Source: Naegleria gruberi
Taxonomy: Eukaryota
NCBI GenBank assembly: GCA_000004985.1
Contig: GG738894.1
DNA: 64,000 nucleotides
Strand: one strand, 5' to 3'
Part shown: in pieces, positions 1-64,000 of the stretch
How the letters are laid out: each line of letters begins with the position of its first letter
Position numbering within the stretch: the stretch's first letter is position 1
Translations under genes and position numbers: made by a program
The notes under the pieces: model-generated
Database searches by the model: none
Seen by the model: the letters and a program-made list of their open reading frames with translations, nothing else
What the model was told of the DNA's origin: nothing

Positions 1-3000
1 NNNNNNNNNNNNNNNNNNNNNNNNNNNNNNNNNNNNNNNNNNNNNNNNNNNNNNNNNNNNNNNNNNNNNNNNNNNNNNNNNNNNNNNNNNNNNNNNNNNN
101 NNNNNNNNNNNNNNNNNNNNNNNNNNNNNNNNNNNNNNNNNNNNNNNNNNNNNNNNNNNNNNNNNNNNNNNNNNNNNNNNNNNNNNNNNNNNNNNNNNNN
201 NNNNNNNNNNNNNNNNNNNNNNNNNNNNNNNNNNNNNNNNNNNNNNNNNNNNNNNNNNNNNNNNNNNNNNNNNNNNNNNNNNNNNNNNNNNNNNNNNNNN
301 NNNNNNNNNNNNNNNNNNNNNNNNNNNNNNNNNNNNNNNNNNNNNNNNNNNNNNNNNNNNNNNNNNNNNNNNNNNNNNNNNNNNNNNNNNNNNNNNNNNN
401 NNNNNNNNNNNNNNNNNNNNNNNNNNNNNNNNNNNNNNNNNNNNNNNNNNNNNNNNNNNNNNNNNNNNNNNNNNNNNNNNNNNNNNNNNNNNNNNNNNNN
501 NNNNNNNNNNNNNNNNNNNNNNNNNNNNNNNNNNNNNNNNNNNNNNNNNNNNNNNNNNNNNNNNNNNNNNNNNNNNNNNNNNNNNNNNNNNNNNNNNNNN
601 NNNNNNNNNNNNNNNNNNNNNNNNNNNNNNNNNNNNNNNNNNNNNNNNNNNNNNNNNNNNNNNNNNNNNNNNNNNNNNNNNNNNNNNNNNNNNNNNNNNN
701 NNNNNNNNNNNNNNNNNNNNNNNNNNNNNNNNNNNNNNNNNNNNNNNNNNNNNNNNNNNNNNNNNNNNNNNNNNNNNNNNNNNNNNNNNNNNNNNNNNNN
801 NNNNNNNNNNNNNNNNNNNNNNNNNNNNNNNNNNNNNNNNNNNNNNNNNNNNNNNNNNNNNNNNNNNNNNNNNNNNNNNNNNNNNNNNNNNNNNNNNNNN
901 NNNNNNNNNNNNNNNNNNNNNNNNNNNNNNNNNNNNNNNNNNNNNNNNNNNNNNNNNNNNNNNNNNNNNNNNNNNNNNNNNNNNNNNNNNNNNNNNNNNN
1001 NNNNNNNNNNNNNNNNNNNNNNNNNNNNNNNNNNNNNNNNNNNNNNNNNNNNNNNNNNNNNNNNNNNNNNNNNNNNNNNNNNNNNNNNNNNNNNNNNNNN
1101 NNNNNNNNNNNNNNNNNNNNNNNNNNNNNNNNNNNNNNNNNNNNNNNNNNNNNNNNNNNNNNNNNNNNNNNNNNNNNNNNNNNNNNNNNNNNNNNNNNNN
1201 NNNNNNNNNNNNNNNNNNNNNNNNNNNNNNNNNNNNNNNNNNNNNNNNNNNNNNNNNNNNNNNNNNNNNNNNNNNNNNNNNNNNNNNNNNNNNNNNNNNN
1301 NNNNNNNNNNNNNNNNNNNNNNNNNNNNNNNNNNNNNNNNNNNNNNNNNNNNNNNNNNNNNNNNNNNNNNNNNNNNNNNNNNNNNNNNNNNNNNNNNNNN
1401 NNNNNNNNNNNNNNNNNNNNNNNNNNNNNNNNNNNNNNNNNNNNNNNNNNNNNNNNNNNNNNNNNNNNNNNNNNNNNNNNNNNNNNNNNNNNNNNNNNNN
1501 NNNNNNNNNNNNNNNNNNNNNNNNNNNNNNNNNNNNNNNNNNNNNNNNNNNNNNNNNNNNNNNNNNNNNNNNNNNNNNNNNNNNNNNNNNNNNNNNNNNN
1601 NNNNNNNNNNNNNNNNNNNNNNNNNNNNNNNNNNNNNNNNNNNNNNNNNNNNNNNNNNNNNNNNNNNNNNNNNNNNNNNNNNNNNNNNNNNNNNNNNNNN
1701 NNNNNNNNNNNNNNNNNNNNNNNNNNNNNNNNNNNNNNNNNNNNNNNNNNNNNNNNNNNNNNNNNNNNNNNNNNNNNNNNNNNNNNNNNNNNNNNNNNNN
1801 NNNNNNNNNNNNNNNNNNNNNNNNNNNNNNNNNNNNNNNNNNNNNNNNNNNNNNNNNNNNNNNNNNNNNNNNNNNNNNNNNNNNNNNNNNNNNNNNNNNN
1901 NNNNNNNNNNNNNNNNNNNNNNNNNNNNNNNNNNNNNNNNNNNNNNNNNNNNNNNNNNNNNNNNNNNNNNNNNNNNNNNNNNNNNNNNNNNNNNNNNNNN
2001 NNNNNNNNNNNNNNNNNNNNNNNNNNNNNNNNNNNNNNNNNNNNNNNNNNNNNNNNNNNNNNNNNNNNNNNNNNNNNNNNNNNNNNNNNNNNNNNNNNNN
2101 NNNNNNNNNNNNNNNNNNNNNNNNNNNNNNNNNNNNNNNNNNNNNNNNNNNNNNNNNNNNNNNNNNNNNNNNNNNNNNNNNNNNNNNNNNNNNNNNNNNN
2201 NNNNNNNNNNNNNNNNNNNNNNNNNNNNNNNNNNNNNNNNNNNNNNNNNNNNNNNNNNNNNNNNNNNNNNNNNNNNNNNNNNNNNNNNNNNNNNNNNNNN
2301 NNNNNNNNNNNNNNNNNNNNNNNNNNNNNNNNNNNNNNNNNNNNNNNNNNNNNNNNNNNNNNNNNNNNNNNNNNNNNNNNNNNNNNNNNNNNNNNNNNNN
2401 NNNNNNNNNNNNNNNNNNNNNNNNNNNNNNNNNNNNNNNNNNNNNNNNNNNNNNNNNNNNNNNNNNNNNNNNNNNNNNNNNNNNNNNNNNNNNNNNNNNN
2501 NNNNNNNNNNNNNNNNNNNNNNNNNNNNNNNNNNNNNNNNNNNNNNNNNNNNNNNNNNNNNNNNNNNNNNNNNNNNNNNNNNNNNNNNNNNNNNNNNNNN
2601 NNNNNNNNNNNNNNNNNNNNNNNNNNNNNNNNNNNNNNNNNNNNNNNNNNNNNNNNNNNNNNNNNNNNNNNNNNNNNNNNNNNNNNNNNNNNNNNNNNNN
2701 NNNNNNNNNNNNNNNNNNNNNNNNNNNNNNNNNNNNNNNNNNNNNNNNNNNNNNNNNNNNNNNNNNNNNNNNNNNNNNNNNNNNNNNNNNNNNNNNNNNN
2801 NNNNNNNNNNNNNNNNNNNNNNNNNNNNNNNNNNNNNNNNNNNNNNNNNNNNNNNNNNNNNNNNNNNNNNNNNNNNNNNNNNNNNNNNNNNNNNNNNNNN
2901 NNNNNNNNNNNNNNNNNNNNNNNNNNNNNNNNNNNNNNNNNNNNNNNNNNNNNNNNNNNNNNNNNNNNNNNNNNNNNNNNNNNNNNNNNNNNNNNNNNNN

Positions 3001-6000
3001 NNNNNNNNNNNNNNNNNNNNNNNNNNNNNNNNNNNNNNNNNNNNNNNNNNNNNNNNNNNNNNNNNNNNNNNNNNNNNNNNNNNNNNNNNNNNNNNNNNNN
3101 NNNNNNNNNNNNNNNNNNNNNNNNNNNNNNNNNNNNNNNNNNNNNNNNNNNNNNNNNNNNNNNNNNNNNNNNNNNNNNNNNNNNNNNNNNNNNNNNNNNN
3201 NNNNNNNNNNNNNNNNNNNNNNNNNNNNNNNNNNNNNNNNNNNNNNNNNNNNNNNNNNNNNNNNNNNNNNNNNNNNNNNNNNNNNNNNNNNNNNNNNNNN
3301 NNNNNNNNNNNNNNNNNNNNNNNNNNNNNNNNNNNNNNNNNNNNNNNNNNNNNNNNNNNNNNNNNNNNNNNNNNNNNNNNNNNNNNNNNNNNNNNNNNNN
3401 NNNNNNNNNNNNNNNNNNNNNNNNNNNNNNNNNNNNNNNNNNNNNNNNNNNNNNNNNNNNNNNNNNNNNNNNNNNNNNNNNNNNNNNNNNNNNNNNNNNN
3501 NNNNNNNNNNNNNNNNNNNNNNNNNNNNNNNNNNNNNNNNNNNNNNNNNNNNNNNNNNNNNNNNNNNNNNNNNNNNNNNNNNNNNNNNNNNNNNNNNNNN
3601 NNNNNNNNNNNNNNNNNNNNNNNNNNNNNNNNNNNNNNNNNNNNNNNNNNNNNNNNNNNNNNNNNNNNNNNNNNNNNNNNNNNNNNNNNNNNNNNNNNNN
3701 NNNNNNNNNNNNNNNNNNNNNNNNNNNNNNNNNNNNNNNNNNNNNNNNNNNNNNNNNNNNNNNNNNNNNNNNNNNNNNNNNNNNNNNNNNNNNNNNNNNN
3801 NNNNNNNNNNNNNNNNNNNNNNNNNNNNNNNNNNNNNNNNNNNNNNNNNNNNNNNNNNNNNNNNNNNNNNNNNNNNNNNNNNNNNNNNNNNNNNNNNNNN
3901 NNNNNNNNNNNNNNNNNNNNNNNNNNNNNNNNNNNNNNNNNNNNNNNNNNNNNNNNNNNNNNNNNNNNNNNNNNNNNNNNNNNNNNNNNNNNNNNNNNNN
4001 NNNNNNNNNNNNNNNNNNNNNNNNNNNNNNNNNNNNNNNNNNNNNNNNNNNNNNNNNNNNNNNNNNNNNNNNNNNNNNNNNNNNNNNNNNNNNNNNNNNN
4101 NNNNNNNNNNNNNNNNNNNNNNNNNNNNNNNNNNNNNNNNNNNNNNNNNNNNNNNNNNNNNNNNNNNNNNNNNNNNNNNNNNNNNNNNNNNNNNNNNNNN
4201 NNNNNNNNNNNNNNNNNNNNNNNNNNNNNNNNNNNNNNNNNNNNNNNNNNNNNNNNNNNNNNNNNNNNNNNNNNNNNNNNNNNNNNNNNNNNNNNNNNNN
4301 NNNNNNNNNNNNNNNNNNNNNNNNNNNNNNNNNNNNNNNNNNNNNNNNNNNNNNNNNNNNNNNNNNNNNNNNNNNNNNNNNNNNNNNNNNNNNNNNNNNN
4401 NNNNNNNNNNNNNNNNNNNNNNNNNNNNNNNNNNNNNNNNNNNNNNNNNNNNNNNNNNNNNNNNNNNNNNNNNNNNNNNNNNNNNNNNNNNNNNNNNNNN
4501 NNNNNNNNNNNNNNNNNNNNNNNNNNNNNNNNNNNNNNNNNNNNNNNNNNNNNNNNNNNNNNNNNNNNNNNNNNNNNNNNNNNNNNNNNNNNNNNNNNNN
4601 NNNNNNNNNNNNNNNNNNNNNNNNNNNNNNNNNNNNNNNNNNNNNNNNNNNNNNNNNNNNNNNNNNNNNNNNNNNNNNNNNNNNNNNNNNNNNNNNNNNN
4701 NNNNNNNNNNNNNNNNNNNNNNNNNNNNNNNNNNNNNNNNNNNNNNNNNNNNNNNNNNNNNNNNNNNNNNNNNNNNNNNNNNNNNNNNNNNNNNNNNNNN
4801 NNNNNNNNNNNNNNNNNNNNNNNNNNNNNNNNNNNNNNNNNNNNNNNNNNNNNNNNNNNNNNNNNNNNNNNNNNNNNNNNNNNNNNNNNNNNNNNNNNNN
4901 NNNNNNNNNNNNNNNNNNNNNNNNNNNNNNNNNNNNNNNNNNNNNNNNNNNNNNNNNNNNNNNNNNNNNNNNNNNNNNNNNNNNNNNNNNNNNNNNNNNN
5001 NNNNNNNNNNNNNNNNNNNNNNNNNNNNNNNNNNNNNNNNNNNNNNNNNNNNNNNNNNNNNNNNNNNNNNNNNNNNNNNNNNNNNNNNNNNNNNNNNNNN
5101 NNNNNNNNNNNNNNNNNNNNNNNNNNNNNNNNNNNNNNNNNNNNNNNNNNNNNNNNNNNNNNNNNNNNNNNNNNNNNNNNNNNNNNNNNNNNNNNNNNNN
5201 NNNNNNNNNNNNNNNNNNNNNNNNNNNNNNNNNNNNNNNNNNNNNNNNNNNNNNNNNNNNNNNNNNNNNNNNNNNNNNNNNNNNNNNNNNNNNNNNNNNN
5301 NNNNNNNNNNNNNNNNNNNNNNNNNNNNNNNNNNNNNNNNNNNNNNNNNNNNNNNNNNNNNNNNNNNNNNNNNNNNNNNNNNNNNNNNNNNNNNNNNNNN
5401 NNNNNNNNNNNNNNNNNNNNNNNNNNNNNNNNNNNNNNNNNNNNNNNNNNNNNNNNNNNNNNNNNNNNNNNNNNNNNNNNNNNNNNNNNNNNNNNNNNNN
5501 NNNNNNNNNNNNNNNNNNNNNNNNNNNNNNNNNNNNNNNNNNNNNNNNNNNNNNNNNNNNNNNNNNNNNNNNNNNNNNNNNNNNNNNNNNNNNNNNNNNN
5601 NNNNNNNNNNNNNNNNNNNNNNNNNNNNNNNNNNNNNNNNNNNNNNNNNNNNNNNNNNNNNNNNNNNNNNNNNNNNNNNNNNNNNNNNNNNNNNNNNNNN
5701 NNNNNNNNNNNNNNNNNNNNNNNNNNNNNNNNNNNNNNNNNNNNNNNNNNNNNNNNNNNNNNNNNNNNNNNNNNNNNNNNNNNNNNNNNNNNNNNNNNNN
5801 NNNNNNNNNNNNNNNNNNNNNNNNNNNNNNNNNNNNNNNNNNNNNNNNNNNNNNNNNNNNNNNNNNNNNNNNNNNNNNNNNNNNNNNNNNNNNNNNNNNN
5901 NNNNNNNNNNNNNNNNNNNNNNNNNNNNNNNNNNNNNNNNNNNNNNNNNNNNNNNNNNNNNNNNNNNNNNNNNNNNNNNNNNNNNNNNNNNNNNNNNNNN

Positions 6001-9000
6001 NNNNNNNNNNNNNNNNNNNNNNNNNNNNNNNNNNNNNNNNNNNNNNNNNNNNNNNNNNNNNNNNNNNNNNNNNNNNNNNNNNNNNNNNNNNNNNNNNNNN
6101 NNNNNNNNNNNNNNNNNNNNNNNNNNNNNNNNNNNNNNNNNNNNNNNNNNNNNNNNNNNNNNNNNNNNNNNNNNNNNNNNNNNNNNNNNNNNNNNNNNNN
6201 NNNNNNNNNNNNNNNNNNNNNNNNNNNNNNNNNNNNNNNNNNNNNNNNNNNNNNNNNNNNNNNNNNNNNNNNNNNNNNNNNNNNNNNNNNNNNNNNNNNN
6301 NNNNNNNNNNNNNNNNNNNNNNNNNNNNNNNNNNNNNNNNNNNNNNNNNNNNNNNNNNNNNNNNNNNNNNNNNNNNNNNNNNNNNNNNNNNNNNNNNNNN
6401 NNNNNNNNNNNNNNNNNNNNNNNNNNNNNNNNNNNNNNNNNNNNNNNNNNNNNNNNNNNNNNNNNNNNNNNNNNNNNNNNNNNNNNNNNNNNNNNNNNNN
6501 NNNNNNNNNNNNNNNNNNNNNNNNNNNNNNNNNNNNNNNNNNNNNNNNNNNNNNNNNNNNNNNNNNNNNNNNNNNNNNNNNNNNNNNNNNNNNNNNNNNN
6601 NNNNNNNNNNNNNNNNNNNNNNNNNNNNNNNNNNNNNNNNNNNNNNNNNNNNNNNNNNNNNNNNNNNNNNNNNNNNNNNNNNNNNNNNNNNNNNNNNNNN
6701 NNNNNNNNNNNNNNNNNNNNNNNNNNNNNNNNNNNNNNNNNNNNNNNNNNNNNNNNNNNNNNNNNNNNNNNNNNNNNNNNNNNNNNNNNNNNNNNNNNNN
6801 NNNNNNNNNNNNNNNNNNNNNNNNNNNNNNNNNNNNNNNNNNNNNNNNNNNNNNNNNNNNNNNNNNNNNNNNNNNNNNNNNNNNNNNNNNNNNNNNNNNN
6901 NNNNNNNNNNNNNNNNNNNNNNNNNNNNNNNNNNNNNNNNNNNNNNNNNNNNNNNNNNNNNNNNNNNNNNNNNNNNNNNNNNNNNNNNNNNNNNNNNNNN
7001 NNNNNNNNNNNNNNNNNNNNNNNNNNNNNNNNNNNNNNNNNNNNNNNNNNNNNNNNNNNNNNNNNNNNNNNNNNNNNNNNNNNNNNNNNNNNNNNNNNNN
7101 NNNNNNNNNNNNNNNNNNNNNNNNNNNNNNNNNNNNNNNNNNNNNNNNNNNNNNNNNNNNNNNNNNNNNNNNNNNNNNNNNNNNNNNNNNNNNNNNNNNN
7201 NNNNNNNNNNNNNNNNNNNNNNNNNNNNNNNNNNNNNNNNNNNNNNNNNNNNNNNNNNNNNNNNNNNNNNNNNNNNNNNNNNNNNNNNNNNNNNNNNNNN
7301 NNNNNNNNNNNNNNNNNNNNNNNNNNNNNNNNNNNNNNNNNNNNNNNNNNNNNNNNNNNNNNNNNNNNNNNNNNNNNNNNNNNNNNNNNNNNNNNNNNNN
7401 NNNNNNNNNNNNNNNNNNNNNNNNNNNNNNNNNNNNNNNNNNNNNNNNNNNNNNNNNNNNNNNNNNNNNNNNNNNNNNNNNNNNNNNNNNNNNNNNNNNN
7501 NNNNNNNNNNNNNNNNNNNNNNNNNNNNNNNNNNNNNNNNNNNNNNNNNNNNNNNNNNNNNNNNNNNNNNNNNNNNNNNNNNNNNNNNNNNNNNNNNNNN
7601 NNNNNNNNNNNNNNNNNNNNNNNNNNNNNNNNNNNNNNNNNNNNNNNNNNNNNNNNNNNNNNNNNNNNNNNNNNNNNNNNNNNNNNNNNNNNNNNNNNNN
7701 NNNNNNNNNNNNNNNNNNNNNNNNNNNNNNNNNNNNNNNNNNNNNNNNNNNNNNNNNNNNNNNNNNNNNNNNNNNNNNNNNNNNNNNNNNNNNNNNNNNN
7801 NNNNNNNNNNNNNNNNNNNNNNNNNNNNNNNNNNNNNNNNNNNNNNNNNNNNNNNNNNNNNNNNNNNNNNNNNNNNNNNNNNNNNNNNNNNNNNNNNNNN
7901 NNNNNNNNNNNNNNNNNNNNNNNNNNNNNNNNNNNNNNNNNNNNNNNNNNNNNNNNNNNNNNNNNNNNNNNNNNNNNNNNNNNNNNNNNNNNNNNNNNNN
8001 NNNNNNNNNNNNNNNNNNNNNNNNNNNNNNNNNNNNNNNNNNNNNNNNNNNNNNNNNNNNNNNNNNNNNNNNNNNNNNNNNNNNNNNNNNNNNNNNNNNN
8101 NNNNNNNNNNNNNNNNNNNNNNNNNNNNNNNNNNNNNNNNNNNNNNNNNNNNNNNNNNNNNNNNNNNNNNNNNNNNNNNNNNNNNNNNNNNNNNNNNNNN
8201 NNNNNNNNNNNNNNNNNNNNNNNNNNNNNNNNNNNNNNNNNNNNNNNNNNNNNNNNNNNNNNNNNNNNNNNNNNNNNNNNNNNNNNNNNNNNNNNNNNNN
8301 NNNNNNNNNNNNNNNNNNNNNNNNNNNNNNNNNNNNNNNNNNNNNNNNNNNNNNNNNNNNNNNNNNNNNNNNNNNNNNNNNNNNNNNNNNNNNNNNNNNN
8401 NNNNNNNNNNNNNNNNNNNNNNNNNNNNNNNNNNNNNNNNNNNNNNNNNNNNNNNNNNNNNNNNNNNNNNNNNNNNNNNNNNNNNNNNNNNNNNNNNNNN
8501 NNNNNNNNNNNNNNNNNNNNNNNNNNNNNNNNNNNNNNNNNNNNNNNNNNNNNNNNNNNNNNNNNNNNNNNNNNNNNNNNNNNNNNNNNNNNNNNNNNNN
8601 NNNNNNNNNNNNNNNNNNNNNNNNNNNNNNNNNNNNNNNNNNNNNNNNNNNNNNNNNNNNNNNNNNNNNNNNNNNNNNNNNNNNNNNNNNNNNNNNNNNN
8701 NNNNNNNNNNNNNNNNNNNNNNNNNNNNNNNNNNNNNNNNNNNNNNNNNNNNNNNNNNNNNNNNNNNNNNNNNNNNNNNNNNNNNNNNNNNNNNNNNNNN
8801 NNNNNNNNNNNNNNNNNNNNNNNNNNNNNNNNNNNNNNNNNNNNNNNNNNNNNNNNNNNNNNNNNNNNNNNNNNNNNNNNNNNNNNNNNNNNNNNNNNNN
8901 NNNNNNNNNNNNNNNNNNNNNNNNNNNNNNNNNNNNNNNNNNNNNNNNNNNNNNNNNNNNNNNNNNNNNNNNNNNNNNNNNNNNNNNNNNNNNNNNNNNN

Positions 9001-9860
9001 NNNNNNNNNNNNNNNNNNNNNNNNNNNNNNNNNNNNNNNNNNNNNNNNNNNNNNNNNNNNNNNNNNNNNNNNNNNNNNNNNNNNNNNNNNNNNNNNNNNN
9101 NNNNNNNNNNNNNNNNNNNNNNNNNNNNNNNNNNNNNNNNNNNNNNNNNNNNNNNNNNNNNNNNNNNNNNNNNNNNNNNNNNNNNNNNNNNNNNNNNNNN
9201 NNNNNNNNNNNNNNNNNNNNNNNNNNNNNNNNNNNNNNNNNNNNNNNNNNNNNNNNNNNNNNNNNNNNNNNNNNNNNNNNNNNNNNNNNNNNNNNNNNNN
9301 NNNNNNNNNNNNNNNNNNNNNNNNNNNNNNNNNNNNNNNNNNNNNNNNNNNNNNNNNNNNNNNNNNNNNNNNNNNNNNNNNNNNNNNNNNNNNNNNNNNN
9401 NNNNNNNNNNNNNNNNNNNNNNNNNNNNNNNNNNNNNNNNNNNNNNNNNNNNNNNNNNNNNNNNNNNNNNNNNNNNNNNNNNNNNNNNNNNNNNNNNNNN
9501 NNNNNNNNNNNNNNNNNNNNNNNNNNNNNNNNNNNNNNNNNNNNNNNNNNNNNNNNNNNNNNNNNNNNNNNNNNNNNNNNNNNNNNNNNNNNNNNNNNNN
9601 NNNNNNNNNNNNNNNNNNNNNNNNNNNNNNNNNNNNNNNNNNNNNNNNNNNNNNNNNNNNNNNNNNNNNNNNNNNNNNNNNNNNNNNNNNNNNNNNNNNN
9701 NNNNNNNNNNNNNNNNNNNNNNNNNNNNNNNNNNNNNNNNNNNNNNNNNNNNNNNNNNNNNNNNNNNNNNNNNNNNNNNNNNNNNNNNNNNNNNNNNNNN
9801 NNNNNNNNNNNNNNNNNNNNNNNNNNNNNNNNNNNNNNNNNNNNNNNNNNNNNNNNNNNN
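1..9860. other. Assembly gap (unbroken run of N)
   Basis: Positions 1-9860 are all n; real sequence starts at 9861. Confidence 1.
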
Positions 9861-11302
9861 TCCTTGACCACTCGAATATTAATACTCAATCTTTTTCTAT
9901 TTCTGATTTTGGTTTTCCTAATTTTGTTCTTTTTGGTTCGAATTGGCACTTTGTCAGACCAATACTCCTCTGTGTCATAGCCAGAGAGACTGGATTCTTC
10001 TTCGGTGGCTTCTTCTAGCTCAGTAAAAATTGTTTCGTTTTGGGATTCGGATTCGGGTATGGTAGTTACATCTTCATTTAGTTGTTTTTCTCTATCGTAC
10101 TGTCCTTTGTCATTTGTTTTTTCTAATTCCAAATCAACCTCAGTTCCCTCTTCATCTGAATCAAACTCATCGTCATCACTCAGTGAGCTATATTCATCAT
10201 CACTCGAAAAGTCTTCTTCACTTTCCGCTCCAGAATAAACCATTTGAGGTTCTGTCTTGTCCAAGTATTGTTGAGATGACAATGAAAATTGTTCTAACTC
10301 TTCTGTCAATTTGCTGTCCCATTTTAACCTTTTCCTTAATTTCTTAGCTACTGGAAGTTTATAAACTATATCACAAAAGTAGTTTTCAAAGTATGAGGAT
10401 GTTAGTTCAATGAGATGGGAGAAATTTTTTACTCCAATATTGTACAACATTAACTCAACTCCTGCCAATATTCTGCCAAGCCTTTTTCTTGTTCTGTCAT
10501 TGTAGCATGAATCATTTGTTCTGACATCAAGTACTTCACTACTATTTGCACTCTGCCTCGAGGTTGTAATAAATTTACTGTTGGGGAAGTTTGACATGTA
10601 CGATTGAGCTGCCAGTAATGTGTATGCTGGATCTACAGTTAACGAAAGTTGTTTCATGTTCATGACAGAATAAACATTTCCATTATTCTTAATAAAGGTT
10701 GAAGGGTGGTCTTTTTCTACAAATTGTGAGAAGTCCATTTCTCCATATTCCAAAGAATAATCAATATTCTCCAAGGCCTTCTTTGGTGCCTTTTTTTTTG
10801 GTGAACCTAATTCAGAAGAAGCAGCTCGTTTATTAGATTCCTGAGGTGTTGGTTCAGAATTTTCTAAAAAAGAAGATGGTAAAAAAGACGACTGGGTGCT
10901 TAATACATCAACATTTGAATCTTGAGTCAAATTGAGTCTTTGGGTATTTGAAATTGGAGATGTGTTATTGAAAGGAGTTGTCACATGTTGAATGTTGACT
11001 CGTTGTTGGAAGTTTGATGTTGGAGTTGTTGTTGTTTCATGTTGACCAATGTTAACTCGTTGTTGAAAGTATCTTACATGATTTGAGGTAGGAATAATGT
11101 GTTGAAGGATAGGTGTTGGACTCGGAGACACCACATAGTTTGGAGAGGTTATGTGGATTGGTATTTGAGATGTGGGTGTTGTGTTGAAGGCTCTGATATT
11201 GGGGCATGTTGCTGGTTGACAACGGAATGGGCTGTAGAGTAAGGGTGATCTGTATGATTGACGTTGGTTGATGATTACCTGATGGTTGACTTGTTGATTC
11301 AT
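9861..11302 (-). CDS. Hypothetical protein, 3' end lost in the gap (Q/T/P-rich N-terminus, acidic C-terminal part)
   Basis: I translated the minus strand by hand from the ATG at 11302 (MNQQVNHQVIINQRQSYRSPLLYSPF...). It stays open for about 480 codons until it meets the N gap (...KIRNRKRLSINIRVVK). It is absent from the ORF track because it has no stop. Track ORFs 10005-10238 and 10114-10347 (+) are its antisense shadows. There is an internal near-repeat (FQQRVNIGQHETTTTPTSN / FQQRVNIQHVTTP). No family was recognised. Confidence 0.6.
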
Positions 11303-11395
11303 TTTTTTGAATTTAAATTGAAACGGCTATATCTATTGAACAACAATTTCCATGTCTTTCTCGCAATTTGAATGATGACTAGACTTGATTGGATC

Positions 11396-12172
11396 TTACA
11401 CTGATGGTAGGGAGATGTAGTTAATTTTCATCCTATGTAACAAAACTTTTTGGCCAAATTTGCACGTGTTGTTGATAAGCTTAACCTGAAAGTTGCCCCA
11501 ATCATCATACTTATCCAAACATGGAAGACAATTCTTGAATCGAAATTGGATACATTCTTCCTTAACTTTAATACCATGCTTCTTAACAACTTGGAACCAT
11601 TGATTGAATACACCATTTGTTTCCTTCAATATCAAGTAAAAGACTGTTGGTAGACATGAACCAAGAGTAAGATGGTGGACTCTACTAGTGTTTCTCATTT
11701 CCAAATGATCATTAATGATAGAACGGGCACACTTGGCAAACATATCCCAAACCACTCTATAAACCTGTTTTACCTCACTTGAAATATCTGTCCAACATTG
11801 ATACTTTGGTGCATATGAATAAACTCCCTTTTCCAAAATAAAATCACACTCCTCATAATCACGTTCATCATCCTCATCCAAAATAACTTTCCTCTTCTTT
11901 GCCTTTGATTTAGATCTTTTTCCACTTGAACTTTGTTTGGTTTGTTCAGATGTTTGAAAGTCGGATGATGTTGAAAGATGAAAAACAAGTGATGGAGAAT
12001 TAGATGACGGAGAAGATGAAGAATTACTACTAATATTGATGCTAGTAAAAGATGGAGCATCAAACATGTCTAAAGTTCCTTCACAGAGTACAGTTTCATG
12101 GTTGTTCATTGTTAGTGTTGTTGATGTATTATGATATTTGTTTTGAGTTGAATTTGGTATGAACAAACGCAT
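11396..12172 (-). CDS. Hypothetical protein (Ser-rich, basic/acidic linker, Cys/Trp-containing C-terminal domain)
   Basis: Track ORF of 258 aa with a true ATG at 12172 and no in-frame interruptions. No recognisable domain. Confidence 0.55.
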   Translation of the reverse strand: MRLFIPNSTQNKYHNTSTTLTMNNHETVLCEGTLDMFDAPSFTSINISSNSSSSPSSNSPSLVFHLSTSSDFQTSEQTKQSSSGKRSKSKAKKRKVILDEDDERDYEECDFILEKGVYSYAPKYQCWTDISSEVKQVYRVVWDMFAKCARSIINDHLEMRNTSRVHHLTLGSCLPTVFYLILKETNGVFNQWFQVVKKHGIKVKEECIQFRFKNCLPCLDKYDDWGNFQVKLINNTCKFGQKVLLHRMKINYISLPSV

Positions 12173-13031
12173 TGTTGTATTTATTCATTTTTTTCAAAAT
12201 GGTTCAAGTTGGTTGTACGGCAACCATTACAGCAACTTGTCGTTTAATAAGAAAAGAGGCTGAAAAATATTGCAGTGAAATATTTTCTCCTCAATGTATT
12301 TATTTATTCTGTATTTCTTCTTTTTACTCCTCAAAAACTGTAATACAATTGATGGTTACTTTAACACATGCTCATTCACTACAGAAACACTCAAAAAAAA
12401 AACTAATTCTTTAATAAGGCTTTTAAAAAGCTTTAGAGATGGCACCTCATTCCCGGCACGCATGGTAATCATGGCCTGTATTCAATCGGTGTTGAATTCA
12501 GTTGTGGAAATCAGAGGATTCCACTGCCAAGCAAGTACTTTTCTGGCATCTCTATGAGGTGCTGATCTGGGCAGCTTTTCTTTTTTCTTATGCTGTATGC
12601 TCCTTTGTCAAGAAGCACAATAGATTTGATAGTGATGACTTGATAAATAGGTGAAGAAGGGAAATTTTCATAAACCGTTATGGTTTGAAAAAACTGACTT
12701 CCACTGTTTACTGGAACAAAATCTACAGAATACAGAATACGGATTCTGTCATTTTGCAAAACATTTTCTGATTAGGGCCAAACTTAATCCTCTAACATGT
12801 TCAACATACTTCTAATTACTGTAAATCACTTGGGTATTGTTTCGGACCGGTAGAACTATTCATGAATATTGGCAACTTCCACCAATCAAAGGATCCATGG
12901 AAGGACGCACCTCTGCGGAGGTTCATTTATGTTATCTTGCAATATCCTGTTCATGTTCAAATGAGACAATTAAATTGGTATATAGGGCAACACAGGAGGC
13001 AACAATAGAAATTAGAAAGGCACCAAAAAAA

Positions 13032-16000
13032 ATGCACAATATTAGTATCTCCTATTGGTGTGTTGTGATATTGTTATTCATCTGTTTTGCACAACCTTTT
13101 TTACTGCAGAGGAGTTGTGTTGTTGTTGCAGAGGAGTATCAATTACATTCCCTGACAGGACATAAAGGAAATGGACAAGATTTTGACAGGACATTCTCTG
13201 CTAAACATGCCTTTCTGGCAGAACCGTGTGGAATTTGTTTTGGACTAAATGATGAAATTTACATTTCAGATTGTGTAAGAAACTATATTTTCAAGATATT
13301 TCCAAATGAAAGTATGATTGTGTTTGGAGGGTTGGGCAGTACGGGATTCAATCAGGATGGTTATGATGTAAAACAAACTCTTTTCGACTCTCCTTCATCA
13401 TTGAGTGTGGCACCTAATGGTGATTTATATATTGCTGATACGAACAATGATAAGATTCGTGTGGTTTCGGCGGAGACAAGATTGGTTTCATCATTGCCAT
13501 TCACTTTCAAACATCCATTGGGAGTGTTTGCTTCCTCTAACAACATGCTTTATATTGCAGGTAAGTTGTCTTTTGCTATTTCATACGAAACCAAAATAGA
13601 TACTGGAAACAATATGATAAAGAAATATGATATTTCCCAAAAGGTATTGACAACTATTGCTGGAGGAACTGGTTATTTGGATGGATCATATGATAATGTT
13701 GATGGAAATTCAATCATTCTTCACTCACCAAAGAATATTCATGTTGTTTCGAGTGGTAAAGATGACACTGTTTATTTCACTGATGAAGAAAGACTAAAAT
13801 TAATTGATAGCAATGGAAAATATCGTGTGATTGCCATTCCTGAACTTAAATCCAATTTGTAAGTGTCCACTGCTTTTTTTATTGTTCATTTTACAATTCA
13901 AATTCACAAAGATATGGAATAGCTGTAACATCAGCGAATGAAATATGGACATCTTCAGATAGACAACATTTCATTCAAATGAATTCCATTGGATCTTCAC
14001 AACCTTCAACAATTATTGGTGAAAAAGATTCTTTTGGATACGAAGGTGATAATTTGATTGATTCCTTTTCGAGTGTGAGATTTTATGAACCTCGATCTTT
14101 GATAGTGAAAGATTCAATTATTCTAGTTATTGATAGGTATAATAATTGTGTGAGAAAGATTGATACACAGAAAAAGACAGTTTCAACATTCTCTGGAGGA
14201 TTAATTAATCATTCATATGGTGAAGACATTCCCAGATTTGAGGTGTCACCACTCAATACATTATATAGACCATTCACATACAAGAATGAGTTGTACTTCA
14301 TAGAGCAAAATTATATAATTAGAAAGGTTTCGAACAATGATGGGCTTATCAAGACAATATTTGGATCGGGTATTCAATTGAGAACTGAAAATTCACCAAC
14401 AAGAGTCTTTAGGTATATCGCAAGTGTTTTCTGTTTTCCAAATGGAGATTTAGTAATTACTAGTTCAAACGAATTCTATATTCTCAATTTAGAAACATTT
14501 ACAATGCAGAAAATTACTAATGTTGGCCCCAAGACAATTCTTTCAATTTCAGCAATAGTTGGCATTGGGAATTCTTTCAAGAATAGCACTATATATTTCT
14601 CCAATGAAGGTACTATTTACAAATATCAGAATGAAAGTGTTCAAGACTCCATGCCAACAGGTTTGGTGCCATCTAACCTTGCAATTTTGAACAATGATTT
14701 ATACTTTTCTACATCAGGATATCTTGTAAAAGTTAATTGGAACGAAACTACTACTTTGATAGCCGTTCCAAGGGGTGTTAACAGGATATCACAAGATTCC
14801 AAAACTGGAAAGATTTATCTTTCCAATACATACAGACTCTACGAAGCAAACGTAAGTAATTTCAGAGTTGAAAAGGTTGCTGGTGTCGATCCATTTGAAT
14901 ATTCTGTTGGGAATAGCATTGATTTTTTTGGATATAGTGGTGAGAATGTGAATGCTAACCAATCGGTAATGTAAGTAGCTCTTTTACAAATGTTATTCGA
15001 AATATTATGTATCAATTAGCTCTGTTTCTTTTATACATGCTGACAATGATAATGTTTATCTCTCTACTGCTTCCTCATACATACGTGTGATATATAATGG
15101 AGTTGTGCGCACTGTTGTGGGAAGTAGTCCATTTTCGAAAAAAACTGGAAGAACCCTATATTCATTTTGTAGAGATCCTATTAATGAAATTATTTACATG
15201 TTGGACAATAATGTGTTGAAGAAGTATGATGAGAAAACAGGAGAAGTTACATCTCTTCTGCCAGCTGTTGAAGTAATTTCATCAAATTCGTTAGTTCAAA
15301 CAAGTGCTTCTCCTTTTTTAGCAATTAAACCAAAGACTGACACGAAAATGATATTCTCAACATTTGATAACATGATATATTTCTCTGATTATTGTAGAAT
15401 ATTACAAATTGACCCAAAAACATTGAAATATCAAAAAGTGGCGGGAAGTATGTGTGGAGATGTAATACCAGATATTCCAGCTATACAATCTCCTTTACCT
15501 ACAAATCCCCCAAAAGGCCTTTCAGTTAATCCTGTAAATGGTGATCTCTACATTAGTTATGCTGATTTTTTTGGAAAGCTTGAAAAGACTTCAGGTATGA
15601 TTCGTGCATTATTTAGGAGTTTTCCATTTAGTCCAATAGAACCAAGTGATGGTCATGTTGGAAATAGCACTTTTATTGGGACGATCTCAACTTCCTATGC
15701 CATTAGTGATCAGACAATTTACTTTAGCACAAATACAAAAATTAGAGTTTTGGAGCTAGCTCAAAATGGTTCATACTACCTCAGAACTATTGTTGGAGAT
15801 GGGAATGGCGGATATTCAGGTGATAATTTACCTGCATTGAGTTCATCTGTACAAAACCCAAAGGCATTCCATGTTAAAAAGAATGGGGATATTGTATTTG
15901 TGGATGAAGGAAATTACCTTATTAGAAAATTTGTAAAAGCAACAGGTCTATTGAAGAATATAGCAGGAAAACCTCGTCAAATGACAGGTTATTATTCAGG

Positions 16001-17422
16001 AGAGTTGAAAGGGCTAGATACAATCTTTATTAATTTGGGATATTCATTTAGTTTCAATGAGAAAACAGAAGAAACTATTTTTTCTGAACACTCAGTTATT
16101 GACACATTCCTTATTAGAAAGCTTTCTCCTATCTGTGAAGGAGGAGCACGCTTCAATTCATTCAATAATACTTGTGACTGTTTGAGTGGATTTTATGGAG
16201 AGAAATGTCAAGCAATTACTTGCAATGGAACAATATCATCAGATGCAACAAGTTGTAATGGAAAGGGAACTTGTGTTGAATTAGATGTTTGTGAATGTTT
16301 GAATGGATTTGAAGGGCAGTATTGTGAAAAATCTATTGACAAGTTGGCAACCGATCAGTCAACAATTTTGATTGTTTCCATTGTCATTCCTATTCTTGGA
16401 GTAGGTCTGATTATCGTGATATTGATTGTAATTATTGTCATAGCATTACTACTTTTCAAAAAGAAGAAATCAAAGGAAATTAATGAAATTGCAACTGCAA
16501 ACATTGTGGAAATGTCAGAATTTCCAAGTAGTTCAATCATTATTTCATCATCACTTGGTTCTGACATGTCAGAAAAGGAAGACATACTTTCTAGGTATAT
16601 TAATATGATTAGAGTTGGGCAAGGCGCATTTGGAAGTGTTTTCAAAGTGACAGATACAAAGAGTGGAAATAAGGTAAAAGCAATCAAGATTGTGAGATTT
16701 GAATCATTCACCGATTTGAACACAATTATGAAAGAAGCATCTCAATTGAGTAATATCAATCATCCAAATATATTGCGAGTGAATGATTATTTCATCACTA
16801 ATGACAATTTGCTTTGTATAGATATGGATTATTATGAGAATGGTGACTTGACAAGGTTTACAAAGAAGGAAATATGTTCTGAAGATATTATTCGCAAGAT
16901 TATGAAACAAATGTTAAGTGCATTGAATTATGTCCACTCAGAATTGTCAATCATTCATAGAGATATCAAACCTTCAAATATTTTTATTCGAAAACTTTCT
17001 GGAAATGACATTGAAGTTGTTTTAGCTGATTTTGGATTGGCTAAAAAGTATCAAGAAATGAAAGGTCAATCCTATGCTGGAACTCCACTTTTTATGAGGT
17101 TTGTTTTATAATTATGCATTAGTTTTAAACTTTTTAAAGTCCTGAAATTGCACTGGGCAGCTCATATTCATTCAATACTGATATTTTCTCACTGGGAGTT
17201 TCGATTTATCAAATCATGACAAAAGACGAAACCATTCCTATTGGAAATTTATTGATGGGAAATCAATTAGCAAATGCAGAAGCCATTCTCACCCAACAAA
17301 TGAAACAGAATACTAGTTACTCGAATGAATTGATTGAAATTGTTATGAAAATGTTGGATAAGAATCAAGAAACTCGATCAAGTGCTGTTCAACTTCTTCA
17401 AATGCCTTATTTCAAACACTAA
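13032..17422 (+). CDS. Receptor-like Ser/Thr protein kinase with an NHL-repeat ectodomain and EGF-like modules
   Basis: Exons are 13032-13560, 13600-13858, 13912-14970, 15020-17098 and 17140-17422, joining track ORFs 12837.., 13979.., 15087.. and 17216... The GT..AG introns are 39, 53, 49 and 41 nt, and all junction phases were checked against the track frames. The N-terminus is signal-like (MHNISISYWCVVILLFICFA). NHL-type motifs recur (LYIADTNNDKIRVV; splicing restores LYIAD|TGNNMIKKYD). EGF-like Cys patterns are present (CDCLSGFYGEKCQ, CECLNGFEGQYCE). A TM helix follows (ILIVSIVIPILGVGLIIVILIVIIVIALLLF). Kinase motifs are GQGAFGSV, AIK, HRDIKPSN, DFG and GTPLFM|SPE, the last restored by the final splice. 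Confidence 0.9.
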
Positions 17423-17526
17423 CTCTCTTTTTTAATAAAGTTGGACTTCCTCGATTCATTGTTGTTAAGCCATACCCGAATGAGAAGGGGGATATTTAGT
17501 TTATTAATACAAATAATATCTGCTTC

Positions 17527-18660
17527 CTAATAGCTCTCTGATTTGTTGAACTTATTTGCTCCCCACAGTAGTGAATTCTCATGATTTAGTCCTTGATCAC
17601 CAATTCTATTGCCACGAATATTAAGTGATGTTAATTGTTTCATTTCACTTATATATTTGGCTCCTTCTACACCAATTCGATTGCCACGAATATTAAGTGA
17701 TGTTAATTGTTTCATTTCACTAATGAATTTGACTTTGCCACAAATATTAAGTGATGTTAATTGTTTCATTTCACTAATGAATTTAGCTCCTTCATCACCA
17801 GTTCTATTGTAAGAAATATTAAGTGATGTTAATTGTTTCATTTCACTAATGTATTTGACTCCTTCTATACCAATTTCATTTTCAGAAATATTAAGTGATG
17901 TTAATTGTTTCATTTCACTAATGAATTTAGCTCCTTCTATACCAATGAGAGTGTAATAAATATTAAGTGATGTCAATTGTTTCATTCCACTTATATATTT
18001 GGCTCCTTCATCGCCAATTATATTGTAAGAAATATCAAGTGATGTTAATTGTTTCATTTCACTTATATATTTGGCTCCTTCATCGCCAATTTCATTTTCA
18101 CGAATATTAAGTGATATTAATTGTTTCATTTCACTGATATATTTAGCTCCTTCATCACCAATTACATTGTAAGAAATATTAAGTGATGTTAATTGTTTCA
18201 TTTCACTGATATATTTGGCTCCTTCTACACCAATTCGATTGCCACGAATATTAAGTGATGTTAATTGTTTCATTTCAGTTACGAATTTGAGTTGTTCTAT
18301 GGCTTCCAGCAAATTTGTTGAAAATTTAACATCAACAATACTATTCATAAACTGACTTTTCATGAATAATTCAACTCGTTTCTCTGTAATGTTGTTTTTA
18401 AATTGAATAACAAGTTTTGAACGTTCCTTGATCACATTAAAGAATTGTTTTGAAATTAAAGTACAATTATTTAAAATAAACCACGAATCATCAATCATGC
18501 AAATTATTTCAAAACAAATATCATCTGAAAATATTTCTTGTTCGAGTTTCACATGCTTTTTTACTTTCTCTTCCATATTATTATTATTATTGTTAGTGAA
18601 TATTTCCTCCGAATTAATTAATTGATGATTTTCAAAATCTTGTCTGTTTCGTTTGCTCAT
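17527..18660 (-). CDS. Leucine-rich repeat protein (RI/LRR_6-like 24-aa repeats) with an F-box-like N-terminal region
   Basis: ORF of 377 aa with ATG at 18660. It has about 10 tandem units of MKQLTSLNIxxNxIGxEGAKYISE. The N-terminal segment IFSDDICFEIICMIDDSWFILNNCTLISKQFFNVI is F-box-like. It is a paralogue of 49469-50320. Confidence 0.9.
   Translation of the reverse strand: MSKRNRQDFENHQLINSEEIFTNNNNNNMEEKVKKHVKLEQEIFSDDICFEIICMIDDSWFILNNCTLISKQFFNVIKERSKLVIQFKNNITEKRVELFMKSQFMNSIVDVKFSTNLLEAIEQLKFVTEMKQLTSLNIRGNRIGVEGAKYISEMKQLTSLNISYNVIGDEGAKYISEMKQLISLNIRENEIGDEGAKYISEMKQLTSLDISYNIIGDEGAKYISGMKQLTSLNIYYTLIGIEGAKFISEMKQLTSLNISENEIGIEGVKYISEMKQLTSLNISYNRTGDEGAKFISEMKQLTSLNICGKVKFISEMKQLTSLNIRGNRIGVEGAKYISEMKQLTSLNIRGNRIGDQGLNHENSLLWGANKFNKSESY
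17586..18273 (-). repeat. Tandem 72-bp (24-codon) coding repeat array of the LRR gene
   Basis: The near-identical string ttaagtgatgttaattgtttcatttcact recurs every 72 nt. One unit is shortened by 18 nt (protein ...LNICGKVKFISE). Confidence 0.9.
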
Positions 18661-18747
18661 TTTTTCTTGAGATTTAAATTCATGGGATTTACTTTGGTTA
18701 GAATTGTTGGCATTGTAATGTTAAATAACATTTTGAGAAAATGATAT

Positions 18748-20769
18748 CTACAATATTTCTCTTTGCATCATAATCAGTCCAAAAAGGACTTGATGCAGCA
18801 CTGATAGTTCAACTCGTTCTTGCAAACAGGTATCTCTGAATCGGATAGTCACAGTTGCATTCAATAAACTCTCTTCATCAATAGTGATGGCAATAGGAAT
18901 TCCAATTTCATCAGCACGTTTATATTTCTTTCCAATTGAGTGTGCACTTTCATCATGTTTGAAGGGAATGGAAAGAGTTCTTATAATTTTAGTAACCTTT
19001 TCTAGTACCATCTTTTCCTCATTAGTTTTGACTTTACAGTTAGAAACCAGTAATACCTTGATTGGAGCCAACTGACTTGGTAAAGAAAGAATAGGCCTTT
19101 CCTCATCTCGAGTCCAAAATACATGTTCCAATAAGCTCAATAATATTCTACTAACAGAAAATGAAAGATCAATGATGTGAGGAGTAATCTTTTCTCCATA
19201 AACTTTTTTCACACATTCCACAAACGAAATATCATCTTTGGATAATTGGAAATTCTTTCCATTGATATCAAGTGAGATTTTGTGGTTGGTTTCCAACTCT
19301 GTTTGATATTGAGATTTCTTCTCCTTAGATAGTCCACTAAGGTGCTCTAACAGTATTTTGGTATCATTCTTGTAACGTTTTCCAAGCTTTTGATGTGAAA
19401 ACTCCACAACTATTTCTCTCTCCTCAAGAGGTTCATCAAATGAATCAAATAGAGAGAGATCAGAGTTAGAATGTTGAGAATGTTGCAGCAAATCGTAACC
19501 TGCTTTGGATTGAACATTAACAACCTCTACCCAACCAATGGTTGTCAACACCTCACATGTCCACAACTGCTCCAATCTATATGAAAATTGTTTTCGAAAC
19601 CGTATTCCTTCACTCAAAAATCCACATTCCTCCATGAATTCTTGTGTTCTGGCAAGATAGTAAGCCAATGATTTGTTAGCTATGAATTCTTGTTCCGCAG
19701 CATCTTTGATCGAAATCTTGGTTTCTTCATCATTTGAATCTAAAAGCAATCTCACAATTACTTGCTCGACTTTCTTGGAGTACTTTTCACAATTATTTTT
19801 CTTTGCTCCATTGCAGAAATGCATTATTTTTGCGCTTGAATTTTCCCTCAGTTTCGAATAGTGGCCAGTAGTTGTAGAATTATCAAAAATGGACCCAACC
19901 TGTGCAACTGAAAAGGGTAACCGTTTTCCACCATATTCCCATAACCGCTTAATATTTGTGTAAACACCTTGATCGAGATCAGGTCTCAAATAAACACTTG
20001 TTCTACCTGTTACTCCAATTTGTGTTTTAATCGCAAACGTCCATTCAAATACTTCAGAAATTTGATTTCCATCCATACTCCTAATTCTAAACCTCTTAAT
20101 AATATTATTCATGGCACCACCATCATAAGAATGAAGATTTGCAAGAATTTCTCTGAAATGTTTGATTTGAACACTTGTTAATAAATCCTCGTTGCCCAGC
20201 TTTTCCTGTATGAAATCCTCAATAACTTTGGTGGCAAGAATGATCTTATCAGTCTTCATATCTTTCACAATAAATTCATTAAAAGGAAAAAAGAATCCAA
20301 AAGCTCTGTAAACTTCATCAAGTACAAGTGAGCTCGTTTCCATTTCCATCATTTCTTCCTCCAATACGAAATGTTTCCTCCATAATCCAATCACATTATT
20401 CTTCAAATTGCATCCCAAAGGACCTAAATCCACCAAACCACTCACTCCACCATAAATTTCGAATGACGGTAATACGAAACAATTTTTCAATAAACATGCC
20501 CTTAATAACTGATCATTGAAATGTAATTTACTCGATTCGGAACACTTCTTTGCAATTATTTTCAATTCCAAATTTAATAATTTAATTCTCTCCTCATCAC
20601 GATCGGAAGAAGAATTAAAATTTGATAATTGTTGTAATTTTTCTTTGAATAATTGATTAATAGCAATTCGTTCTTCTAATGTTGCAATTTTAGGTTGATT
20701 GTTGGTGGTAGTTGTCGAAGAAATTGCATTTTCCGTTGATGTGTTGTTGCCTATCTGATTGTTGATCAT
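18748..20769 (-). CDS. Glycyl-tRNA synthetase-like protein (class IIa aaRS paralogue with degenerate catalytic motifs)
   Basis: The first ATG is at 20769; the track start at 20790 is GTG. The protein is collinear with eukaryotic GlyRS from the N-terminal core (FEIYGGVSGLVDLGPLGCNLKNNVIGLWRKHF) through YLRPDLDQGVYTNIKRL to the anticodon-binding domain (LAPIKVLLVS..., SIGKKYKRADEIGIPIAITID). The motif 2, AHYAxDCWD and motif 3 equivalents are altered; see findings. Confidence 0.85.
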   Translation of the reverse strand: MINNQIGNNTSTENAISSTTTTNNQPKIATLEERIAINQLFKEKLQQLSNFNSSSDRDEERIKLLNLELKIIAKKCSESSKLHFNDQLLRACLLKNCFVLPSFEIYGGVSGLVDLGPLGCNLKNNVIGLWRKHFVLEEEMMEMETSSLVLDEVYRAFGFFFPFNEFIVKDMKTDKIILATKVIEDFIQEKLGNEDLLTSVQIKHFREILANLHSYDGGAMNNIIKRFRIRSMDGNQISEVFEWTFAIKTQIGVTGRTSVYLRPDLDQGVYTNIKRLWEYGGKRLPFSVAQVGSIFDNSTTTGHYSKLRENSSAKIMHFCNGAKKNNCEKYSKKVEQVIVRLLLDSNDEETKISIKDAAEQEFIANKSLAYYLARTQEFMEECGFLSEGIRFRKQFSYRLEQLWTCEVLTTIGWVEVVNVQSKAGYDLLQHSQHSNSDLSLFDSFDEPLEEREIVVEFSHQKLGKRYKNDTKILLEHLSGLSKEKKSQYQTELETNHKISLDINGKNFQLSKDDISFVECVKKVYGEKITPHIIDLSFSVSRILLSLLEHVFWTRDEERPILSLPSQLAPIKVLLVSNCKVKTNEEKMVLEKVTKIIRTLSIPFKHDESAHSIGKKYKRADEIGIPIAITIDEESLLNATVTIRFRDTCLQERVELSVLHQVLFGLIMMQREIL

Positions 20770-21627
20770 TTTTTTAATTTGTAATTTCACAACAAGTCAT
20801 CATGAAACAATCAAATTTGTGAAACTATCAAGAAGACGCACTTTCTGTGCAATTTAATCCAACCACTCAGTTTGTTAATCCCAATGAGTGGAATAAAAGA
20901 TTCATAACAGCTAATACATTGGCATTATAATCCAAAATAGTTCCAATAGATAATGCATTAAGAGTAGCTTAATATTTCAATTAAAATGTTTACAAAAGTA
21001 TACCAGTATTCATAAAGTTGGAAATTACCAGGATTCACTCCTTTCCAGTATGGTAGCATTTCTGGAAAGTAGTTAGATATGGAACGATGAATTAAAATTA
21101 TTAATTATCAAGGTTTTCGAGTGCAACCATGGCTGGATCAAAACCATTAGAAATGAAAGTATTAGACTCTAAATAAGAGGAAGTTAGTGTTACTTTTTCT
21201 ACATGAATTACAAGCAGATTTTAACAATCACGTTCCGAAACTTAATTCCAAATTTTAGGATGCTAGGTAGATAACCTACCAACTCGTATTTCCATGCAAC
21301 TAATTATTATTAATTCGTGATGATGTGTTGACTTCAATATTTGCTGCGTTTACGAATTTGAATTTGAAAAAACCCTTTCAACTTCCAACTTGTCGCCTCA
21401 AATTTACCAAATTAATCAAAATTCACTATCAACACAAATGTTGTATGGAAGGAACTTTGTATGAAAGATCAAAGATAACTCTCTGTGCAATTATTAATAG
21501 CTACCTGATAGAGGAAGTCAGGGAATTCAAAAGGTGGATCGATGAAAACTTCGTCTTGTATTTTTTCAAGTAAAAAACAAATACAAAAGATCTTCATCAA
21601 TTAATTATATTATTAATAATCATCAAA

Positions 21628-23097
21628 ATGCCAGCCAATGTCGGAACTAGAAGAAAATTGAATCCAAATCTTAAGAAGGGATATGTAGCTCCACCAGTTG
21701 AAGATCATATCATCATTGAAGAGGATCAAAAGCAAAAATCACAACAACAACAACCTGTAAAAACAAAGAAGCAACAACAACCAATTGCTAATACTTCATC
21801 ACCAGCAACCACTACTACCACTAACAAGGTTGTTACCAATGCAAATGTACCAACAACAACAACAACAACAGCACCAAAAGCAAAGAATGTAAAATCATCA
21901 TCAGAATCACGTTTTGAAAAGTACGAAAAACAACATGAAGCCTTCATCAAGCAAATGGAAACATTCATGAAGTCCTTCCTTGATTTTGAAAAGGAGAGAT
22001 TGGCCTTCATGAAAGAACAATTCGGATCAAAGAGTGTTGGCACAACCACCACTACACAAACAACTGTGGCCAACAATAAGAAGGATAACAAGACAATTAC
22101 AGCCACAACAACAACTACACCAACAAAAACTACAACTCCTCCTCCAACTAACACAACTGTTAAAACAACAACAGCAACAGCAGCAACTACTACTCCTAAG
22201 AAAAAGACAACAGAACCAACCACAACTCCACAAAATAATACCAATGTAACATCACCAAAATCAACCAAGAATGAAGCAGCAAAGAATAAGGATCCTGCTG
22301 TTGATGCTTCTCCAACTAAGCAACAAACCAAGAAGGCAACAACTACTACTAGCCCTACCACTACTGCCACTACCACCACTACAACTGTACCAACAAAGAT
22401 TAGAGAATTGACTGTAACAAAAGATGAAATTTTTGATAATCTCAAAGTTGTCTATGTGAGTGGTGAAAACATCAAGGCAATTGCCGAGGCTAATAAGGTA
22501 TTCGATACTTTGGAAAAGAAGGATGCTGTATATGGATTTGACATTTTGTGGAATGCAAAGGAGGAAAAGACAATTAACGAAAGCCCAACCGAAACTCACA
22601 TCCTTGTACCAATCAGACTCATCTTATTGGCTAATCATGACACTGTCTTTGTTTATAGACCTCCAACTGCCGAAGAGATGCTTGCTGAAAAGATTGATAG
22701 ACCTCTCCCAGTAGCTCTTTACAAAATTCTCACTCAAAATCAATGTGTCAAGGTTTCATTTAATGCTATTGAAAAGGTCAACTACTTGTACCATAATTTG
22801 AACACTACCTATGTTAGTCATGTATCTGATATCAACTCCCTTTTCGTGAAGGAACCATATGGTTCTGCATTGGATATGTTAAGTAAGGAATTGGAATTAC
22901 CAACAGAACAAGTTTCCAAAGAGCTCAAAATGAGACATAATATTAATTATAGCAAGGAGCTCAGTAATGGCCAACTTGTCACAGTTGCCAAGAGATGTTG
23001 GTTGGAATTAAGACTTGTTGAAAAATTCTCTGAAAAACAAAAAACCAAGACAAATCTATTTGACTTTGTGACCAAAAACATGAAAATTGAAGATTAA
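21628..23097 (+). CDS. Thr/Gln-rich low-complexity protein with a C-terminal 3'-5' exonuclease-like (WRN-exo/RNase D-type) fold, apparently non-catalytic
   Basis: ORF of 489 aa starting at an ATG. Long poly-T/K/P low-complexity tracts explain the antisense V-rich ORF 21726-22445. The C-terminal ~220 aa follow the exonuclease pattern by eye (AVYGFDILW...ILLANHDTVFVY...CVKVSFNAIEKVNYL...YSKELSNGQLVTVAKRCW). The CDS call is solid; the domain call is tentative. Confidence 0.65.
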   Translation: MPANVGTRRKLNPNLKKGYVAPPVEDHIIIEEDQKQKSQQQQPVKTKKQQQPIANTSSPATTTTTNKVVTNANVPTTTTTTAPKAKNVKSSSESRFEKYEKQHEAFIKQMETFMKSFLDFEKERLAFMKEQFGSKSVGTTTTTQTTVANNKKDNKTITATTTTTPTKTTTPPPTNTTVKTTTATAATTTPKKKTTEPTTTPQNNTNVTSPKSTKNEAAKNKDPAVDASPTKQQTKKATTTTSPTTTATTTTTTVPTKIRELTVTKDEIFDNLKVVYVSGENIKAIAEANKVFDTLEKKDAVYGFDILWNAKEEKTINESPTETHILVPIRLILLANHDTVFVYRPPTAEEMLAEKIDRPLPVALYKILTQNQCVKVSFNAIEKVNYLYHNLNTTYVSHVSDINSLFVKEPYGSALDMLSKELELPTEQVSKELKMRHNINYSKELSNGQLVTVAKRCWLELRLVEKFSEKQKTKTNLFDFVTKNMKIED

Positions 23098-23101
23098 ATT
23101 T

Positions 23102-24022
23102 TTACTTTTTCCTACAGACAACTCCCCAGTTATCTTTTTCGTAATACATATTCTTTACAAACTCAAAATCGAATGATTGAACTTTTTCTCCAGTTTGTGG
23201 ACAAGTTGTGAAGGATGCTTCTTCGACCAATTTTTCCAATTCTCCTTCTTTGAACAAGTGATAAAATCTCTTGTAGACCTTTTCTCCATCTTCTCCTTGA
23301 ATAAAGTTTTCAGCATTTTGAGCTGGTTTCTTATCAAATTGTTTTTGTAAATGCCAAGGTACAAAGACATCTTGTTGTGGATACCTGTAGGAAGGTGTTG
23401 AAGAATCTTGTGACTTTTTCTTTGATTGTTGCTCAAAAGCCCAAACATAGATTAAAACTTCACCTCCTTGTTTACAAACTCTGAATAATTCTCTAATGGC
23501 ATTCATTCTTCTTTCAGGTGTAGCAAAATGGTGAATGACAGCCACACTAATCACAACATCAAATTTTTCTGATTTAAATGGTAATCTAGTATTATCGGCA
23601 ACCATAACTTCCAAATCTCTTCCTTTACAAATTTCAGCAAGTCCATCACTAATATCAGTACCAATAAAACAATTACTAGTTGAAATTTTTGATAATTTGT
23701 TTCCTCTATTAAATTCAAGAGTTTCCTTCCATGATTGCATATATTTACCATTTCCGCATCCGATATCAGCAAACAAACAATTTTCCTTTCCGAGAATATA
23801 TTCATTAATAAATGGCCATCTAGAATATCTAGTATTTGAAAAGTGTGGAGCAATTTCATTATAAACTTGTGTTACAAATTGTTTTTCAAATTGATGTAAT
23901 TGCATAGAATCATTTTCAACAGTATTAATGACACGATTAGCATCCAATTCGGGATCAATTTGTTGTGCTGTTGTTGAAGAAGAGGAAGAGGCAGCAGATG
24001 ATGAAGATTCTTGTTCACTCAT
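23102..24022 (-). CDS. TRM9: tRNA (mcm5U34) methyltransferase, Trm9/ALKBH8-MT family
   Basis: ORF of 306 aa with ATG at 24022. It matches Trm9/ALKBH8 methyltransferase motifs closely: VYNEIAPHFSNTRYSRWPFI, FADIGCGNGKY, GTDIS, ISVAVIHHFATPERR, GGEVLIYVWAFEQ. Confidence 0.9.
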   Translation of the reverse strand: MSEQESSSSAASSSSSTTAQQIDPELDANRVINTVENDSMQLHQFEKQFVTQVYNEIAPHFSNTRYSRWPFINEYILGKENCLFADIGCGNGKYMQSWKETLEFNRGNKLSKISTSNCFIGTDISDGLAEICKGRDLEVMVADNTRLPFKSEKFDVVISVAVIHHFATPERRMNAIRELFRVCKQGGEVLIYVWAFEQQSKKKSQDSSTPSYRYPQQDVFVPWHLQKQFDKKPAQNAENFIQGEDGEKVYKRFYHLFKEGELEKLVEEASFTTCPQTGEKVQSFDFEFVKNMYYEKDNWGVVCRKK

Positions 24023-24535
24023 TTTTTAAAAAATTAAAATTAGAAAAATGCTTTTTCATAGATGTACAGATTTCTGGAATAATTTTTCAATCTATGTCGA
24101 TACTTGATGAACTTGTTATTGGATTGCAAGATAGGCGGAATGTTTGAATAATATCGTTCCATTCCAATGGGACAATTCAACGCTTGGTAAAATTTGCGTT
24201 AGCTTTGTTAAAATCTTATCCACGTGTGCTGTCCAGGTTTCCTTAATGGAGGGAGATGCAACCATTTTTCATAGTGTTTGTCCTTAAATCCTTATGTAGA
24301 ACTGCTTATTCATTTAAGGAGCAAAGAAAAATGCCTCATCGTCCAGGTTTGGGTAAATCACGCAAAAGCAGAGGGGCTTTGATGATGCCTCTTTGTTCTG
24401 AAATAGAAATTTAAACAGGCGCAAACACTCTCGAAAAAACCAACCAAACAACATTAAGCTGTGTTATATTTCAATTAAAACTGAGAGTATTGCTGATATC
24501 CAATAACCAAAAACTCAATACTTGAATTTCAAAGT

Positions 24536-25381
24536 ATGGACAATCGTTCAGCTTTTCTTGCCTCAGATTATTCAATTCTTCAACTTGTCCAAACAATGTT
24601 TCATGTCTTACTCCTCATAATTGCCAAAATACTTGATACACTATATAGCTCGTTTGTATTTGAGGTAGAGAGTATAAGCAACAATGGCTCCACCTCAATC
24701 ATAACAAATAGGAGAGGTAATTCTTCAGATAATATAACTGACGAAGACAATGATGATGAACCACCATTAAGCAAACAACACTCCAAGAGAGAACACATTA
24801 CATTTCAAACTCCTTCCTCTACACCATCATCGGATCTGAATCCAATCAGCAAACCTTCAAATCATCCATTAAGGCGAATGAGTAATTTGTTCTTCTTCAA
24901 CAATGACTCTATAGATACTAGGCTTGATGAATTAATAGATGATGATTCAATATTATGGAGGAAGAGAGCCATATCGGCGCCCTCTGATGTTTTGCCCAGC
25001 CCCTCAAACTCACCAGAAAGTAACACTAACAATGAGCAAAATGATAATATGATTTTAATTGAGGACACTCATAAACAATTATCAACATTGAACGAAGAAC
25101 AATATAGCGAACAACAACAACCAATTTTGACCACGAACGATGAGGCTCAACCAGCAATGAACATTATAGAAGAGCATTCTAGTAACAATTCAAAGAGAAG
25201 AGGATTCCTTACCAAATCATCTTCCACAAATACACCTCCTCAAAGAACAAAGCAAAAAACCTCCCCTACTACCAATGGATCATCATTTACTCCACCTCCT
25301 CTGGGAAAAGGCAATTCTTTTGTAGAGCTTCGAAAGCAATTAACAGAGTTTGAATTTCCAAAGAAAAAATCAGAGGATTAA
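24536..25381 (+). CDS. Hypothetical Ser/Asn/Thr-rich protein with an N-terminal hydrophobic segment
   Basis: ATG-initiated ORF of 281 aa. It has a hydrophobic stretch (ILQLVQTMFHVLLLIIAKIL) followed by low complexity. No domain was recognised. Confidence 0.5.
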   Translation: MDNRSAFLASDYSILQLVQTMFHVLLLIIAKILDTLYSSFVFEVESISNNGSTSIITNRRGNSSDNITDEDNDDEPPLSKQHSKREHITFQTPSSTPSSDLNPISKPSNHPLRRMSNLFFFNNDSIDTRLDELIDDDSILWRKRAISAPSDVLPSPSNSPESNTNNEQNDNMILIEDTHKQLSTLNEEQYSEQQQPILTTNDEAQPAMNIIEEHSSNNSKRRGFLTKSSSTNTPPQRTKQKTSPTTNGSSFTPPPLGKGNSFVELRKQLTEFEFPKKKSED

Positions 25382-25499
25382 ATTCAATTTTCAAAAAATC
25401 CTTATTCTCTTTCAGTTTCGTCAAGTTAGAGTTCCAATCCAGTTCCTTGTTCTTTGAAGTTTGAAATATAATTAAATTCAAAAAAATATCAATTATTCA

Positions 25500-26654
25500 A
25501 TGCAATACGATTCAGAAGAATTCATTCCTCCAGCCATTTCAATAGATATTGGTTCGGGTAGGTTTAAATGTGGCTTCTCTGGAGAAGAGGCTCCACTCTT
25601 TGACATGCCAACCATTTGTGGTAGAACTGCAACATCACCAATGCATTACTACAACGGTCACAGGACTACTGGCTACCAGGCTAAACCAGATAAACCCGAT
25701 GATAAATTCTTTGGTGAGGAGGTTCTCTTGCAAAGGAGTTACTTGACAATGAATTATTTCATTGAGAATGGAGTTGTAGTGAATTGGGATAATTATGAAT
25801 ATGCAATGCATCACATGCTCTATAAGAAAATGAAAGTTGAACCAGAATGTCATCCAGTGATATTGAATAGCCTGCCTCATAATCCAAGGGCTGATAAGGA
25901 AAAAGCAACACAGATCATGTTTGAAACATTCAATATACCAGCCATTTATTTTGCAAATTCAGCACAAATGGCATTGTTTGCCTCGGGGAGAACTTTTGGA
26001 GTTTCATTATTGTGTGGTGATGGAGTTTCATTGGTAGCTCCATTCACAGATGATCTCCGTGCCAACGATGTTTATAGAATGAATTTTGGTGGAAGAGATT
26101 TGAATGATTACTTATTGAAATTGGTCATGTCGAGAGGAAAATGTTCATTGACAGAATTTATTGGAAGGGAAGTCATGAGGGAAATTAAGGAAAGTGGCTA
26201 TTTCACATGTGACACCTCTGAGAAGATAACGAAAAAGTATTTTACTTTACCTGATGGATCCAGGATTGTCATGGAGGAGGAATTATTGGAATGTACAGAA
26301 CCATTATTTAATGTTGAATTGATTTCATCGAGTTTTCAATTTTCTGGTTTGCACGAAATGTTAAATCATTCCATTTCTAACATGCCAATTGAATATAGAA
26401 AAGATCTTTATTCGAATATAGTTCTCTCAGGAGGAACAACACTTTTCAATGGATTTAAGAAGAGATTGGAAAGTGAAATGGATTCCATCTCAAAATCAAA
26501 ACTTTCCATTATTGCTCCTTCTCAAAGAAACCATTCCATTTGGTTAGGTCAATCAATCTATAGCTCCCTAGAATCATTTCAATCCATATGGAAAACAAAG
26601 GAAGAATATGATGAATCGGGTCCAGGTGTTGTGTCACGAAGGCCTTGTTGGTAA
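25500..26654 (+). CDS. Divergent actin-like / actin-related protein
   Basis: The 384-aa ORF is collinear with actin: IDIGSGRFKCGFSGEEAP, NPRADKEKATQIMFETFNIPAIYFANSAQMALFASGRT, GGRDLNDYL, LPDG, IVLSGGTTLFNGFKKRLESE, WLGQSIYSSLESFQSIWKTKEEYDESG. Confidence 0.9.
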   Translation: MQYDSEEFIPPAISIDIGSGRFKCGFSGEEAPLFDMPTICGRTATSPMHYYNGHRTTGYQAKPDKPDDKFFGEEVLLQRSYLTMNYFIENGVVVNWDNYEYAMHHMLYKKMKVEPECHPVILNSLPHNPRADKEKATQIMFETFNIPAIYFANSAQMALFASGRTFGVSLLCGDGVSLVAPFTDDLRANDVYRMNFGGRDLNDYLLKLVMSRGKCSLTEFIGREVMREIKESGYFTCDTSEKITKKYFTLPDGSRIVMEEELLECTEPLFNVELISSSFQFSGLHEMLNHSISNMPIEYRKDLYSNIVLSGGTTLFNGFKKRLESEMDSISKSKLSIIAPSQRNHSIWLGQSIYSSLESFQSIWKTKEEYDESGPGVVSRRPCW

Positions 26655-27301
26655 AACAAGGTGCAACTTATTCTTGCCATATATTCTACAAAATCAGTAT
26701 TATCCTTACAGTAGTGATGATTGTAATTATGCAAGAAGGTAGTTGTCTTGCTCTCTTTATAGTGTAATTAGTGCCACGTTTGGTAGAGCAAGAATGGACC
26801 AAGGAAACAAAATACATTCGAAACAAGCCTATTGACTTTACCTCAATCAAAAAAAATTTTATTTCAGTGTAGCTGATCCCAATAGGATCATGAGGTATTA
26901 TCTTGAATTAAGAGAACCTCAATCAAAAAAAATGTTTTACTTCCTCATTAGCATGATCATGATTGTGTGGATCAATATTTCCATACAGCATTTCTTTATC
27001 CGAATCAGCGATATGTATCTGGGCTCTTTCTTTTCTGAAATCGTACCATGAAGAATTTCCAATAACACAATCCACCCATGAGGTTTGTTAACAACAAACT
27101 CAAAAATCAAAACAAGCCTTTTCATTACTTTCATCAATTCATCCATCAGAGAAGAAGTAAATAATCAAGTAGCAGAGAGAACAACAAATGAACATGTTCT
27201 TTAAATAGCCTTCATCAATTTAAAAAACCAAATAAAAAAACAAATCAAACTCATCAACAGCACCTACACCCACATATAATTTTTCATCACATATTATCAT
27301 C

Positions 27302-28170
27302 ATGTATATGCATAACTTGAGTAGAGTTATTACAATAATTCCAAATGATTCTGTGGAATTATTGTCGAATAATAGTAGTAATATCACGAATCAAAGTGCT
27401 ATTTCTGCTACTACCATTAATAATGGTGGAAATGTAATAAATAATGATGATTCGGATATTGATACATTGGTGGATGAAATTGTAAATGGAGAACAAGTGG
27501 ATGAATACTTTTTTAATTGTGCAGGTTTAATTTCGAATTTGGAATATGTTAAACAAGTGATAGAAAAGAAGAAAACTGGAAATTTGATTGATTTGGTTTG
27601 TTTCACATATGAATTTTTTATTGGAATGTTTTTGTGTTTTGGATATTTTTGAAAATAATTGAAAAATAGATGGGTAGGAATATATTACATCATGCCTGTA
27701 AATGGGGAAACTTGAATATTGTCCAATATGCCATTTCGAAAGGAGTTTCGGTTAATTTGAAAGATATCCATGGAAACACTCCAATTCACTTTTGTTGTGA
27801 GGAAGGTTATACTGATATTGTGACGTGTTTACTTCATCATCCAAATATTAAAGCAACATTGAAGAATAAGGTAAGAACAATCTCATTTCCATAACTAATA
27901 ATTCTTATGAAACCTTTCGAATAATTCTAAAATTTAGGACGGTGCAACACCAAAGAGAAAGGCTCAATATTCTGGCTATTCAAACGTAGTTCTCTTACTG
28001 GAAAGATATTTGGGCAATATTTATGTAAGTTGTTGAATATTTTCACAAATTTCGTTTCGAACTATTTTCATTAGCTGTTTAAGGAAAATTTGAAAAATCA
28101 AGTAATTGATGTTGAGGAAACTTATTCCAACTACAAATTGAGTGATATTTCAATAAGGATAGTTGATTAA
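27302..28170 (+). CDS. Ankyrin-repeat protein
   Basis: Exons are 27302-27595, 27670-27870, 27938-28024 and 28075-28170, with introns of 74, 67 and 50 nt (GTTTGT, GTAAGA, GTAAGT donors). ANK motifs are GRNILHHACKWGNLNIVQYAISKGVSVNLKDIHGNTPIHFCCEEGYTDIVTCLL and DGATPKRKAQYSGYSNVVLLLERYL. The last intron and exon are less certain; the alternative is a stop at 28034. Confidence 0.78.
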
Positions 28171-28382
28171 AAATTTAATTACCCTTTGATCTTATTTATT
28201 GTAAAAACATTACAATGAAGAGTTTCATTCTCCCAGAAGGGAAATATTGAAAAAATCTTTTTCCACTGACCACAGTATTGTTGTAATCAAGATCAGAGCG
28301 AACTCTAAAAGTCCATTGAATATATCGCCACCACCTTTCATCTTGTGAAAAATAATATCATCACAAAAAAACGAGTTTAGAG

Positions 28383-31300
28383 ATGGTTATTATTCGAAAG
28401 GTTTACTTGTCTAAACCTTGGTGGTTATTTGTGCTACTGTTTAGCTGCATCGTTTTCACAATACACAACAACAACCTTGTTCATTCTAAATCGCCTTCTC
28501 TATACATTCCACAAGTTTCGGATACAAGCCAGACTAATAACATTCCATCTTCTCTATCATCAACAAGTTCCACCTCATCGGATAAATGTAAAACAACTAA
28601 TCCCTTCATATTTTCCCTTCCTACACCATTCTTTCACTGGGCAGAATCGGATTTCAATAACATTGGTTCGAAAGCTTTTTATGAAAATAATTGTTTACAA
28701 ATTGAACAAGTAAATAGATATAATGGATATATTCCATATGATCAAGTCAAGAAATCTCTCACCACCACTTCGACAACATCTAATATTGCAGAATTTTTAA
28801 TCATTGACGATTATTCACTTTTCAAATTGTGGAAAGACAATATTACAAACTTCAAGCTCATTTCACAATTTGCCAAATCAACGAATCTAATTCTAATGTC
28901 CAAGAAGGAAAAACAAATTACATCGATGAGAGATTTGAAAAATAAGAAGGTTGCTGTTTGTCAACATCATTTGGAATATTTGATTTATGAATTATATAAA
29001 CTAGGAATGAGTTTGAGTGATATTAAATATGAGATTGTAAATTATGACCTCATGTATATGAGGGTTTTATATGAAGATATTGATGCATACTTTGTGGATG
29101 ATCGATACATTTTCACACAAGTGAGAAAGACAACTACAACTCTTTATTATCCTAGAGAGTTTAATATTATTGAATCATCACTCAATTATACAAAGGATGG
29201 AATCAACATGTTCAGATATGGTATTATTGTGAAAGATAATCCAAGTGTTAGTGGGCTTGAAGAAATTACAAGAAGATTCTTACTGACACAAACTCAAATG
29301 TACACCTTTTGTAGAGATAATCCTTTGGAGTGTTTTGAAAGATGGGTCGTCTATGATTACATGATTGATAATTTGAACAATTTATTGTGGCCTTCTATTG
29401 ATGGTTTTGGAAATATTAGTAGAGTTTCAATTACAAATTCAATGTCTATATATTTGGGAAGAAATCCAACTTCAACAGAATCAAAAATATTTATCAACCA
29501 GTTTGTCAATTCAACCATAATGGATGAGATTATTTCGAATTGTACTGATAATTTGTGTACAGGCATAGATGGATCTGTATTGAATATTACAGGACTTGCC
29601 TATTCAGATGCAACTCCAACATTTTGTGAGGATTACATATTCCCATATCCACTCTCTTGTAAGAGATATTACTTGTACTTTAGATTGTACTGCTCATTTG
29701 TTCCATTCCTTATTGGTTCCCTAATTAATTTGATATTTGCTGTCATTGTTCCATTCATGAGAAGTGAACACTTGATGAAGCATCGTTTCATAGCCCCATT
29801 TGTAACACCAGTTTGCTTTTCAGGATTTTTACTCTTCTCTGCTATATTATTTTGCAGGTTTTCCTATTTTCCTGAGAATGTCATTTACGGTTTGGCAAGT
29901 GCCTGTATCGTTACAGTTATTATTACACGTTCCATGAATGTGATTCGTTACTTTTATGTGAGAAATATGTTCAAGCTCATGAAAAAGAGGAATAAGAATG
30001 AAAATAATGGATCAGCATACAATTTCTCAATGAAAGAAGATAAGGAAGTATTGGATAGGAATATTCGGTTTCACAGAGTTGCAGCATCCAAATTGGTCTT
30101 TGTTATTATTTGGATAGTACTGGTAGTACTTATTGCTCCGTCATTTTTCATAGCTCAATACTATGCTCCGGAGAATTATATTATAAGAAATGGAATTTCC
30201 ATTATTGTCTATGTATTGGCAACATTTTTCATGGTTTTCCTCTTTATTTTTGATTTGATTGTTAATAGAAAGAGATTGAAAAAGAGAGGTTTCATTTCCT
30301 TCATTCTATTCGACGATCCACTATTGTACAGATTGGAATTATTATTGTGTGGGTTTGAATTGATTTCAATTGTTTGGATTTCTCTCAGTGATTACTATGT
30401 CTATAACATTGCTGCCTTCTCTGCACAAGCTGTTGGTTTCCTTTCTTTGGGCCTTTCTGGTGCTGTAACATGGTCTTATGGATTTGCAGCAGCTGTCATT
30501 CTCTATAGACGTGGCAAGAAGTTTATCATGTCCAAAGTTTATAGAAGAAGAGCAATGAAAAGTAATTCAAACCTCTCTACAGAATTGAGTGGAAGTGCAA
30601 TCCAAGCTGATTTCTTGGAAAAGTTAATTGAAAATGATGATTTTTATTCTCTTCTTGAAGGTATGTTATAGATTGAATAGTTACGAATTTAATGCTTGTA
30701 TAGATTATGCTAAGAAGGAATTCTCATCGGAAAATCTCTTCCTTTACAATGTAAGTTTTCATTAACTCAATCCTCATTTACATGTTCAATCTTTTTGGCA
30801 ATAGATACTGAGACAATATAGAAAAAGGAGAGAACTCTACATTTCGGATTTACTGTTCATTTACAATAATTATGTAAAGAATTATTCACCATTTGAAGTG
30901 AACGTCTCCTCTGAAACTAAGAAGAGCGTTAGAGAAATTCTCTACACTTACCATATGATTGAGTCAGCAACTTCTAAAGACAGATTCTCTAAAAGAATCA
31001 CCCAATTTCCAACAGATATTTTCCCAAATTATGATTCATTCTCGGGAGCTACTCCTTATCAGGCCTTTGATGATGTTCATTCATCGCCAAAACTTGCAAG
31101 TAAGGCGACCATGCCACCTTCATTTCAGAATAACAACTCTCCAATGATGGGTCGATTTAAAGATAGTTTCAGAAAGCTATCATCTGTTTCAGATAGTGAA
31201 GCAAGTAGGGGGGATGATCTTGTTGGAGATGACGCAGATATAGGATCAGATCAAAGCAGAACTCCTAGAAGAAGTACTGTAAGTGGAGGGGGACCAGTTA

Positions 31301-31449
31301 TTCCATTCAATCAAATTCAAGCACTTTACAATGATGTTACACAGAATGTTATGGATACTTTCAGTAGATTATGTGAAACGAGTGAATATCAGCAATGGGA
31401 ATCCCTTAATAATATGGCATTGTTCATCTCCAATAAGGAATTGGCTTGA
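28383..31449 (+). CDS. Seven-transmembrane RGS-domain receptor with an extracellular solute-binding-protein-like domain (7TM-RGS, copy 1)
   Basis: Exons are 28383-30660, 30704-30750 and 30805-31449, with introns of 43 and 54 nt (GTATGT and GTAAGT donors) and phases checked. The N-terminus is signal-like (WWLFVLLFSCIVFTI). The ectodomain carries a type-2 PBP pattern (ITSMRDLKNKKVAVCQHHLEYLIYELYKLGMSLSDIKYEIV...YEDIDAYFVDD). Seven hydrophobic helices follow. The RGS box appears only after splicing (FYSLLE|DYAKKEFSSENLFLYN|ILRQYRKRRELYISDLLFIYNNYVKNYSPFEVN...). Confidence 0.85.
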
Positions 31450-31587
31450 GATAAAAAGTGCTTTGCTCATTTGTAAAATGATAAGCTGAGACACCTTTCT
31501 TTACCCAAATAATGGGCTGGACTCATTTTGTTCTGAGATACGCTTTATCTTAAAGAAATTTTTTTAAAAGTGAATAAAAAGTTTAAT

Positions 31588-31660
31588 CGCCCCACGTGGG
31601 GCTCGAACCCACGACCGTTGGATTAAAAGTCCAACGCTCTACCGACTGAGCTAGCAGGGC
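31588..31660 (-). tRNA. tRNA-Lys-UUU: tRNA-Lys (anticodon UUU)
   Basis: The reverse complement is GCCCTGC TA GCTC AGTCGGTA GAGC G TTGGA CTTTTAA TCCAA CGGTC GTGGG TTCGAGC CCCAC GTGGGGC G. This folds into a full 73-nt cloverleaf. The acceptor stem has two G-U pairs, the T-loop is canonical and CCA is not encoded. Confidence 0.97.
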
Positions 31661-31863
31661 TGCTCGTATTTGACATAAAATGTTTTTTCATGAAAATAAC
31701 AAGCGAGATTTTCATTATATGAACAATGAACATCCTCCTTGTTTGTTGATGTCACCAAGCAAATGAACCTTCGTGGCCAAATAAATCCACCACAAGAAAT
31801 TCACCTTTTTCTCAATCCAAAAAAAATAGATTTAAAACAATCCATATATTTACAAACAGTAAA

Positions 31864-33315
31864 ATGTCAACACCAAACAACAAATTGTCAGTTCGTGTCG
31901 ATGGCAATCAAATTAGTTTCTACTCACCAAACGATCCCGATGATAATATCATCATTACCTTCCATAGAACTTTACGTATACCTGATGATGGTAAGATTTA
32001 TCCTCTGCCACCATCATTAGGTAATTTCCCTGTAAAGAGAGTTGATGATTATCTTGATAGAGTTCCTGAAAAGTGGAAAAAGACAGGTGGTATATTTATT
32101 CCACTCTATCAACGTGAAGCCATGTGGATGGAATTCCTAAATGTAAGCTCTGAACATCCTCATGCTTTGAAGGTTGCAGTTGGTAAAGTGAATGCTTTGA
32201 GTGGTGAAATGTGGGATGAAGAAATGAAGGACAGATCTGTTCAGGATTATGTAGTAACTCCATTGCAACCATGGTTGGATGGTATTAATAGTGGAGATGG
32301 AACCATTAAACAATTCATTGCCATGCCACTCGGACAAGGATACACTGTCGAATCTCAAGTCACTGGTGAGGATAAAGTAGGAGGTGCTCAAATTATCTGT
32401 TTCAATCCAAATGAACAAAAGAGAAAGAGACAATTTGCTCCACAAGAACCAGTCAGAAGTGTTCCTCAACAACCAAAACCAATTTATCAACCACAAGTTT
32501 TATTCACACCACCTTCAATGACTTCTCCTCCTCCTCCTACTTCTTTTGGATTCTCAATGGTTTCACCTCAACCACCACAGGGTTATCAACAACATTCTGT
32601 TGTGCCATGTTGTGAATTAGTCAACTTGGGTTCATATGAAAAACAAGCTTGTGACTCTATTCAATCTCTTTCCTTTGATTGTTGTGAAAGTGAGGAATCC
32701 TATGCTCCTCCATCTGCTCCATCTTATCAAAATTCATACTCTTCACAACCATCATCATCATCATCTTTAGTATCTGATTTATTCTGTGCAACAACCTCTT
32801 CAACAGCCACCACTTTATCCAAACCACCATCAAATAGTGCACCAAAGATGAGGAAATCAAGCGATTCAAAATCTGAAAGAAAGAAAGAAAATTCATCAGT
32901 ACCTTCTTCTGTTAAGGCTCAAGAATTGGGTCTTGCATCAGGAGGTAAAATGAAACAACAAATCATTGAAGATCCATATGGAGCTGAATTCTGGGACGTC
33001 TCCACCAAGGCAAGAGTTTTCATCCACATTGTAAATAGTGAAATGTTTGCCCAAATTACTGGTGAATCTGTTCCACCAACTCCAATTTCTGCTCAAACCT
33101 ATTCCAGTTATAATTATCCTTGGTTTGATCACTACACTGAAAATGTTGGAACTATTGGAAAGAGTGAAATCTTGTCTGGAGTTAAGAGTGTCAAGCAAAT
33201 CGATGAAGAAAAGTACGCATGGTCACAACAAGATGATTCCACAGTCAAAATCAATAATGTTGTGACACACAAGGAAACATTTGATAAGAATAGTGTTAGA
33301 GATGGAGATTGGTAA
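31864..33315 (+). CDS. Conserved-looking protein of unknown function (structured N- and C-terminal domains, Pro/Ser-rich middle)
   Basis: ATG-initiated ORF of 483 aa. The N-terminal block is TFHRTLRIPDDGKIYPLPPSLGNFP...IPLYQREAMWMEF...ALKVAVGKVNALSGE...WLDGINSGDGTIKQFIAMPLGQGYTVESQVTGE. The C-terminal block is YNYPWFDHYTE...SGVKSVKQIDE. I recall similar blocks in uncharacterised fungal proteins but cannot verify this. Confidence 0.75.
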   Translation: MSTPNNKLSVRVDGNQISFYSPNDPDDNIIITFHRTLRIPDDGKIYPLPPSLGNFPVKRVDDYLDRVPEKWKKTGGIFIPLYQREAMWMEFLNVSSEHPHALKVAVGKVNALSGEMWDEEMKDRSVQDYVVTPLQPWLDGINSGDGTIKQFIAMPLGQGYTVESQVTGEDKVGGAQIICFNPNEQKRKRQFAPQEPVRSVPQQPKPIYQPQVLFTPPSMTSPPPPTSFGFSMVSPQPPQGYQQHSVVPCCELVNLGSYEKQACDSIQSLSFDCCESEESYAPPSAPSYQNSYSSQPSSSSSLVSDLFCATTSSTATTLSKPPSNSAPKMRKSSDSKSERKKENSSVPSSVKAQELGLASGGKMKQQIIEDPYGAEFWDVSTKARVFIHIVNSEMFAQITGESVPPTPISAQTYSSYNYPWFDHYTENVGTIGKSEILSGVKSVKQIDEEKYAWSQQDDSTVKINNVVTHKETFDKNSVRDGDW

Positions 33316-34085
33316 ATGTAAATTATTAAAAACTATGTAATATGTAATTAAGATTAAATTTGTAGGTTGTTTCTTATTTCTAGATATCTCAATTATAGTT
33401 TGGAGTCTTTGAAACAACTTGTATACCGTTGAACAATTCCTCATTCGTTTCAAGGAAGTACATTCTTCGACGAAGAGATATCTACTTTAGTACATTTCAG
33501 TTATTCTTACAAAAGCTATCCTTTCCACTATTCTACTTTAAAATCCAGCAGTGCTTACTTTGAACACCAACAATATTTTATCTGCTTAATACAACCTCTC
33601 CTCTTGGCCTAGGTCATGTTGTGTATTCTGCTTAAAACACTCCAAGGTACAATTTGGTAAAATTCCTTCCAAAATAGCAACTAGGGGACTTTTTACAAAC
33701 AAGGTATCGGTAAAGAGTCCACTCCAATATTCAAGCAAACTTGGAACTGCAGTAAAGGTAGTGTATTGCATCTGGAGCAGGACAGTGTCGCAACTTGGAT
33801 TAACACTACAAACTACACACCTCAGAAAGATACTAAAGCAAGAAATGAGCTAAAACAAAAAATTAGTGTGAAACAAAAAACATGTGCGACGAGAAAAGCA
33901 AGCCAAAAAGAATCGTTTCCTAATCCTTGCTTTAGGTGCGAATAGATTGTAGTGCATGGATATCACGAAGCCCTCCAGGCAAGTCATTTGCTTGTCTATC
34001 CAACAAACGACGAGCACCTTACTTTGACATGATCCTCAACACACACCTCCCTCTCTATTTTATTTGTTAACCACCCTTAAACAAA

Positions 34086-37000
34086 ATGCCTCAAAGTAGA
34101 ACAATTACACCAAATTTTCCCTCCATCAACATGTTCCTATTTCATCGAGAACCGTACTTTTTAGATTCGAGTGAGGATAAAAATCGTATTCAAATCAACA
34201 ACAAGAACAATAATAGGGATGATGGAGAAGCAAAAACAATATTAAGGATGAGAAGTTTGGATGAAACTGTGCGGGATGATGATACGCATTCTTCTTCAAT
34301 ACATCATCAAGAAGCCTTGGAACATGTTTTTGGTAAGACAAGAACATCTTCCGCTACAACGAGAACAGTATCACAAAATTCAAGGAATACTAATTATTTT
34401 AATGCTAATACAATAGCAAAAAGCGAGAATAACAACAACTACAAGAAAAACCTTATTAATCACCTGATAATATTATTATTAATTACACTCTTAGTTGTAC
34501 TTCCAACCTTTGTAGAGTGCCTACATCCATTCGCCACATACAATTGGAACAATGATGATGAGATTTGGTTTGCTCAGTCGGCACCATTTTCTGGCCCTAG
34601 TAGCACAATTGGGACAGGTAAGTAGTATCAACATGTAAATGTTCTATAGTGAGTACTTTAATTAGAATTGAGAAATGGAATATTAGCTGCTTTTAATGAA
34701 ATCAACTCTGTTGGAGGTATATTCGGAAAGAAGAAGCTGAGATTGATCAGTATGGACGATGGCTATGAACCACCCAATACAGTTCGCAACATTAATAATT
34801 TTCTGAATGGAAACAAGACAATATTTGGATTTATTGGAGTGGTAGGCTCACCCACTATTCTTGCAGCCTATGATTTGGTAGTGTCGTCTGGTCTTCCTCT
34901 GATTGGAAGTTACACAGGAGCTACATTTTTGAGACAGCCCTTTCATGCAAATTTTGTAAACATTAGACCATCATACTATGATGAAACAGCTGCAATTATG
35001 GATGTATTGATTGGAAAAAACATGGCGAGGAAAATATCAGTCCTTCATCAAGATGATCCTTTTGGAATTAATGGATATGAAGGAGTTAAACGTATACTTG
35101 ACCATATGGGAATTCCAATGTGTTCATCAGGAAGTTATCAAAGAAACACACTCAACGTTGAGGATGCATTCTACAAGATTGCAAAGTGTGATCCAGATGC
35201 TATTGTTGTAGTGGCACTGTATGCACCAGCAACAAAATTCATCAAAATGGTTACCAACTCGACCCTTTACCGAAAGGATATTTTATTTGCAGCAACCTCA
35301 ATAGCCAGCGATTTAATTGTAAAGGAGCTAGGCCCTGAAATTGCTCCAAGAGTTCTGTTTTCACAAGTTGCCCCTTCTCCAACAGATACATCCTCGACCC
35401 TTGTTAAATCTTTCATCACCGCAAGGAAATCAATAGATTCTAATTTTACACAAGGTACATTTATTGAAATAGAGGGATATATTGCTGGAAAAATGACGTA
35501 TCACTTGCTCCACAGAATAATTGGATACATGTCCCCCAGTAACATGCTGACTAATCTTTACTATTCACAAGAAGTTATGTTTGACAATTTGAAATTAGGA
35601 CCATTCTCTTCAGTGTCTGTCAAGGATCCTGTTTACCTTATTCAAACAAATTTTTCCACTCAATTTGATTGCAATCAAGGCTCAAAATCAGTTTGGAGGA
35701 CGAAAGCTGATTCTAACTTGAATTTCTATAATTATGCACCTCCATTTTCATGGTACACTTCTGGCACATGTATTTCAACCCCAGGCGATGTCATCAATCC
35801 AATTTTATTAGCACAACTTGTTTATAACAATCTAGGATCTTCTAATACCTATCTCACTAACGGAATTAAAGCCGCCTTATCCACTGCATATGTCCAGGGA
35901 AGACCTATACATCTACTAACTCGCACTTACTCAGATTTCCAATCTCTTATTTCCACCACTCAAGATCTCGTTGAAAACTACTATATTACTGCATTGGTTG
36001 GATCTTCTGGATTGGGAGAAGTTATTAGTTTAAATACTTCCTCTATTGATCTATTCAGAGAGATATTTAAAACATCCTTCCCACATATTCCTCTGATTGG
36101 AAGTGTAGTTGACAATCCGTCAATCATGTCAACAACTGGTTCGTTGTTTATCCCATCCATGGTAAACATTAGAAGTACAATCATTGAGGAAATTGGAACT
36201 TTGCTTCAACATGCATTCAAAAGAGGAGTTACCAGAATATCAATAGTGAACTGTCCTGCATACGTCCATATCAACAAAATTTTCAAACTTTTAATGTCAA
36301 AATTGCAACTAACAATTGAGAGTGAGCATGGATGCTCAGATACCATTCTTTTCGATAGCATCTCGATAAACCCACAAGTGGTTCTAGTAGCATGTGCATC
36401 TGCCATTCTCCCTGGAACTCTTTTAAAGTTGGATGCAAGTAGTAATCTTAGACAAGATGCATTGTTTTTTGTTTTGGAAGAGAAGAAAAAGCTAGTCTTG
36501 TCAAGCCTTGAGAGTGGACCTAAAGGTGTACAAAGACCTATCTTATATAGTTCTTCATTCCCAGATCCAAAAATCTCGGCCGTAACCATTGTTTCAAGAT
36601 TTAAATCAACTACACCGCCTCTAACAGATCTTTCTGGGTATTATTCTTCTGATTTGGCTCTTGAAGGATATTTTATTGGAGAGTTTGTTGGATCAATATT
36701 GGGATCAGTTGCAGATTCAGCACCCTCAATAACAGGTCAGGCAATTATTGACTTTATATACAAAAGTCAACAGATAGTGGTGAGAGACCAAAAGTATGGA
36801 TACTTTATTAGAGACAAGAAAAATTCATTGTGCAATATTGGGTCGAGAACAAGATTTCTATTCCAGATAAGAAATTGTTCAACCTCAATACTATCAACAA
36901 CAGGTTTCCAACAACAATCATGTTGTTTACAATCTGTTTTAGAGGATTCCAGTACCCTCAACTTTAGAAGACCAATGCAGTTCGTTAGATTCAAACCAGG

Positions 37001-39125
37001 AGACACTGAACAACTTACCATCGAAGCAATAGATGATTTTGCAAAAGGAGTAATATCTTTCATTAATGATATTAATACCATGGGGAAATATTCATTTGCC
37101 TTTCAATTTCTTACTCAAACTTTTAATGGATCTTCTGATATTCAAATGTTAGCTAACGATTTAACCTCTAAACAGCAAATATTTGGTGTTATCGCTCCAG
37201 ATGTAGATTATGACATTGAAATGTTTACGAACATTAGTTTACCAATTATCGGCCCCAAAACTGCTAACATGCAATACAGAAATTACAAAAAAAATGTAAT
37301 TAACATCTACCCTTCCTTAATAGATGAAATCTTCAATTTGGTTGAATTTTTCCTAAAATTTAGTGACGCAATTACTATTGTTTATGAGTCCTTGGATGTT
37401 AATAATTATGCTCAACCCCAGGTATTGAAAACTATCCAAAATATAATAACTAACAGACAACTTTCAAGAGTTTCCCTCACTTGTATGACTTGTGTCAGTG
37501 ATCAAGCAGGGTCAGTAATAATTATGGCAGAAACAGAAGAAATCATTCAGTTTATTAGAGCAAATCAGAAGATAATGAACAGAGTTGGTTTGATTTCAGA
37601 AGCATATGAAGAGCATGATGATCTTAAAGAGTTGTTGTCCCTTCATTCGAATGTTTACATGTCCACTATAGTATCCCTCACAACAGAAATGACGGGATTT
37701 GTGGAATCTGAATTCACAAAGCATTTTCAAGTTTCGTTTCCAAACGACGTGCCAACAATAGAGTCTATAGATGGTTTCGTTTCCTTTTTGTTTGTTGAAA
37801 AAGTATTTGAGTCATTCTTAGATAGAATACAACCAAGACAACAACAGGCTTTCATTGACAAGATATATAGTCTCTCTGTTTTAGATATTGGTGACATTAC
37901 TCTTGGAAAGTTCACCAATACCTGCAATCAAGGAACAAGAAGATTGTACGTTAGCAGATTTTCCCTTAGTAACACAAGTGAAGTCATAACAGTCACAGAA
38001 CCAAACAGTCTTTTCACAATTTCAACATGTGGGTATAACTTCCCTTCCCCTGCAGTCATGGATTATCTTTATTATATTCTAATTTCTATATTGGCTATAA
38101 TTTTTTTGATTGTAGCCATGGGAATATCAGGTTTATTAATTTACAGACAGTATAAGGCTAAAAAGTCACACCTTCATGCTCCAAAAGGAGGAGTCATTTC
38201 TTTTGCGTTTACTGATATTCAAAATTCTACTGTATTGTGGCAATACAATGAGAAAGCAATGAAATTAGCTCTTGCTATACATAACAAGATAGTTAGGGAT
38301 AATATTAAGAAATACAGAGGTTACGAAGTCAAAACTCAAGGGGATTCATTCTTTGTTGCTTTTAGAAAGATAGAAGATTGTATTAATTGGGCATTCTCTG
38401 TTCAAAGTGATTTATTGAAAGCAAATTGGCCATCTGATATTATTACACAGTATGATTGTAGACCAGAATTTGAGGAAGGAACAAAAGTTTTGATTTATTC
38501 TGGTTTGAGGGTAAGAATGGGGCTTCATTGTGGTCAAGCTGAATATATTTTTGATAAGACTGTGAAAAGACCAGATTACTTTGGCAACACCATTAACCAG
38601 ACTGCCAGAATTCAAGCTCTTGCAAGAGGAGGAGAAATATTATGTAGTGAGGCCATGTTACAAGAAAGCAAATATTTATTTAAAATTTCTGGCCCAAGTT
38701 TCGAGGAGGAATTGTCGCATCAATCCTTAAACATACCAAGAAGAAGCTCTGAATCCACATTGTCAAAGAAGCGTAGATCAGTTGTTCCTGGATCCAATCC
38801 AATCTATACAGCCGAAGATTTTGGATATTGCTCCCTAAAAGGTATTAAGGAGGAAGTCAGAGTCTTTACACTTAAAAATAATGATATGAAACTTAGAGTT
38901 TTTCCACCTATTGGAAGATACAAAAATATTGAGGAAACATCGAACAATACCTTGCGATCGATTGCTTCCGTTCCAACATTTGAAACATCAAGTATCAATG
39001 GAGATGATATCATTGTGCACATTCCTGATCAAGCATCAGACAACCAAAAGAGCAAACCTGAACGGTTGAACACTCAAGCGATTGAACTTCCAGAGATTAT
39101 GATTTCTGGTGTAGATAATAAATAA
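34086..39125 (+). CDS. Receptor-type class III adenylyl/guanylyl cyclase with tandem extracellular PBP type 1 (Leu/Ile/Val-binding, ANF-receptor-like) domains
   Basis: Exons are 34086-34617 and 34666-39125, separated by a 48-nt GTAAGT..AG intron in phase 1. The N-terminal anchor is LIILLLITLLVVLPTF. The PBP1 signature is LRNGILAAFNEINSVGGIFGKKKLRLISMDDGYEP...GFIGVVGSPT, with further PBP-like blocks downstream. A single TM follows (YILISILAIIFLIVAMGISGLLIY). The cyclase catalytic core is ISFAFTDIQNST...KTQGDSFFVAF...RVRMGLHCG...DYFGNTINQTARI. Confidence 0.92.
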
Positions 39126-39145
39126 AATGGTTTAATGGAAAGAAT

Positions 39146-42100
39146 TTACTCCATTTTCAAAAGTTGACAAAGTCTGTCCAAGTCTGGATGATTTTCCATA
39201 TATGCAACAGTATCTTTTTCAAAGAGAGCAAATAATTCATCATCAACTTCATCGAGTCCCTTATCTCCCAACCCAGGAACATTCAATCTAAAGTATTCAC
39301 ACAAACTCTTTCCTTCCTTAAAGAACTCGAGCTGAGCAGTAGCCATTTTGTGAATTCTATCACTGCTCAATTGTAAGTTTACCACTGAAAGTAGTGTGTT
39401 CAATGTTTGAGAAATACCCTTGAATGCCTTCATGATTGACTTTTTCCTTGGTTTAGTATTAGTTCCTTGTGGACTTAAATTTAAATTGACTTCTTCATCT
39501 CCATCTTCTTCACTATTTTTCCCTGATAATGCTCCTGTTCCCAAACTAACAAAAACAAACTTGTCATGATTAGGGAATATTTGCTTAGCCTCATACATTG
39601 CTAAAATATAATTTTAAAACACAACACTTCTAATTAATACTTACAAAGTTGAATTGGATTATTTGCAACAACTGCACCATCTATAAATTCAGAATCACCA
39701 ATTACTCTTGGCTTGAAGTACATTGGGGCAGCAGAAGTAGCTCTAATAACATCCATAGCTGTAATACCAGCACCTGTGCTAGTACCTCGGTAGAATGATG
39801 GCTGTTTCTTTGATGAGCTTGTTAAAGATGAAGACTCACTTTCCTCTGTGTAGTCATAAGGGTCGCTGTATGTTCTGAAAACAAAGGCTGTTGGCTCATC
39901 CAAGTTCATTTTAGGATTCGAAGATTTGTCCATTGTAGAGACAAGGAATGTAAAAGGTTTCTTTTTGTGAAGAGTATTCAAGTCAACATCTTGAGTAAGA
40001 TTCATTGAGGTCATCTCAAGATGATATCCATCATACCAACTTCTACCTCTGAGGACTTTCATTGTCTTGACAAGAGACTTGTTGTGGGTTGTCTTCAAGT
40101 CAAAAATATTTTTACCAATGTCAATATAATATTCTTTAGCAAGCTTCATTGGAACTCCTCCATTAATAAGCAATGCAACAATTCCACCAGTACTTGTTCC
40201 AGCAACAATGTCAAATATTTCACAAATCTTCTTACCAACTCTTTCTTCAATTACCTTTAAAATCTCAATCAAAATAAGACCCTTCATACCACCACCATCC
40301 ATAGAAAGTACCTTTACAGTTTTGCCTTTCTTTTCCTCTCTGTGTTTGGAAAAGTTGGTAATGATATTGTCATTATCATTTTTCCATATTGGAGATTCTT
40401 CGAGGCCAACTTGTTCATCTTCAATTTTAACGTTAAACAACTTTCTTCTTCTATGAATTCTCTCTTTCAGTAAATCTCTCAAATAGATTGGTTCGGCAAA
40501 GTGAATCTTTGTACCTTCTTTGTGGAAAAATTTACATTTTTGCTTTACAGGATCATACTTCTCTTGCAAATACTTTTCCAACCAAAACTTTCTATCCAAA
40601 GTTTTAAGAATCAAATAATCAAATTTGTATTCCTCCTTAAACTTTGGACACTGCTCAAGAAGAGAATTGATCAAGTTCAATAGGTAAGTGTGGTTCTTGA
40701 TCTCTTGTTTTTGGTGGAACTTTCTGTACTTTTTGAGAATTAATCTCTTTGGAACATAATAAATAAAATTGGTATCTCTATTTCTTTCTTCCTCTATTAA
40801 TAAATCCAAGTAGTCTTCTGGAGTGAAAGGTAAATTTTCTTTGCATGTTGGGGTTGCATCATCAAACTCGTCACCCTCCTTACCTTGTTCGTTTGGAGTA
40901 GCAGGAGATGGTGCTGAGTTTGATACCTTTGCGTGTTCTTTTTCTTCCTTTTCCTCTTTTTCTTTCTTCTTCTTTTCAATATCTCTATATTCTCTATAGT
41001 ATTTCACCAAGGTTTTTGGTAAAACATTCTTACTCTTGAGCTTTTTACCACTTAATTTTTCAATGACTCTTCTAGCAAAGGAAAACGAGTGGTAATTATA
41101 GTAGGAGTATTTCTGTTTGGTATTGTATTCATTGATAATTTGACATGTTGTGTCTAATACTTTGGAAAGTGGTTGTTCAGACAAGTTGAATTCAATTGTA
41201 GGACAGTCAGATAAATCAATCTTATCTGTCGAAAATTGATGGACCAGAGAATCTTCAAGCCAAACATAAATTCTATTAAAAATTTTAACTCCAAATTTGA
41301 TAAAATCTAAATCTCTAATCCATCGATCTGCCATTATTCTAATAGGTTCAAATTTGGTCATGTAGGTATCAATATCCATCATTATAAGTTCAACTTTAAC
41401 ACACTTGATATCAAATTCTGACCCAAAAACTCCAGCAGCATGAGTCAAGTTAAAGCTTTTCACTCTTCTGTGAGCTTTCTTCTTGAGTGGTGATTGCAAG
41501 CTAGGAGTCTTTTTATCTAGGGCGACAACACTACCAGATCTAAGTAAACGAGGAGATACTGGCGAAATTCCTTGGTTATCAAGTTCTTGGAAGGCATTTG
41601 AAGTCACAGGAATAGACCTTGGTGAAAATGCATTAGCTGCCACCAATGGTGAAACTGGAACAAATGGTGAAGCAGAGGGATCAATCATGAATCTAATGTC
41701 ACCATCCCTATTACTAGCCAAAATATCAGTATCTCTCTCAACAGTTGATGGTACACCTGAGGAAATATCGTCTGCTGAATCAAAACGGTTTGTGAGTGTA
41801 ATTTTCTTTGTTGGTGTTTTAAATCCTGGCTCATCAGCAGTGCTGCTGATGATAGAAGCATTCCACAATGTAGCACTATCACTCAATGCCCTACGATGAA
41901 CGTATTGTTCGGAATTATTCTCTGATGAACTTGTTGATGTTACTACTCTTTCCACTTTTCTATTATTTTCTGTACAATTTACTTGTTGGTTTTGAGGGAG
42001 TTCGAGCTGAATTTCATTTGAATCATCTTCCTTAATTGAATTATTTTGTGTATTATCATTATTAATAACGGTTACAGATGACGTTTTTGTCTCATCTTCC

Positions 42101-42150
42101 CCAACTGTCTTGCCTTGCTCCGTAGTACTATGTTGTTGTTGTTGATTCAC
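39146..42150 (-). CDS. Patatin-like phospholipase with a long N-terminal extension (5' end unresolved)
   Basis: Exons are 39645-42150 and 39146-39600, separated by a 44-nt intron (39601-39644, GTAAGT donor); the join reads ...ANNPIQL-S-MYEAKQIF... Patatin motifs are SMDGGGMKG (oxyanion hole), AGTSTGG (nucleophile Ser) and DGAVVANNP (catalytic Asp). The track start at 42150 is GTG. The first in-frame ATG is at 41688, and the frame abuts the upstream ORF; see findings. Confidence 0.88.
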
Positions 42151-43231
42151 CTTGTTCCATCTTGTTTGCCTTATTATTTGTAACGGCTATATTTAAGGCT
42201 GATTGTTGTAGATCCACAGCAAGTGATACGTTTGATGCAAGTGATGGTGTTTTTGAGGTGTTTTTTTGTTTATCCTTGTCAGTAAGACGTCCACCTGCAC
42301 CACCACTAGTATTTGTTGGCGGGAAATTGAGATCCTTATCGTTATTGTTGGTGGTTGATGATGATGTCGATGATGATGATGAATCATTCATACTCTCCTC
42401 ATAGGGAAGAATATAATTTTCATACGGAGTGTAAAAGTAATATTGTTTGCAATAATTTAAATGATCAACTTGATGATGATGATTAGGACTATCATTATGG
42501 GCTGATGATGATGATGAAGCCTTCTTATAGGAACGTGATAAGAATAATTGTTTGGCCTTGAATTCATTATAGACTGTTCCACACATTTCACTGATGAAAC
42601 CATATTGTTGATTCTGCCAAATATTCCTCTTATTATTGGGAAGGATCACTTCATCGAGTTGATTGTGTTGTATCATGTTCGGATAAGTCTCTACCAAATA
42701 TCTGGTAAAATAGACTGGTGATTGGGCAATCTTATTCTTGAGAACATTCAATCGATTAATGTCCTTCTTATGGGCCAGCACAATATCTATATCATGATCT
42801 TCATCATCCTCTTCTTCAATATCATGATCTTCTTCATCTTCTTCTTCTTCGGATGAATCTCTAAAGGCAACCTTCTTATGATGATGATTATTATTATTAG
42901 TAGTAGTAGTAGTACTGGTGATGTTGGAACTATTAGAACTGTTATTACTAAAAATTGTTGGTGCTGTTGGTGTACCTCCTGGTGATTGAACACTAATGTT
43001 GAATAAATTGGCTTCACTATTCGAATTGCTCATTGTTGTGGAGGTGGTAGTAGTACTGGTACTTGTACTAGTAATTGAAGAAGTTGTGGTTGTAATGGAG
43101 GAAGATGATGAAACATGAGGAATTGGTTGATTAAAGGCATCAGCTGAGAGTGGAGTAACTTTGTGTTGTTGCTTGGAAGACGAAGAGGTACTTTCGTCCG
43201 ATTGTTGTTGTGTGTTGTGGAAACTGGTCAT
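42128..43231 (-). CDS. Ser/Thr/Asn-rich acidic hypothetical protein (possibly the true N-terminal part of the patatin gene)
   Basis: ORF of 367 aa with ATG at 43231. Its TAG at 42128-42130 overlaps the start of the patatin frame by 23 nt inside a (CAA)n tract. Confidence 0.5.
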   Translation of the reverse strand: MTSFHNTQQQSDESTSSSSKQQHKVTPLSADAFNQPIPHVSSSSSITTTTSSITSTSTSTTTTSTTMSNSNSEANLFNISVQSPGGTPTAPTIFSNNSSNSSNITSTTTTTNNNNHHHKKVAFRDSSEEEEDEEDHDIEEEDDEDHDIDIVLAHKKDINRLNVLKNKIAQSPVYFTRYLVETYPNMIQHNQLDEVILPNNKRNIWQNQQYGFISEMCGTVYNEFKAKQLFLSRSYKKASSSSSAHNDSPNHHHQVDHLNYCKQYYFYTPYENYILPYEESMNDSSSSSTSSSTTNNNDKDLNFPPTNTSGGAGGRLTDKDKQKNTSKTPSLASNVSLAVDLQQSALNIAVTNNKANKMEQGESTTTT

Positions 43232-43924
43232 GGGTAATGTCAGTTTAAACTGTGGAGGAAAGGGATAATGAAAATGGGTTTCAGTGTGGTTGAATGACCA
43301 GCTCTTTCAACCTAATGAATGGTGTTTCGTACAAAATTGATTCTTTTTTTTTGAGAATGTTTCGTCTACAGTCTAATAGAGTTAGGAGGATGACTGAAGT
43401 AGAAAAGGTGCGTCTTTATGAATTACCGTGAGAGGAGTGAAGGACAACTGAGGTTTGTGCTCAAAAGAGAGTACGGTCTTTTAGGCGTGTGTACTTTTTT
43501 TTCAGTGATGTGAAGAAACCTTTAGAATAAGAATAAGAAGAATCAACAATTATTCATTCAAAATACTCAGGTTCAAGACAGAAAAGCAAAGTAATATAAT
43601 CGACCTATTAATCGTACAAAAAACTGGATCACTTTCATTTGTAATTGTCTCCTTTTTAAATCTGACTTGTGACTTGACTGGGTCTATTTGGTTTGATTCC
43701 ATGTCATGCAATTTTGTAACACAGATATTTATTCCTTGAAGAAAAGTACTACACCAATTGTAATCCATTCCTTTTTCATTTGTATACACTAGAATACTAA
43801 TTGAATTTAATTCACATCTTAAAACTCGCACTCGTGAAACAATTAAAAATTCAAAATAAGCGCTCATGCAGAATTTCCACAAGTTATCTTTAAAATAAAA
43901 AATTTAAACGTTTATTAATCGTAT

Positions 43925-44160
43925 GAACCCGACGGGTTCGTCTTGATGATATTACGAATATTAAATAATAAATTCTTTCTTGTTGGGATTGCTTTGTTCA
44001 TTTCTTGTAACTCTGTGGACACAAATACTTGGCTTGAACACCCTATGCTGGAACCCCGGGTAGTATAGGGTACGGTGACTTAACCCGACGTAAGTATTGC
44101 GGCAACACACTGTGGTCTCAGGGTCAACAGTGTAGTTACTGGGTGGTACGACATTTTTTT
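43925..44160. promoter_or_regulatory. GC-rich island with palindromes and repeated GAACCCG motifs upstream of the PstS-like gene (possible promoter and/or 5'-UTR intron)
   Basis: There is a perfect palindrome GAACCCG-A-CGGGTTC at 43925-43939. AACCCGACG is repeated at 43926-43934 and 44082-44090, and GAACCCCGGG sits at about 44051. Stems CCCTAT..ATAGGG and ACACTGT..ACAGTGT are present. A GTAAGT at 44090 and a T8+GAG at about 44153-44163 could bound a ~75-nt 5'-UTR intron. Confidence 0.35.
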
Positions 44161-44181
44161 TGAGACGCTTTAAAATAAAAA

Positions 44182-45600
44182 ATGAATAGAATGAGTCGGG
44201 CATATTTTCAAATGTGGAGGTGCGAAGGGTTGGGATGTCCTACTACTAATAATCATCAAGCTAGGACGGTGGTATCATCGTCGGGTGGTGAGAAGGATCA
44301 TGATTGGAGGCGCACCAATTCAATATTAAAATTATTTAATCTTTTTGATCGGAATAGTAGCAATAGTAGTGGTGGTTATAAATATTGTAAAAATAATTTT
44401 TCCATGATGATGATAAGTTTTGGAGTGATGATCATGTTGTTAATGTCATTATTGAATAGTACGAGTTTTGTGAATGCTGCTGAAGTGCCATTATTATTGG
44501 GAAGTGGATCTTCACTTGTTGAAGAATTTCATAAAGAAGCAGCAAATTATTTTATTGGATACATGAGAAGAAGTGTCGATGTAATGTATGATGCCTCTGG
44601 ATCGGGGACTGGTGTGAAAAATTTATTTAATTCGAATGGAGTTTATTCATTTGCAGCAACTGATTATGGATTAAAGGCAGCTGACAGAAAAATTAATACA
44701 GATGCAAAAGTGTTGCCAATCATGACAACATATATTTCAATAATTGTATGTAGGATAGCGAAAGAAATTAATATTGAACATAATTAGAGTAATATTGAAG
44801 GATTGAAGGGTGGTTATTCAATTACCTTTTCCCAGGAGGCGCTTGTAGGAATATTTAATGGAACCATTTCCAGATGGAATGACCAAACATTGCAATTGTT
44901 GAATCCATCACTTGCACTCCCAAATACATCAATTTATGTGGTTGTTAGAAATGATTCAAGTGGCACTACTGACATGCTCACTACTGGATTATCATCATTT
45001 TCAAAGGAGTGGGCTTCAACATATGGATCGGGAACTTTAATCAAATGGTCATCCCTCTTATCGAACAGAATAATCTATGCAGAGGATGCCAAAGATGTTT
45101 CTTTCATCATTACTAGCACACCAAACACTATTGGGTACTCTACACCTACTACTTTTGAGCAGCATGCTCCAGCAACTATCAAAACAAAATTAGGAGCTTC
45201 TGTCACTCCCTCATCGAGCTATCTAAAAGGTGTAATAACAAGTGGAATATCATTTAATGAGAATTTTATGCATCCTTCTGTGGTTATAGATAGGCCAGAT
45301 ATTTACCCATTCGTTGGTGTTTCTTATATTGTCTATTTGTCATCCACAATGAATGATTGTGTAAAGGCTACTTATTTGGGCAAGCTTTTGGAATATTATA
45401 CTTCAGATAGAGCTACCAAGATTATTGAGGATGCCGCCTTTTCTTCACTCTTCATTGATGCATCTGTAAAGGAAAGATATATGGGATATTTGAAAAATTT
45501 CACATGTAATGGTAAACCTGTACTGAGTTCCAGTTCCATCACTCAATATTCGATAGCACTTTTAATTTTATTGATTATTCAATTATTATGTATTTTATAA
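44182..45600 (+). CDS. PstS-family (DING-like) phosphate-binding protein, secreted or surface-anchored
   Basis: Exons are 44182 (or 44404)-44745 and 44788-45600, separated by a 42-nt GTATGT..AG intron in phase 0. The signal peptide is best from the ATG at 44404 (MMMISFGVMIMLLMSLLNSTSFVNA). PstS blocks are GSGSS, YDASGSGTGVKNL, FAATD, LVGIFNGTISRWNDQTLQLLNPSLALPNTSIYVVVRNDSSGTT and NTIGY. The C-terminal tail is hydrophobic (YSIALLILLIIQLLCIL). Confidence 0.85.
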
Positions 45601-45610
45601 GTTATATATT

Positions 45611-46624
45611 TTACAAAACCAAAGCAAATAATGCAACGATAACCATAATTAAGGAAACAAGATGCATACTCAATACATTTGCGCTATTAACTCTTGTATC
45701 GAAAGTGGTATATGTTTGTACATAATCCAAATAACTTGTAACATTTGTATAGATACCTCTATTTGAAACCGATCCTGCAGTTCCACATCCGTTAGGTCCA
45801 AAACTAACAATACCAAAAACAATATAATCATTTGTAGAATTAGGAGCTTTGTAAAATAATGGCCCTCCAGAATCACCTTGACAGCTAGTTATCATTAATT
45901 AATTATTGGAATTAATATTTTCAACTTAAATAATGAGGAATAAATACACCTACCTGTCATGTCCTTTTCCATCGCCAGCACAGATTTGTTTTGGTGATGA
46001 AGCATCCAAGTTAATAGCATTACATTTACTCATATCAACCACAGGTACAGTAACTTTCATCAAATCTGTTGGAAGTGGTTGAGTATCAACAGTTGTTCCC
46101 CATCCAGCAACAATAGATGAGAAACCAATAGGAATTGATCCAATTTCCAAATAGGCAGCCTTAGCTGTTTTACCGTCCAATGTCATTGCTGATTCCAATT
46201 CAAGAATAGCTATATCATTTACAACATTATTATTTGAATCACTATATTGAGGATGGACATGAATGTTCTTTATCTTAATATATTTACGTTGTACATCACT
46301 CACAGAATTTCCACCATATACAGCAATCCAAGGTAATGTATCAGGGGGACTGAAACAATGGGCAGCTGAGAGTAAATATTTGGAATTTATAATTGAAGCT
46401 CCACAAGTGTGACTGTAGCTTTTGGCGCTGATATCATCAGCCTGTTGGAGTGAGACAATGAATGGAAATTCGTTGGTGCTTGCCTTTTCACCATTGGACA
46501 CTTTAGAATCTCTCACTTTAAGTTGTTGAGCAGTTGATAATTTAGATATTAAGGCAACAATACTCAACAGAAGGAGGGCAAGAGTCCTCTTCCTTCCACT
46601 GTTACTACTTCCTCCGATCAACAT
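45611..46624 (-). CDS. Trypsin-like (S1) serine protease with a signal peptide and hydrophobic C-terminal tail (copy 1)
   Basis: Exons are 45954-46624 and 45611-45884, separated by a 69-nt intron (45885-45953); the join reads ...[16 protein letters not shown]. The likely start is the ATG at 46624 ([32 protein letters not shown]). The catalytic triad contexts are SAAHC, NDIAIL and GDSGGP. The tail is [16 protein letters not shown]. Confidence 0.92.
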
Positions 46625-46793
46625 TGTGTGAATTTTTATTGTTGTTGAAATAATTAAATTGGAAGTGTGAAGGACAAAACCAATCCAAAGATTACTGTGG
46701 AAGAGGAAATAGAGCGTTCTTTTAGGAGATAATTTGATCATTCTTTTATTATATTTCACAACTATATTGAAGGAACATCATGTGATGACCCAC

Positions 46794-49061
46794 TTAAAAG
46801 TCATATAATTCATTTTCCTTTTGAAGTTCTGTGAGTTTGAGCCACTTTTTGTACTCTGCTGTTTCCTCAAGTCTAGAAAAGGTATCAGATACATTCTTAA
46901 TGACTTCAAAGATGAGGATTTCTCTCAATTCAGAGTAAGGGATTGAGTTTGCAGTTGGTGTTTGCTCACAAACTTGTTTCTTCTCTTCAAACCATTTGTA
47001 AAATGCCTTTTTAGTAGAGTTTGGAAAATTGACCTCAAACTTGGAATAATTTCTCATATAGAGCTCTTCAATTTGGGCAGCCTGTTCGAAAGTTAAGAAT
47101 GAATCTGCAGAATTGACGAGGGAACTTGAACTAAATGTTCGTGAGGTTCTTGAATTGGATGTAGGCAATGAGTCAGTAGATGCTCCCATACTTGATTTCG
47201 ATCTATCATTACCTGAAGATGGGCTTTTCTTATTCTCCAATGATATTAACATTTCATATAACATTACATTTTCAATTGAAAATTCCTTCTTTGCAAACTT
47301 TCTCAATAATTTCATCAAATTCACATCTTCCAATCTGGATTCCAATGTTCTCTTTCCTTTTGGTTCATTGCCTCTGTTTGAAGAAAGTAATTTACTTATT
47401 TTTCTATAAATTTCAATAATCATTGCACTTCCACCAAGAATTAAATAACAAGTCAATGAAAATAGAACTGTCAATACTCCAATGGCAAATTGATTATTAT
47501 ACACTAACAGGGTGATAATTGTGAGTACGAGGAGTAAAAATATGAGTAACAAGTCTATCTTGATATAGAACGGATCATCAAAGAAAAAGTAGTAGTATAT
47601 TCCTTTCTTTTTGATCTTTCTTCGATTTCCAATCATATCCAATAGCAAGAATATTAAACCAATTACAATACATAGAATAATGACAGCACCAAGAGGTGCA
47701 TTTCTGAAATATCCCAAATAGGAAGTAAGGTAAACTTCTTTTTCTAGTATCATGAGAACCGAAGCTCCAAGAGGAATAAAAGGTACTGTTACACTTGTAA
47801 CTAATCCTAACCACTTCTTTCCCAAAAACTTGAAAAATTTGAAATGATCAGATTTTGAAATTATTGTAAACAAATTTCTCAGATAGAAATATCTCACAAC
47901 TGTTATAAAATACAGGAATACAGGATACATTACAACTGCATTGGCTATTCCATTATACAATCGAGTGCAATTGGCAGTAAATACCATAATCTGGAAAATG
48001 TTTCGCATAATAACAAAGAGTGGGCAAAGGTATGGAACAGCCAATCTAATTTTGATGGATTTAGTATTAAATGTCAATAACAGACCAATATAGTAGATAC
48101 ATAGAAAAAAAATTGCATAAACACCTTGGATTTCTTCATATTTAACAGGTTCAAAGGCACAGGTGGAGGATGAACATTCATATACTTCACTGTTCATGTA
48201 AGAAAGGGTGATATTGGAGATTCCAATACTTGAAATTGTTTCGTTTGTATACAATGTGATTTGAGGGTAACTGCTTTGAAGATATTTCACAAAATTATTA
48301 AATTCGAAACTAGAATTTGATAGAGAAATTTTTGATGACCTAAACAGACAATAATCGTGATTCAAATAACATGAAGTACGGTAAGAATCCCCTTTCACTT
48401 CTTCTCTGCACAATCTAATTAATGAATCACATGTTGTAGTGAAGTTGTTAAAATAATCAGTGACACATGAGATTTGGTTTTGATCTAGACTGTTGGAATA
48501 TGAAAAGAACAATGGTGCCAATCTCACAACATTTAAATCTTCAACCTGTAGGTATCTACCTAGCTTGTTATTTCCTCTAATCAACCTCAAAACCTTTGGC
48601 ATTTCTCTGTCAGTTGTTATGATAATTGGACCTTCATTTGATGACCAATAATCAACAAGAATACTTCCAAACACGCAATCAGAGTTGATTCTAACAGCTG
48701 AAAGAATGGAAATAGGTTTGATATCAGCATATGCAGAAGTTGAAATATTATAAATTTCTAATAATGTGTTAAAGGAACTTTCTAATATTTTCAATCGTTG
48801 GTCGGAAACTGAGTAAAAATCAGAATTTGGAGTAAATAGAATGATTCTCTTGTTTTCAAATAGTGATCTTGGTGTAGTAGTTGAATAACCTTTAAGAGCT
48901 ATTGCAATAATAGTTTCATTGGACGAAACTATCTGAATTGGTTGTTGACCATAAATTTCCTTCAATTGACCAATACTCGCTGTCTTTAACCCACAACTAC
49001 AAATCACACAGTGTAGTTGAACTAAACACAACACCAATGAAATCGTAAAGCTGATGTGCAT
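46794..49061 (-). CDS. Seven-transmembrane RGS-domain receptor (7TM-RGS, copy 2; intronless paralogue)
   Basis: The first ATG is at 49061 (MHISFTISLVLCLVQLHCVICS, signal-like); the track start at 49100 is GTG. It has a ~300-aa ectodomain, seven hydrophobic helices and an RGS box (LRKFAKKEFSIENVMLYEML ... YMRNYSKFEVNFPNSTKKAF). It shares family-specific motifs with copy 1: RYFY(V/L)RN, NR(K/R)(R/K)(L/I)KK(R/K)G..F(L/F)FDDP and the C-terminal DTFSRL.ET.EY..W. Confidence 0.85.
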   Translation of the reverse strand: MHISFTISLVLCLVQLHCVICSCGLKTASIGQLKEIYGQQPIQIVSSNETIIAIALKGYSTTTPRSLFENKRIILFTPNSDFYSVSDQRLKILESSFNTLLEIYNISTSAYADIKPISILSAVRINSDCVFGSILVDYWSSNEGPIIITTDREMPKVLRLIRGNNKLGRYLQVEDLNVVRLAPLFFSYSNSLDQNQISCVTDYFNNFTTTCDSLIRLCREEVKGDSYRTSCYLNHDYCLFRSSKISLSNSSFEFNNFVKYLQSSYPQITLYTNETISSIGISNITLSYMNSEVYECSSSTCAFEPVKYEEIQGVYAIFFLCIYYIGLLLTFNTKSIKIRLAVPYLCPLFVIMRNIFQIMVFTANCTRLYNGIANAVVMYPVFLYFITVVRYFYLRNLFTIISKSDHFKFFKFLGKKWLGLVTSVTVPFIPLGASVLMILEKEVYLTSYLGYFRNAPLGAVIILCIVIGLIFLLLDMIGNRRKIKKKGIYYYFFFDDPFYIKIDLLLIFLLLVLTIITLLVYNNQFAIGVLTVLFSLTCYLILGGSAMIIEIYRKISKLLSSNRGNEPKGKRTLESRLEDVNLMKLLRKFAKKEFSIENVMLYEMLISLENKKSPSSGNDRSKSSMGASTDSLPTSNSRTSRTFSSSSLVNSADSFLTFEQAAQIEELYMRNYSKFEVNFPNSTKKAFYKWFEEKKQVCEQTPTANSIPYSELREILIFEVIKNVSDTFSRLEETAEYKKWLKLTELQKENELYDF

Positions 49062-49371
49062 GTTTTTTTGACTTTTCGTTTGGCAAATCTCACATGTCAC
49101 GTTTCATTGGTAAACATCTTTAAAGGAAACTTTGGTTAAGCTCATGCGTTCATTGCAATTAAATCTCAAGTAAACGGTTCTAGAATCGAGTTGCAAGAAT
49201 ATTCATTTCAAGAAATGAGAAGATTTTAATCTATCCATTGAATGGATGGTTTTATGCCTTCTGCATACGAAGGAATAGGAAGTGATTTTGAACTTGCAAT
49301 TGTTCTCGAATTTTATTCTAAACAATTTCCTGAAACATTCATCAATAGTGTGTTTTCTAAATGAATGTAAT

Positions 49372-49415
49372 GGGGTGTAGCTCACATGGTAGAGCACTTC
49401 TTTAGCATGGAATCC
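49372..49415 (+). pseudogene. tRNA-Ala(AGC)-derived relic (5' two-thirds only)
   Basis: GGGGTG TA GCTC ACATGGTA GAGC A CTTCT TTAGCAT GGAAT reproduces the acceptor 5' strand, the D-arm and an anticodon arm with an AGC anticodon loop (4 of 5 stem pairs). The following sequence has no T-arm (no GGTTCGA) and no 3' acceptor strand. Confidence 0.5.
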
Positions 49416-49468
49416 ACACATGAGCCAAAGTCGGAAGAAAAAGAGTAAAAAACACTAATTTAAAAAAA

Positions 49469-50320
49469 ATGAGTAAACTTAACAGACAAGATTTTGAAAA
49501 TCATCAATTCATTAATTCGGAGGAAATATTCACTAACAATAATAATAATAATAATATAGAAGAGAAAGTAAAAAAGCATGTAAAACTCGAACAAGAAATA
49601 TTTTCAGATGATATTTGTTTTGAAATAATTTCAATGATTGATGATTCGTGGTTTATTTTAAATAATTGTACTTTAATTTCAAAACAATTCTTTAATGTGA
49701 TCAAGGAACGTTCAAAACTTGTTATTCAATTTAAAAAAAAATTTACAGAGAAACGAGTTGAAATATTAAAGAAAAGTCAATTTATGAATAGTATTGTTAA
49801 TCTTAAATTTTCAACAAATTTGTTTGACTATTTTGAAGAAGCAAAATTTATAAGTGAAATGAAAGAATTAACATCGCTTAATATTAATGGCAATGTAATT
49901 GGTGCAGAAGGAGCAAAATTCATCAGTGGAATGAAACAATTGACATCACTTAATATTTCTTACAATGTAATTGGTGATAAAGGAGCTAAATTGATAAGTG
50001 AAATGAAACAGTTAATATCAATTAATATTTCTTACAATAGAATTTGTGGTGAAGGAGCTAAATTCATAAGTGAAATGAAACAATTGACATCACTTAATAT
50101 TGCTAACAATTCAATTGGCGATACAGGAGCTAAATTCATCAGTGGAATGAAAGAATTAACATCACTTGATATATATAATAATAGAATTGGCAGAGAAGGA
50201 GCAAAATACATTAGTGAAATGAAACAATTGACATCACTTGATATTGGTGGCAATCAAATTGGTGATGAAGAAGTAAAATTGATAAGTGAAATGAAACAAT
50301 TGACATCACTAAGAAAATAA
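49469..50320 (+). CDS. Leucine-rich repeat protein, inverted paralogue of 17527-18660
   Basis: ATG-initiated ORF of 283 aa. The first ~115 aa are almost identical to the other copy (MSK.NRQDFENHQ.INSEEIFTNNNNNN..EEKVKKHVKLEQEIFSDDICFEII.MIDDSWFILNNCTLISKQFFNVIKERSKLVIQFK). About 7 LRR units of 24 aa follow. Confidence 0.9.
   Translation: MSKLNRQDFENHQFINSEEIFTNNNNNNNIEEKVKKHVKLEQEIFSDDICFEIISMIDDSWFILNNCTLISKQFFNVIKERSKLVIQFKKKFTEKRVEILKKSQFMNSIVNLKFSTNLFDYFEEAKFISEMKELTSLNINGNVIGAEGAKFISGMKQLTSLNISYNVIGDKGAKLISEMKQLISINISYNRICGEGAKFISEMKQLTSLNIANNSIGDTGAKFISGMKELTSLDIYNNRIGREGAKYISEMKQLTSLDIGGNQIGDEEVKLISEMKQLTSLRK
49859..50317 (+). repeat. Tandem 72-bp coding LRR repeat array (copy 2)
   Basis: The unit gaaatgaaacaattgacatcacttaatatt recurs with a 72-nt period. 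Confidence 0.85.
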
Positions 50321-50371
50321 GCTATTGAAAGATTGGAGAAAAAGGTAATTTATTACTAAATGTTAAAACTC

Positions 50372-52936
50372 TTATTGTTTAGGCATTGTATCACAGTAAT
50401 CTGTGTAGAGTGGGATATCTTCCTTAAGACCCTTTCTCTTTCTGATAGATTTGATGAGTTTGTGAACTTTAGATTGAGGATCATAAACATTGTCTTCCAT
50501 AACTTTCCAGTGACTGAAACTACATTGAGGGAAAGCTTGTCCTTGAGTAACACCTCTCAACTCTTCTGTTAAACCGAAACTTTCCAACACAGGTAAATTA
50601 CCAGTTATACTAACGAGAGGAGTACCAATTACCATTTCAGTAGATTTGATAACACCTCTTCTATTAGAAATGACACTATAGACAGAACCCATCACTGATT
50701 GAGGACATTGAACTTCAACAAGATACATTGGTTCAACTAACTTTGGATCAGCTCTCAATTGACTAGCAGTCATGACACGAGATGTTGCTTGGAGAATTTG
50801 ACCAGCTCCACGATGGATAGAATCTGCATGAAGATTACAATCATTAAATTTGAATAAAACACCTCTCATTGCTTCGTCACATAAACCTCCTGAAGAACTG
50901 CTTTGTTGGAAGCTAGTGACCACATATTGTTGAATTTCATTAATATAGTCAACTGACTTGGTTGCATTTACCAAAATGTTACTACCCTTATCAGCTTCAG
51001 GTCCAAAACTCCAAATTCTCTTTGTTATACTAGGATCCCATTCAAAGTCAATTTCTAAAATCTTTGCTCTCTTATTTTGATCATCCATTGGCAATTGACC
51101 TTCCTTAATCATTTCAATTAATTCCTCACTGATTGGTTCAGCTTGCATGTATAAACGATTGTGGCCGTTAGCACTTCTTGCCATGACCATGTCACCATTC
51201 TTATTTGAAACTGTTTCGTGGAAAGTGACAACAGGAGGAGACTTTTTAATTTGAATTCCTCTTGCATATTCTTCTTCTAAATTCTTTAAACAAATTTCCA
51301 AATGCAATTCACCTGCTGTTCCAAGAATATGTTGACCACTATCATTTTGCTTACATTCCAATAGAGGATCACTTTGAACGAGACGTTTCAAACCTTCAAC
51401 AAATCGAGATAAATCAGCTGGATTGACTGGCTCAACTCCCATTTGAACTACAGGACTCACAGAGTATTTCATATTCTTAATTGGCATACATGCAACTTGT
51501 CCTTCTTCTGTCAATGTACATGATTTGATAATGTACTTGTCAAGACCAACAATACCGACGATGGCACCACAAGAAGCTTGAGTGATACTTTCAGTGTTTT
51601 TACCAACCATGACTAACAATCTTTGAATGCTTGTATGGAAAACATCTTTCTTAGCAATTGGATCATAGTTAGGACCCAAAATTCTCACCTTAGTTGATTG
51701 AGTCAAACTACCAGAGAATATACGAGCTAGAGCAATAAAACGACCAACATTATTACTCATACTAGAGCTAGTATTAGAGTGCATAGGTACCATCTTACTG
51801 ACATAGACAACCAGTGGTGCATTTGGATCACATTCCTTAATACCAGTAGCGTATGGATCTGTCAAATCTTCACCAGTGTAGAGGTTATCATACCTGACCT
51901 TTTGAGCCTCTTTAGGAGAAGGTAAATGGTTGATAATCATTTGAACTAGAGGTTTGTGAGCTGGGAGGAACTTTCTCATGATTGATTTAGCTAAAAGTTT
52001 CGGCTCCTTTCTCTTTTCTTCTTTCGTCAGAGGTATAGACAATGCACCAATGATATTTTCCAAATCTGTTGACAAAATACCTTCACTCGAAATTGTATGT
52101 TCTCTAACCAACTTGAAAATCTTGAAAATAGGTTCTAAAATGAATTCACAGAAAGTATGTTTCAATTGTTGACCACTTGTCGATGAATAAGGTTCAGTGG
52201 TAAACTTCTTAGTTGAGTGATCATAATAATTTTCACCCCACAATTTGTTAATAACCTTCTCAACTGGAAGTTTAAACTTCTTGCTATATAATTGAGCGAA
52301 TTGCTCCAAAGTGAAAGCCCAACCCATCTTACCTGATCCAAAAGCAATGTTACAATCAACTGGATCAACAGAAACTGACTCATCAGAGTAAGTTGATAAT
52401 AGAGCATTCACAGACTCGATAATTCTTAAAAAGTTTTGATAACTTTCTTCTTCAGTAAATTGCATTTCTTCAATCAAACGGTCAACCTTGTTAATGAAGA
52501 GAACTGGACGAATTCTTTCTTGAAGAGATTGTCTAATTACTGTTTCAGTTTGACCTCTACAACCTTCAGCAGCATCAACAATCAGCACTGCACCATCAGT
52601 AATTCTCAAAGCTGTACTAACTTCAGATGAGAAATCAATGTGACCTGGACAATCGATCAAATTAACCAAATGATGATCATTCTCCTTGTCTGGATTTTCC
52701 AATACCATACTCAAACTTGTTGATTTAATGGTAATACCCTTTTCAATTTCATTCTTATCTACGTCACAAACTCTCTTCTCACCTGCAGCATCTTCATCCA
52801 CTAAACCAGCTGCTAAAGCCAATTGATCAGTGAGTGTTGATTTACCATGATCAACGTGAGCAATTATACTAATGTTACGAATCTTGTTACTGTCGAGTAA
52901 GAGCCTTTCGAGTATTTCTTTACTGAACTTGACCAT
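50372..52936 (-). CDS. Elongation factor 2-like translational GTPase (divergent EF2 family member)
   Basis: ORF of 854 aa with ATG at 52936, collinear with eEF2 end to end. GTPase motifs are G1 AHVDHGKST, G3 DCPGH and G4 NKVD. Domain IV has the loop LHADSIHRGAGQ, and the C-terminus is FSHWKVM...RKRKGLKEDIP. Confidence 0.93.
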   Translation of the reverse strand: MVKFSKEILERLLLDSNKIRNISIIAHVDHGKSTLTDQLALAAGLVDEDAAGEKRVCDVDKNEIEKGITIKSTSLSMVLENPDKENDHHLVNLIDCPGHIDFSSEVSTALRITDGAVLIVDAAEGCRGQTETVIRQSLQERIRPVLFINKVDRLIEEMQFTEEESYQNFLRIIESVNALLSTYSDESVSVDPVDCNIAFGSGKMGWAFTLEQFAQLYSKKFKLPVEKVINKLWGENYYDHSTKKFTTEPYSSTSGQQLKHTFCEFILEPIFKIFKLVREHTISSEGILSTDLENIIGALSIPLTKEEKRKEPKLLAKSIMRKFLPAHKPLVQMIINHLPSPKEAQKVRYDNLYTGEDLTDPYATGIKECDPNAPLVVYVSKMVPMHSNTSSSMSNNVGRFIALARIFSGSLTQSTKVRILGPNYDPIAKKDVFHTSIQRLLVMVGKNTESITQASCGAIVGIVGLDKYIIKSCTLTEEGQVACMPIKNMKYSVSPVVQMGVEPVNPADLSRFVEGLKRLVQSDPLLECKQNDSGQHILGTAGELHLEICLKNLEEEYARGIQIKKSPPVVTFHETVSNKNGDMVMARSANGHNRLYMQAEPISEELIEMIKEGQLPMDDQNKRAKILEIDFEWDPSITKRIWSFGPEADKGSNILVNATKSVDYINEIQQYVVTSFQQSSSSGGLCDEAMRGVLFKFNDCNLHADSIHRGAGQILQATSRVMTASQLRADPKLVEPMYLVEVQCPQSVMGSVYSVISNRRGVIKSTEMVIGTPLVSITGNLPVLESFGLTEELRGVTQGQAFPQCSFSHWKVMEDNVYDPQSKVHKLIKSIRKRKGLKEDIPLYTDYCDTMPKQ

Positions 52937-53077
52937 ATTGTAATTATTTTAATAATCTCTGTTTGAATATTGAGCTAAAGAATGAGCTGTTAGTCAATTT
53001 GTTGTTTTTTTTAGTTTGTTTGATGGAGTGAGAATACCTGAGAGCTTGTTTAAATAGAGCTAAATTTGCTTGTTTTC

Positions 53078-53232
53078 AATTTGAACCTCCACAGCTTCAT
53101 ATTCAGACTTCTGTTTGAATTTGAACCTCTGATTCACTTACGAAAATGAACCTCTTCTTCAATTTCAAATATGCACATTCATTTTCATATTATTTTGAAT
53201 AATTTAAAAATAGAGTGTTGGTTCAAATTCAA
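53078..53232. promoter_or_regulatory. Cluster of AATTTGAACC(TC) motifs upstream of the EF2-like gene
   Basis: AATTTGAACCTC occurs at about 53078-53089 and 53118-53129. ATGAACCTC occurs at about 53146-53154. An inverted copy GGTTCAAATTCAA lies at about 53220-53232. All sit 140-300 nt upstream of the ATG at 52936 on the minus strand. Coordinates are within about 1 nt. Confidence 0.3.
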
Positions 53233-53241
53233 GTTATTTTC

Positions 53242-53790
53242 TTATTTTACTTCCGAATTCAAGTGAGCAATGTAAGCTTCCACGGCTTTTGGCAATAAAT
53301 CATAACCATTCTCAACACCATGAATAATTGCCTTCTCAACCAAATGACCAAGTAACAACACAGAACAGTGAATTTCTGTTTCCAAAACATGATAACAACT
53401 ATGTTCGTCAATTGGTTCAATATGTTGATGAGTACTGATCTTTAGAATATCGTGATGACTCAGTGGAGGCATAGTATTACTATTCATGGTATAGTTCAAT
53501 AAATGCTTTTCCTGATGATCGACATAGTGAAATTCTTCCTGACCTAACAAGTGCAACAATGCATGGGGAATGTCATAATCTGGAAATACTTTGGCAGTTC
53601 TCTTGACAATATTGACATCTTCACTTGGAAGTGTTTCAGTTTCAACTTTGTTGAATTTGAGCAGAGGAGCTGTGAATTTATCAAAATCATCAGTAAATAT
53701 TATTTTCCAATATTCTTCTCTACTCAGTGGAATGAGTTTCTTGACGGAGTGTTGACCATGATGATGATGATAATGTTGACTGTAGTGATC
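53242..53790 (-). CDS. Hypothetical His-rich protein, terminal exon only (5' exon and start not found)
   Basis: The frame of track ORF 53242-53559 stays open upstream to an acceptor-like site (aatatcacag|GATCAC) at 53791/53790. It reads DHYSQHYHHHHHGQHSVKKLIPLSREEYWKIIFTDDFDKF...HALLHLLGQEEFHYV... There is no in-frame ATG and I could not place the initiating exon. Confidence 0.4.
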   Translation of the reverse strand, partial: DHYSQHYHHHHGQHSVKKLIPLSREEYWKIIFTDDFDKFTAPLLKFNKVETETLPSEDVNIVKRTAKVFPDYDIPHALLHLLGQEEFHYVDHQEKHLLNYTMNSNTMPPLSHHDILKISTHQHIEPIDEHSCYHVLETEIHCSVLLLGHLVEKAIIHGVENGYDLLPKAVEAYIAHLNSEVK

Positions 53791-53969
53791 CTGTGATATT
53801 TAAATTATTATTATTGAAAATGGATGTACGTGATTCGGAAGGCAGTAAAAAGGCAGTAAATTTCGGATCTGTTTTGTGGTATTTTTTTGTTGTTAGAATT
53901 GACAAACACTATGGACAATAATGTAGTTGACAAATTTAATGCATTTTCAATAGACTCTAAAAAGGAAAT

Positions 53970-54659
53970 TTGACAAGCCTACCACAATTTCTTGATTCTG
54001 AATTCATCAAACTATTAATTAATTATAACATTGACTATCGTATTATTGAGCACATGCCTGAAGTTGTAAAAGTAACACCCATTACATCTGAATTTGTGAA
54101 GAAATGGCCACAAGCTTTTACTCTATACCCAGAATTTTATTCAGACGATGTACAATTCATTACAGATAGTAATGTTATGGCTATTGCATTTGCTCGTGAA
54201 CCAGTGCAACTGGAACACTTGGATTTAGTCGCTCAGGCAGGATTGACAACATTGCAGAAAAATTATACACAAAACTACTCACTGGTAAAAAGAGAGAGTG
54301 GGTAGTCTTTAGATGTGATTTTAATGTGTGCTGGTTCTCCTTTTGGAGGTCATTTGGCTGATCTTATTCCAGAACAAGTCTTGTTGGACAGGGATTTCTT
54401 AGTCAACCTTGTCAGGAGAAATGGCTTTGCTTACCAAATGATTCGAGAAATGACGATGGAAGAGGATGAAGATGAAGAATTAGCTATGGAAGCTTTGAAA
54501 TCTTGGGGCTGATTTGAATCTTCATTACTATATCAATATCATGATGCTAAAATAATTTACAAGATTTTCAAGGAATTATTGAATCAACGTTTGAAGGCTT
54601 TTTACAGTGAAGATTTCTTTATTCCCTCAAGATATTCTTCACTTGCTTTTAAGGTTTAA
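53970..54659 (+). pseudogene. Single reading frame interrupted by two in-frame stops (TAG 54303-54305, TGA 54510-54512): pseudogene or readthrough candidate
   Basis: Track ORFs 53970-54305 and 54315-54512 are in the same frame, and 49 further open codons run to the TAA at 54657-54659. The only interruptions are the two stops. There is no ATG at the 5' end (the track start is TTG). No usable GT..AG pair removes either stop while keeping the frame. Confidence 0.35.
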
Positions 54660-54762
54660 CATTGAATAGGTTCAATATTTGAGAGGATTTATTTCCTTAA
54701 TCATTATGACTATAGAATAGTCTAAAGTAAATATTGCACTTTGCCACACCAATTTAAAAAAA

Positions 54763-56784
54763 ATGTCGCTATTCCTCACGCACTGTTTCCCTCATGCTAG
54801 CTCATGCACCGATCACTATGAATCCGATTCGGAATATGAATGTCGTGACGATCTATTCGATTTAAACAGATTCACACAACCAATTCACGTCGGATTGGAT
54901 TTAACAATCGAAGGTTCAAGAAAATTAGGACACTACCTATTGATCATCATGTGGAGGTTAATATTAAAAAGTCCCATGTTATTCCGAGTGAGAGATGAAG
55001 CGAAAGAACAAGTCAAATTGTTGGAGAAATTTTGTTGCCAGAGACACGAAGAGTTTGCTAGGGAGGTTTGTTGTTCGAATCATCATTTGTTTGAAGATTC
55101 GAGTGTGGAAGTGTTTGATGATATGCAGGTGTGGGCTTCCATGAGAGAAAGTGAAGAAAATGAGACACGGGAATACGAAGGAGAAAAGAGAATTAAATTA
55201 GATGCTGAATCCCTGTCAAAAGTTTATACACTTTCGAATTATTTTGCTACTATTGTTAAAAAATACATATTTGGAGAGTTGGCGAAACATGGCACTGCAG
55301 AGATTTACAAATTTATCACAAAGCAAAATAAGATTGCACTTACATTTAAAATTGAGGAGCTCAGAGATATGGTATTGAAATATTTCGAATATACTCCTTC
55401 AATGCTTCCATTGGAAGATCAGGATGTTAAATTATATTTTATTGGAATGACAGCCTTACTGGAATATTTGGCAGCTGAAATGATTGAATTGGGTGGAAAT
55501 GCCGCTAGAGATGCCCGTCAGGAATATATTACACCTTCTTGTTTTGAAATAGCCACTTCAGGAGATGCAGAATTGGAAAGGACGGTACTATTTCACATGA
55601 ACCATTTGCCTCTCGTTGATTTCAATTATTTTTATGGAGCCAATCAAACAGTATTACCTCCTATTGATGTGAATGAGAAAGCCAATAGTGGAGAGGAATT
55701 TAATTTTACTCAACTACCAACTGAATTACATAACACCATACTCAAAAATGTTTCTTCGTTGGAAGAACTTTTGGAAATGAGATTGGTTTGCAAACAATGG
55801 AACTATTTCATCATGAATGATAATGATATTTGGAAGAGTTTAATTTGTAACAATACGATTTCAGAAGATTTATTCAGGTTCTGTGATTCAACTTTTACTG
55901 TTGGTGAGTTGGAAACTATTTTGAGTAGAGGAAAAGATCTAAAACCTCTCCATTTTGGCCAACAAGTAATTAATCATTTCTATGAGAAGAATGATTGGAA
56001 GTCCCTATACTTTATTCTCGTACGAAGACATTTGACATTTATACGTGATTTGGATTTGATGAAATCAAGAGAATTTTTCGATGAATATTTCAATTACGAT
56101 TCTTCTGTAGAATCATATGACAACTCGAAAAAGAAACTGCAAATTGGAATTACAAAGGGTGTATTTGCGAATTTCAACTTTACAAAACACCTATCATCAC
56201 GTGTTTCGTCTAAGGTTTACATTCCTAAAGATGCTCTTTCAGAATTTTTGAAATTTGGAAATAATTATTCACTAGTTGGTGTGATTGACTTTTCAAAATT
56301 CTCCTCCTTCATTTCATGTCGTTTGTTCCCAAAAAATGGATTATTATATTGCTTTTATCACAAAATCAATCAAGCAGATTTTCTATTCTTTGAGAATTAT
56401 TCTCTTGAATCTGAACAATTAATTGAATTTGAAATCAAAGACAAAAGCTTTGAATTTCCTCAACCAATTAATCCATACCAAGTCTACCATGAACAAATTA
56501 TTGTCAATCAACCTTCATGTTGTCCACTCTTTTACTTGCAGCAAGCACAAGGTCATCGTTCAGGTTGCAATCTAGCCCCAAGCGTTCTATTTAACAATAA
56601 TGAAGACAAACCTGAAACAATGATTCAATCCTACCTCAGAGAGGATGACGAGGATAATATAGTACTGCTATCAGACACCTTGGAGGAATCAGAAGATACT
56701 TTTTCTATTTACATTTCAAGAGAGGATTTAATCTTAAGAAAGTTTGAGAATGCAAAAATTGAATATGTGAAACCAAACTACTAG
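54763..56784 (+). CDS. F-box protein containing a histone H2A-like histone-fold segment
   Basis: ATG-initiated ORF of 673 aa. Residues ~190-275 (nt ~55330-55588) align by eye with the H2A core: LLEYLAAEMIELGGNAARDARQEYITPSCFEIATSGDAELERTV versus [44 protein letters not shown]. The F-box lies at residues ~316-360 (LPTELHNTILKNVSSLEELLEMRLVCKQWNYFIMNDNDIWKSL). Confidence 0.8.
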   Translation: MSLFLTHCFPHASSCTDHYESDSEYECRDDLFDLNRFTQPIHVGLDLTIEGSRKLGHYLLIIMWRLILKSPMLFRVRDEAKEQVKLLEKFCCQRHEEFAREVCCSNHHLFEDSSVEVFDDMQVWASMRESEENETREYEGEKRIKLDAESLSKVYTLSNYFATIVKKYIFGELAKHGTAEIYKFITKQNKIALTFKIEELRDMVLKYFEYTPSMLPLEDQDVKLYFIGMTALLEYLAAEMIELGGNAARDARQEYITPSCFEIATSGDAELERTVLFHMNHLPLVDFNYFYGANQTVLPPIDVNEKANSGEEFNFTQLPTELHNTILKNVSSLEELLEMRLVCKQWNYFIMNDNDIWKSLICNNTISEDLFRFCDSTFTVGELETILSRGKDLKPLHFGQQVINHFYEKNDWKSLYFILVRRHLTFIRDLDLMKSREFFDEYFNYDSSVESYDNSKKKLQIGITKGVFANFNFTKHLSSRVSSKVYIPKDALSEFLKFGNNYSLVGVIDFSKFSSFISCRLFPKNGLLYCFYHKINQADFLFFENYSLESEQLIEFEIKDKSFEFPQPINPYQVYHEQIIVNQPSCCPLFYLQQAQGHRSGCNLAPSVLFNNNEDKPETMIQSYLREDDEDNIVLLSDTLEESEDTFSIYISREDLILRKFENAKIEYVKPNY

Positions 56785-56822
56785 CACGAGCCATCAGCCA
56801 AAATTGTTTAATAAATTAAAAA

Positions 56823-56940
56823 GACTACAGCACCACAGGTTTCCAAGTTGTCTCCAACCTCAGTACTGATGTGGCTCGACGATGCTTAACTTCTCAAATC
56901 GGACAGGATGAGGTGCATTCATCGTGATATGGCCGTAGCC
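56823..56940 (-). rRNA. 5S: 5S ribosomal RNA
   Basis: The reverse complement is GGCTACGGCCATATCACGATGAATGCACCTCATCCTGTCCGATTTGAGAAGTTAAGCATCGTCGAGCCACATCAGTACTGAGGTTGGAGACAACTTGGAAACCTGTGGTGCTGTAGTC. It aligns along its whole length with eukaryotic 5S (GGCCATAxCAC, GAAGxTAAGCA, AGTACT, GGAGAC, GGTGCTGTAG). Helix I pairs the 5' and 3' ends. A T5 run follows, acting as a Pol III terminator. Confidence 0.95.
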
Positions 56941-57061
56941 ATTCATTTCCTTAATACAATGAATATAAAGAATATTTAACTAATTGGATCAGAAATTTAT
57001 TCATTTTACATATTAACTCGGGCTATATTGTTGAATCTCTTGTTTCACTCTTTAGAAATAA

Positions 57062-57457
57062 CTACAAATCTTCGTCTTCAAATTGTGGAGGTTTGTGATG
57101 ATCTGGATTAACATTTCCAAACGAAGATGAAGAACTACCTCCTCTATTTCCACTTCCATAACCTCCAAATGGTCCAATGGTAGGATAAACTGGATCAAAT
57201 CGAGAACCTGGTAACATCTGAGGAGGTTTCATATCTCCTCCTCCCATTGAAGAAGCAGAAGGAAAATTCGAACGATCATTGAAAATTGGATTATTTGGTC
57301 CAACTTGATTGCCACCAAATCCACCACTCATTGAGGAAGGAGCATTTCCATGTAAAGGTTGAAAACAAGGCAATGGATTTAAATCTTGATCTCCTACTCT
57401 TCTATTATTATTCATCATCATGTTGTTACTATTATTGTTAAAATTATTGTTATTCAT
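57062..57457 (-). CDS. Small Gly/Asn/Pro-rich protein resembling the C-terminal region of proteasome regulator PI31
   Basis: ATG-initiated ORF of 131 aa. LPGSRFDPVYPTIGPFGG...NPDHHKPPQFEDEDL parallels the PI31 C-terminus (PPGARFDPFGPIG...NPDHLPPPGYDDMYL). No N-terminal FP domain is encoded. Confidence 0.6.
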   Translation of the reverse strand: MNNNNFNNNSNNMMMNNNRRVGDQDLNPLPCFQPLHGNAPSSMSGGFGGNQVGPNNPIFNDRSNFPSASSMGGGDMKPPQMLPGSRFDPVYPTIGPFGGYGSGNRGGSSSSSFGNVNPDHHKPPQFEDEDL

Positions 57458-57501
57458 GTTGTGTTATTCTTTTTGTGTTGAATTCATTGATTGGCATGAG
57501 A

Positions 57502-57578
57502 TTTTTGTGCTATTTAAAGAATTTTGAAAAAGGAATTAAAGTTATTTGTGTTACATATTACAAAAATAACTTTTTGAA
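57502..57578. repeat. Copy A of a ~80-bp dispersed direct repeat (promoter-proximal element)
   Basis: TTTTTGTGCTATTTAAAGAATTTTGAAAAAGGAATTAAAGTT (42/42 identical to copy B) is followed by a diverged tail that shares CAAAAATAACTTTTT. It lies 45-120 nt upstream of the minus-strand ATG at 57457. Confidence 0.8.
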
Positions 57579-57660
57579 CAACATTTCTACCCAAGAAACA
57601 GATGATACATATAGTCAAAACATTGAAAGTTGCGTTCAAAATGTTCTTGATAAATAGAAT

Positions 57661-58770
57661 TTATTCAAAATCTATTGAGATATCAGAGAGTTGATTGTTA
57701 ATTATTTTGATCAATAAATTAGATTTGAAACTATTGATATTGTGGAAGCGCTTCATATGTTCATACAAAAGATATCTCAATGCATACAAGGTCAGTAGGC
57801 ATTGGTTTTCATTTCCGTGACTATATCCATACCATGGAGTGAACATTACCTTCTTAGTTTTGTGAATAACCCATGGATATTTCTGCCTTTCACTTACACT
57901 CCTAGCAAGTAAATGCCAATCATTTACATTACTCAAGGTGGTGTCACAAACTCCACAAATGTATAAATCATCCAATTTCAAACAATCCTCAATAGTCTCT
58001 TCCACTTCACCAATTGTTTGAACTCTATTTTCTAATTTGTTCATACACTTATTCACAAATATAGTCAAGCTCTGATTATCCAATTGATTAATATTTTGTA
58101 GCAAGAGTTGTACATAAGTTCCATCTGTATACTCCACATAACCATCATTTGTGTCCTTTCTTCTCACAAAACCAAGTCTCATTGGAACTGATCGTCCTGC
58201 TCCTCTCAAAAACACTACAGACAACTCTCCACTGTTGATTAAATCATTAATCACACCTACAACAACTGAATCAAATCCCGTATAAGTTCCAGAATATAAC
58301 GTGAAGAAAACAATATTATATCCTCTCAGAAAGCTCCTCATCACTTGAGGTTGCAAGCTACAAAAACTGGATTCATTAATCCGATCCACCTTCTTGAATA
58401 TACATTTCTGATCGAGCATGAATCTCGTCCAATGTGATTCAGTGGACTCCTCCGAAGTCTTGAATAATTTTGGATTTTTAACATAATAACACAATCTCTC
58501 TTCAATACATTGCATAAAGTGGGCAGGTTCTGATGTATCTGCTTGAATAATCAAGGCTGATTGTAATTCATCAAATTCCTTTATAGTCAATTCATCCAAA
58601 TTGTCAGTGATTGCAAGTGGAACCAGATCAATGTCCTTCCTATCATGAGGTGTCCCTGCATCTAGATTATTATCAATTGTATCGTAATCATCCATTTTTT
58701 TTGTTGTAATATTTATTCTAAAAATAATTTGGCTCCATGGTAACAATTTGAAAGCAGTTACACGCAACAT
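57661..58770 (-). CDS. Hypothetical protein
   Basis: ORF of 369 aa with ATGs at 58770 and 58695 (MDDYDTIDNN...). It has ordinary globular composition. No family was recognised. Confidence 0.6.
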   Translation of the reverse strand: MLRVTAFKLLPWSQIIFRINITTKKMDDYDTIDNNLDAGTPHDRKDIDLVPLAITDNLDELTIKEFDELQSALIIQADTSEPAHFMQCIEERLCYYVKNPKLFKTSEESTESHWTRFMLDQKCIFKKVDRINESSFCSLQPQVMRSFLRGYNIVFFTLYSGTYTGFDSVVVGVINDLINSGELSVVFLRGAGRSVPMRLGFVRRKDTNDGYVEYTDGTYVQLLLQNINQLDNQSLTIFVNKCMNKLENRVQTIGEVEETIEDCLKLDDLYICGVCDTTLSNVNDWHLLARSVSERQKYPWVIHKTKKVMFTPWYGYSHGNENQCLLTLYALRYLLYEHMKRFHNINSFKSNLLIKIINNQLSDISIDFE

Positions 58771-58884
58771 TTCTTTTCATTTGACAAAGACCAACTGAGA
58801 TGACCTTGAGTAAGGAGTTATTAGAATCCAATGAGGATTAAAGAACTACTAAATTCCTTAGTTGTTTCTCCAATTGGATCTTGG

Positions 58885-58966
58885 TTTTTGTGCTATTTAA
58901 AGAATTTTGAAAAAGGAATTAAAGTTCTTTAGTGTGTGCAAATATTTCAAAAATAACTTTTTAAAG
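58885..58966. repeat. Copy B of the ~80-bp dispersed direct repeat
   Basis: It has the same 42-nt core as copy A (58885-58926) plus a related tail. It lies 115-270 nt upstream of the minus-strand ATGs at 58770 and 58695. Confidence 0.8.
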
Positions 58967-59246
58967 AGTGTTGGAAATGCAAAGGAGCAAAATATTAGAA
59001 TCGACAACTGACTAGACAATTTCACGTTGAAATTCAATGAGGTCTGTAAATTATTAATTTTTGAATTAGTACCCCAGTAATATTAATAATAATAATACAA
59101 CATTGTAAAGACAATATCTTAATGAGAGTGTCAAAGGAGAATTTATCCAATCATTTTTCCCTGACACACCAAATAAAACTTATCAGTCAGTAGTCAATTG
59201 TGAGACAAATCTCAGACAACCAAATTGAGAAGAATCGACACTCCCC

Positions 59247-60454
59247 ATGGAACACAACTCTCATACTTACCCCTCACCATTTCGTTTGACATCCATCTGT
59301 AAAAAAATGTTAGGCAGTAAGATTTGTCTATTGTTGCTTGCATGTTGTGTTGTTTCCCTACTTTTGGTCAACTTCCAAACAGTTAATAGTTCAAGACCCA
59401 ATTGTTCTGATCCATTACCTAAAGATTCCAGTCAATTTAGAAGAAATACCTTGCAACATGCTCTTGAGGAAGAATCTCTTCTTCAAGAAGATGACATGGA
59501 CCACTTGAACACCTTGAGTGCTGTCACTTTGAAAGGTGGCAGAGGTGGTGGAAGAGGTGGACGTGGTCGTGGTGGTGGTAGAGGTGGTAGAGGAGAGGAG
59601 GTAGAGGTAGAGGAGGACGTGGTTCAAGAGGAAGTAGAGGATCCAGAGGTGGTAAAGGAAGTAGAGGAAGCAAAGGTGGTTCAAGATCATCTTCTGGAAG
59701 AGGAAGTAGAGGAAGTAGAGGAGGTGGAAGAGGTAGAGGAAGCAGAGGAAGTAGAAGTGGATCAAGATCATCCTCAAGATCTGGAAGAAACAGTGGAAAG
59801 AGTAGAGGTGGAAAAGCTTCTTCGTCATCATCATCTGCTTCTTCTAAGGGAGCAAGAAGATCTGCAGCATCCAAAGCTAAAGCTACCAACAAATCACCAA
59901 CCGATTTGGGAAGAGTTTCGGTTACTGCCAGACGAACCTCCAAAACTAAAACAACTCAACAACAACAACAACAAGAATCCAAGGAAACTAAAAACAATAG
60001 AACCAAATCAGGAGGAGAAGGTTTACATATTCCATTTACAATGGAAGCTCTCAATATCATGTTCAAGGCCAAGAAGAAATTTGACGGATTTTTGGGACCT
60101 CACACTCAAAGACTTCCTCCAATTCCATTCGTTTCTGATAAACAAACATCTTGTGTGGCATGTAGAGTTGATTGCCTTAAAAGATGGAATGGTTTGGATA
60201 GACGTTCCATTTTTAGTAAGTGTAAGAAACAATTTTACTATTATGGATGTGAAAAAATTGCTCCATGTTTGAGAACGAGAGGAAATGGAGCAAATTTAGA
60301 GGAAGTTGAAGGTATGTTAGGTATTTGTTATGATAGAAATGGTTGTGAATTGGACAGACTTGTCGCCACTCAATATGTCAAACTTTATGGAATTGAAAAT
60401 GCGTCGAGAAGAATTGCAGCTGATATCATGTCTGAAAATCAAGATACTCAATAA
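59247..60454 (+). CDS. Secreted-type protein with an RGG/SR-rich repeat and Cys-rich C-terminal domain; the model needs a frame change near 59591-59597
   Basis: Track ORF 59247-60272 supplies the ATG, a signal-like segment (MLGSKICLLLLACCVVSLLLVNF) and the start of the RGG repeat. The repeat continues as RGGRGRGGRGSRGSRGSRGGKGSRGS... only in the frame of track ORF 59906-60454. That frame opens after the TAG at 59588-59590 and carries the Cys-rich tail (CVACRVDCLKRW...YYYGCEKIAPC...GICYDRNGCE). Confidence 0.5.
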
Positions 60455-60655
60455 ATTAGTTTGAATTGTAGTGAAATAATTGCCAAATATTCAAGATTTA
60501 GCTTATTAGAAACTTTATTCTAAAACGCACTAAACTAAAAGGAATTGCATATTAAATCGCTCAATACGCTCGTCGTTCTACCGTTGGCCCCGTTGTTAAC
60601 TTGGGAAGTAAAGGTCTATTTCCACTCTCGTCAATTTAACATTCTTACAAAAAAA

Positions 60656-61720
60656 ATGCTGAAATATTTAGCTGTCATTTGTCTTGTATTTTTTAGTTGT
60701 CATCTTGTGGCTGCAAAATTGCAAGTTACACCAAATAATGAACGTGGCATCAAGGTAGCAAATGGTCAAACTGCTGGTGAACACGAATTTCCTTTCATTG
60801 TTTCCATTCAAAAACAACTTTCGTCCGGAGCTTTCGAACATCTCTGTACAGGAAGTATCCTATCGAGTACATTTGTATTGACAGCTGCTCACTGTTTAGA
60901 CTCATCTACAACACTTGTTGTTGTTTACGGAACTTATGACAATACATGTTCAGATAATTGTAAATACATCAAAGTCAAAAATCAAATTGCTCATCCTTCC
61001 TATCAGAAAGGAACAGAAAGAAATGACATTGCTGTATTTGAACTTGAAAGTGCATTGCCAATTGATGATTCAACTGTTAGTACAGTTTCTATTGATGCAA
61101 ATTCAATTGCAATTCATGATGAGGAAAGTGATTCTTCTAGATTAGTTTTAATTTCTGGTTGGGGAGCTTTGAATTCTAACTTGGATTATCCTAAAAAGTT
61201 ACAAAAGGCATCTGTTCCAATTGTTAAAATGTCATATTGTAATAATTTGAATTTGGGTGGAGTTGATATTGAACAAATTTGTGCAGGAGCTGGAAATGGT
61301 AAGTTTTTACAATTTTAGAAAGTGAATTTCAATAATTTTCATAGGAAGGGATGCTTGCAGTGGAGACAGTGGTGGTCCTTTATTTAGAAAAATATCTTCC
61401 TCTTCAAAATATACTCAATTTGGTGTTGTAAGTATTGAAATACTTTACAAAAAATTATTGAAATATTGTAAAATATTGTAAAATAGGTTTCGACTGGTTA
61501 TGAAACTTGTGGAGCAACTGTTAGTAGAGGACTCTATTCGAATACCACTTTCTATCTATCATTCATTCAAACATACGTCCCAGGAGTTTCTGTTAATCAA
61601 GATTCGGATACTGTCAATCCAGGAGATATTGGAACTGGTAATACTGGAACAGGTTCTCAAATTGTATATACCTCACTATCATTTATTGTACTTTTATTCA
61701 TAATTTCACTAATTTTCTAA
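60656..61720 (+). CDS. Trypsin-like (S1) serine protease with a signal peptide and hydrophobic C-terminal tail (copy 2)
   Basis: Exons are 60656-61298, 61345-61427 and 61487-61720, with introns of 46 and 59 nt (GTAAGT donors); the last exon is absent from the track. The signal is MLKYLAVICLVFFSCHLVAA. The triad contexts are TAAHC, NDIAVF and G-RDACSGDSGGP (restored by splicing). The protein ends ...SLSFIVLLFIISLIF. Confidence 0.9.
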
Positions 61721-61753
61721 GTTATTTGAAAAACAAAACACTTTACAAAAAAA

Positions 61754-62880
61754 TTAAAGAGAATTCAAAATTTCTTCAGCAGTTTTTTCCACCTCTTGTC
61801 TATTCAAAGTATTAACAATGTAAACTCCCTTCACTTGTTTATGTGAATCGGCTTTAATAAATCTACTCATGAGAAAATCCTTCACTTGATTGACTTGTTC
61901 TGAGCTTTTCACAAATTCTGGAAAGAGAGAGGAAAAGACAACTTTTTGTCTGTGAATGATTTCTTCCAAAATGTCAAGTTTTGTAAAGATTAGAAAGATT
62001 GGAACAGTGGTTGATGAGATAACGTCCTTGAAACATTTCAAACTCTCATTAGCTCTGTTGAAATTCATTTTCCGATATACATATTCGAATAGAGGTAATA
62101 AACTTACCTATTTTCATTCTGATCTTCATAACAATATTGAAAGCATTCACTTAATGAAACCATGAAAAAGATAGCATCTGGAAGAGGATTTGCACTAATT
62201 ACATGTTTCCATTTCTTTCTCTCATTTCTTTGTCCTCCTGTATCTGTTCTAAATTCGTAAAATATTGAATTACCCAATTAGTTAATAACATACATGGTCA
62301 ATTTGAAATTTTTAAATTCAGTTGATCCACAATTTACAATTCCGACTGTCTTTTTCTGTAATCTTGCCAGATCCTCAATTGTTGGCTCATAATTATTCGA
62401 AAGTAGAATTCTCTCACTATTCTTAAAGAAATATTGATGATTTCCTGCGAGATGAAGGAGAGGATACAGTTCTGGATTGTCAATCACATCACAAACTGCT
62501 GGATTTTTCAATAATTTGATAAAATTCTTGCAATTCTTCAACAACACCTCCAAATGTCTCCTTTCAAAATGACTGTCAACATAATTTTCCACTAGGTGAG
62601 CTAATTGCTTGACAATATTTTCATCATCACCTGTAATATTCCTTCTAACCTGCGCATTTGTTGTAATATTCACCAAATTTTGAAGAACACTATATTGAAT
62701 ATGTTCGGAATGAATTTTCAAATTCTTATCAACAACAACTTGATTGGAAATTAATTGTCGTGCAAATGATGATTTGCCACATTCACCAGTTCCCAGAAAT
62801 ACAAACGACTTGTTGATGAATGAGCACGATGGAACAATTCCAGTAAAGAAGGTGAAGGGAGGAGAGGGCTTGTTCTTCAT
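61754..62880 (-). CDS. Heterotrimeric G-protein alpha subunit-like protein (divergent)
   Basis: Exons are 62294-62880, 62108-62248 and 61754-62054, with introns 62249-62293 (45 nt, GTATGT) and 62055-62107 (53 nt, GTAAGT). The P-loop is FLGTGECGKSS and a helical-domain insert is present. Switch I is KKTVGIV. Splicing restores FKLT-I-TDTGGQRNERKKW (switch II) and EDQNEN-R-ANESLKCF. The first ATG is at 62880; the track start at 62916 is TTG. Confidence 0.85.
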
Positions 62881-62969
62881 TTTGTTTTTTTTTGTATAAT
62901 TGTAAGTGGGCGGCAATCCTTAGAGCTACTTATTCGATTCTTTATTTATGGAAATGAAGAGTGGTGAAG

Positions 62970-64000
62970 TTATTCCTTCCTGCACAACATAAAGATGTGC
63001 TCTGGATTCCTAGAGAACATTTTTTCAATTCTGTACTGTCTTTGACTAATGCTGGTAATTTCTACAAATTTTGTACAATCTTCATTATTTCCAGGGAATC
63101 TACCAGTCGCAAATGTTGTTCCCATACCATTAACAATTATTGTATAGTTTGTTCCACATATTATTTGTTTGATACCTTCTGATACGAGTGCATGAGGCAA
63201 TAGATTTGTAACTTCGAATAGACGGCACTGAGAAGTCTTATTTCCAATACCCAATTGACCATTAAAATTCAATCCAGCTGCAAACACTCTTTGGTCAACT
63301 GTCATGCAAAATAAATGACTTGATCCACAAGAAACATCTACTAACTTGATATTTTGGCCATCTACATTGAATTGATTAGGGTGAACATATTTCAACCAGT
63401 GGATAGAGGAAGAAGCTCTACTAGCTGAGGATTTAGAGGAAGCTGCTGAGGAAGGTTTTTCATGATTATAAGGAAGGAATTTAGGTATTAATGGCTGCAC
63501 CAACTTTCCTTGAAATGAGAAATCAACTTTTACATCCAATTCTTCTCCATTCTTCCCAGGTTCCAAATTAATATCCACTTTAACAAACTTTTCCACCACT
63601 TTTTCAGATACAGAAAATTGAGCCTCTGTTGGACGATAATTGTTCGCGACGAATGTACCATTAGCAATTACACCAGTCATTCCACAACCACATAGCCATA
63701 ATTGACCATGCTTTGCCAGGAATGCAGAATAATCACTTCCACACATTATTCCATCAATCTCAACAAATGTTTTCTTTGTTCTCAATCTTCTGTATTCCTC
63801 GGTTTCTTGTTGTGTTTCTCTCATAATTTCTACCAATCTTGGTCTGGGAACATACTTAAGTTGAGCCTTTTCTGTTTGTGATAAATCCCCTTTGATATCC
63901 AAAAATCCAAGAACTCCTAGTTGACCTTGAGAACCATTTCCGAATCCATACACTAATCCAGTATCCGTAAGGCAAATAGTATGATGATCACCACAAGCAA
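62970..64000 (-). CDS. RCC1-repeat (beta-propeller) protein, 5' end beyond the window
   Basis: RCC1-type repeats are GFGNGSQGQLG, CGSDYSAFLAKHGQLWLCGCG, SCGSSHLFCMTVDQRVFAAGLNFNGQLGIG and ICGTNYTIIV. The frame stays open upstream of the track start to nt 64000 (ACGDHHTICLTDTGLVYGFG...). Confidence 0.85.
   Translation of the reverse strand, partial: ACGDHHTICLTDTGLVYGFGNGSQGQLGVLGFLDIKGDLSQTEKAQLKYVPRPRLVEIMRETQQETEEYRRLRTKKTFVEIDGIMCGSDYSAFLAKHGQLWLCGCGMTGVIANGTFVANNYRPTEAQFSVSEKVVEKFVKVDINLEPGKNGEELDVKVDFSFQGKLVQPLIPKFLPYNHEKPSSAASSKSSASRASSSIHWLKYVHPNQFNVDGQNIKLVDVSCGSSHLFCMTVDQRVFAAGLNFNGQLGIGNKTSQCRLFEVTNLLPHALVSEGIKQIICGTNYTIIVNGMGTTFATGRFPGNNEDCTKFVEITSISQRQYRIEKMFSRNPEHIFMLCRKE

What the first reader, a model, noticed from the sequence alone, without database searches (positions are those of the whole stretch)
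17527..50320. Mirror-image arrangement of head-to-head LRR / 7TM-RGS gene pairs flanking ~31 kb
On the right arm, 7TM-RGS copy 2 (minus, ATG 49061) and LRR copy 2 (plus, ATG 49469) are divergently transcribed from a 407-bp spacer. On the left arm, LRR copy 1 (minus, ATG 18660) and 7TM-RGS copy 1 (plus, ATG 28383) are in the inverted order, also head-to-head, but separated by 9.7 kb carrying six unrelated genes. The two LRR genes are nearly identical over their first ~350 nt; even their antisense track ORFs 18428-18625 and 49504-49704 match. They therefore form inverted repeats bounding the intervening segment. This fits an ancient inverted duplication of a two-gene module followed by insertion or loss. 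The near-identical inverted LRR 5' regions are also a substrate for inversion of the ~31-kb segment or for gene conversion.
Basis: partly seen in the sequence, partly recalled or inferred. Interest (0 to 1): 0.55.

Follow-up and report, generated by a model that had tools for sequence, protein, structure and literature searches.

The report
Inverted LRR paralogs, unrelated RGS neighbours
Two similar leucine-rich-repeat genes do face each other across 31 kb of this Naegleria gruberi scaffold, but they are ordinary members of a scattered gene family, and the receptor genes beside them are only distant cousins, so the "mirror-image gene pairs" are most likely a coincidence.

Summary
The window is a Naegleria gruberi scaffold. 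An 847-nt inverted repeat (17822-18665 / 49464-50310, 87.4% identical) consists of two intact F-box-like/LRR genes. Both neighbours are signal-peptide + ectodomain + 7TM + RGS proteins; copy 1 has three exons.

The two 7TM-RGS proteins share 23% identity over 282 aa. At least five N. gruberi paralogs on other scaffolds are closer to one or other copy than the two copies are to each other, and they were never sisters in 200 bootstraps. Copy 1 has an N. lovaniensis orthologue in conserved microsynteny with no LRR gene within 10 kb.

The LRR pair is young (dS 0.13-0.38). Its homology starts 5 nt before the ATG, with no flank homology. A third family member on another scaffold is equally close. 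N. gruberi is reported to have 229 RGS genes, so a chance adjacency is plausible.

What remains is an ordinary inverted paralog pair. It could support gene conversion or inversion, but neither was tested. Interest is low.

The parts
17527..18660 (-). LRR copy 1: intact 377-aa ORF with an F-box-like N-terminal domain (about 120 aa) and about 10.7 LRR units of 24 residues (72 nt), RI/GALA-type (LRR_6). It starts 87 bp downstream of the stop of the synthetase-like gene on the same strand.
   Evidence: (PF13516 LRR_6, 1.2e-45). No protein of 90% identity or more in the 5.8-billion-protein collection and no exact record, so it is apparently missing from the published gene set.
49469..50320 (+). LRR copy 2: intact 283-aa ORF with the same N-terminal domain and about 6.5 LRR units. 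It ends inside the repeat array, 51 bp from the convergent EF-2 stop codon.
   Evidence: (LRR_6, 4.4e-28). Absent from the protein collection.
17822..18665 (.). Left arm of the inverted repeat. It covers the coding sequence of copy 1 plus 5 nt upstream of the ATG.
   Evidence: 847 aligned nt at 87.4% identity, and no homology beyond 5 nt upstream of the ATG.
49464..50310 (.). Right arm of the inverted repeat.
28383..31449 (+). 7TM-RGS copy 1: three exons (28383-30660, 30704-30750, 30805-31449), 989 aa. It has a signal peptide, an NMT1/THI5-like (periplasmic-binding-protein-like) ectodomain, a 7TM region, and an RGS domain with a long insert.
   Evidence: NMT1, 22.6 bits; RGS, 30.2 bits. Orthologue: N. 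lovaniensis P0124, 46% identity over 1000 aa.
46794..49061 (-). 7TM-RGS copy 2: single exon, 755 aa (= NAEGRDRAFT_71988, EFC40214.1). It has a signal peptide, an ectodomain that shows no similarity to that of copy 1 in BLASTP, a 7TM region, and a divergent RGS with a Ser-rich insert.
49062..49468 (.). 407-bp divergent spacer between 7TM-RGS copy 2 and LRR copy 2. It has no homology to the region upstream of LRR copy 1.
18661..28382 (.). 9.7-kb segment between LRR copy 1 and 7TM-RGS copy 1, holding six unrelated genes. Two of them (the methyltransferase and the 489-aa unknown) also lie next to the copy 1 orthologue in N. lovaniensis.

Best explanation
The mirror-image pattern is a coincidence between two large multigene families of Naegleria gruberi. 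It is not a duplicated two-gene module. Shown: the inverted repeat is a pair of paralogous F-box-like/LRR genes from a subfamily whose members at 66% identity or more were found only in N. gruberi, on at least six other scaffolds. Their similarity covers the coding sequence only and is recent. The two 7TM-RGS genes are deep paralogs of a large heterolobosean receptor-RGS family, with different ectodomains. Each is closer to genes elsewhere in the genome, and in other genera, than to the other. Inferred: the LRR copy arose, or was last homogenised, by DNA-level ectopic recombination or gene conversion among family members. This would explain why homology stops at the edges of the ORF and why the 72-nt repeat units are about as similar out of register as in register. 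By their domains, the LRR proteins are probably substrate adaptors of SCF-type ubiquitin ligases, and the 7TM-RGS proteins are ligand-regulated GTPase-accelerating receptors for G-alpha subunits. Nothing links the two functionally. The inverted arms could still mediate further gene conversion or, rarely, inversion of the 30.8-kb block.
For: The window is N. gruberi: 100% match to EFC40214.1. RGS pair: 23% identity over 282 aa, 60 bits. The family is large, with 525 representatives at E<=1e-3, including N. gruberi P0131, P0136, P0143, P0144 and P0277 on other scaffolds. Copy 2 scores 244, 169, 173 and 176 bits to P0131, P0136, P0143 and P0140 (the cluster representative of N. gruberi P0277). 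Copy 1 scores 107 bits to P0144. Copy 2 ranks 88/144 in copy 1's list. In the NJ tree, copy 1 groups with N. lovaniensis P0124 at 100%, and a copy1+copy2 clade appeared in 0/200 bootstraps. LRR pair: dS is 0.127 (N-terminal part) and 0.376 (LRR part), with dN/dS about 0.4. Even word-size-7 blastn found no flank homology. P0005 on a 395-kb scaffold is 83% and 85% identical to the two copies in the N-terminal domain, against 84% between them. The copy1+copy2 node had only about 52% bootstrap support. Fifteen annotated N. gruberi relatives lie on 14 scaffolds, none of them this one. Synteny: N. lovaniensis keeps the methyltransferase and the 489-aa unknown next to the copy 1 orthologue, and has no LRR gene within 10 kb either side. 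There is no LRR gene near N. lovaniensis P0130 either. Base rate: 229 RGS genes are reported in N. gruberi (PMC5784254). With about 15,700 genes (my own recollection of Fritz-Laylin et al. 2010), any given gene has an RGS gene as an immediate neighbour about 3% of the time.
Against: Two members of each family within 33 kb, in mirrored order, is still somewhat unusual. An ancient module duplication followed by continuing LRR gene conversion, together with many later RGS duplications and translocations, is not strictly excluded. In the unrooted NJ tree, copy 2 attaches near the branch leading to the copy 1 clade, so tree topology alone is weaker evidence than the BLAST ranks. The deep nodes are poorly supported. 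The non-adjacency argument assumes that GenBank accession order follows gene order. Unannotated LRR genes, like these two, would be missed by it.
Confidence: 0.82

Rival explanations
1. An ancestral head-to-head LRR/7TM-RGS module was duplicated in inverted orientation long ago. The left copy was later split by insertion of 9.7 kb, and the LRR genes were kept similar by gene conversion while the RGS genes diverged.
For: Mirrored order and orientation. The pattern of LRR identity is compatible with conversion: a 104-nt perfect run and lower dS in the N-terminal part.
Against: The RGS copies are not sisters, and many genes in N. gruberi, N. lovaniensis and Willaertia are closer to each copy. Their ectodomains show no similarity in BLASTP. 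Two of the six genes in the 9.7-kb gap also lie beside the copy 1 orthologue in N. lovaniensis, where no LRR gene is present, so that part of the gap is old rather than inserted. An LRR paralog on another scaffold is equally close.
Confidence: 0.05
2. A local inverted duplication of the LRR gene alone (DNA-level, recent) placed a copy 31 kb away. The RGS genes are bystanders. This is a sub-case of the best explanation: the two LRR genes would be true sisters, rather than independent arrivals or conversion partners.
For: Physical proximity on one scaffold. Weak NJ grouping of copy1+copy2, about 52%. dS 0.13-0.38.
Against: No flank homology at all, although a duplication of that age should leave intergenic DNA 70-88% identical. 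P0005, on another scaffold, is equidistant.
Confidence: 0.3
3. Functional coupling. LRR copy 2 and 7TM-RGS copy 2 share a bidirectional promoter because the F-box/LRR adaptor regulates turnover of the receptor-RGS.
For: Only the 407-bp divergent spacer. In Willaertia magna, one 7TM-RGS ORF (P0002) carries an F-box/LRR N-terminus and sits beside an F-box/LRR gene.
Against: No recurrence of adjacency among the family members tested. The Willaertia case looks like a very recent chimera: aa 240-663 are 100% identical to P0126, which has the normal ectodomain. It also involves a different LRR subfamily. Short divergent spacers are the norm in this compact genome, as seen across the window.
Confidence: 0.04

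Closest known systems
F-box/LRR substrate-receptor proteins with 24-residue RI/GALA-type repeats (eukaryotic FBXL-like proteins; Ralstonia GALA effectors)
   Same: An N-terminal F-box-like helix motif followed by a 24-aa 'IGxEGAKxIS-MKQLTSLNI' repeat. The family profile hits the GALA protein structure 9j7j_A at 2e-50 and designed LRRs at 7e-59. Pfam LRR_6 matches at 1e-45. The paralog P0014 passes the Pfam F-box threshold (21.1 against 20.5 bits) at the homologous position.
   Different: The two window proteins themselves give no Pfam F-box hit. Skp1 binding is untested. The subfamily members at 66% identity or more were seen only in N. gruberi.
7TM-RGS receptor GAPs (Arabidopsis AtRGS1 type; reported in many 'bikonts' and in Trichomonas)
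   Same: Seven hydrophobic segments followed by a cytoplasmic RGS domain. The architecture is already described across eukaryotes (PMC3971589).
   Different: The Naegleria proteins have a signal peptide and a 300-430-aa ectodomain. The ectodomain is NMT1/THI5-like in copy 1 and in Willaertia P0126. The RGS domain is split by long low-complexity inserts. GAP activity is untested.
Inverted paralogous repeats as substrates for non-allelic homologous recombination or gene conversion
   Same: Two inverted arms of about 850 nt flank 30.8 kb, with a 104-nt perfect block.
   Different: Overall identity is only 87%. No evidence of inversion polymorphism could be obtained.

Membership tests
LRR_6 / RI-like leucine-rich repeat proteins | Tandem 24-residue LRR units matching Pfam PF13516 | tested here: met
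   150.4 bits (copy 1) and 95.5 bits (copy 2) against a cut-off of 23.4. The 72-nt period is visible.
F-box proteins (SCF substrate receptors) | An F-box domain of about 40 residues recognised by PF00646/PF12937 | tested here: inconclusive
   No hit for either window copy, even at E<=10. The homologous segment of paralog P0014 scores 21.1 bits (cut-off 20.5), and the Willaertia N-terminus scores 19.2 bits.
F-box proteins (SCF substrate receptors) | Binding to Skp1 | not testable with these tools
   Needs a biochemical or yeast two-hybrid assay.
7TM-RGS proteins | RGS domain (PF00615) C-terminal to the membrane region | tested here: met
   Copy 1, spliced: 30.2 bits against a cut-off of 23.9. 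Copy 2: only 16.2 bits, after manual removal of its insert. However, it aligns over nearly its full length with P0130, P0129 and P0131, which carry RGS at 34.2, 30.4 and 22.6 bits.
7TM-RGS proteins | Seven transmembrane helices | tested here: met
   Kyte-Doolittle scan with a 19-aa window. Copy 2 has 7 segments (313-543) plus a signal peptide. Copy 1 has 6 clear segments; a seventh, weaker one around residues 680-705 is my own reading of the sequence and fell below the scan threshold. No dedicated topology predictor was available.
7TM-RGS proteins | GTPase-accelerating activity on a G-alpha subunit | not testable with these tools
   Needs a biochemical assay.
   RGS: (rank 88/144; 0/200 bootstraps). 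LRR: unresolved three-way split with P0005.
   The LRR genes are 80% identical at the protein level (dS 0.13-0.38), against 23% for the RGS genes. There is no spacer or flank homology.
   No LRR gene at the N. lovaniensis copy 1 locus or at the P0130 locus. The Willaertia adjacency involves a different LRR subfamily, in tandem orientation, and a recent chimera.

The most novel reading that the evidence does not exclude
The two inverted LRR genes mediate a polymorphic, recombination-driven inversion of the 30.8-kb block. The block carries two receptor-RGS genes, a receptor-type cyclase and a patatin-like lipase. An inversion would swap the promoters and 3' repeat arrays of the two LRR genes between strains or cell lineages of N. 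gruberi.
Probability: 0.06. Interest if true: 0.4.

Novelty: new member of a known kind. Interest (0 to 1): 0.12.

Why it matters
It matters little beyond annotation. The result removes a tempting but false case of a conserved LRR/7TM-RGS gene module. It also shows that apparent mirror symmetry in a genome with hundreds of RGS genes and many LRR genes needs a family-wide phylogeny before it is interpreted. Two by-products may be useful. First, two intact F-box-like/LRR ORFs appear to be missing from the published N. gruberi protein set. Second, 7TM-RGS copy 1 now has a corrected three-exon model that restores its RGS domain.

Tried and rejected
(1) I tried to fetch N. gruberi DNA around paralogs and around window genes, to test recurrence of adjacency and inversion polymorphism. 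No N. gruberi gene I looked up is on record in the contig index, so both tests were impossible. As a proxy I used GenBank accession order.

(2) I first took Willaertia P0002 for an orthologue of copy 2 with a meaningful LRR link. I rejected this. Its TM-RGS part is 100% identical to P0126, which has a normal ectodomain, so P0002 is a recent chimera or an assembly or annotation artefact.

(3) The tRNA-like string in the 407-bp spacer (about 49376-49420) was not confirmed by ARAGORN or Rfam, even at E<=1.

(4) Retroposition as the origin of the coding-sequence-only LRR copy is disfavoured. Copy 2 is truncated at the 3' end, not the 5' end, and has no poly(A) remnant.

(5) Assembly artefact is rejected. 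The arms differ at 13% of sites and have unique flanks.

(6) A Biopython bootstrap tree of the RGS family timed out and was redone with a faster script. The support values printed may be partly misassigned after rerooting, so I rely on the pairwise identities for the LRR three-way split.


Full report
Source and layout. The window is a Naegleria gruberi scaffold of about 500 kb. The ORF 46794-49061(-) is 100% identical to EFC40214.1 / NAEGRDRAFT_71988. Positions 1-9860 are N. The rest is gene-dense at about 34% GC.

Gene order, from ORFs and Pfam, is:
- EGF/kinase, 15087-17111 (+)
- LRR copy 1, 17527-18660 (-)
- aminoacyl-tRNA-synthetase-like gene, 18748-20790 (-)
- 489-aa unknown (+)
- methyltransferase (-)
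- 281-aa unknown (+)
- actin-like gene (+)
- ankyrin gene (+)
- 7TM-RGS copy 1, 28383-31449 (+)
- tRNA-Lys (-)
- 483-aa unknown (+)
- receptor-type cyclase (+)
- patatin-like gene (-)
- PBP-like gene (+)
- trypsin-like gene (-)
- 7TM-RGS copy 2, 46794-49061 (-)
- LRR copy 2, 49469-50320 (+)
- EF-2, 50372-52936 (-)

Check of the observation. The inverted repeat is real. Arms 17822-18665 and 49464-50310 align over 847 nt at 87.4% identity. The many other inverted and direct hits in the same intervals are out-of-register matches of a 72-nt (24-aa) LRR unit. Identity is about 92% over the first 380 columns and 84% in the LRR array. There is a 104-nt perfect block at 49634-49737 / 18498-18395, longer than in any of 5000 random placements of the mismatches. 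The proteins are 80% identical. The stated distances (407 bp, 9.7 kb, six genes) and the matching antisense ORFs are correct. The antisense ORFs are a trivial by-product of the DNA identity.

Both RGS genes encode a signal peptide, an ectodomain, a 7TM region and an RGS domain. Copy 1 needs two short introns (30661-30703 and 30751-30804) to reach its RGS domain, which then passes the Pfam threshold. Copy 2's RGS is weak on its own, but it is homologous to relatives that pass the threshold.

One correction is needed. LRR copy 1 starts 87 bp downstream of the synthetase-like gene on the same strand. Only the right-hand pair is therefore a true adjacent head-to-head pair.

Are the RGS genes a duplicated pair? 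No. They share 23% identity over 282 aa (60 bits), plus a 40-aa C-terminal match. They have no DNA similarity, and their ectodomains show no similarity.

A profile search of 1.84 billion representative proteins found 525 family members at E<=1e-3. Those that could be named include N. gruberi genes on five other scaffolds, and several from N. lovaniensis, N. fowleri and Willaertia magna. Copy 2 scores 287 bits to N. lovaniensis P0130, 251 bits to Willaertia P0129, and 244 bits to N. gruberi P0131, the first two including the ectodomain. Copy 1 scores 869 bits to N. lovaniensis P0124 and 107 bits to N. gruberi P0144. Copy 2 ranks 88th of 144 in copy 1's list.

In an NJ tree of 397 TM-RGS columns, copy 1 groups with P0124 in 100% of replicates, and the two window genes were never exclusive sisters in 200 replicates. 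Proteins from other genera are closer to each copy than the copies are to each other. Their split therefore predates the Naegleria-Willaertia divergence; this is an inference that assumes roughly clock-like rates.

Are the LRR genes a unique pair? Not demonstrably. Neither ORF is in the protein collection. The best hits are N. gruberi proteins of 68-80% identity on other scaffolds. In the unique N-terminal domain, copy 1 and copy 2 are 84% identical, while P0005 (EFC42596, on a 395-kb scaffold) is 83% and 85% identical to them. The tree is an unresolved three-way split. Fifteen annotated N. gruberi relatives lie on 14 scaffolds.

Divergence is recent. dS is 0.13 in the N-terminal part and 0.38 in the LRR part, with dN/dS about 0.4. 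For comparison, RGS copy 1 and its N. lovaniensis orthologue are only 46% identical at the protein level.

Homology begins 5 nt before the ATG and ends inside the LRR array. Word-size-7 blastn finds nothing in the 500-bp upstream or 300-bp downstream flanks. A segmental duplication of that age should have left recognisable flanks. The copied or homogenised unit is therefore the coding sequence alone, and it does not include the neighbouring RGS gene.

Synteny. In N. lovaniensis, the copy 1 orthologue keeps the methyltransferase and the 489-aa gene upstream, as a small two-gene inversion. Beyond them lie BTB and RasGEF genes. No LRR family member is detectable within 10 kb on either side. The P0130 locus likewise has none.

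In Willaertia, P0002 sits beside an F-box/LRR gene and carries an F-box/LRR N-terminus. However, residues 240-663 are 100% identical to P0126, which has the usual NMT1-like ectodomain. The LRR belongs to another subfamily, and the genes are in tandem orientation. This looks like a very recent chimera, not a conserved module.

Elsewhere in N. gruberi, LRR and 7TM-RGS family members that share a scaffold differ by 22, 102 and 177 GenBank accessions, so they are not neighbours if accession order follows gene order.

Base rate. N. gruberi is reported to have 229 RGS genes (PMC5784254) and 44 G-alpha subunits (PMC8584482). With about 15,700 genes in about 41 Mb (my recollection of Fritz-Laylin et al. 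2010), any gene has an RGS neighbour about 3% of the time. A 54-kb window holds two or more RGS genes about 4% of the time, which is tens of windows per genome. One adjacent LRR-RGS pair, and a second RGS gene 16 kb from the first, are therefore unremarkable. This is a rough estimate, not a measured genome-wide statistic.

Conclusion. What is present is an ordinary inverted pair of recently duplicated or converted F-box-like/LRR genes, from a gene family scattered across N. gruberi scaffolds. They lie among unrelated genes that happen to include two deep paralogs of the very large RGS repertoire. The arms remain a possible substrate for gene conversion (weak signs: heterogeneous dS, the 104-nt perfect block, homogenised repeat units) or for inversion (untested).

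The 7TM-RGS architecture is already known across eukaryotes (PMC3971589). The LRR type matches RI/GALA-like 24-residue repeats.

Noticed in passing
window 17527-18660 and 49469-50320: Both LRR ORFs are intact with dN/dS about 0.4. Neither has a match of 90% identity or more in a collection that includes the NCBI N. gruberi proteome, so they appear to be unannotated genes.
   Followed up: partly
window 28383-31449: 7TM-RGS copy 1 needs two short GT-AG introns (30661-30703, 30751-30804) to join its 7TM exon to the RGS domain. Its ectodomain hits Pfam NMT1/THI5-like (a periplasmic-binding-protein fold), as does Willaertia P0126. This suggests a ligand-binding-domain + 7TM + RGS receptor class in Heterolobosea.
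   Followed up: partly
L001 10001-11992 (Willaertia magna JBEGDK010000072.1): P0002 is a single ORF joining an F-box/LRR N-terminus (35% identical to the neighbouring gene at L001 6501-8132) to a TM-RGS part that is 100% identical to P0126 on another contig. It is a very recent chimeric gene or an assembly artefact.
   Followed up: partly
window 49376-49420: The string GGGGTGTAGCTCACATGGTAGAGCACTTCTTTAGCATGGAA in the divergent spacer resembles, from my own memory, the 5' two-thirds of a tRNA-Ala(AGC). ARAGORN and Rfam did not call it, so at most it is a degenerate fragment.
   Followed up: yes
window 31588-31660 (-) and 56822-56940 (-): A tRNA-Lys(UUU) gene lies just downstream of 7TM-RGS copy 1. 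A full-length 5S rRNA gene (96.9 bits) lies between an F-box gene and an unknown ORF.
   Followed up: no
window 57502-57578 and 58885-58965: An 81-nt direct repeat (89% identical) flanks the unknown 369-aa ORF 57661-58770(-). It could mark the ends of a mobile or duplicated element.
   Followed up: no
window 21628-24022 vs L002 4650-7994: The methyltransferase and 489-aa gene pair is inverted as a unit, relative to the RGS gene, between N. gruberi and N. lovaniensis. Actin-like and ankyrin genes were detected only in N. gruberi. This shows rapid micro-rearrangement.
   Followed up: partly
window 17584-17735 vs 18141-18293: Within LRR copy 1, the last two repeat units are 91.5% identical to the first two. 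This is higher than between neighbouring units and indicates recent intragenic repeat duplication or conversion.
   Followed up: no
window 1-9860: The first 9860 positions are N, either an assembly gap or padding. Nothing can be said about genes to the left of 9861.
   Followed up: yes

Follow-up and report, generated by a model that had tools for sequence, protein, structure and literature searches.

The 64,000-nucleotide stretch of Naegleria gruberi DNA analysed here (the window) contains an intact gene for a paralogue of the cytosolic-type alpha2 glycyl-tRNA synthetase (GlyRS) of the same organism. The paralogue is probably without catalytic activity and likely a pseudo-synthetase with a tRNA-binding, regulatory or scaffolding role. 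The features that define an aminoacyl-tRNA synthetase (aaRS) pseudoenzyme were found together: homology to an aaRS, loss of the catalytic residues and coexistence with a canonical enzyme.

The gene and its annotation

The open reading frame lies on the minus strand, from an ATG at 20769 to a stop codon that ends at 18748, and its 673 codons plus stop are uninterrupted in the list of open reading frames. The first-pass annotation had placed the gene at these coordinates, and every peptide string that it quoted was present in the frame. The NCBI model XP_002672955.1 (EFC40211.1, NAEGRDRAFT_51934) matched the frame with 100% identity and coverage and is named "predicted protein". A GTG is found in frame 7 codons 5' of the ATG, and leucine-rich repeat (LRR) genes adjoin the gene. 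The searched literature held no mention of NAEGRDRAFT_51934, XP_002672955, D2VSL1 or EFC40211, and nothing relevant was found for Naegleria together with GlyRS. The features of the gene are collected in Table 1.

Table 1. Features of the GlyRS paralogue, with positions in the window and residues (aa) of the predicted protein
Feature	Residues	Position	Strand	Basis
Complete intron-less coding sequence of the degenerate GlyRS paralogue	673 aa	18748..20769	-	ORF list, NCBI model match, stop counts
Low-complexity, N/S/T-rich N-terminus MINNQIGNNTSTENAISSTTTTNNQPKI, predicted disordered	aa 1-28	20686..20769	-	pLDDT < 50
Two helices at the site of the heterolobosean GlyRS WHEP-derived extension	aa 31-78	20536..20679	-	AF2, alignment
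N-terminal class II core, well kept, FEIYGGVSGLVDLGPLGC...WRKHFVLEEEMMEME	aa 98-163	20281..20478	-	Column counts, alignments
RPDLDQGVY replacing the invariant RPETAQGIF loop	aa 262-270	19960..19986	-	Alignments, column counts
Degenerate motif 2, AQVGSIFDNSTTTGHYSKLRENSSAKIMHF	aa 289-318	19816..19905	-	Alignments; roles per PMC12208437
Lid region, [AS]HY[AS] lost, 4-residue deletion	aa 393-406	19552..19593	-	Alignments
Core strand GWVEVVNVQSKAGYDL	aa 412-427	19489..19536	-	Alignment, column counts
Degenerate motif 3, PHIIDLSFSVSRILLS	aa 530-545	19135..19182	-	Alignments
Class IIa anticodon-binding domain (HGTP_anticodon), best-conserved part	aa 560-668	18766..19092	-	PF03129, column counts

Homology to GlyRS, domains and fold

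The protein is collinear with eukaryotic alpha2-type GlyRS, as had been claimed, and the match is far above chance. Residues 98-669 aligned with residues 72-652 of human GlyRS (E = 4.3e-89), and the score against TIGR00389 (glyS_dimeric) was 411 bits, compared to a cut-off of 243. The core, the insertions and the HGTP anticodon-binding domain were all collinear over the full length, as in members of the alpha2-type family. In Pfam only the anticodon-binding domain was matched (PF03129, E = 2e-15), and the class II core model PF00587 gave no match in the paralogue. The AF2 model showed a confident GlyRS-like fold (pLDDT 87.5, pTM 0.81; pLDDT 90-97 in the anticodon-binding domain), although this model derives from an alignment of canonical GlyRSs and is no guide to the function of the pocket or the interface. 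The best Foldseek matches of the model were all GlyRS.

The protein begins with MINN, and this start aligned with the N-termini of the canonical GlyRSs of Willaertia and N. lovaniensis. The N-terminus is unlike a mitochondrial presequence, because the only charge before K27 is acidic (E12). Within the N-terminal extension, AF2 placed helices at aa 31-49 and 56-78. Pfam did not detect a WHEP domain in this region even at E = 10; the domain is present in a relative (P0282, E = 3.6e-13) and absent from N. lovaniensis GlyRS. At the other end of the protein, the alignment showed that the paralogue lacks the Lys-rich tail with which heterolobosean GlyRS ends (...EQKQTASDKVGKK).

Loss of the active site and the canonical enzyme

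Changed residues were found at 15 of 19 key catalytic positions, compared to 0-2 in most of the best 150 GlyRS-like cluster representatives, among which the paralogue was an extreme outlier. Alignment with curated and canonical GlyRSs confirmed that catalytic residues are truly lost and not shifted, and no substitute Arg, Glu or Phe was seen near the key sites in alignments of 5 to 150 sequences.

In GlyRS, R277 is the invariant motif-2 Arg, E279 binds N6 and F292 stacks on adenine, while the glycine amino group is held by a Glu triad formed by E245 of the RPETAQGIF loop, E296 and E522, with E298 buried (PMC12208437; human numbering). In the paralogue, the ATP ligands of motif 2 were replaced (R277D, E279S, F292N), and so were the glycine-binding Glu residues (E245D, E296K, E522D) and the buried Glu (E298M); R277D and E296K are charge reversals. 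The RPETAQGIF loop also carried T246L and F251Y, and all three loop changes were found again in the paralogue of N. lovaniensis. Motif 2, to which E296K and E298M also belong, further showed M294S, with R290 and E291 kept. The first-pass annotation had described both the FRNE Arg and REF as lost from motif 2; the Arg and the Phe are indeed gone, but the Arg-Glu of REF remains (R308-E309-N310 in the paralogue). Motif 3 had likewise been called degenerate, which is right for its glycines but not for its Arg: GxGxGR reads SFSVSR, with both Gly replaced (G526S, G528S) and the Arg (R541) kept, along with S524; E522D lies in this motif as well.

The lid motif of GlyRS is [AS]HY[AS] (PMC12208437). 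In this region the paralogue reads KQFSYRLEQL----WTCE, compared to RQHMxNEMAHYACDCWDAE, so that RLEQL takes the place of the lid motif. The replacements of AHYACDCWDAE by EQLWTCEVLT and of GCADRS by NVQSKA, both reported earlier, were found as described, and neither the lid motif nor the GxADR strand was left; the ribose/metal-binding Glu of the core strand is kept (E415). The motif-1 Pro was also lost (SLVLDE), and TSGH was changed to AFGF. Because the lid and the residues that bind glycine and ATP are replaced, the alignments show that canonical glycyl-adenylate synthesis would be impossible for this protein.

A separate canonical GlyRS had been predicted and was found on a different scaffold (394.7 kb versus 499.9 kb). 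This protein (XP_002675607.1, P0287) has 18 of the 19 key positions intact, retains both PF00587 and PF03129, and is expected to do the glycine charging.

Uneven conservation and selection

Conservation was counted over columns with at least 95% conservation. Retention in the paralogue was high for the anticodon-binding domain (17 of 20 columns) and the motif-1 region (19 of 25), and much lower for insertion 1 (3 of 13) and the motif-2 region (17 of 39), which agrees with the earlier statement that the anticodon-binding domain is better kept than the active site. Both motif 1 and the dimer interface lie in the N-terminal part of the class II core.

No internal stop was found in the frame of the paralogue, compared to 27-66 in each of the other five frames, and the probability that a 673-codon frame is open by chance was 3e-25. 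About 29 nonsense hits would be expected after only 0.25 neutral substitutions per site. The composition of codon third positions was typical of neighbouring genes. Four-fold sites were saturated between this gene and its N. lovaniensis counterpart (0.26 observed, 0.28 expected) at an amino-acid identity of 36%, and no dN/dS ratio could be estimated between the two paralogues from silent sites in this state. Since the frame stays open and conservation is uneven between modules, these patterns indicate that the gene is maintained by selection, presumably for a non-catalytic role, and is not a dead pseudogene.

Origin of the paralogue

The highest identity, about 37%, was to the GlyRSs of N. gruberi, Willaertia and N. 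lovaniensis, and the paralogue has lineage signatures in common with heterolobosean GlyRS (the MINN start, KLH[FI]N, FM[ED]ECG, ITID[ED] and RD[ST]C). Neighbour-joining (NJ) trees placed it within the Naegleria and Willaertia clade (92-95%) and paired it with the N. lovaniensis paralogue (97-98%). When the latter was left out, the NJ placement of the long branch was unstable and was attracted to other long branches, and a maximum-likelihood (ML) topology test was done for this reason. A sister relationship to the N. lovaniensis paralogue was preferred by at least 16.7 lnL units (RELL 0.85), and independent duplication in each species (topology T3) was rejected, being 34 lnL units worse (RELL 0.000). 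The ML branch of the paralogue measured 0.96 amino-acid substitutions per site and that of the canonical enzyme 0.13, a difference of about 7-fold. The two paralogues uniquely share nine derived residues, compared to 2-4 in controls, and in neither paralogue were derived states of the canonical enzyme from the same species more frequent than in controls. Exclusively shared residues were also counted with the N. lovaniensis paralogue left out; these counts mainly reflected compositional convergence with AT-rich Plasmodium and were discarded. Together, the trees and tests show that the duplication behind the paralogue would have taken place among heterolobosean GlyRSs, no later than the base of the clade of Naegleria and Willaertia. 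A viral source had been weighed on account of the adjoining LRR genes and the mention of a viral GlyRS in a preprint; horizontal or giant-virus origin was ruled out by the phylogeny and the lineage signatures.

The N. lovaniensis paralogue (XP_044546918.1 and XP_044543758.1) is a probable orthologue and is less degenerate, with 8 of 17 scored positions changed. The identity between the two is about 35-36%. Both have E245D, T246L and F251Y, and both have lost the lid motif and the C-terminal tail. Unlike the N. gruberi protein, the N. lovaniensis form still has motif 2 (FRNE...REF...E) and, following motif 3, the heterolobosean insertion, but is without the N-terminal extension. One of its two haplotigs has a 62-bp deletion that shifts the frame; the haplotigs differ at 5 coding sites (3 synonymous, 2 non-synonymous), too few for dN/dS. 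A tblastx comparison of the window with the N. lovaniensis loci revealed nothing in common beyond the gene itself. For N. fowleri and Willaertia the searched database contains the canonical GlyRSs, but no orthologue of the paralogue surfaced, and the paralogue lineage looks dispensable elsewhere.

Possible function and alternative explanations

The data suggest that a heterolobosean GlyRS was duplicated and that one copy then evolved fast, at about 7 times the canonical rate, with its frame kept open. The modules that appear to have been conserved are the N-terminal core with the motif-1 dimer interface and the anticodon-binding domain. Because conservation concentrates in these two, the protein would most likely still adopt the fold of a GlyRS-like dimer, pairing with itself or with canonical GlyRS, and would hold the anticodon stem-loop, probably of tRNA-Gly, without aminoacylating it. 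Both the putative dimerisation and the putative tRNA binding are read from the conservation counts. Recruitment to a non-catalytic role, as proposed in the first-pass annotation, is probably the better reading of these sequences. A more far-reaching version, which we regard as rather unlikely, is that N. gruberi has retained an old lineage of dead GlyRS, one predating the Naegleria/Willaertia split, as a subunit that binds tRNA-Gly, acting in an asymmetric heterodimer with one active site or in tRNA-Gly sequestering or sensing. If true, SLIMP and the HisRS-like domain of GCN2 would have a cytosolic counterpart in a protist, and a full-length pseudo-GlyRS would for the first time have a regulatory role linked to translation.

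Several other explanations were considered. The gene could be a relic that no longer has a function and whose frame, though still open, now evolves in an effectively neutral way and is heading to a pseudogene, with pseudogenization perhaps under way in N. lovaniensis and already past in N. fowleri and Willaertia. Such a course would fit the patchy distribution, the frameshifted N. lovaniensis allele, the very long branch, the mere 3 synonymous against 2 non-synonymous haplotig differences, and an erosion that grows from N. lovaniensis (8/17) to N. gruberi (15/19). We nevertheless judge it improbable. The terminal branch already amounts to 0.96 amino-acid substitutions per site, and a 673-codon frame in DNA of 34% G+C cannot stay open neutrally at some 29 nonsense hits per 0.25 substitutions per site; this, together with the strong domain dependence of conservation and a third-position composition like that of neighbouring genes, means that a neutral phase, if any, would be very recent. 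The opposite idea of a working GlyRS whose residues have shifted, such as an organelle- or stress-related isoform comparable to yeast GRS2, draws on the full-length collinearity, the TIGR00389 score above cut-off and the existence in yeast of a second, weakly active GlyRS gene (PMC3306390). It is hardly credible, and close to refuted as far as the sequence can tell, as non-equivalent residues occupy every key site with no Arg, Glu or Phe nearby to substitute for them, the Pfam class II core model is unmatched and the N-terminus is not presequence-like.

A remodelled pocket that binds another molecule or catalyses another reaction, making the protein a neo-functionalised enzyme or a ligand sensor, is very unlikely. 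It would be built from D264, D296, S298, N310, K314, M316 and D534, with E415 and R541 kept, on the model of AsnA, HisZ, EpmA or the amino-acid:carrier-protein ligases. New chemistry and allosteric roles are well documented among aaRS paralogues (PMC9437257), the motif-3 Arg, E415 and R308/E309 survive, and the same RPETAQGIF-loop substitutions in two species hint at a selected state and not at random decay. With the motif-2 Arg, the adenine-stacking Phe and the N6-binding Glu gone and the lid deleted, however, adenylate chemistry is unlikely, and because the pocket residues of the N. gruberi and N. lovaniensis proteins differ outside the loop, there is no conserved new site. As a sub-case of the non-catalytic role that we favour, the paralogue might be an obligate, SLIMP-like partner of canonical GlyRS in a heterodimer with one active site. 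The motif-1/dimer-interface region is the second-best conserved module, and SLIMP with mitochondrial SerRS2 in insects offers a precedent (PMC10570016); but no domain is missing from canonical N. gruberi GlyRS, which has 18 of 19 catalytic positions intact and so shows no complementary loss that would make such a heterodimer necessary, and N. fowleri and Willaertia seem to do without the paralogue. The probability of this arrangement is accordingly small.

Significance for annotation

The paralogue should not be annotated as a glycine--tRNA ligase despite passing the TIGR00389 cut-off. UniProt already gives this name to both N. lovaniensis entries and the N. gruberi protein passes the NCBI equivalog cut-off, so automatic annotation will mislabel such paralogues, and counts of aaRS genes or lists of Naegleria drug targets could be misled. 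Two stages of decay are visible, an intermediate one in N. lovaniensis and an extreme one in N. gruberi. The pseudo-GlyRS is limited to one lineage, and only a demonstrated regulatory role would make it more than modestly important beyond that lineage.

Comparison with known systems

Textbook examples of an aaRS fold reused by a paralogue that lost catalysis are HisZ, SLIMP, POLG2 and the HisRS-like domain of GCN2. Compared to canonical alpha2-type GlyRS of the eukaryotic/archaeal kind (human GARS1, XP_002675607.1), the N. gruberi paralogue has the same domain order and fold at 27-37% identity, including the helical N-terminal extension, the class II core with insertions 1-3 and the class IIa anticodon-binding domain; it differs in the replacement of 15 of 19 catalytic positions, the loss of the lid, the motif-1 Pro and the C-terminal Lys tail, and an evolution about 7 times faster.

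POLG2, the accessory subunit of DNA polymerase gamma, had been cited as a precedent for reuse of this fold. The comparison is fair: after the GlyRSs it was the next structural family in Foldseek (E about 1e-20), and like the putative form of the paralogue it is a non-catalytic dimer with a class IIa aaRS-like fold. Its sequence match is confined to the C-terminal domain (E 4e-10 to 1e-4; identity 12-15%), it serves mitochondrial DNA polymerase gamma by binding the polymerase and DNA, and the matched structures were all animal. Orthology with POLG2 was excluded, as the phylogeny nests the paralogue inside heterolobosean GlyRS, an independent and much younger offshoot.

Yeast GRS2 is, like the paralogue, a lineage-specific GlyRS duplicate and is dispensable under normal conditions, whereas its product, GlyRS2, is active (about 5-fold below GlyRS1) and stress-induced (PMC3306390). 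The nearest mechanistic precedent is SLIMP, also a full-length class II aaRS paralogue with an ablated active site and retained tRNA binding (PMC9437257, PMC10570016), binding that is predicted in Naegleria. SLIMP belongs to another synthetase family and compartment and has an obligate heterodimer partner; that companion has lost its own tRNA-binding domain, whereas canonical N. gruberi GlyRS is complete. The GlyRS-derived paralogues in a 2022 review were only the active yeast GlyRS2 and the amino-acid:carrier-protein ligases (PMC9437257), and a dead full-length GlyRS with an intact anticodon-binding domain would be a new case among pseudo-synthetases.

Identity and catalytic positions of the paralogue

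Along its whole length, the translated ORF of the GlyRS-like paralogue showed 100% identity to XP_002672955.1 (= EFC40211.1, NAEGRDRAFT_51934, UniProt D2VSL1), which NCBI labels "predicted protein" and whose gene lies on a 499,907-bp scaffold. The remaining five frames across the ORF carried 27-66 stops apiece, and G+C content (0.344 for the CDS, 0.303 at third positions) was in the usual range of nearby genes. The paralogue scored 411 bits against the NCBIfam model of dimeric GlyRS (TIGR00389; cut-off, 243), and residues 98-669 were collinear with human GlyRS 72-652 (E = 4.3e-89). An AlphaFold2 model generated from a 60-sequence alignment was confident (mean pLDDT 87.5, pTM 0.81); its best structural match was human GlyRS, followed by archaeal and bacterial alpha2 GlyRS and, after these, the Pol gamma accessory subunit. 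The paralogue is without doubt GlyRS-like and, by descent, a member of the alpha2 GlyRS homology family. The sole domain recognized by Pfam was the anticodon-binding domain PF03129 (E = 2e-15), and the class II core PF00587 was not detected in the paralogue. At its N-terminus, a disordered segment rich in N/S/T preceded two helices that sit where the WHEP-derived extension of the lineage does; a WHEP domain was undetectable there, and a presequence-like N-terminus was absent.

Residue roles were taken from a structural paper on Mycobacterium and human GlyRS (PMC12208437), and residue changes are numbered as in human cytosolic GlyRS. In the paralogue, changes were found in the motif-2 Arg that contacts the alpha-phosphate and carbonyl (R277D), the adenine N6-binding Glu (E279S), the adenine-stacking Phe (F292N), M294 (M294S), the three Glu gripping the glycine amino group (E245D, E296K, and E522D), and the buried Glu (E298M). 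The [AS]HY[AS] lid was gone, with a 4-residue deletion, the GCADRS strand read NVQSKA, TSGH read AFGF, the motif-1 Pro was lost, and both residues of the motif-3 Gly pair were replaced by Ser. The motif-3 Arg and the ribose/metal Glu (R541 and E415 of the paralogue), S524, and R290-E291 were kept. When 19 key positions were scored in the 150 best GlyRS-like representatives from an exhaustive search of 1.84 billion proteins, most had 0-2 changes and the canonical N. gruberi GlyRS had 1, compared with 15 in the paralogue. The degenerate class II motifs reported in the first-pass annotation were confirmed, with every quoted string correct; its implied loss of the motif-3 Arg and of the Arg-Glu of "REF" was wrong. 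Its interpretation as a GlyRS-derived pseudo-synthetase is supported.

Another degenerate GlyRS-like protein, P0213 (585 aa), is encoded beside an actin-like gene on a 12.5-kb ENA metagenome contig from an AT-rich organism or virus. Seven of its 19 key catalytic positions were changed, including R277K, E296S, and R529K, and the anticodon-binding domain was its sole Pfam match.

The separate canonical GlyRS that the first-pass annotation had predicted elsewhere in the genome was retrieved by a search seeded with P0121, a heterolobosean-type GlyRS and the top exhaustive match. This protein, XP_002675607.1 (P0287; "Glycyl-tRNA synthetase [Naegleria gruberi]", 650 aa), is encoded on a separate 394,700-bp scaffold and has both PF00587 and PF03129. 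Since a GlyRS with class II core and anticodon domain is present in the same genome, it is expected to do the tRNA charging. Its annotated start lies about 70 residues downstream of that in the orthologues of N. lovaniensis, N. fowleri, and Willaertia, which are 718-725 aa long and open with "MIN..."; the gene model is probably N-terminally truncated.

Duplication history

The paralogue was 36-37.5% identical to the canonical GlyRSs of N. gruberi, Willaertia magna, and N. lovaniensis and 27-33% identical to those of other eukaryotes. It carried the lineage-specific signatures MINN... at its start, KLH(F/I)N ahead of the core, FM(E/D)ECG, ITID(E/D) rather than ITIDF, and RD(S/T)C. The runner-up in degeneracy in the screen was N. 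lovaniensis XP_044543758.1, 99% identical to XP_044546918.1 (651 aa); the two are alleles of one locus because their haplotigs have identical neighbours, and the canonical N. lovaniensis GlyRS gene also sits on two haplotigs. Decay was intermediate, with motif 2 intact, E245D, the lid AHYA changed to SFST, ADRS to VNNY, and EPSFGIGR to ETTFHIGR. One of the two haplotigs carried a 62-bp frameshifting deletion, and the gene model there was shortened to 454 aa.

Neighbour-joining paired the two paralogues at 97-98% bootstrap, inside the Naegleria+Willaertia clade at 92-95%. Because both paralogue branches are long, ten topologies were compared by maximum likelihood under a home-made substitution model (BLOSUM62-derived rate matrix, four gamma categories, 629 columns). 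Under this model, the topology with the paralogues as sisters was best by at least 16.7 lnL units (RELL 0.85), and independent duplications in each species were rejected (34 lnL units worse, RELL 0.000). Branch lengths were 0.96 for the N. gruberi paralogue, 0.51 for the N. lovaniensis paralogue, and 0.12-0.15 for canonical enzymes. Within the set, nine derived residues were exclusive to the two paralogues, compared with 2-4 for long branches used as controls; E245D, T246L, and F251Y, which are among the nine, lie in the otherwise invariant RPETAQGIF loop. Neither paralogue shared more derived states with its own species' canonical enzyme than controls did. Placement of the N. gruberi branch was unstable once its N. 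lovaniensis partner was left out. No synteny was found between the two paralogue loci, and no N. fowleri or Willaertia paralogue surfaced in a database that includes their canonical GlyRSs.

Sequence constraint

A random 673-codon frame of the same base composition would be open with a probability of 3e-25. Of single-base changes in the paralogue CDS, 5.7% create a stop, so about 29 nonsense mutations are expected at 0.25 neutral substitutions per site. Four-fold degenerate sites were saturated between the N. gruberi and N. lovaniensis paralogues (identity 0.26; 0.28 expected from composition), despite which amino-acid identity was 36%. Conservation, scored over 149 columns with a conservation of 95% or more across 95 canonical GlyRSs of eukaryote type, is modular: the paralogue retained 17/20 columns in the anticodon-binding domain, 19/25 in the N-terminal core/motif-1 region, 8/14 in the motif-3 region, 9/20 in the lid/strand region, 17/39 in the motif-2 region, and 3/13 in insertion 1.

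Genomic neighbourhood

The LRR_6 gene lies 88 bp downstream of the paralogue gene and consists of an array of almost identical 72-bp (24-aa) repeats in tandem (matches of 86-98%), which looks like recent expansion or homogenization. The divergently oriented neighbour on the other side had no Pfam match, and the ORF antisense to it is an artefact of its repeat composition. The kinase ORF stops inside the kinase domain, suggesting an intron, and the NHL-repeat ORF upstream probably represents another exon of the kinase gene.

Coordinates of the paralogue gene, its neighbours, and related loci
Feature	Sequence	Position	Strand	Remarks
Paralogue CDS	Window	18748-20769	-	673 codons from first ATG, no internal stop; annotated model intron-less
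N run	Window	1-9860		Unbroken; assembly gap
NHL-repeat ORF	Window	12837-13862	+	
Receptor-like Ser/Thr kinase	Window	15087-17111	+	EGF repeats, transmembrane segment
LRR_6 protein	Window	17527-18660	-	377 aa
Divergent neighbour	Window	21628-23097	+	489 aa; long Thr/Pro/Lys-rich low-complexity tracts
Antisense ORF	Window	21726-22445		239 aa
tRNA-Lys(UUU)	Window	31588-31660	-	Sole tRNA in window (ARAGORN)
N. lovaniensis paralogue	PYSW02000028.1 (L001)	10001-11956		
N. lovaniensis paralogue	PYSW02000044.1 (L002)	about 9475-11365		
P0213 gene	ERZ26696514 ctg222327 (L005)	3404-5161		

Discussion

Our data show that the paralogue retains the GlyRS architecture, with a canonical enzyme alongside. They also show that canonical binding of ATP or glycine is not possible for it and that it has evolved under purifying selection. 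Judged from its sequence, it lacks the catalytic hallmarks of a glycine--tRNA ligase and fits the class of aaRS-derived pseudoenzymes. It would most likely fold as a GlyRS-like dimer via the conserved motif-1 region, and its conserved class IIa domain, which keeps the GKKY.RADE.G and T.R.RD...Q elements among other residues, would bind an anticodon stem-loop, probably of tRNA-Gly. Given such a fold and such binding, the paralogue would most likely have a noncatalytic role in binding, regulating, or scaffolding tRNA. By analogy, it might pair with canonical GlyRS in a SLIMP-like heterodimer (PMC10570016), although the partnership would not be obligatory because the canonical enzyme is without complementary loss.

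The open frame, the nonsense expectation, and the saturated silent sites indicate purifying selection on the paralogue protein. The 62-bp deletion in one N. lovaniensis haplotig, like the gene's seeming absence from N. fowleri and Willaertia, speaks against strong selection for its function lineage-wide. In a less likely rival reading, the paralogue is a relic near pseudogenization. Other rivals are a remodelled ligand-binding pocket, which is unlikely, and residual GlyRS activity, which is very unlikely.

The paralogue is a lineage-restricted, fast-evolving pseudo-GlyRS, and aaRS-derived pseudoenzymes are already a known class. It calls for caution in annotation: its score exceeds the glycine--tRNA ligase equivalog threshold, and UniProt has already given that name to the N. 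lovaniensis relative. The literature searched made no mention of its four accessions/identifiers, and the cases in a 2022 review of aaRS duplications include no catalytically dead GlyRS paralogue (PMC9437257). Yeast GRS2 is also a GlyRS duplicate but is active (PMC3306390). POLG2, not specifically related to the paralogue, offers the closest precedent for the fold, and SLIMP the closest for the mechanism.

What the first reader, a model, noticed from the sequence alone, without database searches (positions are those of the whole stretch)
28383..31449. Bacterial-type solute-binding ectodomain fused to a 7TM core and a cytosolic RGS box
The spliced model is about 990 aa. It has a signal-like N-terminus and an ectodomain of about 400 aa. 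The ectodomain segment ITSMRDLKNKKVAVCQHHLEYLIYELYKLGMSLSDIKYEIVNYDLMYMRVLYEDIDAYFVDDRY follows the type-2 periplasmic-binding pattern of NMT1/SsuA-like proteins (DLKGKKVAV...GL...DV..V...AL..G.VDA). Seven hydrophobic helices follow, then an RGS box that becomes visible only after removing two introns (EFSSENLFLYN...). 7TM-RGS proteins are established in plants (AtRGS1), where a receptor directly controls GTP hydrolysis on G-alpha. Adding a solute-binding flytrap in front gives class-C-GPCR-like sensing wired to a GAP output. To my knowledge this architecture has not been characterised functionally.
Basis: partly seen in the sequence, partly recalled or inferred. Interest (0 to 1): 0.72.

Follow-up and report, generated by a model that had tools for sequence, protein, structure and literature searches.

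The report
Solute-binding ectodomain on a Naegleria 7TM-RGS receptor
This Naegleria gruberi gene encodes a surface receptor that joins a bacterial-type small-molecule-binding clamshell to seven membrane helices and an internal G-protein "off-switch" (RGS) domain, an undescribed variant of a receptor family already known in this amoeba.

Summary
Exons 28383-30660, 30704-30750 and 30805-31449 (+) give a 989-aa protein. It has a signal peptide, a complete two-lobed type-II periplasmic-binding-protein (PBP) ectodomain of the NMT1/ThiY/SsuA class, seven TM helices with a strong positive-inside bias, and a cytosolic RGS box. Both introns occur at the same positions and phases in the N. fowleri-type orthologue, with different lengths.

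The gene is Naegleria gruberi NAEGRDRAFT_71982. The public model fuses it to the upstream ankyrin gene and deletes the signal peptide, which is probably an annotation error.

7TM-RGS proteins are a published, expanded Naegleria family (28 in N. fowleri, several shown to be GAPs). A second paralogue lies in this window. Only EGF, lectin and GPS ectodomains are described for that family. An exhaustive profile search found the PBP-7TM-RGS combination only in Naegleria orthologues. The nearest ectodomain relatives are bacterial ABC solute-binding proteins and single-pass PBP-cyclase receptors.

The most likely function is a ligand-regulated receptor-GAP, but the ligand, the coupling and the GAP activity are all untested. 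It is not a class C GPCR. I rate it a new variant of a known kind, of moderate interest.

The parts
28383..30660 (+). Exon 1 (residues 1-759 plus 1 nt): signal peptide, ectodomain, 7TM core and the start of the RGS box
   Evidence: ORF list and splice reconstruction. It differs from a second N. gruberi strain at 16 codons of the unspliced ORF, 12 synonymous and 4 non-synonymous.
28383..28487 (+). Signal-peptide-like N-terminus (residues 1-35, MVIIRKVYLSKPWWLFVLLFSCIVFTIHNNNLVHS)
   Evidence: Hydropathy peak at residues 7-33. It is the first ATG after an in-frame stop. The public model removes it.
28587..29660 (+). Type-II periplasmic-binding-protein ectodomain, NMT1/ThiY/SsuA class (residues ~69-426). 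It includes the subfamily motif FCRDNPLEC...NLLWPSIDGFG and the juxtamembrane FCEDYIFPYPLSC.
28860..29093 (+).
   Evidence: The same profile region is hit in P0001, P0002 and P0003.
29682..30503 (+). Seven-TM core. TM1 29682-29756, TM2 29790-29864, TM3 29877-29951, TM4 30066-30140, TM5 30186-30260, TM6 30321-30389, TM7 30411-30503.
   Evidence: Hydropathy and K/R distribution. It shares the motifs IRYFYVRN and NRKRLKKRGFxxFxxFDDP with the in-window paralogue. No Pfam or PDB GPCR hit.
30661..30703 (+). Intron 1 (43 nt, phase 1, GTATGT..ATAG)
   Evidence: A homologous intron of 114 nt lies at the same codon in N. fowleri-type locus L004.
30704..30750 (+). Exon 2 (47 nt), encoding (D)YAKKEFSSENLFLYN, the RGS alpha3/alpha4 G-alpha-contact motif
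   Evidence: Exon 2 is also 47 nt in L004.
30751..30804 (+). Intron 2 (54 nt, phase 0, GTAAGT..ATAG, contains an in-frame stop)
   Evidence: The homologous intron in L004 is 66 nt.
30805..31449 (+). Exon 3 (residues 776-989 plus the stop codon)
30615..30963 (+). RGS box, N-terminal two-thirds (residues 745-828, helices ~1-6; this span includes both introns)
   Evidence: Pfam RGS 27.6 bits. The PDB profile search hits RGS5, RGS18, RGS8 and RGS10, best E 6.6e-7.
30964..31296 (+). 111-aa Ser/Asp/Pro-rich insert inside the RGS box (residues 829-939)
   Evidence: Composition. It is poorly conserved in the orthologues and absent at this position in the paralogue.
31297..31404 (+). RGS box, C-terminal helices (residues 940-975, IPFNQIQALYNDVTQNVMDTFSRLCETSEYQQW)
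   Evidence: It matches the contiguous RGS C-terminus of the paralogue at 46794-49100 (E 7e-7). It is nearly invariant in the orthologues. With the insert removed, the Pfam alignment extends to profile position 98 of 117.

Best explanation
This is the Naegleria gruberi gene NAEGRDRAFT_71982, correctly modelled as three exons and 989 aa. It encodes a plasma-membrane receptor-GAP.

Shown here:
- A cleavable signal peptide puts a complete two-lobed NMT1/ThiY/SsuA-type solute-binding domain outside the cell.
- That domain is joined to TM1 by a short, invariant cysteine-containing linker.
- The seven-helix core belongs to the Naegleria 7TM-RGS family.
- The cytosolic tail carries an RGS box that keeps the G-alpha-contact residues.

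Inferred, not shown:
- A small molecule closes the clamshell.
- That change passes through the 7TM bundle.
- It alters how well the tethered RGS box accelerates GTP hydrolysis on G-alpha subunits, either through access and orientation or through internalisation as proposed for AtRGS1. External chemistry would then set the level of G-alpha-GTP.

The ligand is unknown. The closest structural relatives bind thiamin, pyrimidine precursors, PQQ, taurine and sulfonates.

My confidence in the architecture is about 0.9. My confidence in the ligand-gated GAP mechanism is about 0.5.
For: Gene model:
- Splicing restores the frame, and the retained introns contain stops.
- Intron positions and phases, and the 47-nt exon 2, are conserved in the N. 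fowleri-type locus. Intron lengths differ (43 vs 114 nt, 54 vs 66 nt).
- The N. lovaniensis and N. fowleri proteins are colinear across the junctions.
- Two N. gruberi strains differ in the unspliced exon-1 ORF at 12 synonymous and 4 non-synonymous codons.

Ectodomain:
- Pfam NMT1 is above its cut-off.
- The same profile region is hit in all orthologues.
- An exhaustive profile search of 1.84 billion representatives returned, beyond the orthologues, ten weak hits (E 1e-6 to 8e-4). Eight pass Pfam's NMT1 cut-off at 53-151 bits. The other two are short fragments with no Pfam hit.
- hhalign gives 99.4%, E 1.7e-21.

Topology: seven hydrophobic segments, 27 K/R on predicted inside loops against 0 on the outside loops, and six sequons and eight invariant Cys in the ectodomain.

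RGS box:
- Pfam RGS is above its cut-off in the target and in N. lovaniensis.
- PDB hits are all RGS domains.
- EFSSEN, FEVNV and MDTFSRL correspond to RGS4 E87/N88, N128 and D163/R167. That numbering is from my own knowledge of Tesmer et al. 1997.

Family context:
- N. fowleri has 28 7TM-RGS proteins. Isolated RGS domains of three of them show GAP activity on Nf G-alpha subunits, including self-activating ones (PMC9283941).
- A paralogue in the window shares the 7TM motifs.
Against: - No transcript data were available, so the start site and splicing rest on comparative evidence.
- The N-lobe pocket motifs of the PBP family (QLxWxxQxQFAGF and GGP) are replaced in all three Naegleria orthologues. 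These loops have pLDDT below 50, so ligand binding could be altered or lost.
- The AF2 fold depends partly on an alignment that includes NMT1 proteins. A 3-sequence alignment gave pLDDT 33.
- The last third of the RGS box adds no Pfam score.
- The 7TM core matches no known GPCR family.
- No GAP assay exists for this protein, and no 7TM-RGS protein in any organism has a proven ligand-binding mechanism.
Confidence: 0.6

Rival explanations
1. Degenerate flytrap. The PBP ectodomain has lost small-molecule binding. It serves as a structural, dimerisation or adhesion module on a constitutive membrane-anchored GAP.
For: The N-lobe motifs that usually line the pocket in NMT1/SsuA-type binding proteins have diverged in all three orthologues, and they are modelled with low confidence. 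Pfam NMT1 scores are marginal, between 14.5 and 24.4 bits.
Against: The whole two-lobe domain is retained colinearly. The subfamily-specific motif CRDNPxxC...WPSxDGxG is invariant from bacteria to Naegleria. The ectodomain is 47% identical between distant Naegleria species. Substitutions between strains are mostly synonymous.
Confidence: 0.2
2. GPCR with a built-in brake. The 7TM core acts as a ligand-activated exchange factor for slow-exchanging G-alpha subunits, and the tethered RGS box only sharpens signal termination.
For: Naegleria has both slow-exchanging and self-activating G-alpha subunits, and both types interact with 7TM-RGS RGS domains (PMC9283941).
Against: No GPCR-family signature is detectable in the 7TM core. 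No 7TM-RGS protein has been shown to have GEF activity; this is my reading of the literature.
Confidence: 0.13
3. The public fused model is right. The protein begins with the upstream ankyrin repeats (27302 onward) and lacks a signal peptide (XP_002672888.1, 1161 aa).
For: It is the deposited annotation, and the proposed junction 28142-28515 has GT..AG ends.
Against: - That 'intron' is 374 nt with a weak GTGATA donor. Neighbouring introns are 43-71 nt, and the four with confirmed boundaries have GTAAGT-like donors.
- The ankyrin reading frame has its own stop at about 28168.
- The N. fowleri and N. lovaniensis orthologues have no ankyrin part, and the N. fowleri upstream neighbour has no ankyrin Pfam hit.
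- Without a signal peptide, a Cys- and sequon-rich PBP would be cytosolic and the RGS box extracellular.
Confidence: 0.04
4. Truncated product. The real protein ends at the stop in intron 1 (762 aa: PBP + 7TM), and the RGS-like exons are a decaying remnant.
For: Prokaryote-style ORF callers report the 762-aa product. No RNA evidence was available here.
Against: The downstream exons are conserved in three species and keep invariant RGS contact motifs. Intron positions are conserved. The C-terminal 164 aa differ by one residue between N. gruberi strains.
Confidence: 0.03

Closest known systems
Naegleria 7TM-RGS proteins (Nf 7TM RGS1-4 and 24 others; Bosch et al., J Biol Chem 2022, PMC9283941)
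   Same: Same genus and same layout: extracellular N-terminus, seven TM helices and a C-terminal RGS box. A paralogue in this window (46794-49100, minus strand) shares the TM3-end and third-intracellular-loop motifs and the RGS C-terminus. RGS domains of three N. fowleri members show GAP activity on Nf G-alpha subunits.
   Different: The published ectodomains are EGF-like repeats, lectin-like domains and GPS motifs (adhesion-like). This one has a small-molecule-type NMT1/ThiY periplasmic-binding fold and an RGS box interrupted by a 111-aa insert. This protein has no biochemical data.
Arabidopsis AtRGS1 (plant 7TM-RGS)
   Same: Works like it in outline: a 7TM protein with a cytosolic RGS box that acts as a receptor-GAP for self-activating G-alpha.
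   Different: From my own knowledge, AtRGS1 has only a short extracellular N-terminus and no recognised ligand-binding domain. Homology of the 7TM cores was not tested here. The two lineages are very distant.
ThiY (3ix1), the thiamin-binding protein 4nmy, SsuA, TauA and PqqT: NMT1/SsuA-class ABC-transporter solute-binding proteins
   Different: It is not a free or lipid-anchored partner of an ABC permease; it is covalently fused to a 7TM-RGS transducer. The N-lobe pocket motifs have diverged. It has extra cysteines, shared only with eukaryote-like receptor versions.
Single-pass PBP-cyclase receptors: P0004 (NMT1 + TM + Guanylate_cyc), the Peripla_BP_6-cyclase at 34668-39125 in this window, and trypanosomatid receptor adenylate cyclases
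   Same: They use the same strategy of placing a bacterial-type binding protein outside a signalling output. P0004, P0006 and P0010 share with the target the extra cysteines at the N-terminus, in 'ECL' and in the juxtamembrane 'FCxD'. The P0004 cyclase is 37% identical to the N. gruberi cyclase in this window.
   Different: They have one TM helix and a cyclase output rather than 7TM and RGS. The source organism of P0004 and its relatives is unknown (metagenome or SRA assemblies).
Class C GPCRs (mGluR, CaSR, GABA-B)
   Same: Analogous logic: a clamshell binding domain sits on a 7TM bundle.
   Different: Class C receptors use a type-I PBP (ANF_receptor), usually a Cys-rich NCD3G spacer, and a 7tm_3 core that activates G proteins. 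Here the PBP is type II, the linker is about 12 residues, the 7TM core is unrelated by sequence, and the output is an RGS (GAP) domain.

Membership tests
7TM-RGS receptor-GAPs (Naegleria / AtRGS1 type) | Seven transmembrane helices N-terminal to the RGS box, with the N-terminus outside and the C-terminus inside | tested here: met
   Seven hydropathy peaks between residues 433 and 707. K+R counts are 3, 9, 6 and 9 on the predicted inside loops and tail, and 0, 0 and 0 on the outside loops. No dedicated topology predictor was available.
7TM-RGS receptor-GAPs (Naegleria / AtRGS1 type) | RGS domain passing the family threshold | tested here: met
   PF00615 scores 27.6 bits against a cut-off of 23.9, and 33.3 bits in the N. 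lovaniensis orthologue. PDB profile hits are exclusively RGS domains, best E 6.6e-7.
7TM-RGS receptor-GAPs (Naegleria / AtRGS1 type) | G-alpha-contact residues of the RGS box (RGS4 E87, N88, N128, D163, R167) | tested here: met
   EFSSEN, FEVNV and MDTFSRL are invariant in the target, two orthologues and the paralogue, and the first two align with RGS5 and RGS16. RGS4 numbering is from my own knowledge. The C-terminal motif was placed by inspection and by the paralogue match, not by an HMM.
7TM-RGS receptor-GAPs (Naegleria / AtRGS1 type) | Sequence relatedness of the 7TM core to other family members | tested here: met
   BLASTP to the in-window paralogue gives E 4e-13 across TM3-TM7 and into the RGS box.
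7TM-RGS receptor-GAPs (Naegleria / AtRGS1 type) | GAP activity on a G-alpha subunit | not testable with these tools
   Needs recombinant protein. It has been shown for three N. fowleri family members (PMC9283941).
NMT1/ThiY/SsuA type-II periplasmic binding proteins (Pfam PF09084) | Profile match above the curated threshold | tested here: met
   22.1 bits against a cut-off of 20.5 for the target, and 24.4 bits for the strain variant P0001. The orthologues fall below it at 14.5 and 17.9 bits. hhalign to an alignment of bona fide members gives 99.4%, E 1.7e-21 over 261 columns.
NMT1/ThiY/SsuA type-II periplasmic binding proteins (Pfam PF09084) | Two alpha/beta lobes with the type-II fold | tested here: met
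NMT1/ThiY/SsuA type-II periplasmic binding proteins (Pfam PF09084) | Intact ligand pocket | tested here: inconclusive
   The C-lobe and subfamily motifs are invariant, but the N-lobe motifs (QLxW..QFAGF, GGP) are replaced and poorly modelled. Ligand-contact residues of the templates could not be mapped.
NMT1/ThiY/SsuA type-II periplasmic binding proteins (Pfam PF09084) | Works with an ABC (NitT/TauT-type) permease | tested here: not met
   The domain is fused in one reading frame to a 7TM core. Bacterial relatives sit in ABC operons (L002).
Class C GPCRs | Type-I PBP (ANF_receptor) flytrap, NCD3G spacer and 7tm_3 core | tested here: not met
   None of the three Pfam families matches at E up to 10. 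The flytrap is type II, and the linker to TM1 is about 12 residues.

The most novel reading that the evidence does not exclude
A bacterivorous amoeba has placed a bacterial-type vitamin/sulfonate-class binding protein on a receptor-GAP. It would then sense a specific bacterial or soil metabolite directly, for example a thiamin or pyrimidine precursor, PQQ, taurine or a sulfonate. Ligand binding would switch off (or on) GTP hydrolysis on self-activating G-alpha subunits and so steer chemotaxis or feeding. This would be the first 7TM-RGS receptor with a defined, structurally tractable ligand-binding domain. The module would have been exchanged between cyclase and RGS receptor outputs within Discoba.
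Probability: 0.25. Interest if true: 0.75.

Novelty: new variant of a known kind. Interest (0 to 1): 0.55.

Why it matters
How 7TM-RGS proteins sense anything is still unresolved. AtRGS1 has no recognised ligand-binding domain, and the Naegleria family has adhesion-like ectodomains with unknown cues. A member with a classical small-molecule clamshell, whose relatives have solved ligand complexes, makes "ligand-regulated GAP" signalling directly testable by ectodomain ligand screens, GAP assays and conformational coupling experiments. A conserved orthologue exists in the pathogen N. fowleri (FDP41_006101). The locus also shows that eukaryotic receptors reuse bacterial-type binding proteins across different outputs (cyclase, RGS). 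Finally, it exposes a probable error in the reference gene model.

Tried and rejected
- The search for homologous proteins with the ectodomain alignment and with the 7TM+RGS segment returned nothing, not even the self-matches seen. I treat both as tool failures, not as evidence of absence.
- The ectodomain profile found nothing by sequence in the PDB. Neither did the 7TM profile.
- Pfam found no GPCR family in the isolated 7TM core.
- AF2 with only three orthologues was unusable at pLDDT 33.
- The afdb50 fold library was unavailable.
- Anantharaman et al. 2011 (PMC3396428), the paper most likely to list RGS architectures in Naegleria, is not held. Prior mention of this architecture there cannot be excluded.
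- The metagenome scan with P0004 gave only bacterial loci, so the source organism of the PBP-cyclase relatives stays unknown.
- NCBIfam gave no ligand-specific family for the bacterial relatives. All matches were far below their cut-offs.
- The ectodomain of the in-window paralogue is not detectably NMT1-like.
- Removing the RGS insert did not raise the Pfam score (32.1 vs 32.0 bits).
- Rejected: class C GPCR membership, the ankyrin-fused public model, and the truncated 762-aa product.
Full report
**What is there.**
The window is AT-rich eukaryotic DNA of about 33% GC, and its first 9,860 bases are N. A 762-aa ORF runs from 28383 to 30671 on the + strand. A 183-aa ORF ends at 31449. Removing 30661-30703 (43 nt, GTATGT..ATAG) and 30751-30804 (54 nt, GTAAGT..ATAG) joins them into a 2,970-nt frame of 989 aa. 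If either intron is kept, stops remove everything downstream.

**Identity.**
The protein is 99% identical to a 762-aa ORF on an environmental contig (P0001). It is 46% identical to Naegleria lovaniensis C9374_012153, annotated 'RGS domain-containing protein'. Cluster look-up places it with N. gruberi NAEGRDRAFT_71982 (XP_002672888.1, UniProt D2VSL5, 'predicted protein'). The look-up also finds the N. fowleri orthologue FDP41_006101.

The public N. gruberi model is 1,161 aa because it joins the upstream ankyrin-repeat gene (27302 onward) to this gene. It does so through a 374-nt 'intron' (28142-28515, GTGATA..AAG) that deletes the ATG and the signal peptide. I consider that an annotation error, for four reasons:
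- The ankyrin frame has its own stop.
- Neighbouring introns are 43-71 nt, and the four with confirmed boundaries have GTAAGT-like donors.
- Neither orthologue has an ankyrin part, and the N. fowleri upstream gene has no ankyrin Pfam hit.
- A sequon- and cysteine-rich binding domain needs a signal peptide to reach the outside.

**Introns.**
No transcript data could be consulted, so I used comparative evidence. In an N. fowleri-type contig (L004) the coding sequence is interrupted at exactly the same two places. The first interruption follows ...DDFYSLLE plus one base and is 114 nt (GTATGT..CTAG). A 47-nt exon follows, encoding DYCKKEFSSENLYLYT. Then comes a 66-nt intron (GTACGT..AAAG). L004 also has one extra 49-nt intron inside TM7. 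Position, phase and exon-2 length are the same, while intron length and sequence differ. That pattern is what real introns show.

Two N. gruberi strains differ in the unspliced exon-1 ORF at 16 codons, 12 synonymous and 4 non-synonymous. One of the synonymous differences falls in the intron-1 read-through. The C-terminal 164 residues differ at one position. This indicates purifying selection along the whole product.

**Ectodomain.**
Pfam NMT1/THI5-like (PF09084) matches residues 160-237 at 22.1 bits against a cut-off of 20.5. The same profile region is hit in P0001 (24.4 bits), in the N. fowleri-type ORF (17.9 bits) and in N. lovaniensis (14.5 bits). NCBIfam SsuA_fam matches at E 4e-4. These scores are marginal, so I tested the assignment independently.

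A profile of the three orthologous ectodomains was run without a word filter against 1.84 billion cluster representatives. It gave only 12 hits at E up to 1e-3. Two are the Naegleria orthologue clusters and ten are weak hits (E 1e-6 to 8e-4). Eight of those ten pass Pfam's NMT1 cut-off at 53-151 bits. The other two (P0005, P0011) are short fragments with no Pfam hit. hhalign of the Naegleria profile against seven of them gives 99.4% probability, E 1.7e-21 over 261 columns.

A global alignment is colinear over the entire binding protein, including the first beta-alpha-beta unit. It shows a shared subfamily motif, YCRDNPxxC...NxLIWPSxxGxG, which appears in the target as FCRDNPLEC...NLLWPSIDGFG. 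That subfamily's solved relatives are 4nmy, ThiY 3ix1, THI5 and 3qsl.

Two caveats apply. The model inherits information from family members in its alignment. The N-lobe motifs that normally line the pocket (QLxW..QFAGF, GGP) are replaced in all Naegleria orthologues and are modelled with low confidence.

**Relatives of the ectodomain.**
Four of the weak hits are bacterial lipoprotein-type binding proteins. One metagenomic relative sits in a typical ABC operon (L002). Others look eukaryotic:
- P0004 has a signal peptide, NMT1, one TM helix and a class III cyclase.
- P0006 and P0010 have NMT1 plus a TM helix.
- P0009 has NMT1, a Cys-rich stretch and a TM helix.

These receptor-type versions share with the target three cysteines that most of the bacterial relatives lack: one N-terminal, one in 'ECL', and one in the juxtamembrane 'FCxD'. 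The TM-cyclase part of P0004 is 37% identical (E 1e-41) to a PBP-cyclase encoded in this same window. This suggests, but does not prove, that one receptor-adapted NMT1 module has been shuffled between cyclase and 7TM-RGS outputs in Naegleria-like eukaryotes. The PBP-7TM-RGS combination itself was found only in the Naegleria orthologues.

**Membrane core.**
Hydropathy gives a signal-like segment (residues 7-33) and seven hydrophobic segments between residues 433 and 707. TM1-7 map to residues 434-458, 470-494, 499-523, 562-586, 602-626, 647-669 and 677-707. The predicted cytosolic loops and proximal tail then carry 3, 9, 6 and 9 Lys+Arg, and the three outer loops carry none. Six N-x-S/T sequons and eight cysteines invariant across species lie in the ectodomain. 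The last conserved PBP element (FCEDYIFPYPLSC, invariant apart from two conservative substitutions) is only about 12 residues from TM1. The clamshell therefore sits directly on the bundle.

The core matches no Pfam or PDB GPCR family. It does share IRYFYVRN at the TM3 end, and NRKRLKKRGFxxFxxFDDP in the third cytosolic loop, with a paralogue in the window.

**RGS box.**
Pfam RGS matches residues 745-823 (27.6 bits, cut-off 23.9, profile positions 2-82 of 117). PDB searches return only RGS domains: RGS5, RGS18, RGS8, RGS10, RGS16 and RGS17. The missing last third lies after a 111-aa Ser/Asp/Pro-rich insert (residues 829-939).

The segment IPFNQIQALYNDVTQNVMDTFSRLCETSEYQQW is nearly invariant in the orthologues. 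It matches (E 7e-7) the C-terminus of the paralogue at 46794-49100, where it follows the EVN box after only about 30 residues. With RGS4 numbering recalled from the RGS4-Gi-alpha1 structure (my own knowledge), EFSSEN supplies E87 and N88, FEVNV supplies N128, and MDTFSRL supplies D163 and R167.

The target's insert falls in the alpha6-alpha7 loop and the paralogue's in the alpha4-alpha5 loop. I infer that both lie at the end of the helical bundle away from the G-alpha interface. The box therefore looks GAP-competent. The Pfam score does not rise when the insert is removed, so the assignment of the last helices rests on motif and paralogue evidence.

**What is known.**
- N. gruberi has one of the largest RGS and G-alpha repertoires of any eukaryote (PMC3971589, PMC8584482).
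- Bosch et al. 2022 (PMC9283941) catalogued 28 7TM-RGS proteins in N. fowleri.
- They described ectodomains with EGF-like repeats, lectin-like domains and GPS motifs.
- They showed that isolated RGS domains of three members accelerate GTP hydrolysis on Nf G-alpha subunits, including self-activating ones.
- They stated that it remains to be determined whether extracellular cues alter GAP activity.

Four full-text searches found no mention of a periplasmic-binding or NMT1-type ectodomain on a 7TM-RGS protein. The paper most likely to list such architectures (Anantharaman et al. 2011) could not be read.

**Mechanism.**
The architecture is shown. The rest is inferred:
- A ligand closes the clamshell.
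- The short rigid linker passes this change to the 7TM bundle.
- The GAP output on G-alpha changes, either directly or through internalisation as proposed for AtRGS1.

The rivals are a degenerate, non-binding flytrap, a GPCR-like exchange factor with a tethered brake, and two gene-model alternatives. They are listed with their tests. The protein fails every defining feature of class C GPCRs, so that resemblance is functional analogy only.

**Verdict.**
The finding is a new ectodomain variant within a known, lineage-expanded receptor family. It occurs in an organism that routinely fuses bacterial-type binding proteins to signalling outputs: this window alone also holds a PBP-cyclase and a PstS-like surface protein. 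It is not categorically new. It is, however, the most tractable entry point so far for testing ligand control of a receptor-GAP.

Noticed in passing
window 46794-49100 (-): A second 7TM-RGS paralogue, encoded by a single intron-less 768-aa ORF. It has a signal-like N-terminus, a ~330-aa Cys-rich ectodomain with no Pfam hit and no detectable NMT1 similarity, and seven TM helices sharing the VRYFYLRN and NRRKIKKKGxxxFFFDDP motifs. Its RGS box is interrupted by a Ser-rich insert between helices 4 and 5, so Pfam misses it entirely.
   Followed up: partly
window 27302-28515 (+): The public N. gruberi model XP_002672888.1 (1,161 aa) fuses an ankyrin-repeat gene to the receptor gene. It does so through a 374-nt GTGATA..AAG 'intron' (28142-28515) that removes the receptor's start codon and signal peptide. 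This is a probable annotation error. The ankyrin gene has its own stop at about 28168.
   Followed up: yes
window 34668-39125 (+): A 1,485-aa ORF with Peripla_BP_6/ANF_receptor, the Pfam 'adenylate cyclase periplasmic binding protein-like' domain (PF25493), one TM helix and a class III cyclase. It is a receptor-type cyclase with type-I binding-protein ectodomains, 3 kb downstream of the target.
   Followed up: partly
window 44182-45600 (+): Two adjacent ORFs that together match the PstS-like PBP_like_2 family (profile positions 12-98 and 107-267). They end in a hydrophobic tail and probably form one intron-split gene for a surface phosphate-binding-type protein.
   Followed up: no
window 31588-31660 (-): tRNA-Lys (anticodon TTT), 140 nt downstream of the receptor's stop codon on the opposite strand.
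   Followed up: no
window 15087-17111 (+) and 45950-46759 (-): An EGF-repeat plus protein-kinase receptor-like ORF and a secreted trypsin-like protease ORF. The region is dense in surface and signalling genes.
   Followed up: no
L003 2805-5651: In a bacterial metagenome contig, an NMT1-type binding-protein gene lies immediately upstream of a membrane sensor that I read, by eye only, as having an extracellular domain, a HAMP region and a SpoIIE/PP2C phosphatase. It is a possible prokaryotic case of this binding-protein family feeding a signalling protein.
   Followed up: no
L004 4296-4344: The N. fowleri-type orthologue has an extra 49-nt intron inside TM7 that is absent from N. gruberi, so intron gain or loss has occurred within the genus.
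   Followed up: partly
(tool behaviour): Two of the three word-indexed homology searches returned no hits at all, even though exact self-matches exist in that database (P0001).
   Followed up: no

What the first reader, a model, noticed from the sequence alone, without database searches (positions are those of the whole stretch)
46794..49061. Second, intronless 7TM-RGS paralogue with a large low-complexity insert inside the RGS domain
The architecture matches 28383-31449: signal, ectodomain, 7 TM and RGS. The two share family-specific motifs (RYFY.RN after TM3, NRxxxKKxG..FFDDP after TM5, C-terminal DTFSRL.ET.EY..W). This copy is encoded without introns. Its RGS box is split by a ~50-aa Ser-rich insert (SPSSGNDRSKSSMGASTDSLPTSNSRTSRTFSSSSLVNSADS). 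The ectodomains are much more diverged than the TM and RGS parts, as expected if the two sense different ligands.
Basis: partly seen in the sequence, partly recalled or inferred. Interest (0 to 1): 0.5.

Follow-up and report, generated by a model that had tools for sequence, protein, structure and literature searches.

The report
Naegleria 7TM-RGS receptor, loop insert
This is an intact, intronless Naegleria gruberi gene for a receptor-like protein (extracellular domain, seven membrane helices, cytoplasmic G-protein "off-switch" RGS domain) whose RGS domain has a 42-residue disordered serine-rich loop; it belongs to a protein class already described in Naegleria, so it is largely ordinary.

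Summary
Window 46794-49061 (minus strand) is one uninterrupted 755-codon ORF, identical to an NCBI "predicted protein [Naegleria gruberi]" that has no domain annotation.

- **Architecture:** signal peptide, about 287-aa ectodomain, seven TM helices and a C-terminal RGS domain.
- **RGS fold:** the model matches RGS17 with TM 0.72.
- **Insert:** 42 aa, not about 50, in the alpha4-alpha5 loop. It is predicted disordered and lies opposite the G-alpha-binding face. It pushes the protein below Pfam's RGS threshold, yet the G-alpha-contact residues are the most conserved columns of the family.
- **Coding status:** a 108-nt in-frame GT..AG intron is formally possible there. Composition and codon periodicity argue that the insert is coding.
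- **Family:** at least 136 cluster representatives. Every named one I looked up is Naegleria or Willaertia.
- **The two window genes** are distant family members, not a recent duplicate pair. Identity is RGS 36%, 7TM 28%, and the ectodomains are not significantly similar.

Naegleria 7TM-RGS proteins and their GAP activity were described by Bosch et al. 2022. This is a new member of a known kind. The probable solute-binding-protein-like ectodomain is the most interesting detail.

The parts
46794..49061 (-). Complete single-exon CDS (755 codons plus stop) of the 7TM-RGS protein
   Evidence: ORF list. Translation and coordinates verified. 100% identical to the 755-aa N. gruberi predicted protein.
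48996..49061 (-). Signal-peptide-like N-terminus (residues 1-22, MHISFTISLVLCLVQLHCVICS)
   Evidence: Kyte-Doolittle peak of 2.24 at residues 3-21. Cleavage was not tested; it is inferred from the glycosylation-sequon-rich, Cys-containing domain that follows.
48135..48995 (-). Ectodomain (residues 23-309): alpha/beta core followed by a helical part, ending in the nearly invariant C296/C301 pair just before TM1
47406..48134 (-). Seven-transmembrane domain (residues 310-552), GPCR fold
47874..47894 (-). RYFYLRN motif at the cytoplasmic end of TM3 (residues 390-396)
   Evidence: Aligned with RYFYVRN of the other window gene. R390 is nearly invariant and 'YLRNLY' is the family consensus.
47571..47627 (-). 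NRRKIKKKG..FFFDDP motif in intracellular loop 3 (residues 479-497)
   Evidence: Aligned in register with the other gene. G487, D496 and P497 are nearly invariant in the family.
47226..47345 (-). RGS domain, N-terminal part through helix alpha4 (residues 573-612), including EFSIEN (593-598)
   Evidence: The family profile aligns this stretch to RGS17 and RGS10. E597 is invariant; E593, S595 and N598 are nearly invariant. Model pLDDT is above 90.
47100..47225 (-). 42-aa Ser/Thr-rich low-complexity insertion in the alpha4-alpha5 loop (residues 613-654)
   Evidence: Spacing is 82 aa against a family mode of 40. pLDDT is below 50 for residues 621-647. GC is 0.407 (measured on the overlapping 108-nt candidate intron 47105-47212); codon-position GC is 0.28/0.71/0.24, which indicates coding sequence. 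No tandem repeat.
46803..47099 (-). RGS domain, C-terminal part, helices alpha5 to alpha8/9 (residues 655-753), including FEVN (675-678) and DTFSRLEETAEYKKW (726-740)
   Evidence: The family profile aligns to RGS10 through 'DSYSRF'. N678 and R730 are nearly invariant. Model pLDDT is above 90.
28383..31449 (+). The other window member of the family: three exons, 28383-30660, 30704-30750 and 30805-31449, giving 989 aa
   Evidence: Splice model built (introns GTATGT..ATAG and GTAAGT..ATAG). The spliced C-terminus scores 30.2 bits on Pfam RGS, above the gathering score. The ectodomain hits NMT1/THI5-like at 22.6 bits, above the gathering score of 20.5. Family HMM E=1.6e-90.

Best explanation
The gene encodes a receptor-like GTPase-activating protein of the 7TM-RGS class.

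A cleaved signal peptide places a glycosylated ectodomain of about 287 aa outside the cell. That ectodomain is probably related to solute-binding proteins. A GPCR-fold seven-helix domain spans the membrane, and the C-terminal RGS domain sits in the cytoplasm. There the RGS domain accelerates GTP hydrolysis on one or more of the many Naegleria G-alpha subunits, as AtRGS1 does in plants and as the Nf 7TM RGS proteins do in N. fowleri.

The Ser/Thr-rich 42-residue segment is a translated, disordered insertion in the alpha4-alpha5 loop. This loop lies at the pole of the RGS four-helix bundle opposite the G-alpha-binding loops, so the insertion need not impair GAP function. It is either neutral low-complexity growth at an insertion-tolerant loop or a phosphorylation-type regulatory loop.

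- **Shown here:** the ORF, topology, GPCR and RGS folds, family membership, conserved contact residues, and the insert's position and predicted disorder.
- **Taken from the literature:** RGS domains of Naegleria 7TM-RGS proteins are G-alpha GAPs.
- **Inferred:** GAP activity of this protein, ligand binding by the ectodomain, and any role for the insert.
For: - **Gene model.** Intact 755-aa ORF identical to the public model.
- **Topology.** Signal peak plus seven TM peaks, and positive-inside K+R counts of 13 against 1.
- **RGS fold.** The RGS part matches RGS17 with TM 0.72-0.73.
- **RGS homology.** The family profile hits 35 PDB sequences, all RGS-domain proteins, the best being RGS17 at 4.5e-11. 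46 of 61 family members hit Pfam RGS. The insert-deleted domain gives RGS as a weak hit (15.5 bits), and RGS10 is the only PDB match.
- **Conserved contact residues.** The invariant or nearly invariant family columns are E593, S595, E597, N598, E676, N678, T727 and R730. Through the RGS10 alignment they map to the residues that contact G-alpha in RGS4 (E87/N88, N128, D163/R167; mapping from my own knowledge of the RGS4-Gi-alpha1 structure).
- **Insert site is tolerant.** Inserts at the same loop occur in at least four other members: P0005 +53 aa, P0010 +19, P0100 +12, P0101 +155.
- **Insert looks coding.** GC is 0.41 against 0.26-0.30 in the two neighbouring-gene introns, and codon-position GC is 0.28/0.71/0.24.
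- **Literature.** N. fowleri has 28 7TM-RGS proteins. Isolated RGS domains of several accelerate GTP hydrolysis on Nf G-alpha subunits, including self-activating ones (PMC9283941).
Against: - The protein itself does not reach Pfam's RGS gathering score, with or without the insert.
- No expression or protein-level evidence was available; the exact-protein look-up found no record.
- The biochemically tested N. fowleri proteins are much longer (1215-2459 aa) and have EGF, lectin or GPS ectodomains. I could not show that they belong to the same 7TM family.
- Whether the 7TM part acts only as an anchor or sensor, or also as an exchange factor, is unknown.
Confidence: 0.75

Rival explanations
1. The 'insert' is mostly an unannotated in-frame intron. 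Splicing GTAATG (47212) to CTGCAG (47105) would remove 108 nt (36 codons) and leave a contiguous RGS domain.
For: The candidate has canonical GT..AG ends and a length divisible by three. Removal would bring the EFSxEN-to-FEVN spacing to 46, inside the family range of 39-46. The neighbouring family member does have short introns inside its RGS-coding part.
Against: - GC is 0.407, against 0.256 and 0.296 for the two real introns of the neighbouring gene and 0.323 for the CDS as a whole.
- Three-base periodicity is strong: GC by codon position is 0.28/0.71/0.24, which is not expected in an intron.
- The donor GTAATG differs from the GTAAGT and GTATGT seen nearby.
- Other members carry inserts of 12-155 aa at the same loop, including single-exon N. 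lovaniensis P0005.
- The public gene model keeps the segment.
Confidence: 0.07
2. The RGS domain is a degenerate, non-catalytic scaffold, and the protein signals or adheres through its 7TM and ectodomain only.
For: The score is below the Pfam threshold and a large loop insertion is present. Some RGS domains are known to have lost GAP activity (stated in PMC3971589).
Against: The G-alpha-contact positions are the best-conserved columns of the whole family and are intact in this protein: E597, N598, N678, D726 and R730. The insertion lies in a loop at the pole opposite the binding face (inference from RGS4 topology). The flanking helices are modelled with pLDDT above 90.
Confidence: 0.1
3. The protein is a bifunctional receptor. 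The 7TM domain activates G-alpha as a conventional GPCR exchange factor, and the tethered RGS then limits the signal.
Against: No 7TM-RGS protein has been shown to have exchange-factor activity. This is from the papers read here, which describe AtRGS1 and the Trichomonas and Naegleria proteins only as GAPs. The conserved cytoplasmic motifs could equally position the RGS domain.
Confidence: 0.12

Closest known systems
Naegleria fowleri 7TM RGS proteins (Nf 7TM RGS1-4 and a family of 28; Bosch, Jeck and Siderovski 2022, PMC9283941)
   Same: Same genus and the same overall construction: extracellular N-terminus, seven TM helices and a C-terminal RGS domain. The RGS domains of several were shown to be selective GAPs for Nf G-alpha subunits through the canonical RGS/G-alpha interface.
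   Different: The four characterised proteins are 1215-2459 aa and have EGF-like, lectin and GPS elements. This protein is 755 aa with a probable solute-binding-protein-like ectodomain and a Ser-rich insertion in the RGS alpha4-alpha5 loop.
Arabidopsis AtRGS1 (plant 7TM-RGS)
   Same: [quoted passage not shown] It is regulated by phosphorylation of Ser residues and by endocytosis (PMC3865004; abstracts listed).
   Different: AtRGS1 has no large ectodomain. Its regulatory Ser cluster lies C-terminal to the RGS box rather than inside it (my own knowledge). Homology between the two 7TM domains was not tested.
Class C GPCRs (mGlu, CaSR, TAS1R, GABA-B) and GPR158-RGS7
Canonical RGS domains (RGS17, RGS10, RGS4; Pfam PF00615)
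   Same: Helical fold, the EFSxEN, EVN and DxxxR motifs, and normal family spacing: 40 aa from EFSxEN to EVN, against 42 in RGS4 as I recall its sequence.
   Different: A 42-aa disordered insertion between alpha4 and alpha5. The score is below Pfam's threshold.

Membership tests
RGS domain (Pfam PF00615) | Own sequence scores above the Pfam gathering score (23.9 bits) | tested here: not met
   No hit for the full protein or for the C-terminus with the insert. With the insert deleted the score is 15.5 bits, E=0.023.
RGS domain (Pfam PF00615) | Demonstrable homology to RGS domains through a family profile | tested here: met
   46 of 61 family members hit PF00615 at E<=0.01. The family profile hits 35 PDB sequences, all RGS-domain proteins, the best being RGS17 at 4.5e-11. 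The target fits the family HMM at E=1.2e-166 and the other window gene at 1.6e-90.
RGS domain (Pfam PF00615) | All-helical RGS fold | tested here: met
   In the AF2 model the helices flanking the insert have pLDDT above 90. Foldseek to RGS17 (6am3) gives a TM-score of 0.72-0.73 normalised to the target, probability 1.0. This is a prediction, not an experimental structure.
RGS domain (Pfam PF00615) | G-alpha-contact residues (RGS4 E87/N88, N128, D163/R167 equivalents) | tested here: met
   E597, N598, N678, D726 and R730 are present. Of these, E597, N598, N678 and R730 are among the most conserved family columns. The register was confirmed by the profile alignment to RGS10. The mapping to RGS4 numbering is from my own knowledge.
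RGS domain (Pfam PF00615) | GAP activity on a G-alpha subunit | not testable with these tools
   This needs a biochemical assay. It has been shown for other Naegleria 7TM-RGS RGS domains (PMC9283941).
7TM-RGS receptor-like GAPs (AtRGS1, Trichomonas and N. fowleri 7TM RGS) | Seven TM helices N-terminal to an RGS domain in one polypeptide | tested here: met
7TM-RGS receptor-like GAPs (AtRGS1, Trichomonas and N. fowleri 7TM RGS) | N-out/C-in topology that puts the RGS domain in the cytoplasm | tested here: met
   Signal-like N-terminus. K+R counts are 13 in the odd-numbered loops against 1 in the even-numbered ones. There are 6 sequons in the ectodomain and 1 in ECL1. This is a sequence-based inference only.
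7TM-RGS receptor-like GAPs (AtRGS1, Trichomonas and N. fowleri 7TM RGS) | 7TM domain homologous to that of AtRGS1 or of Nf 7TM RGS1-4 | not tested
All named relatives found are Naegleria or Willaertia; the rest come from unnamed metagenome contigs.
Class C GPCR | Sequence match to 7tm_3 and an ANF_receptor / type-I Venus-flytrap ectodomain | tested here: not met
   No such Pfam hit in the target or in 61 relatives. The ectodomain's structural neighbours are type-II binding proteins.
Class C GPCR | 7TM structure closest to class C receptors | tested here: met
Type-II periplasmic solute-binding protein fold (ectodomain) | Sequence or structural match to the SBP/PBP-II superfamily | tested here: inconclusive

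The most novel reading that the evidence does not exclude
This protein and its closest relatives may form a distinct subfamily of receptor-GAPs, so far named only from Naegleria and Willaertia. The proposed build resembles a class C GPCR run in reverse: a solute-binding-protein-like (type II) ligand-binding ectodomain, a conserved Cys pair, a class-C-like 7TM and a fused RGS domain. Small-molecule binding outside would then tune G-alpha inactivation inside. The recurrent Ser-rich insertion at the distal alpha4-alpha5 loop would act as a phospho-regulatory switch analogous to the AtRGS1 Ser cluster. Because such inserts push members below the Pfam threshold (the target and P0005 give no RGS hit), published censuses of RGS and 7TM-RGS genes would undercount them.
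Probability: 0.3. Interest if true: 0.55.

Novelty: new member of a known kind. Interest (0 to 1): 0.3.

Why it matters
- **Annotation.** It gives a function to a Naegleria gruberi 'predicted protein' that carries no domain annotation.
- **Census bias.** Loop insertions can hide real RGS domains from HMM-based counts. 15 of 61 family members, including this one and N. lovaniensis P0005, give no Pfam RGS hit at E<=0.01. The published figures of 229 RGS genes in N. gruberi and 28 7TM-RGS genes in N. fowleri may therefore be low.
- **A testable ligand-binding module.** If the ectodomain really is a solute-binding-type module, this subfamily would offer a 7TM-RGS with a recognisable ligand-binding domain. 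That would make the open question raised by Bosch et al. 2022, whether and how extracellular cues change GAP activity, experimentally approachable.

Otherwise the gene is one more member of a large lineage-specific expansion.

Tried and rejected
- **Word-indexed search with a 61-sequence family alignment.** It returned only the query itself, probably because low-complexity words swamped it. That search was wasted.
- **AlphaFold database fold search.** The library was not available, so no structural comparison with AtRGS1 or other protist 7TM-RGS proteins was possible.
- **Exact-protein contig look-up for the target.** Nothing was on record, so there is no transcript-level evidence on the insert.
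- **Synteny with the two best N. lovaniensis relatives (L001, L002).** No neighbouring window gene matches either locus, so orthology is unresolved.
- **Homology of the target's insert with the insert of P0005.** Local alignment score 37, against 30 +/- 5 for shuffles; z=1.3, and 122 of 1000 shuffles reach it. The apparent 'SSxGxSxxSL' similarity was rejected as a composition effect.
- **Slippage origin of the insert.** Tandem Repeats Finder reports nothing inside it.
- **In-frame intron reading.** Considered and judged unlikely.
- **Recent tandem duplication of the two window genes.** Rejected. They are 15 kb apart on opposite strands, and the other gene ranks 54th of 73 in distance (a crude NJ tree on BLOSUM distances without support values).
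- **Papers not held.** Bradford et al. 2013 and Anantharaman et al. 2011 could not be read. I could not check whether they already describe this subfamily.
Full report
**What is there.** Window 46794-49061 on the minus strand is a single open reading frame of 755 codons. It runs from the first ATG (49059-49061) to a stop at 46794-46796. The product is 100% identical over its full length to an NCBI/UniRef "predicted protein [Naegleria gruberi]" of 755 aa with no precomputed Pfam domain. The window is therefore N. gruberi, and the intronless reading matches the public gene model. GC content is about 0.30-0.37 across the window, and the first ~9.9 kb are N.

**Architecture and topology.**
- Kyte-Doolittle analysis gives an N-terminal signal-like peak (residues 3-21) and seven further hydrophobic segments between residues 310 and 552.
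- The loops predicted to be cytoplasmic hold 13 Lys+Arg, against 1 in the external loops. The 287-aa N-terminal domain has 6 NxS/T sequons and 9 Cys, excluding the three in the signal peptide.
- This fits an N-out/C-in topology with a cytoplasmic C-terminal domain.

**The 7TM domain.**
- I built an AlphaFold2 model of residues 300-755 on an alignment of 65 family members. Mean pLDDT is 87 and pTM is 0.69, with seven long helices followed by a helical bundle.
- No Pfam 7TM family matches the target or any of 61 relatives. At sequence level this is an unclassified 7TM family.

**Is the C-terminal domain an RGS domain?**

*On its own sequence, only weakly.*
- Pfam gives no RGS hit for the full protein.
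- With residues 613-654 deleted, RGS appears at 15.5 bits (E=0.023), below the gathering score of 23.9.
- The only PDB sequences that match the insert-deleted domain at E<10 are three RGS10 entries, E about 0.02-0.03.

*At family level, clearly yes.*
- phmmer against 1.84 billion cluster representatives found 136 relatives: 83 at E<=1e-10 and 25 at E<=1e-30.
- 46 of 61 full-length relatives hit Pfam RGS at E<=0.01.
- A profile of 65 members hits 35 PDB sequences, all RGS-domain proteins. The best is RGS17 at 4.5e-11, and RGS10 is aligned across the whole domain.

*Conserved residues.* The invariant or nearly invariant columns of the family are E593, S595, E597, N598, E676, N678, N723, T727, R730 and T734, besides a few 7TM positions. 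Through the RGS10 alignment, EFSxEN, EVN and DTFSR correspond to the RGS4 residues that contact G-alpha: E87/N88, N128 and D163/R167. That mapping is from my own knowledge of the RGS4-Gi-alpha1 structure.

*Fold.* In the model the RGS helices on both sides of the insert have pLDDT above 90. Foldseek aligns the domain to RGS17 with a TM-score of 0.72-0.73 normalised to RGS17.

**The insert.**
- In the family, the distance from the EFSxEN motif to the [FY]EVN motif is 39-46 aa, mode 40. Canonical RGS4 has 42 as I recall its sequence.
- In this protein the distance is 82. The insertion is therefore 42 aa (residues 613-654, nt 47100-47225), not about 50.
- It lies between helices alpha4 and alpha5.
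- It is 46% Ser+Thr (measured over residues 611-656), against 17% for the whole protein.
- Its core, residues 621-647, has pLDDT below 50.
- In an antiparallel four-helix bundle, the alpha3-alpha4, alpha5-alpha6 and alpha7-alpha8 loops that bind G-alpha are at one pole, and the alpha4-alpha5 and alpha6-alpha7 loops are at the other. The insertion should therefore not disturb the binding face. This is an inference from known RGS topology; I could not inspect model coordinates.
- The same loop carries insertions in at least four other members: N. lovaniensis P0005 +53 aa, N. gruberi P0010 +19, a metagenome fragment P0100 +12, and Willaertia P0101 +155. It is an insertion-tolerant site.
- P0005, like the target, gives no Pfam RGS hit at all.
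- The apparent similarity between the target's and P0005's inserts does not exceed composition-matched shuffles (z=1.3). No tandem repeat underlies the insert.

**Could the insert be an intron?**
- A GTAATG...CTGCAG segment (47212 to 47105, 108 nt) is in frame. Its removal would restore a spacing of 46, so the idea had to be considered.
- Against it, its GC content is 0.407. The two introns I identified in the neighbouring family member have 0.256 and 0.296, and the CDS has 0.323.
- GC by codon position in the insert is 0.28/0.71/0.24, a strong three-base periodicity that an intron should not show.
- Inserts of very different lengths occur at the same loop in other members, including a single-exon gene.
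- I put this reading at about 7%. RNA-seq would settle it.

**Relation to the gene at 28383-31449.**
- I spliced that gene as exons 28383-30660, 30704-30750 and 30805-31449, giving 989 aa.
- Its C-terminus scores 30.2 bits on Pfam RGS, above threshold and across both splice junctions.
- BLASTP of the two proteins gives E=3e-18.
- The family HMM matches it at E=1.6e-90.

| Domain | Identity | z against shuffles |
|---|---|---|
| RGS (inserts removed) | 35.7% | 21.4 |
| 7TM | 27.8% | 11.6 |
| Ectodomain | 26% over the aligned part | 1.8, not significant |

- That gene has the normal spacing of 40 aa at alpha4-alpha5. It carries about 100 extra residues between EVN and DTFSR, in the alpha6-alpha7 loop at the same distal pole.
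- In a crude neighbour-joining tree of the 7TM-RGS region, the target groups with N. gruberi P0004, N. lovaniensis P0003 and P0005, and Willaertia P0006. The other window gene ranks 54th of 73 by distance.
- The two are distant members of one family, not a recent duplicate pair.

**The ectodomain.**
- Pfam finds nothing in the target's ectodomain, and the family profile finds no solved relative for it.
- An AF2 model of residues 20-335 (pLDDT 80, pTM 0.80) shows an alpha/beta core followed by a helical part.
- Independently, the other window gene's ectodomain passes the Pfam NMT1/THI5-like threshold (22.6 bits against 20.5). The family HMM aligns the two ectodomains.
- Two Cys just before TM1, C296 and C301, are nearly invariant.
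- I regard a divergent solute-binding-protein-like ectodomain as likely but not established.

**Distribution.** Of the 20 relatives I looked up by name:
- 11 come from Naegleria gruberi, N. lovaniensis or Willaertia magna. Several of these are labelled "RGS domain-containing protein" by UniProt.
- 9 come from unnamed metagenome or run assemblies.

**What is already known.**
- 7TM-RGS proteins are established in plants (AtRGS1) and Trichomonas, and are reported in many other eukaryotes (PMC3865004; PMC3971589).
- N. gruberi has been counted as having 229 RGS genes (PMC3971589).
- Bosch, Jeck and Siderovski 2022 (PMC9283941) describe 28 7TM-RGS proteins in N. fowleri.
- They showed that isolated RGS domains of several accelerate GTP hydrolysis on Nf G-alpha subunits, including self-activating ones, through the canonical interface.
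- They noted EGF-like, lectin and GPS elements in the ectodomains of the four long proteins they studied.
- They left open whether extracellular cues alter GAP activity.

The kind of protein is therefore known in this genus. This gene is an unannotated member.

**Most likely mechanism.** It is a membrane receptor-like GAP. The cytoplasmic RGS domain deactivates one or more of the many N. gruberi G-alpha subunits at the membrane. The ectodomain and 7TM part provide localisation and, probably, ligand control of that activity. The Ser-rich loop is a tolerated disordered insertion, possibly a phosphorylation target.
- Shown here: sequence, topology, folds, family membership and residue conservation.
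- Transferred from N. fowleri and plant work: GAP activity.
- Inference: ligand control and any function of the loop.

**Verdict.** It is a new member of a known kind, of modest interest. The two points worth carrying forward are that loop insertions hide real RGS domains from HMM censuses, and that this subfamily may pair a recognisable ligand-binding fold with a 7TM-RGS.

Noticed in passing
window 34668-39125 (+): A large ORF combining Peripla_BP_6/ANF_receptor, a 'Peripla_BP_A-cyclase' domain and an adenylate/guanylate cyclase catalytic domain. It is a receptor-type cyclase with binding-protein ectodomain(s), of the kind known to be greatly expanded in Naegleria (80 cyclases in N. fowleri, PMC9283941).
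   Followed up: no
window 44182-44787 and 44803-45600 (+): Two adjacent ORFs match the N-terminal and C-terminal parts of the PBP_like_2 (phosphate-binding-protein-like) domain. They are probably one gene interrupted by a short intron or a frameshift. This puts another binding-protein-fold gene within 2 kb of the target.
   Followed up: no
window 28383-31449 (+), residues about 840-935 of the spliced product: The other family member carries its own low-complexity insertion of about 100 aa, but in the RGS alpha6-alpha7 loop. Its EVN-to-DTFSR spacing is 154 aa, against 40-55 in most members. Its two introns (43 and 54 nt) lie inside the RGS-coding part.
   Followed up: partly
P0002 (Willaertia magna, 663 aa): This relative has an F-box/LRR-like N-terminal region in front of the 7TM-RGS part, in place of a signal peptide and ectodomain (one F-box hit among members). 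It could be a gene-model fusion with an upstream F-box/LRR gene, or a real domain swap.
   Followed up: no
family alignment A3 (61 members): 15 of 61 members of this RGS-containing family give no Pfam RGS hit at E<=0.01, including the target and P0005, which both have alpha4-alpha5 inserts. HMM-based counts of RGS genes in Heterolobosea are probably underestimates.
   Followed up: partly
window 1-9900: The first ~9.9 kb of the window are N (GC fraction 0 in the composition profile). This is an assembly gap or padding at a scaffold end.
   Followed up: no
window 45950-46759 (-) and 49469-50320 (+): The immediate neighbours are a trypsin-family serine protease ORF (96.9 bits) only 35 bp downstream of the target's stop codon, and an RNI-type leucine-rich-repeat protein. 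Neither has a counterpart next to the N. lovaniensis relatives.
   Followed up: partly

What the first reader, a model, noticed from the sequence alone, without database searches (positions are those of the whole stretch)
54763..56784. Histone H2A-like fold embedded in an F-box protein
Residues ~230-275 match the alpha2-L2-alpha3 region of histone H2A: LLEYLAAEMIELGGNAARDARQEYITPSCFEIATSGDAELERTV versus [44 protein letters not shown]. A weaker match to the preceding alpha1 region is also present. About 40 residues later comes a canonical F-box (LPTELHNTILKNV...LVCKQWNYFIMNDNDIWKSL), followed by a ~310-aa unknown C-terminal domain. The protein lacks the basic histone tails. An SCF substrate adaptor carrying an H2A-type histone fold could dock on H2B or on histone chaperones. 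I am not aware of a described example.
Basis: partly seen in the sequence, partly recalled or inferred. Interest (0 to 1): 0.65.

Follow-up and report, generated by a model that had tools for sequence, protein, structure and literature searches.

The report
Built-in H2B–H2A histone pair in F-box protein
A Naegleria gene encodes a ubiquitin-ligase adaptor (F-box protein) whose front half is a complete H2B–H2A histone pair fused into one chain; the pair has lost its DNA-gripping residues but kept the nucleosome's "acidic patch", a combination I found described nowhere.

Summary
ORF 54763-56784 (673 aa) is 97% identical to Naegleria gruberi NAEGRDRAFT_69196. It contains a whole single-chain H2B→H2A pseudo-dimer at residues ~30-280, not a lone H2A fold.

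- **Sequence evidence:** the best PDB sequence matches are engineered H2B-H2A chimeras (E 2.7e-9; family profile E 5.7e-18). A profile of 24 genuine doublets scores the protein at 84 bits, against at most 5.1 bits for 2000 shuffles.
- **Rest of the protein:** a canonical F-box (316-361), a conserved helical linker and a DUF1963/TYPP protein-binding domain.
- **Distribution:** the architecture recurs in an N. gruberi paralog, three Willaertia magna proteins and metagenomic relatives. It is under purifying selection (dN/dS ~0.26).
- **Altered features:** the DNA-contact arginines, basic tails and positive charge are gone (pI 5.15). The acidic-patch residues are kept. A 75-aa insert carries an NLS-like KRxK motif.

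Best reading: a nuclear SCF adaptor that uses a DNA-free copy of the nucleosome surface as a protein-binding platform. The function is inferred only. I found no prior description. Rating: new variant of known kinds; interest about 0.6.

The parts
54763..56784 (+). Complete single-exon ORF, 673 aa plus stop. It is the ortholog (97% identity) of Naegleria gruberi NAEGRDRAFT_69196, annotated 'F-box domain-containing protein'.
   Evidence: The N-terminus MSLFLTHCFPH is conserved in ortholog L001.
54850..54990 (+). H2B-like alpha1-L1-alpha2 (residues 30-76). RFTQPIHVGLDLT corresponds to VLKQVHPDTGIS.
54991..55218 (+). Family-specific 75-aa insertion at the H2B alpha2/L2 boundary (residues 77-152). 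It has a conserved long helix (78-103) followed by an acidic, disordered loop.
   Evidence: Alignments A1 and A2. AF2 gives pLDDT 74-92 for the helix and <50 for residues 124-145. pI 4.66.
55186..55197 (+). NLS-like basic motif K142-R143-x-K145. It is invariant in the family and reads KKRKV or KKRKI in Willaertia and P0005.
   Evidence: Invariant columns. The NLS reading is inference from the monopartite K-K/R-x-K/R consensus (own knowledge).
55219..55323 (+). H2B-like L2-alpha3-alphaC (residues 153-187). It includes the acidic-patch residues E172 (= H2B E105, invariant), H176 and E180.
55336..55602 (+). H2A-like alpha1-L1-alpha2-L2-alpha3-alphaC (residues 192-280). The acidic-patch residues are E234, E239, E242, D268 and E270. 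The DNA-contact residue R77 is replaced by Y255 and R81 by S259.
55603..55707 (+). Conserved segment after the H2A fold (residues 281-315), in the position of the H2A docking region. It carries invariant D286, G292 and P299 and the motif (V/E)LPxI. Among the regions compared, only the F-box has a lower dN.
   Evidence: Low AF2 confidence.
55708..55845 (+). F-box (residues 316-361): LPTELHNTILKNV...MRLVCKQWNYFI.
   Evidence: PF12937 30.9 bits (cut-off 24.3) and PF00646 24.8 bits (cut-off 20.5). Six of the seven sequences scanned match; the seventh was the window's C-terminal fragment, which lacks the F-box.
55846..56202 (+). Conserved helical linker (residues 362-480) with the invariant motif CDSTFT...NDW.
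56203..56781 (+). C-terminal DUF1963/TYPP (YwqG-family) domain (residues ~481-673), with the hallmark motif R-L-F-P-K-x-G-L-L-Y-C-F.
   Evidence: The window protein scores 13.6 bits (E 0.085), below the cut-off. Aligned relatives P0005 (35.9 bits, covering profile 1-211 of 216) and P0006 (34.2 bits) are above the cut-off of 23. TYPP superfamily is described in PMC4275035.

Best explanation
The gene encodes a nuclear SCF-type (Skp1-Cullin-F-box) ubiquitin-ligase adaptor. It belongs to a small family seen so far only in heterolobosean amoebae (Naegleria, Willaertia) and a few metagenomic relatives.

Its N-terminal ~280 residues are a natural single-chain H2B->H2A histone pseudo-dimer (a 'histone doublet'). 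This module has been converted from a DNA-wrapping unit into a DNA-free protein-binding module:
- The basic tails, the DNA-contact arginines and the net positive charge are gone.
- A 75-residue insert interrupts the H2B L2 region.
- The residues that form the nucleosome acidic patch are retained.

Proposed mechanism:
1. The F-box docks the protein on Skp1-Cul1-Rbx1.
2. The KRxK motif takes it to the nucleus.
3. The pseudo-dimer presents a nucleosome-surface look-alike that captures proteins which normally recognise the H2A-H2B acidic patch through arginine anchors.
4. The C-terminal TYPP/DUF1963 domain is a second peptide-binding module. It binds the same substrate or a second one.
5. Bound proteins are then ubiquitylated.

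Shown by the analysis: the architecture, the fold, conservation, the loss of DNA-contact residues and the retention of the acidic patch.
Inferred only: Skp1 binding, nuclear localisation, the role of the acidic patch and the identity of the substrates.
For: Doublet:
- The best PDB sequence hits are engineered H2B-H2A chimeras spanning the junction (E 2.7e-9).
- The family profile reaches E 5.7e-18.
- The reciprocal profile of 24 genuine doublets scores 84 bits against at most 5.1 bits for shuffles.
- HMMER against 1.8e9 proteins returns doublets and triplets as single-stretch hits covering residues ~150-273.
- The AF2 model of residues 26-312 has pLDDT 80.5 and pTM 0.82.

F-box: above Pfam cut-offs.
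TYPP.

A real, conserved gene:
- A paralog NAEGRDRAFT_69753, Willaertia proteins KAL9652418, KAL9646046 and KAL9657947, and metagenomic P0005 share the whole architecture.
- dN/dS is 0.26 overall and 0.19-0.46 across the histone parts.
- The gene sits among ordinary cellular genes: eEF2, PI31, actin-family and kinase genes.

Loss of DNA binding:
- H2A R29, R32, R77, R81 and R88 are non-basic in every member, and H2B R92 is too. Most genuine doublets keep them. H2A R42 is also lost in the Naegleria members (Q) but is retained as R in P0005 and the Willaertia proteins.
- pI is 5.15, and 4.34 for the H2A part against 9.86 for human H2A.

Acidic patch kept:
- H2A E56, E61, E64, D90 and E92, and H2B E105, H109 and E113, are retained in nearly all members.
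- Three of the eight patch positions are among only 10 invariant columns (hypergeometric P 0.0016-0.0065).

NLS-like motif: K142, R143 and K145 are invariant.
Against: - There is no experimental or expression data for any member.
- The acidic-patch glutamates lie in the most conserved helix of every H2A, so their retention could partly be inertia or structural. E91 is variable, and E113 is lost in some members.
- In typical F-box proteins the substrate receptor lies C-terminal to the F-box. The TYPP domain alone could therefore be the receptor, with the doublet serving another role.
- The full-length AF2 model is too poor (pLDDT 49) to show how the domains are arranged.
- The ortholog in L001 carries a 1-nt deletion inside the H2A part. 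This could mean the domain is dispensable there, or it could be an assembly error.
- No N. fowleri or N. lovaniensis ortholog appeared in the searches, so the family is patchy.
Confidence: 0.42

Rival explanations
1. SOS-like regulatory module. The histone pseudo-dimer does not bind outside partners. It folds back on the F-box, linker or TYPP part of the same protein, or mediates dimerisation, to gate or orient the adaptor. This is how the histone domain of the Ras activator Son of sevenless regulates its catalytic unit. The conserved acidic surface would then bind a basic segment of the same protein.
Against: A stand-alone 224-aa copy of the same modified doublet exists with no F-box or TYPP downstream (P0013). 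Another relative has the opposite domain order (P0140). Both suggest the module has a function of its own. The NLS-like motif and the specific retention of the nucleosome acidic patch are not required by this model. AF2 gave no confident inter-domain contacts.
Confidence: 0.25
2. Chromatin-tethered ligase. The pseudo-dimer replaces an H2A-H2B dimer in a nucleosome or hexasome, or binds free H3-H4. The histone-variant-like adaptor thereby plants SCF directly on chromatin or targets orphan H3-H4.
For: The fold is a full H2A-H2B unit. Viral single-chain H2B-H2A doublets do assemble into nucleosome-like particles (PMC8357426; 7n8n). The region corresponding to the H2A docking segment is conserved and keeps a (V/E)LPxI motif reminiscent of GVLPNI. 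The NLS-like motif also fits.
Against: Every DNA-contact arginine checked is lost in the Naegleria members, and the module is acidic. The 75-aa insertion sits at the H2B alpha2/L2 DNA-binding and H4-facing corner. The H2B residues of the H2B-H4 four-helix bundle are replaced: Y83 by V/I, R92 by N, E93 by Y and L100 by K. There are no tails.
Confidence: 0.1
3. One reading: a lone H2A-type fold that docks on free H2B or on H2A-H2B chaperones to deliver them to SCF.
For: The H2A similarity is real.
Against: An H2B-like fold precedes the H2A fold in the same chain, and the two model confidently as an intramolecular pair. The basic surface used by the classical chaperones is lost.
Confidence: 0.04
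4. Artefact: a decaying pseudogene, a mis-assembled fusion of neighbouring genes, or a recently inserted giant-virus gene with no host function.
For: The L001 ortholog has a frameshift. H2B-H2A doublets are otherwise known from giant viruses, which also carry many F-box genes (the F-box point is own knowledge). No transcript evidence was available.
Against: The ORF is uninterrupted in this window, in the reference N. gruberi genome, in the paralog and in Willaertia. dN/dS is 0.26. The flanking genes are ordinary cellular genes. Scanning IMG/VR found no viral relative. The sequence is closer to eukaryotic scH2B-H2A (25% identity) than to Marseilleviridae doublets (14-18%).
Confidence: 0.04

Closest known systems
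Histone domain of Son of sevenless (SOS1, PDB 1q9c)
   Different: SOS shows no detectable sequence similarity here (18% identity in the structural alignment). The Naegleria module is still recognisably H2B and H2A in sequence (46% identity over H2A alpha2-alpha3) and keeps the acidic-patch residues. The partner domains differ: DH-PH-Rem-Cdc25 in SOS, F-box plus TYPP here. SOS is metazoan and works in the cytoplasm at the membrane.
Giant-virus H2B-H2A histone doublets (Marseilleviridae, for example Melbournevirus 7n8n, miniH2B-H2A 9cvt; metagenomic doublets, triplets and quadruplets)
   Different: Viral doublets are basic, keep the DNA-contact arginines and build nucleosome-like particles (PMC8357426). 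This protein is acidic, lacks those arginines, is encoded in a cellular genome among cellular genes and is fused to an F-box and a TYPP domain. Talbert et al. [quoted passage not shown]
Engineered single-chain H2B-H2A / H2B-H2A.Z constructs (for example 2jss, 4m6b, 6w4l, 7ybf; RNF168-UbcH5c-H2B-H2A fusions 8uq8-8uqe)
   Different: They are laboratory constructs of canonical histones that retain DNA binding and have no F-box.
Modular F-box proteins with an extra N-terminal domain (for example Fbxo7 with Ubl/FP domains, beta-TrCP with its D domain)
   Same: The F-box lies in the middle of the protein, with a protein-binding domain on each side. The F-box HMM scores are above threshold.
   Different: None is known to carry histone folds or a TYPP domain (own knowledge; literature searches found none).
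TYPP superfamily (TSR4/PDCD2/PDCD2L/YwqG; Pfam DUF1963)
   Same: The C-terminal domain of the family matches DUF1963. [quoted passage not shown]
   Different: That paper's text does not mention an F-box at all. The window protein's own score is below the Pfam cut-off. A profile of the domain found no solved structure by sequence.

Membership tests
F-box proteins (Pfam PF12937 / PF00646) | Match to the F-box HMM above the curated gathering score | tested here: met
   PF12937 30.9 bits against 24.3, and PF00646 24.8 against 20.5, at residues 316-361. The same domain is found in the six full-length or F-box-containing relatives scanned.
F-box proteins (Pfam PF12937 / PF00646) | Binds Skp1 and assembles into an SCF ligase | not testable with these tools
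   Only the consensus LPxE...L..MRLVCKxW residues could be checked. They are present and invariant.
Core histone H2A / Pfam Histone (PF00125) | Match to the Pfam Histone HMM above the gathering score | tested here: not met
   No PF00125 hit was reported at E<=10 for the window protein or any relative. Genuine doublets in the same hit list score 60-197 bits.
Core histone H2A / Pfam Histone (PF00125) | Significant sequence homology to H2A across alpha1-alpha3 | tested here: met
   BLASTP E 1e-12; phmmer against PDB; family profile E ~1e-12 to H2A alone.
Core histone H2A / Pfam Histone (PF00125) | Basic protein with N- and C-terminal tails and conserved DNA-contact arginines (R29, R42, R77 and others) | tested here: not met
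   pI is 4.34 for the H2A part. R29->E, R32->D, R42->Q, R77->Y and R81->S. The H2A tail is absent: H2B alphaC runs into H2A alpha1 after about 5 residues.
H2B-H2A histone doublet (single-chain pseudo-dimer) | H2B-type fold followed by H2A-type fold in one chain, pairing intramolecularly | tested here: met
H2B-H2A histone doublet (single-chain pseudo-dimer) | Assembles with H3-H4 and DNA into nucleosome-like particles | not testable with these tools
   The sequence argues against it: lost arginines, acidic pI, an insertion at H2B L2 and altered four-helix-bundle residues.
Nucleosome acidic patch (functional surface of H2A-H2B) | H2A E56, E61, E64, D90, E91, E92 and H2B E105, E113 present | tested here: met
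   The window protein has E234, E239, E242, D268, A269(!), E270, E172 and E180, so 7 of 8 are retained. E61, D90 and E105 are invariant in the six-sequence family alignment A4, although the reference ortholog P0001 has D at E61. Actual binding of arginine anchors was not tested.
SOS-type histone domain | H2A-H2B-like pseudo-dimer inside a non-histone protein | tested here: met
TYPP / DUF1963 (PF09234) | Match to the DUF1963 HMM above the gathering score (23 bits) | tested here: inconclusive
   The window protein scores 13.6 bits (E 0.085). Relatives alignable end to end, P0005 at 35.9 bits (profile 1-211 of 216) and P0006 at 34.2 bits, pass. The profile against PDB found nothing. AF2 confidence for this domain was low.

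The most novel reading that the evidence does not exclude
Heterolobosean amoebae use a DNA-free, single-chain copy of the nucleosome's H2A-H2B face, with an intact acidic patch, as the substrate-recognition module of a nuclear SCF ubiquitin ligase. This would be a 'nucleosome-surface decoy' that selects arginine-anchor chromatin proteins for degradation. It would also be the first confirmed H2B-H2A doublet encoded by a cellular eukaryote. That bears on the debate over whether fused histone doublets are a purely viral invention.
Probability: 0.25. Interest if true: 0.8.

Novelty: new variant of a known kind. Interest (0 to 1): 0.6.

Why it matters
Fused histone doublets have been treated as a hallmark of giant viruses. 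A 2022 review states that none has been confirmed among eukaryotic histones (PMC9145170), and a 2024 study stresses their rarity in eukaryotes (PMC11222145).

This window holds a conserved, selected H2B-H2A doublet in a cellular genome. It has been repurposed: the DNA-binding residues are stripped, the acidic patch is kept, and the module is wired to the ubiquitin system through an F-box.

- **If the acidic patch is the working surface:** this would be a natural reagent-like module for capturing acidic-patch readers, and a new way for an E3 ligase to recognise chromatin proteins.
- **If the module is regulatory instead:** it would be only the second example, after SOS, of an H2A-H2B pseudo-dimer co-opted in a eukaryotic signalling protein. 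Unlike SOS, its histone ancestry is still readable in the sequence.
- **Annotation:** it also gives a concrete annotation for several 'hypothetical' F-box proteins of Naegleria and Willaertia.

Tried and rejected
- **Pfam Histone HMM:** no hit even at E<=10. I judged this a sensitivity problem, because four independent tests are strongly positive.
- **The search for homologous proteins:** all three searches returned only the N. gruberi ortholog, the truncated P0002 and one histone. The word-indexed search missed relatives that the exhaustive HMMER search found, so it added little on distribution.
- **Collection scans:** IMG/VR viral contigs and JGI metagenome contigs, scanned with the family alignment, gave no confirmed relatives. 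There is therefore no support for a viral source, but also no wider distribution.
- **C-terminal profile against PDB sequences:** nothing. The full-length AF2 model was too poor (pLDDT 49) to identify that domain by fold.
- **AFDB fold search:** the library was not available, so other natural pseudo-dimers in UniProt could not be surveyed.
- **Cysteine/histidine-rich stretch in the insertion** (CCQRH...CCSNHH): considered as a zinc site and rejected, because it is not conserved in the family.
- **Origin of the doublet** (host H2A/H2B genes or a viral doublet): left unresolved. The sequence is closer to eukaryotic histones than to Marseilleviridae doublets, but the domains are short and fast-evolving, and no taxon labels were available for the metagenomic doublets.
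- **Literature:** searches for the locus tags and for F-box plus histone-fold combinations found nothing.
Full report
**The sequence and its source**

It is 97% identical over its full length to the Naegleria gruberi hypothetical protein NAEGRDRAFT_69196, which UniRef annotates only as 'F-box domain-containing protein'.

The window is therefore Naegleria nuclear DNA with about 35% GC. Its first 9860 bases are an assembly gap of N. The neighbouring genes are ordinary cellular genes: eEF2, a PI31 homolog, trypsin-like, LRR, actin-family and kinase genes, an aminoacyl-tRNA-synthetase-like gene, a patatin gene and a receptor-type adenylate cyclase. Nothing suggests a viral island.

**Checking the observation**

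The H2A similarity is real:
- BLASTP against human H2A gives E 1e-12. The alignment runs from the alpha1 motif (LTFKIEELRDMVLK ~ LQFPVGRVHRLLRK) to alpha3.
- The F-box at residues 316-361 exceeds both Pfam cut-offs.
- There are no basic tails.

Pfam's Histone model reports nothing, even at E<=10, for this protein or any relative. Every more sensitive test overrules it.

The best phmmer hits in the PDB are not H2A chains. They are engineered single-chain H2B-H2A(.Z) chimeras, matched in one stretch over query 153-274 (E 2.7e-9).

Residues 158-187 (NYFATIVKKYIFGELAKHGTAEIYKFITK) are H2B alpha3-alphaC. They lead into the H2A alpha1 after only about five residues. Further upstream, residues 30-76 align with H2B alpha1-L1-alpha2 (RFTQPIHVGLDLT ~ VLKQVHPDTGIS). 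A family-specific insertion of about 75 residues (77-152) separates these from alpha3.

Supporting scores:
- A profile of the family's N-terminal region hits scH2B-H2A at E 5.7e-18.
- In the reciprocal test, an HMM built only from 24 independent H2B-H2A doublets scores the window protein at 84.1 bits in one domain across the junction (residues 156-273). The best of 2000 shuffles reaches 5.1 bits.
- An AlphaFold2 model of residues 26-312 with a 33-sequence alignment has mean pLDDT 80.5 and pTM 0.82, with the expected helices.
- The earlier, poorer full-length model already gave TM ~0.7 to about 40 H2A-H2B entries.

The module is a complete H2B->H2A pseudo-dimer.

**The rest of the protein**

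After the F-box comes a conserved helical linker (362-480) and then a C-terminal domain. In relatives that align end to end, this domain is a clear DUF1963 match: P0005 scores 35.9 bits covering profile positions 1-211 of 216, and P0006 scores 34.2 bits, against a cut-off of 23. The window protein reaches only 13.6 bits.

DUF1963 belongs to the TYPP superfamily (TSR4, YwqG, PDCD2L, PDCD2). [quoted passage not shown]

**Family and selection**

An exhaustive HMMER search of 1.84 billion representatives with residues 1-309 found:
- the N. gruberi ortholog;
- a paralog, NAEGRDRAFT_69753 (666 aa, 40% identity);
- Willaertia magna proteins (669, 679 and 422 aa);
- a metagenomic 646-aa protein, P0005;
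- a Naegleria-like metagenomic ortholog, L001.

All have the same architecture from end to end.

A 224-aa stand-alone version of the modified doublet lies on a eukaryotic metagenomic contig with no F-box downstream (P0013). A further metagenomic protein, P0140, has a sub-threshold F-box-like segment N-terminal to a similarly degenerate doublet.

The next hits are genuine doublets, triplets and H2A sequences. No N. fowleri or N. lovaniensis member surfaced.

Between the window and L001, dN/dS is 0.26 overall, 0.19 for H2B alpha1-alpha2, 0.46 for H2B alpha3-alphaC, 0.33 for the H2A part and 0.21 for the F-box. L001 has a 1-nt deletion in the GGN codon at the end of H2A alpha2 but is otherwise open on both sides. 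It may be an assembly error or a very recent lesion.

**What has changed relative to histones**

I mapped functional residues through a near-canonical doublet in the alignment.

- **DNA contacts lost.** H2A R29, R32, R77, R81 and R88 are non-basic in all family members (for example R77->Y/C/V), and H2B R92 is too. Most of the 24 genuine doublets keep them. H2A R42 is Q in the Naegleria members but is retained as R in P0005 and the Willaertia proteins.
- **H4-facing residues replaced.** The H2B residues that face H4 in the four-helix bundle (Y83, R92, E93, L100) are replaced by a family-invariant set.
- **Charge reversed.** The doublet region has pI 5.15. The H2A part has pI 4.34, against 9.86 for the human fold.
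- **Acidic patch preserved.** H2A E56, E61, E64, D90 and E92 and H2B E105, H109 and E113 are kept in nearly all members. In the six-sequence family alignment A4, three of the eight patch positions are among only ten invariant columns (P 0.0016-0.0065).
- **The insertion.** It comprises a conserved helix and then an acidic disordered loop. The loop carries an invariant K-R-x-K motif, which reads KKRKV or KKRKI in Willaertia and P0005 and resembles a monopartite nuclear localisation signal (the NLS reading is inference).

**Interpretation**

The architecture is secure: an H2B-H2A pseudo-dimer, an F-box and a TYPP domain.

The most likely mechanism is a nuclear SCF adaptor in which the pseudo-dimer is a DNA-free protein-binding platform that imitates the H2A-H2B face of the nucleosome. 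The TYPP domain would be a second binding module.

I rate this above three rivals:
- **SOS-like intramolecular regulator.** The module also occurs alone and in the reverse order, and the nucleosome-specific surface is what has been conserved.
- **Incorporation into nucleosomes.** The DNA-binding and H4-binding features are gone.
The H2B partner is built in.

All functional steps (Skp1 binding, localisation, ligands) are inferred. No expression data were available.

**Comparison with what is known**

The closest structural analogue in cellular proteins is the SOS histone domain. [quoted passage not shown] It shares no detectable sequence similarity with this protein.

[quoted passage not shown] Searches for F-box plus histone-fold combinations, for the locus tags and in a pan-eukaryotic chromatin survey that included N. 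gruberi found no description. Automated fold-level annotations in databases that I could not query may already flag a histone fold.

**Verdict**

This is a new variant of known kinds: a modular F-box adaptor combined with a histone pseudo-dimer. It is conserved in a narrow protist lineage and has a specific, testable hypothesis attached. Interest is 0.6.

Noticed in passing
window 57062-57457 (-), possibly continuing in 57661-58770 (-): A PI31 proteasome-regulator C-terminal domain (PF08577, E 1.4e-14) is encoded convergently, 278 bp beyond the F-box gene's stop codon. In animals PI31 is the binding partner of the F-box protein Fbxo7 (own knowledge). The adjacency is probably coincidental in a eukaryotic genome.
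   Followed up: no
L001 760-800 (ortholog in an ENA metagenome, Naegleria-like, 66% aa identity): A single-base deletion in the codon equivalent to G244 splits the ortholog into 241-aa and 420-aa ORFs. Both halves are otherwise intact and under purifying selection. This is an assembly error or a very recent frameshift.
   Followed up: partly
L004 242-1600 (protein P0140, JGI metagenome 3300015611, GC 43%): A 452-aa protein has a sub-threshold F-box-like segment (residues 98-133, E 2.9e-4) N-terminal to a degenerate H2B-H2A doublet (198-316). The doublet shares the unusual ITPSC in place of IIPRH. This is a second, differently ordered pairing of an F-box and a doublet, from an unknown organism.
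   Followed up: partly
L002 6001-6675 (protein P0013, ENA metagenome, eukaryotic contig with G-alpha and Ras genes): A stand-alone 224-aa copy of the same modified doublet, including part of the insertion, with no F-box or DUF1963 downstream on that strand.
   Followed up: partly
window 55186-55197 (residues 142-145): An invariant K-R-x-K (KKRKV or KKRKI in Willaertia and P0005) inside the disordered acidic insertion looks like a classical nuclear localisation signal.
   Followed up: no
window 1-9860: One uninterrupted run of N (a scaffold gap) occupies the first 15% of the window.
   Followed up: yes
window 34668-39125 (+): A 1485-aa ORF combines two periplasmic-binding-protein-like ligand-binding domains with an adenylate/guanylate cyclase catalytic domain, giving a receptor-type cyclase.
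   Followed up: no
window 54315-54512 (+): A short 65-aa ORF just upstream of the gene has a sub-threshold DUF4116 match (E 1.8e-4, 21.5 bits against a cut-off of 24.9). Together with ORF 53970-54305, it may be part of an unannotated or intron-split gene.
   Followed up: no
proteins P0016, P0026, P0078, P0098 (metagenomic hits): Several long metagenomic proteins combine an H2B-H2A doublet with a third (H3-like) histone fold, and one has a sub-threshold R3H match (22.1 bits, cut-off 26.8). P0016 also has an insertion between H2B alpha2 and alpha3, at the same place as the Naegleria family.
   Followed up: no
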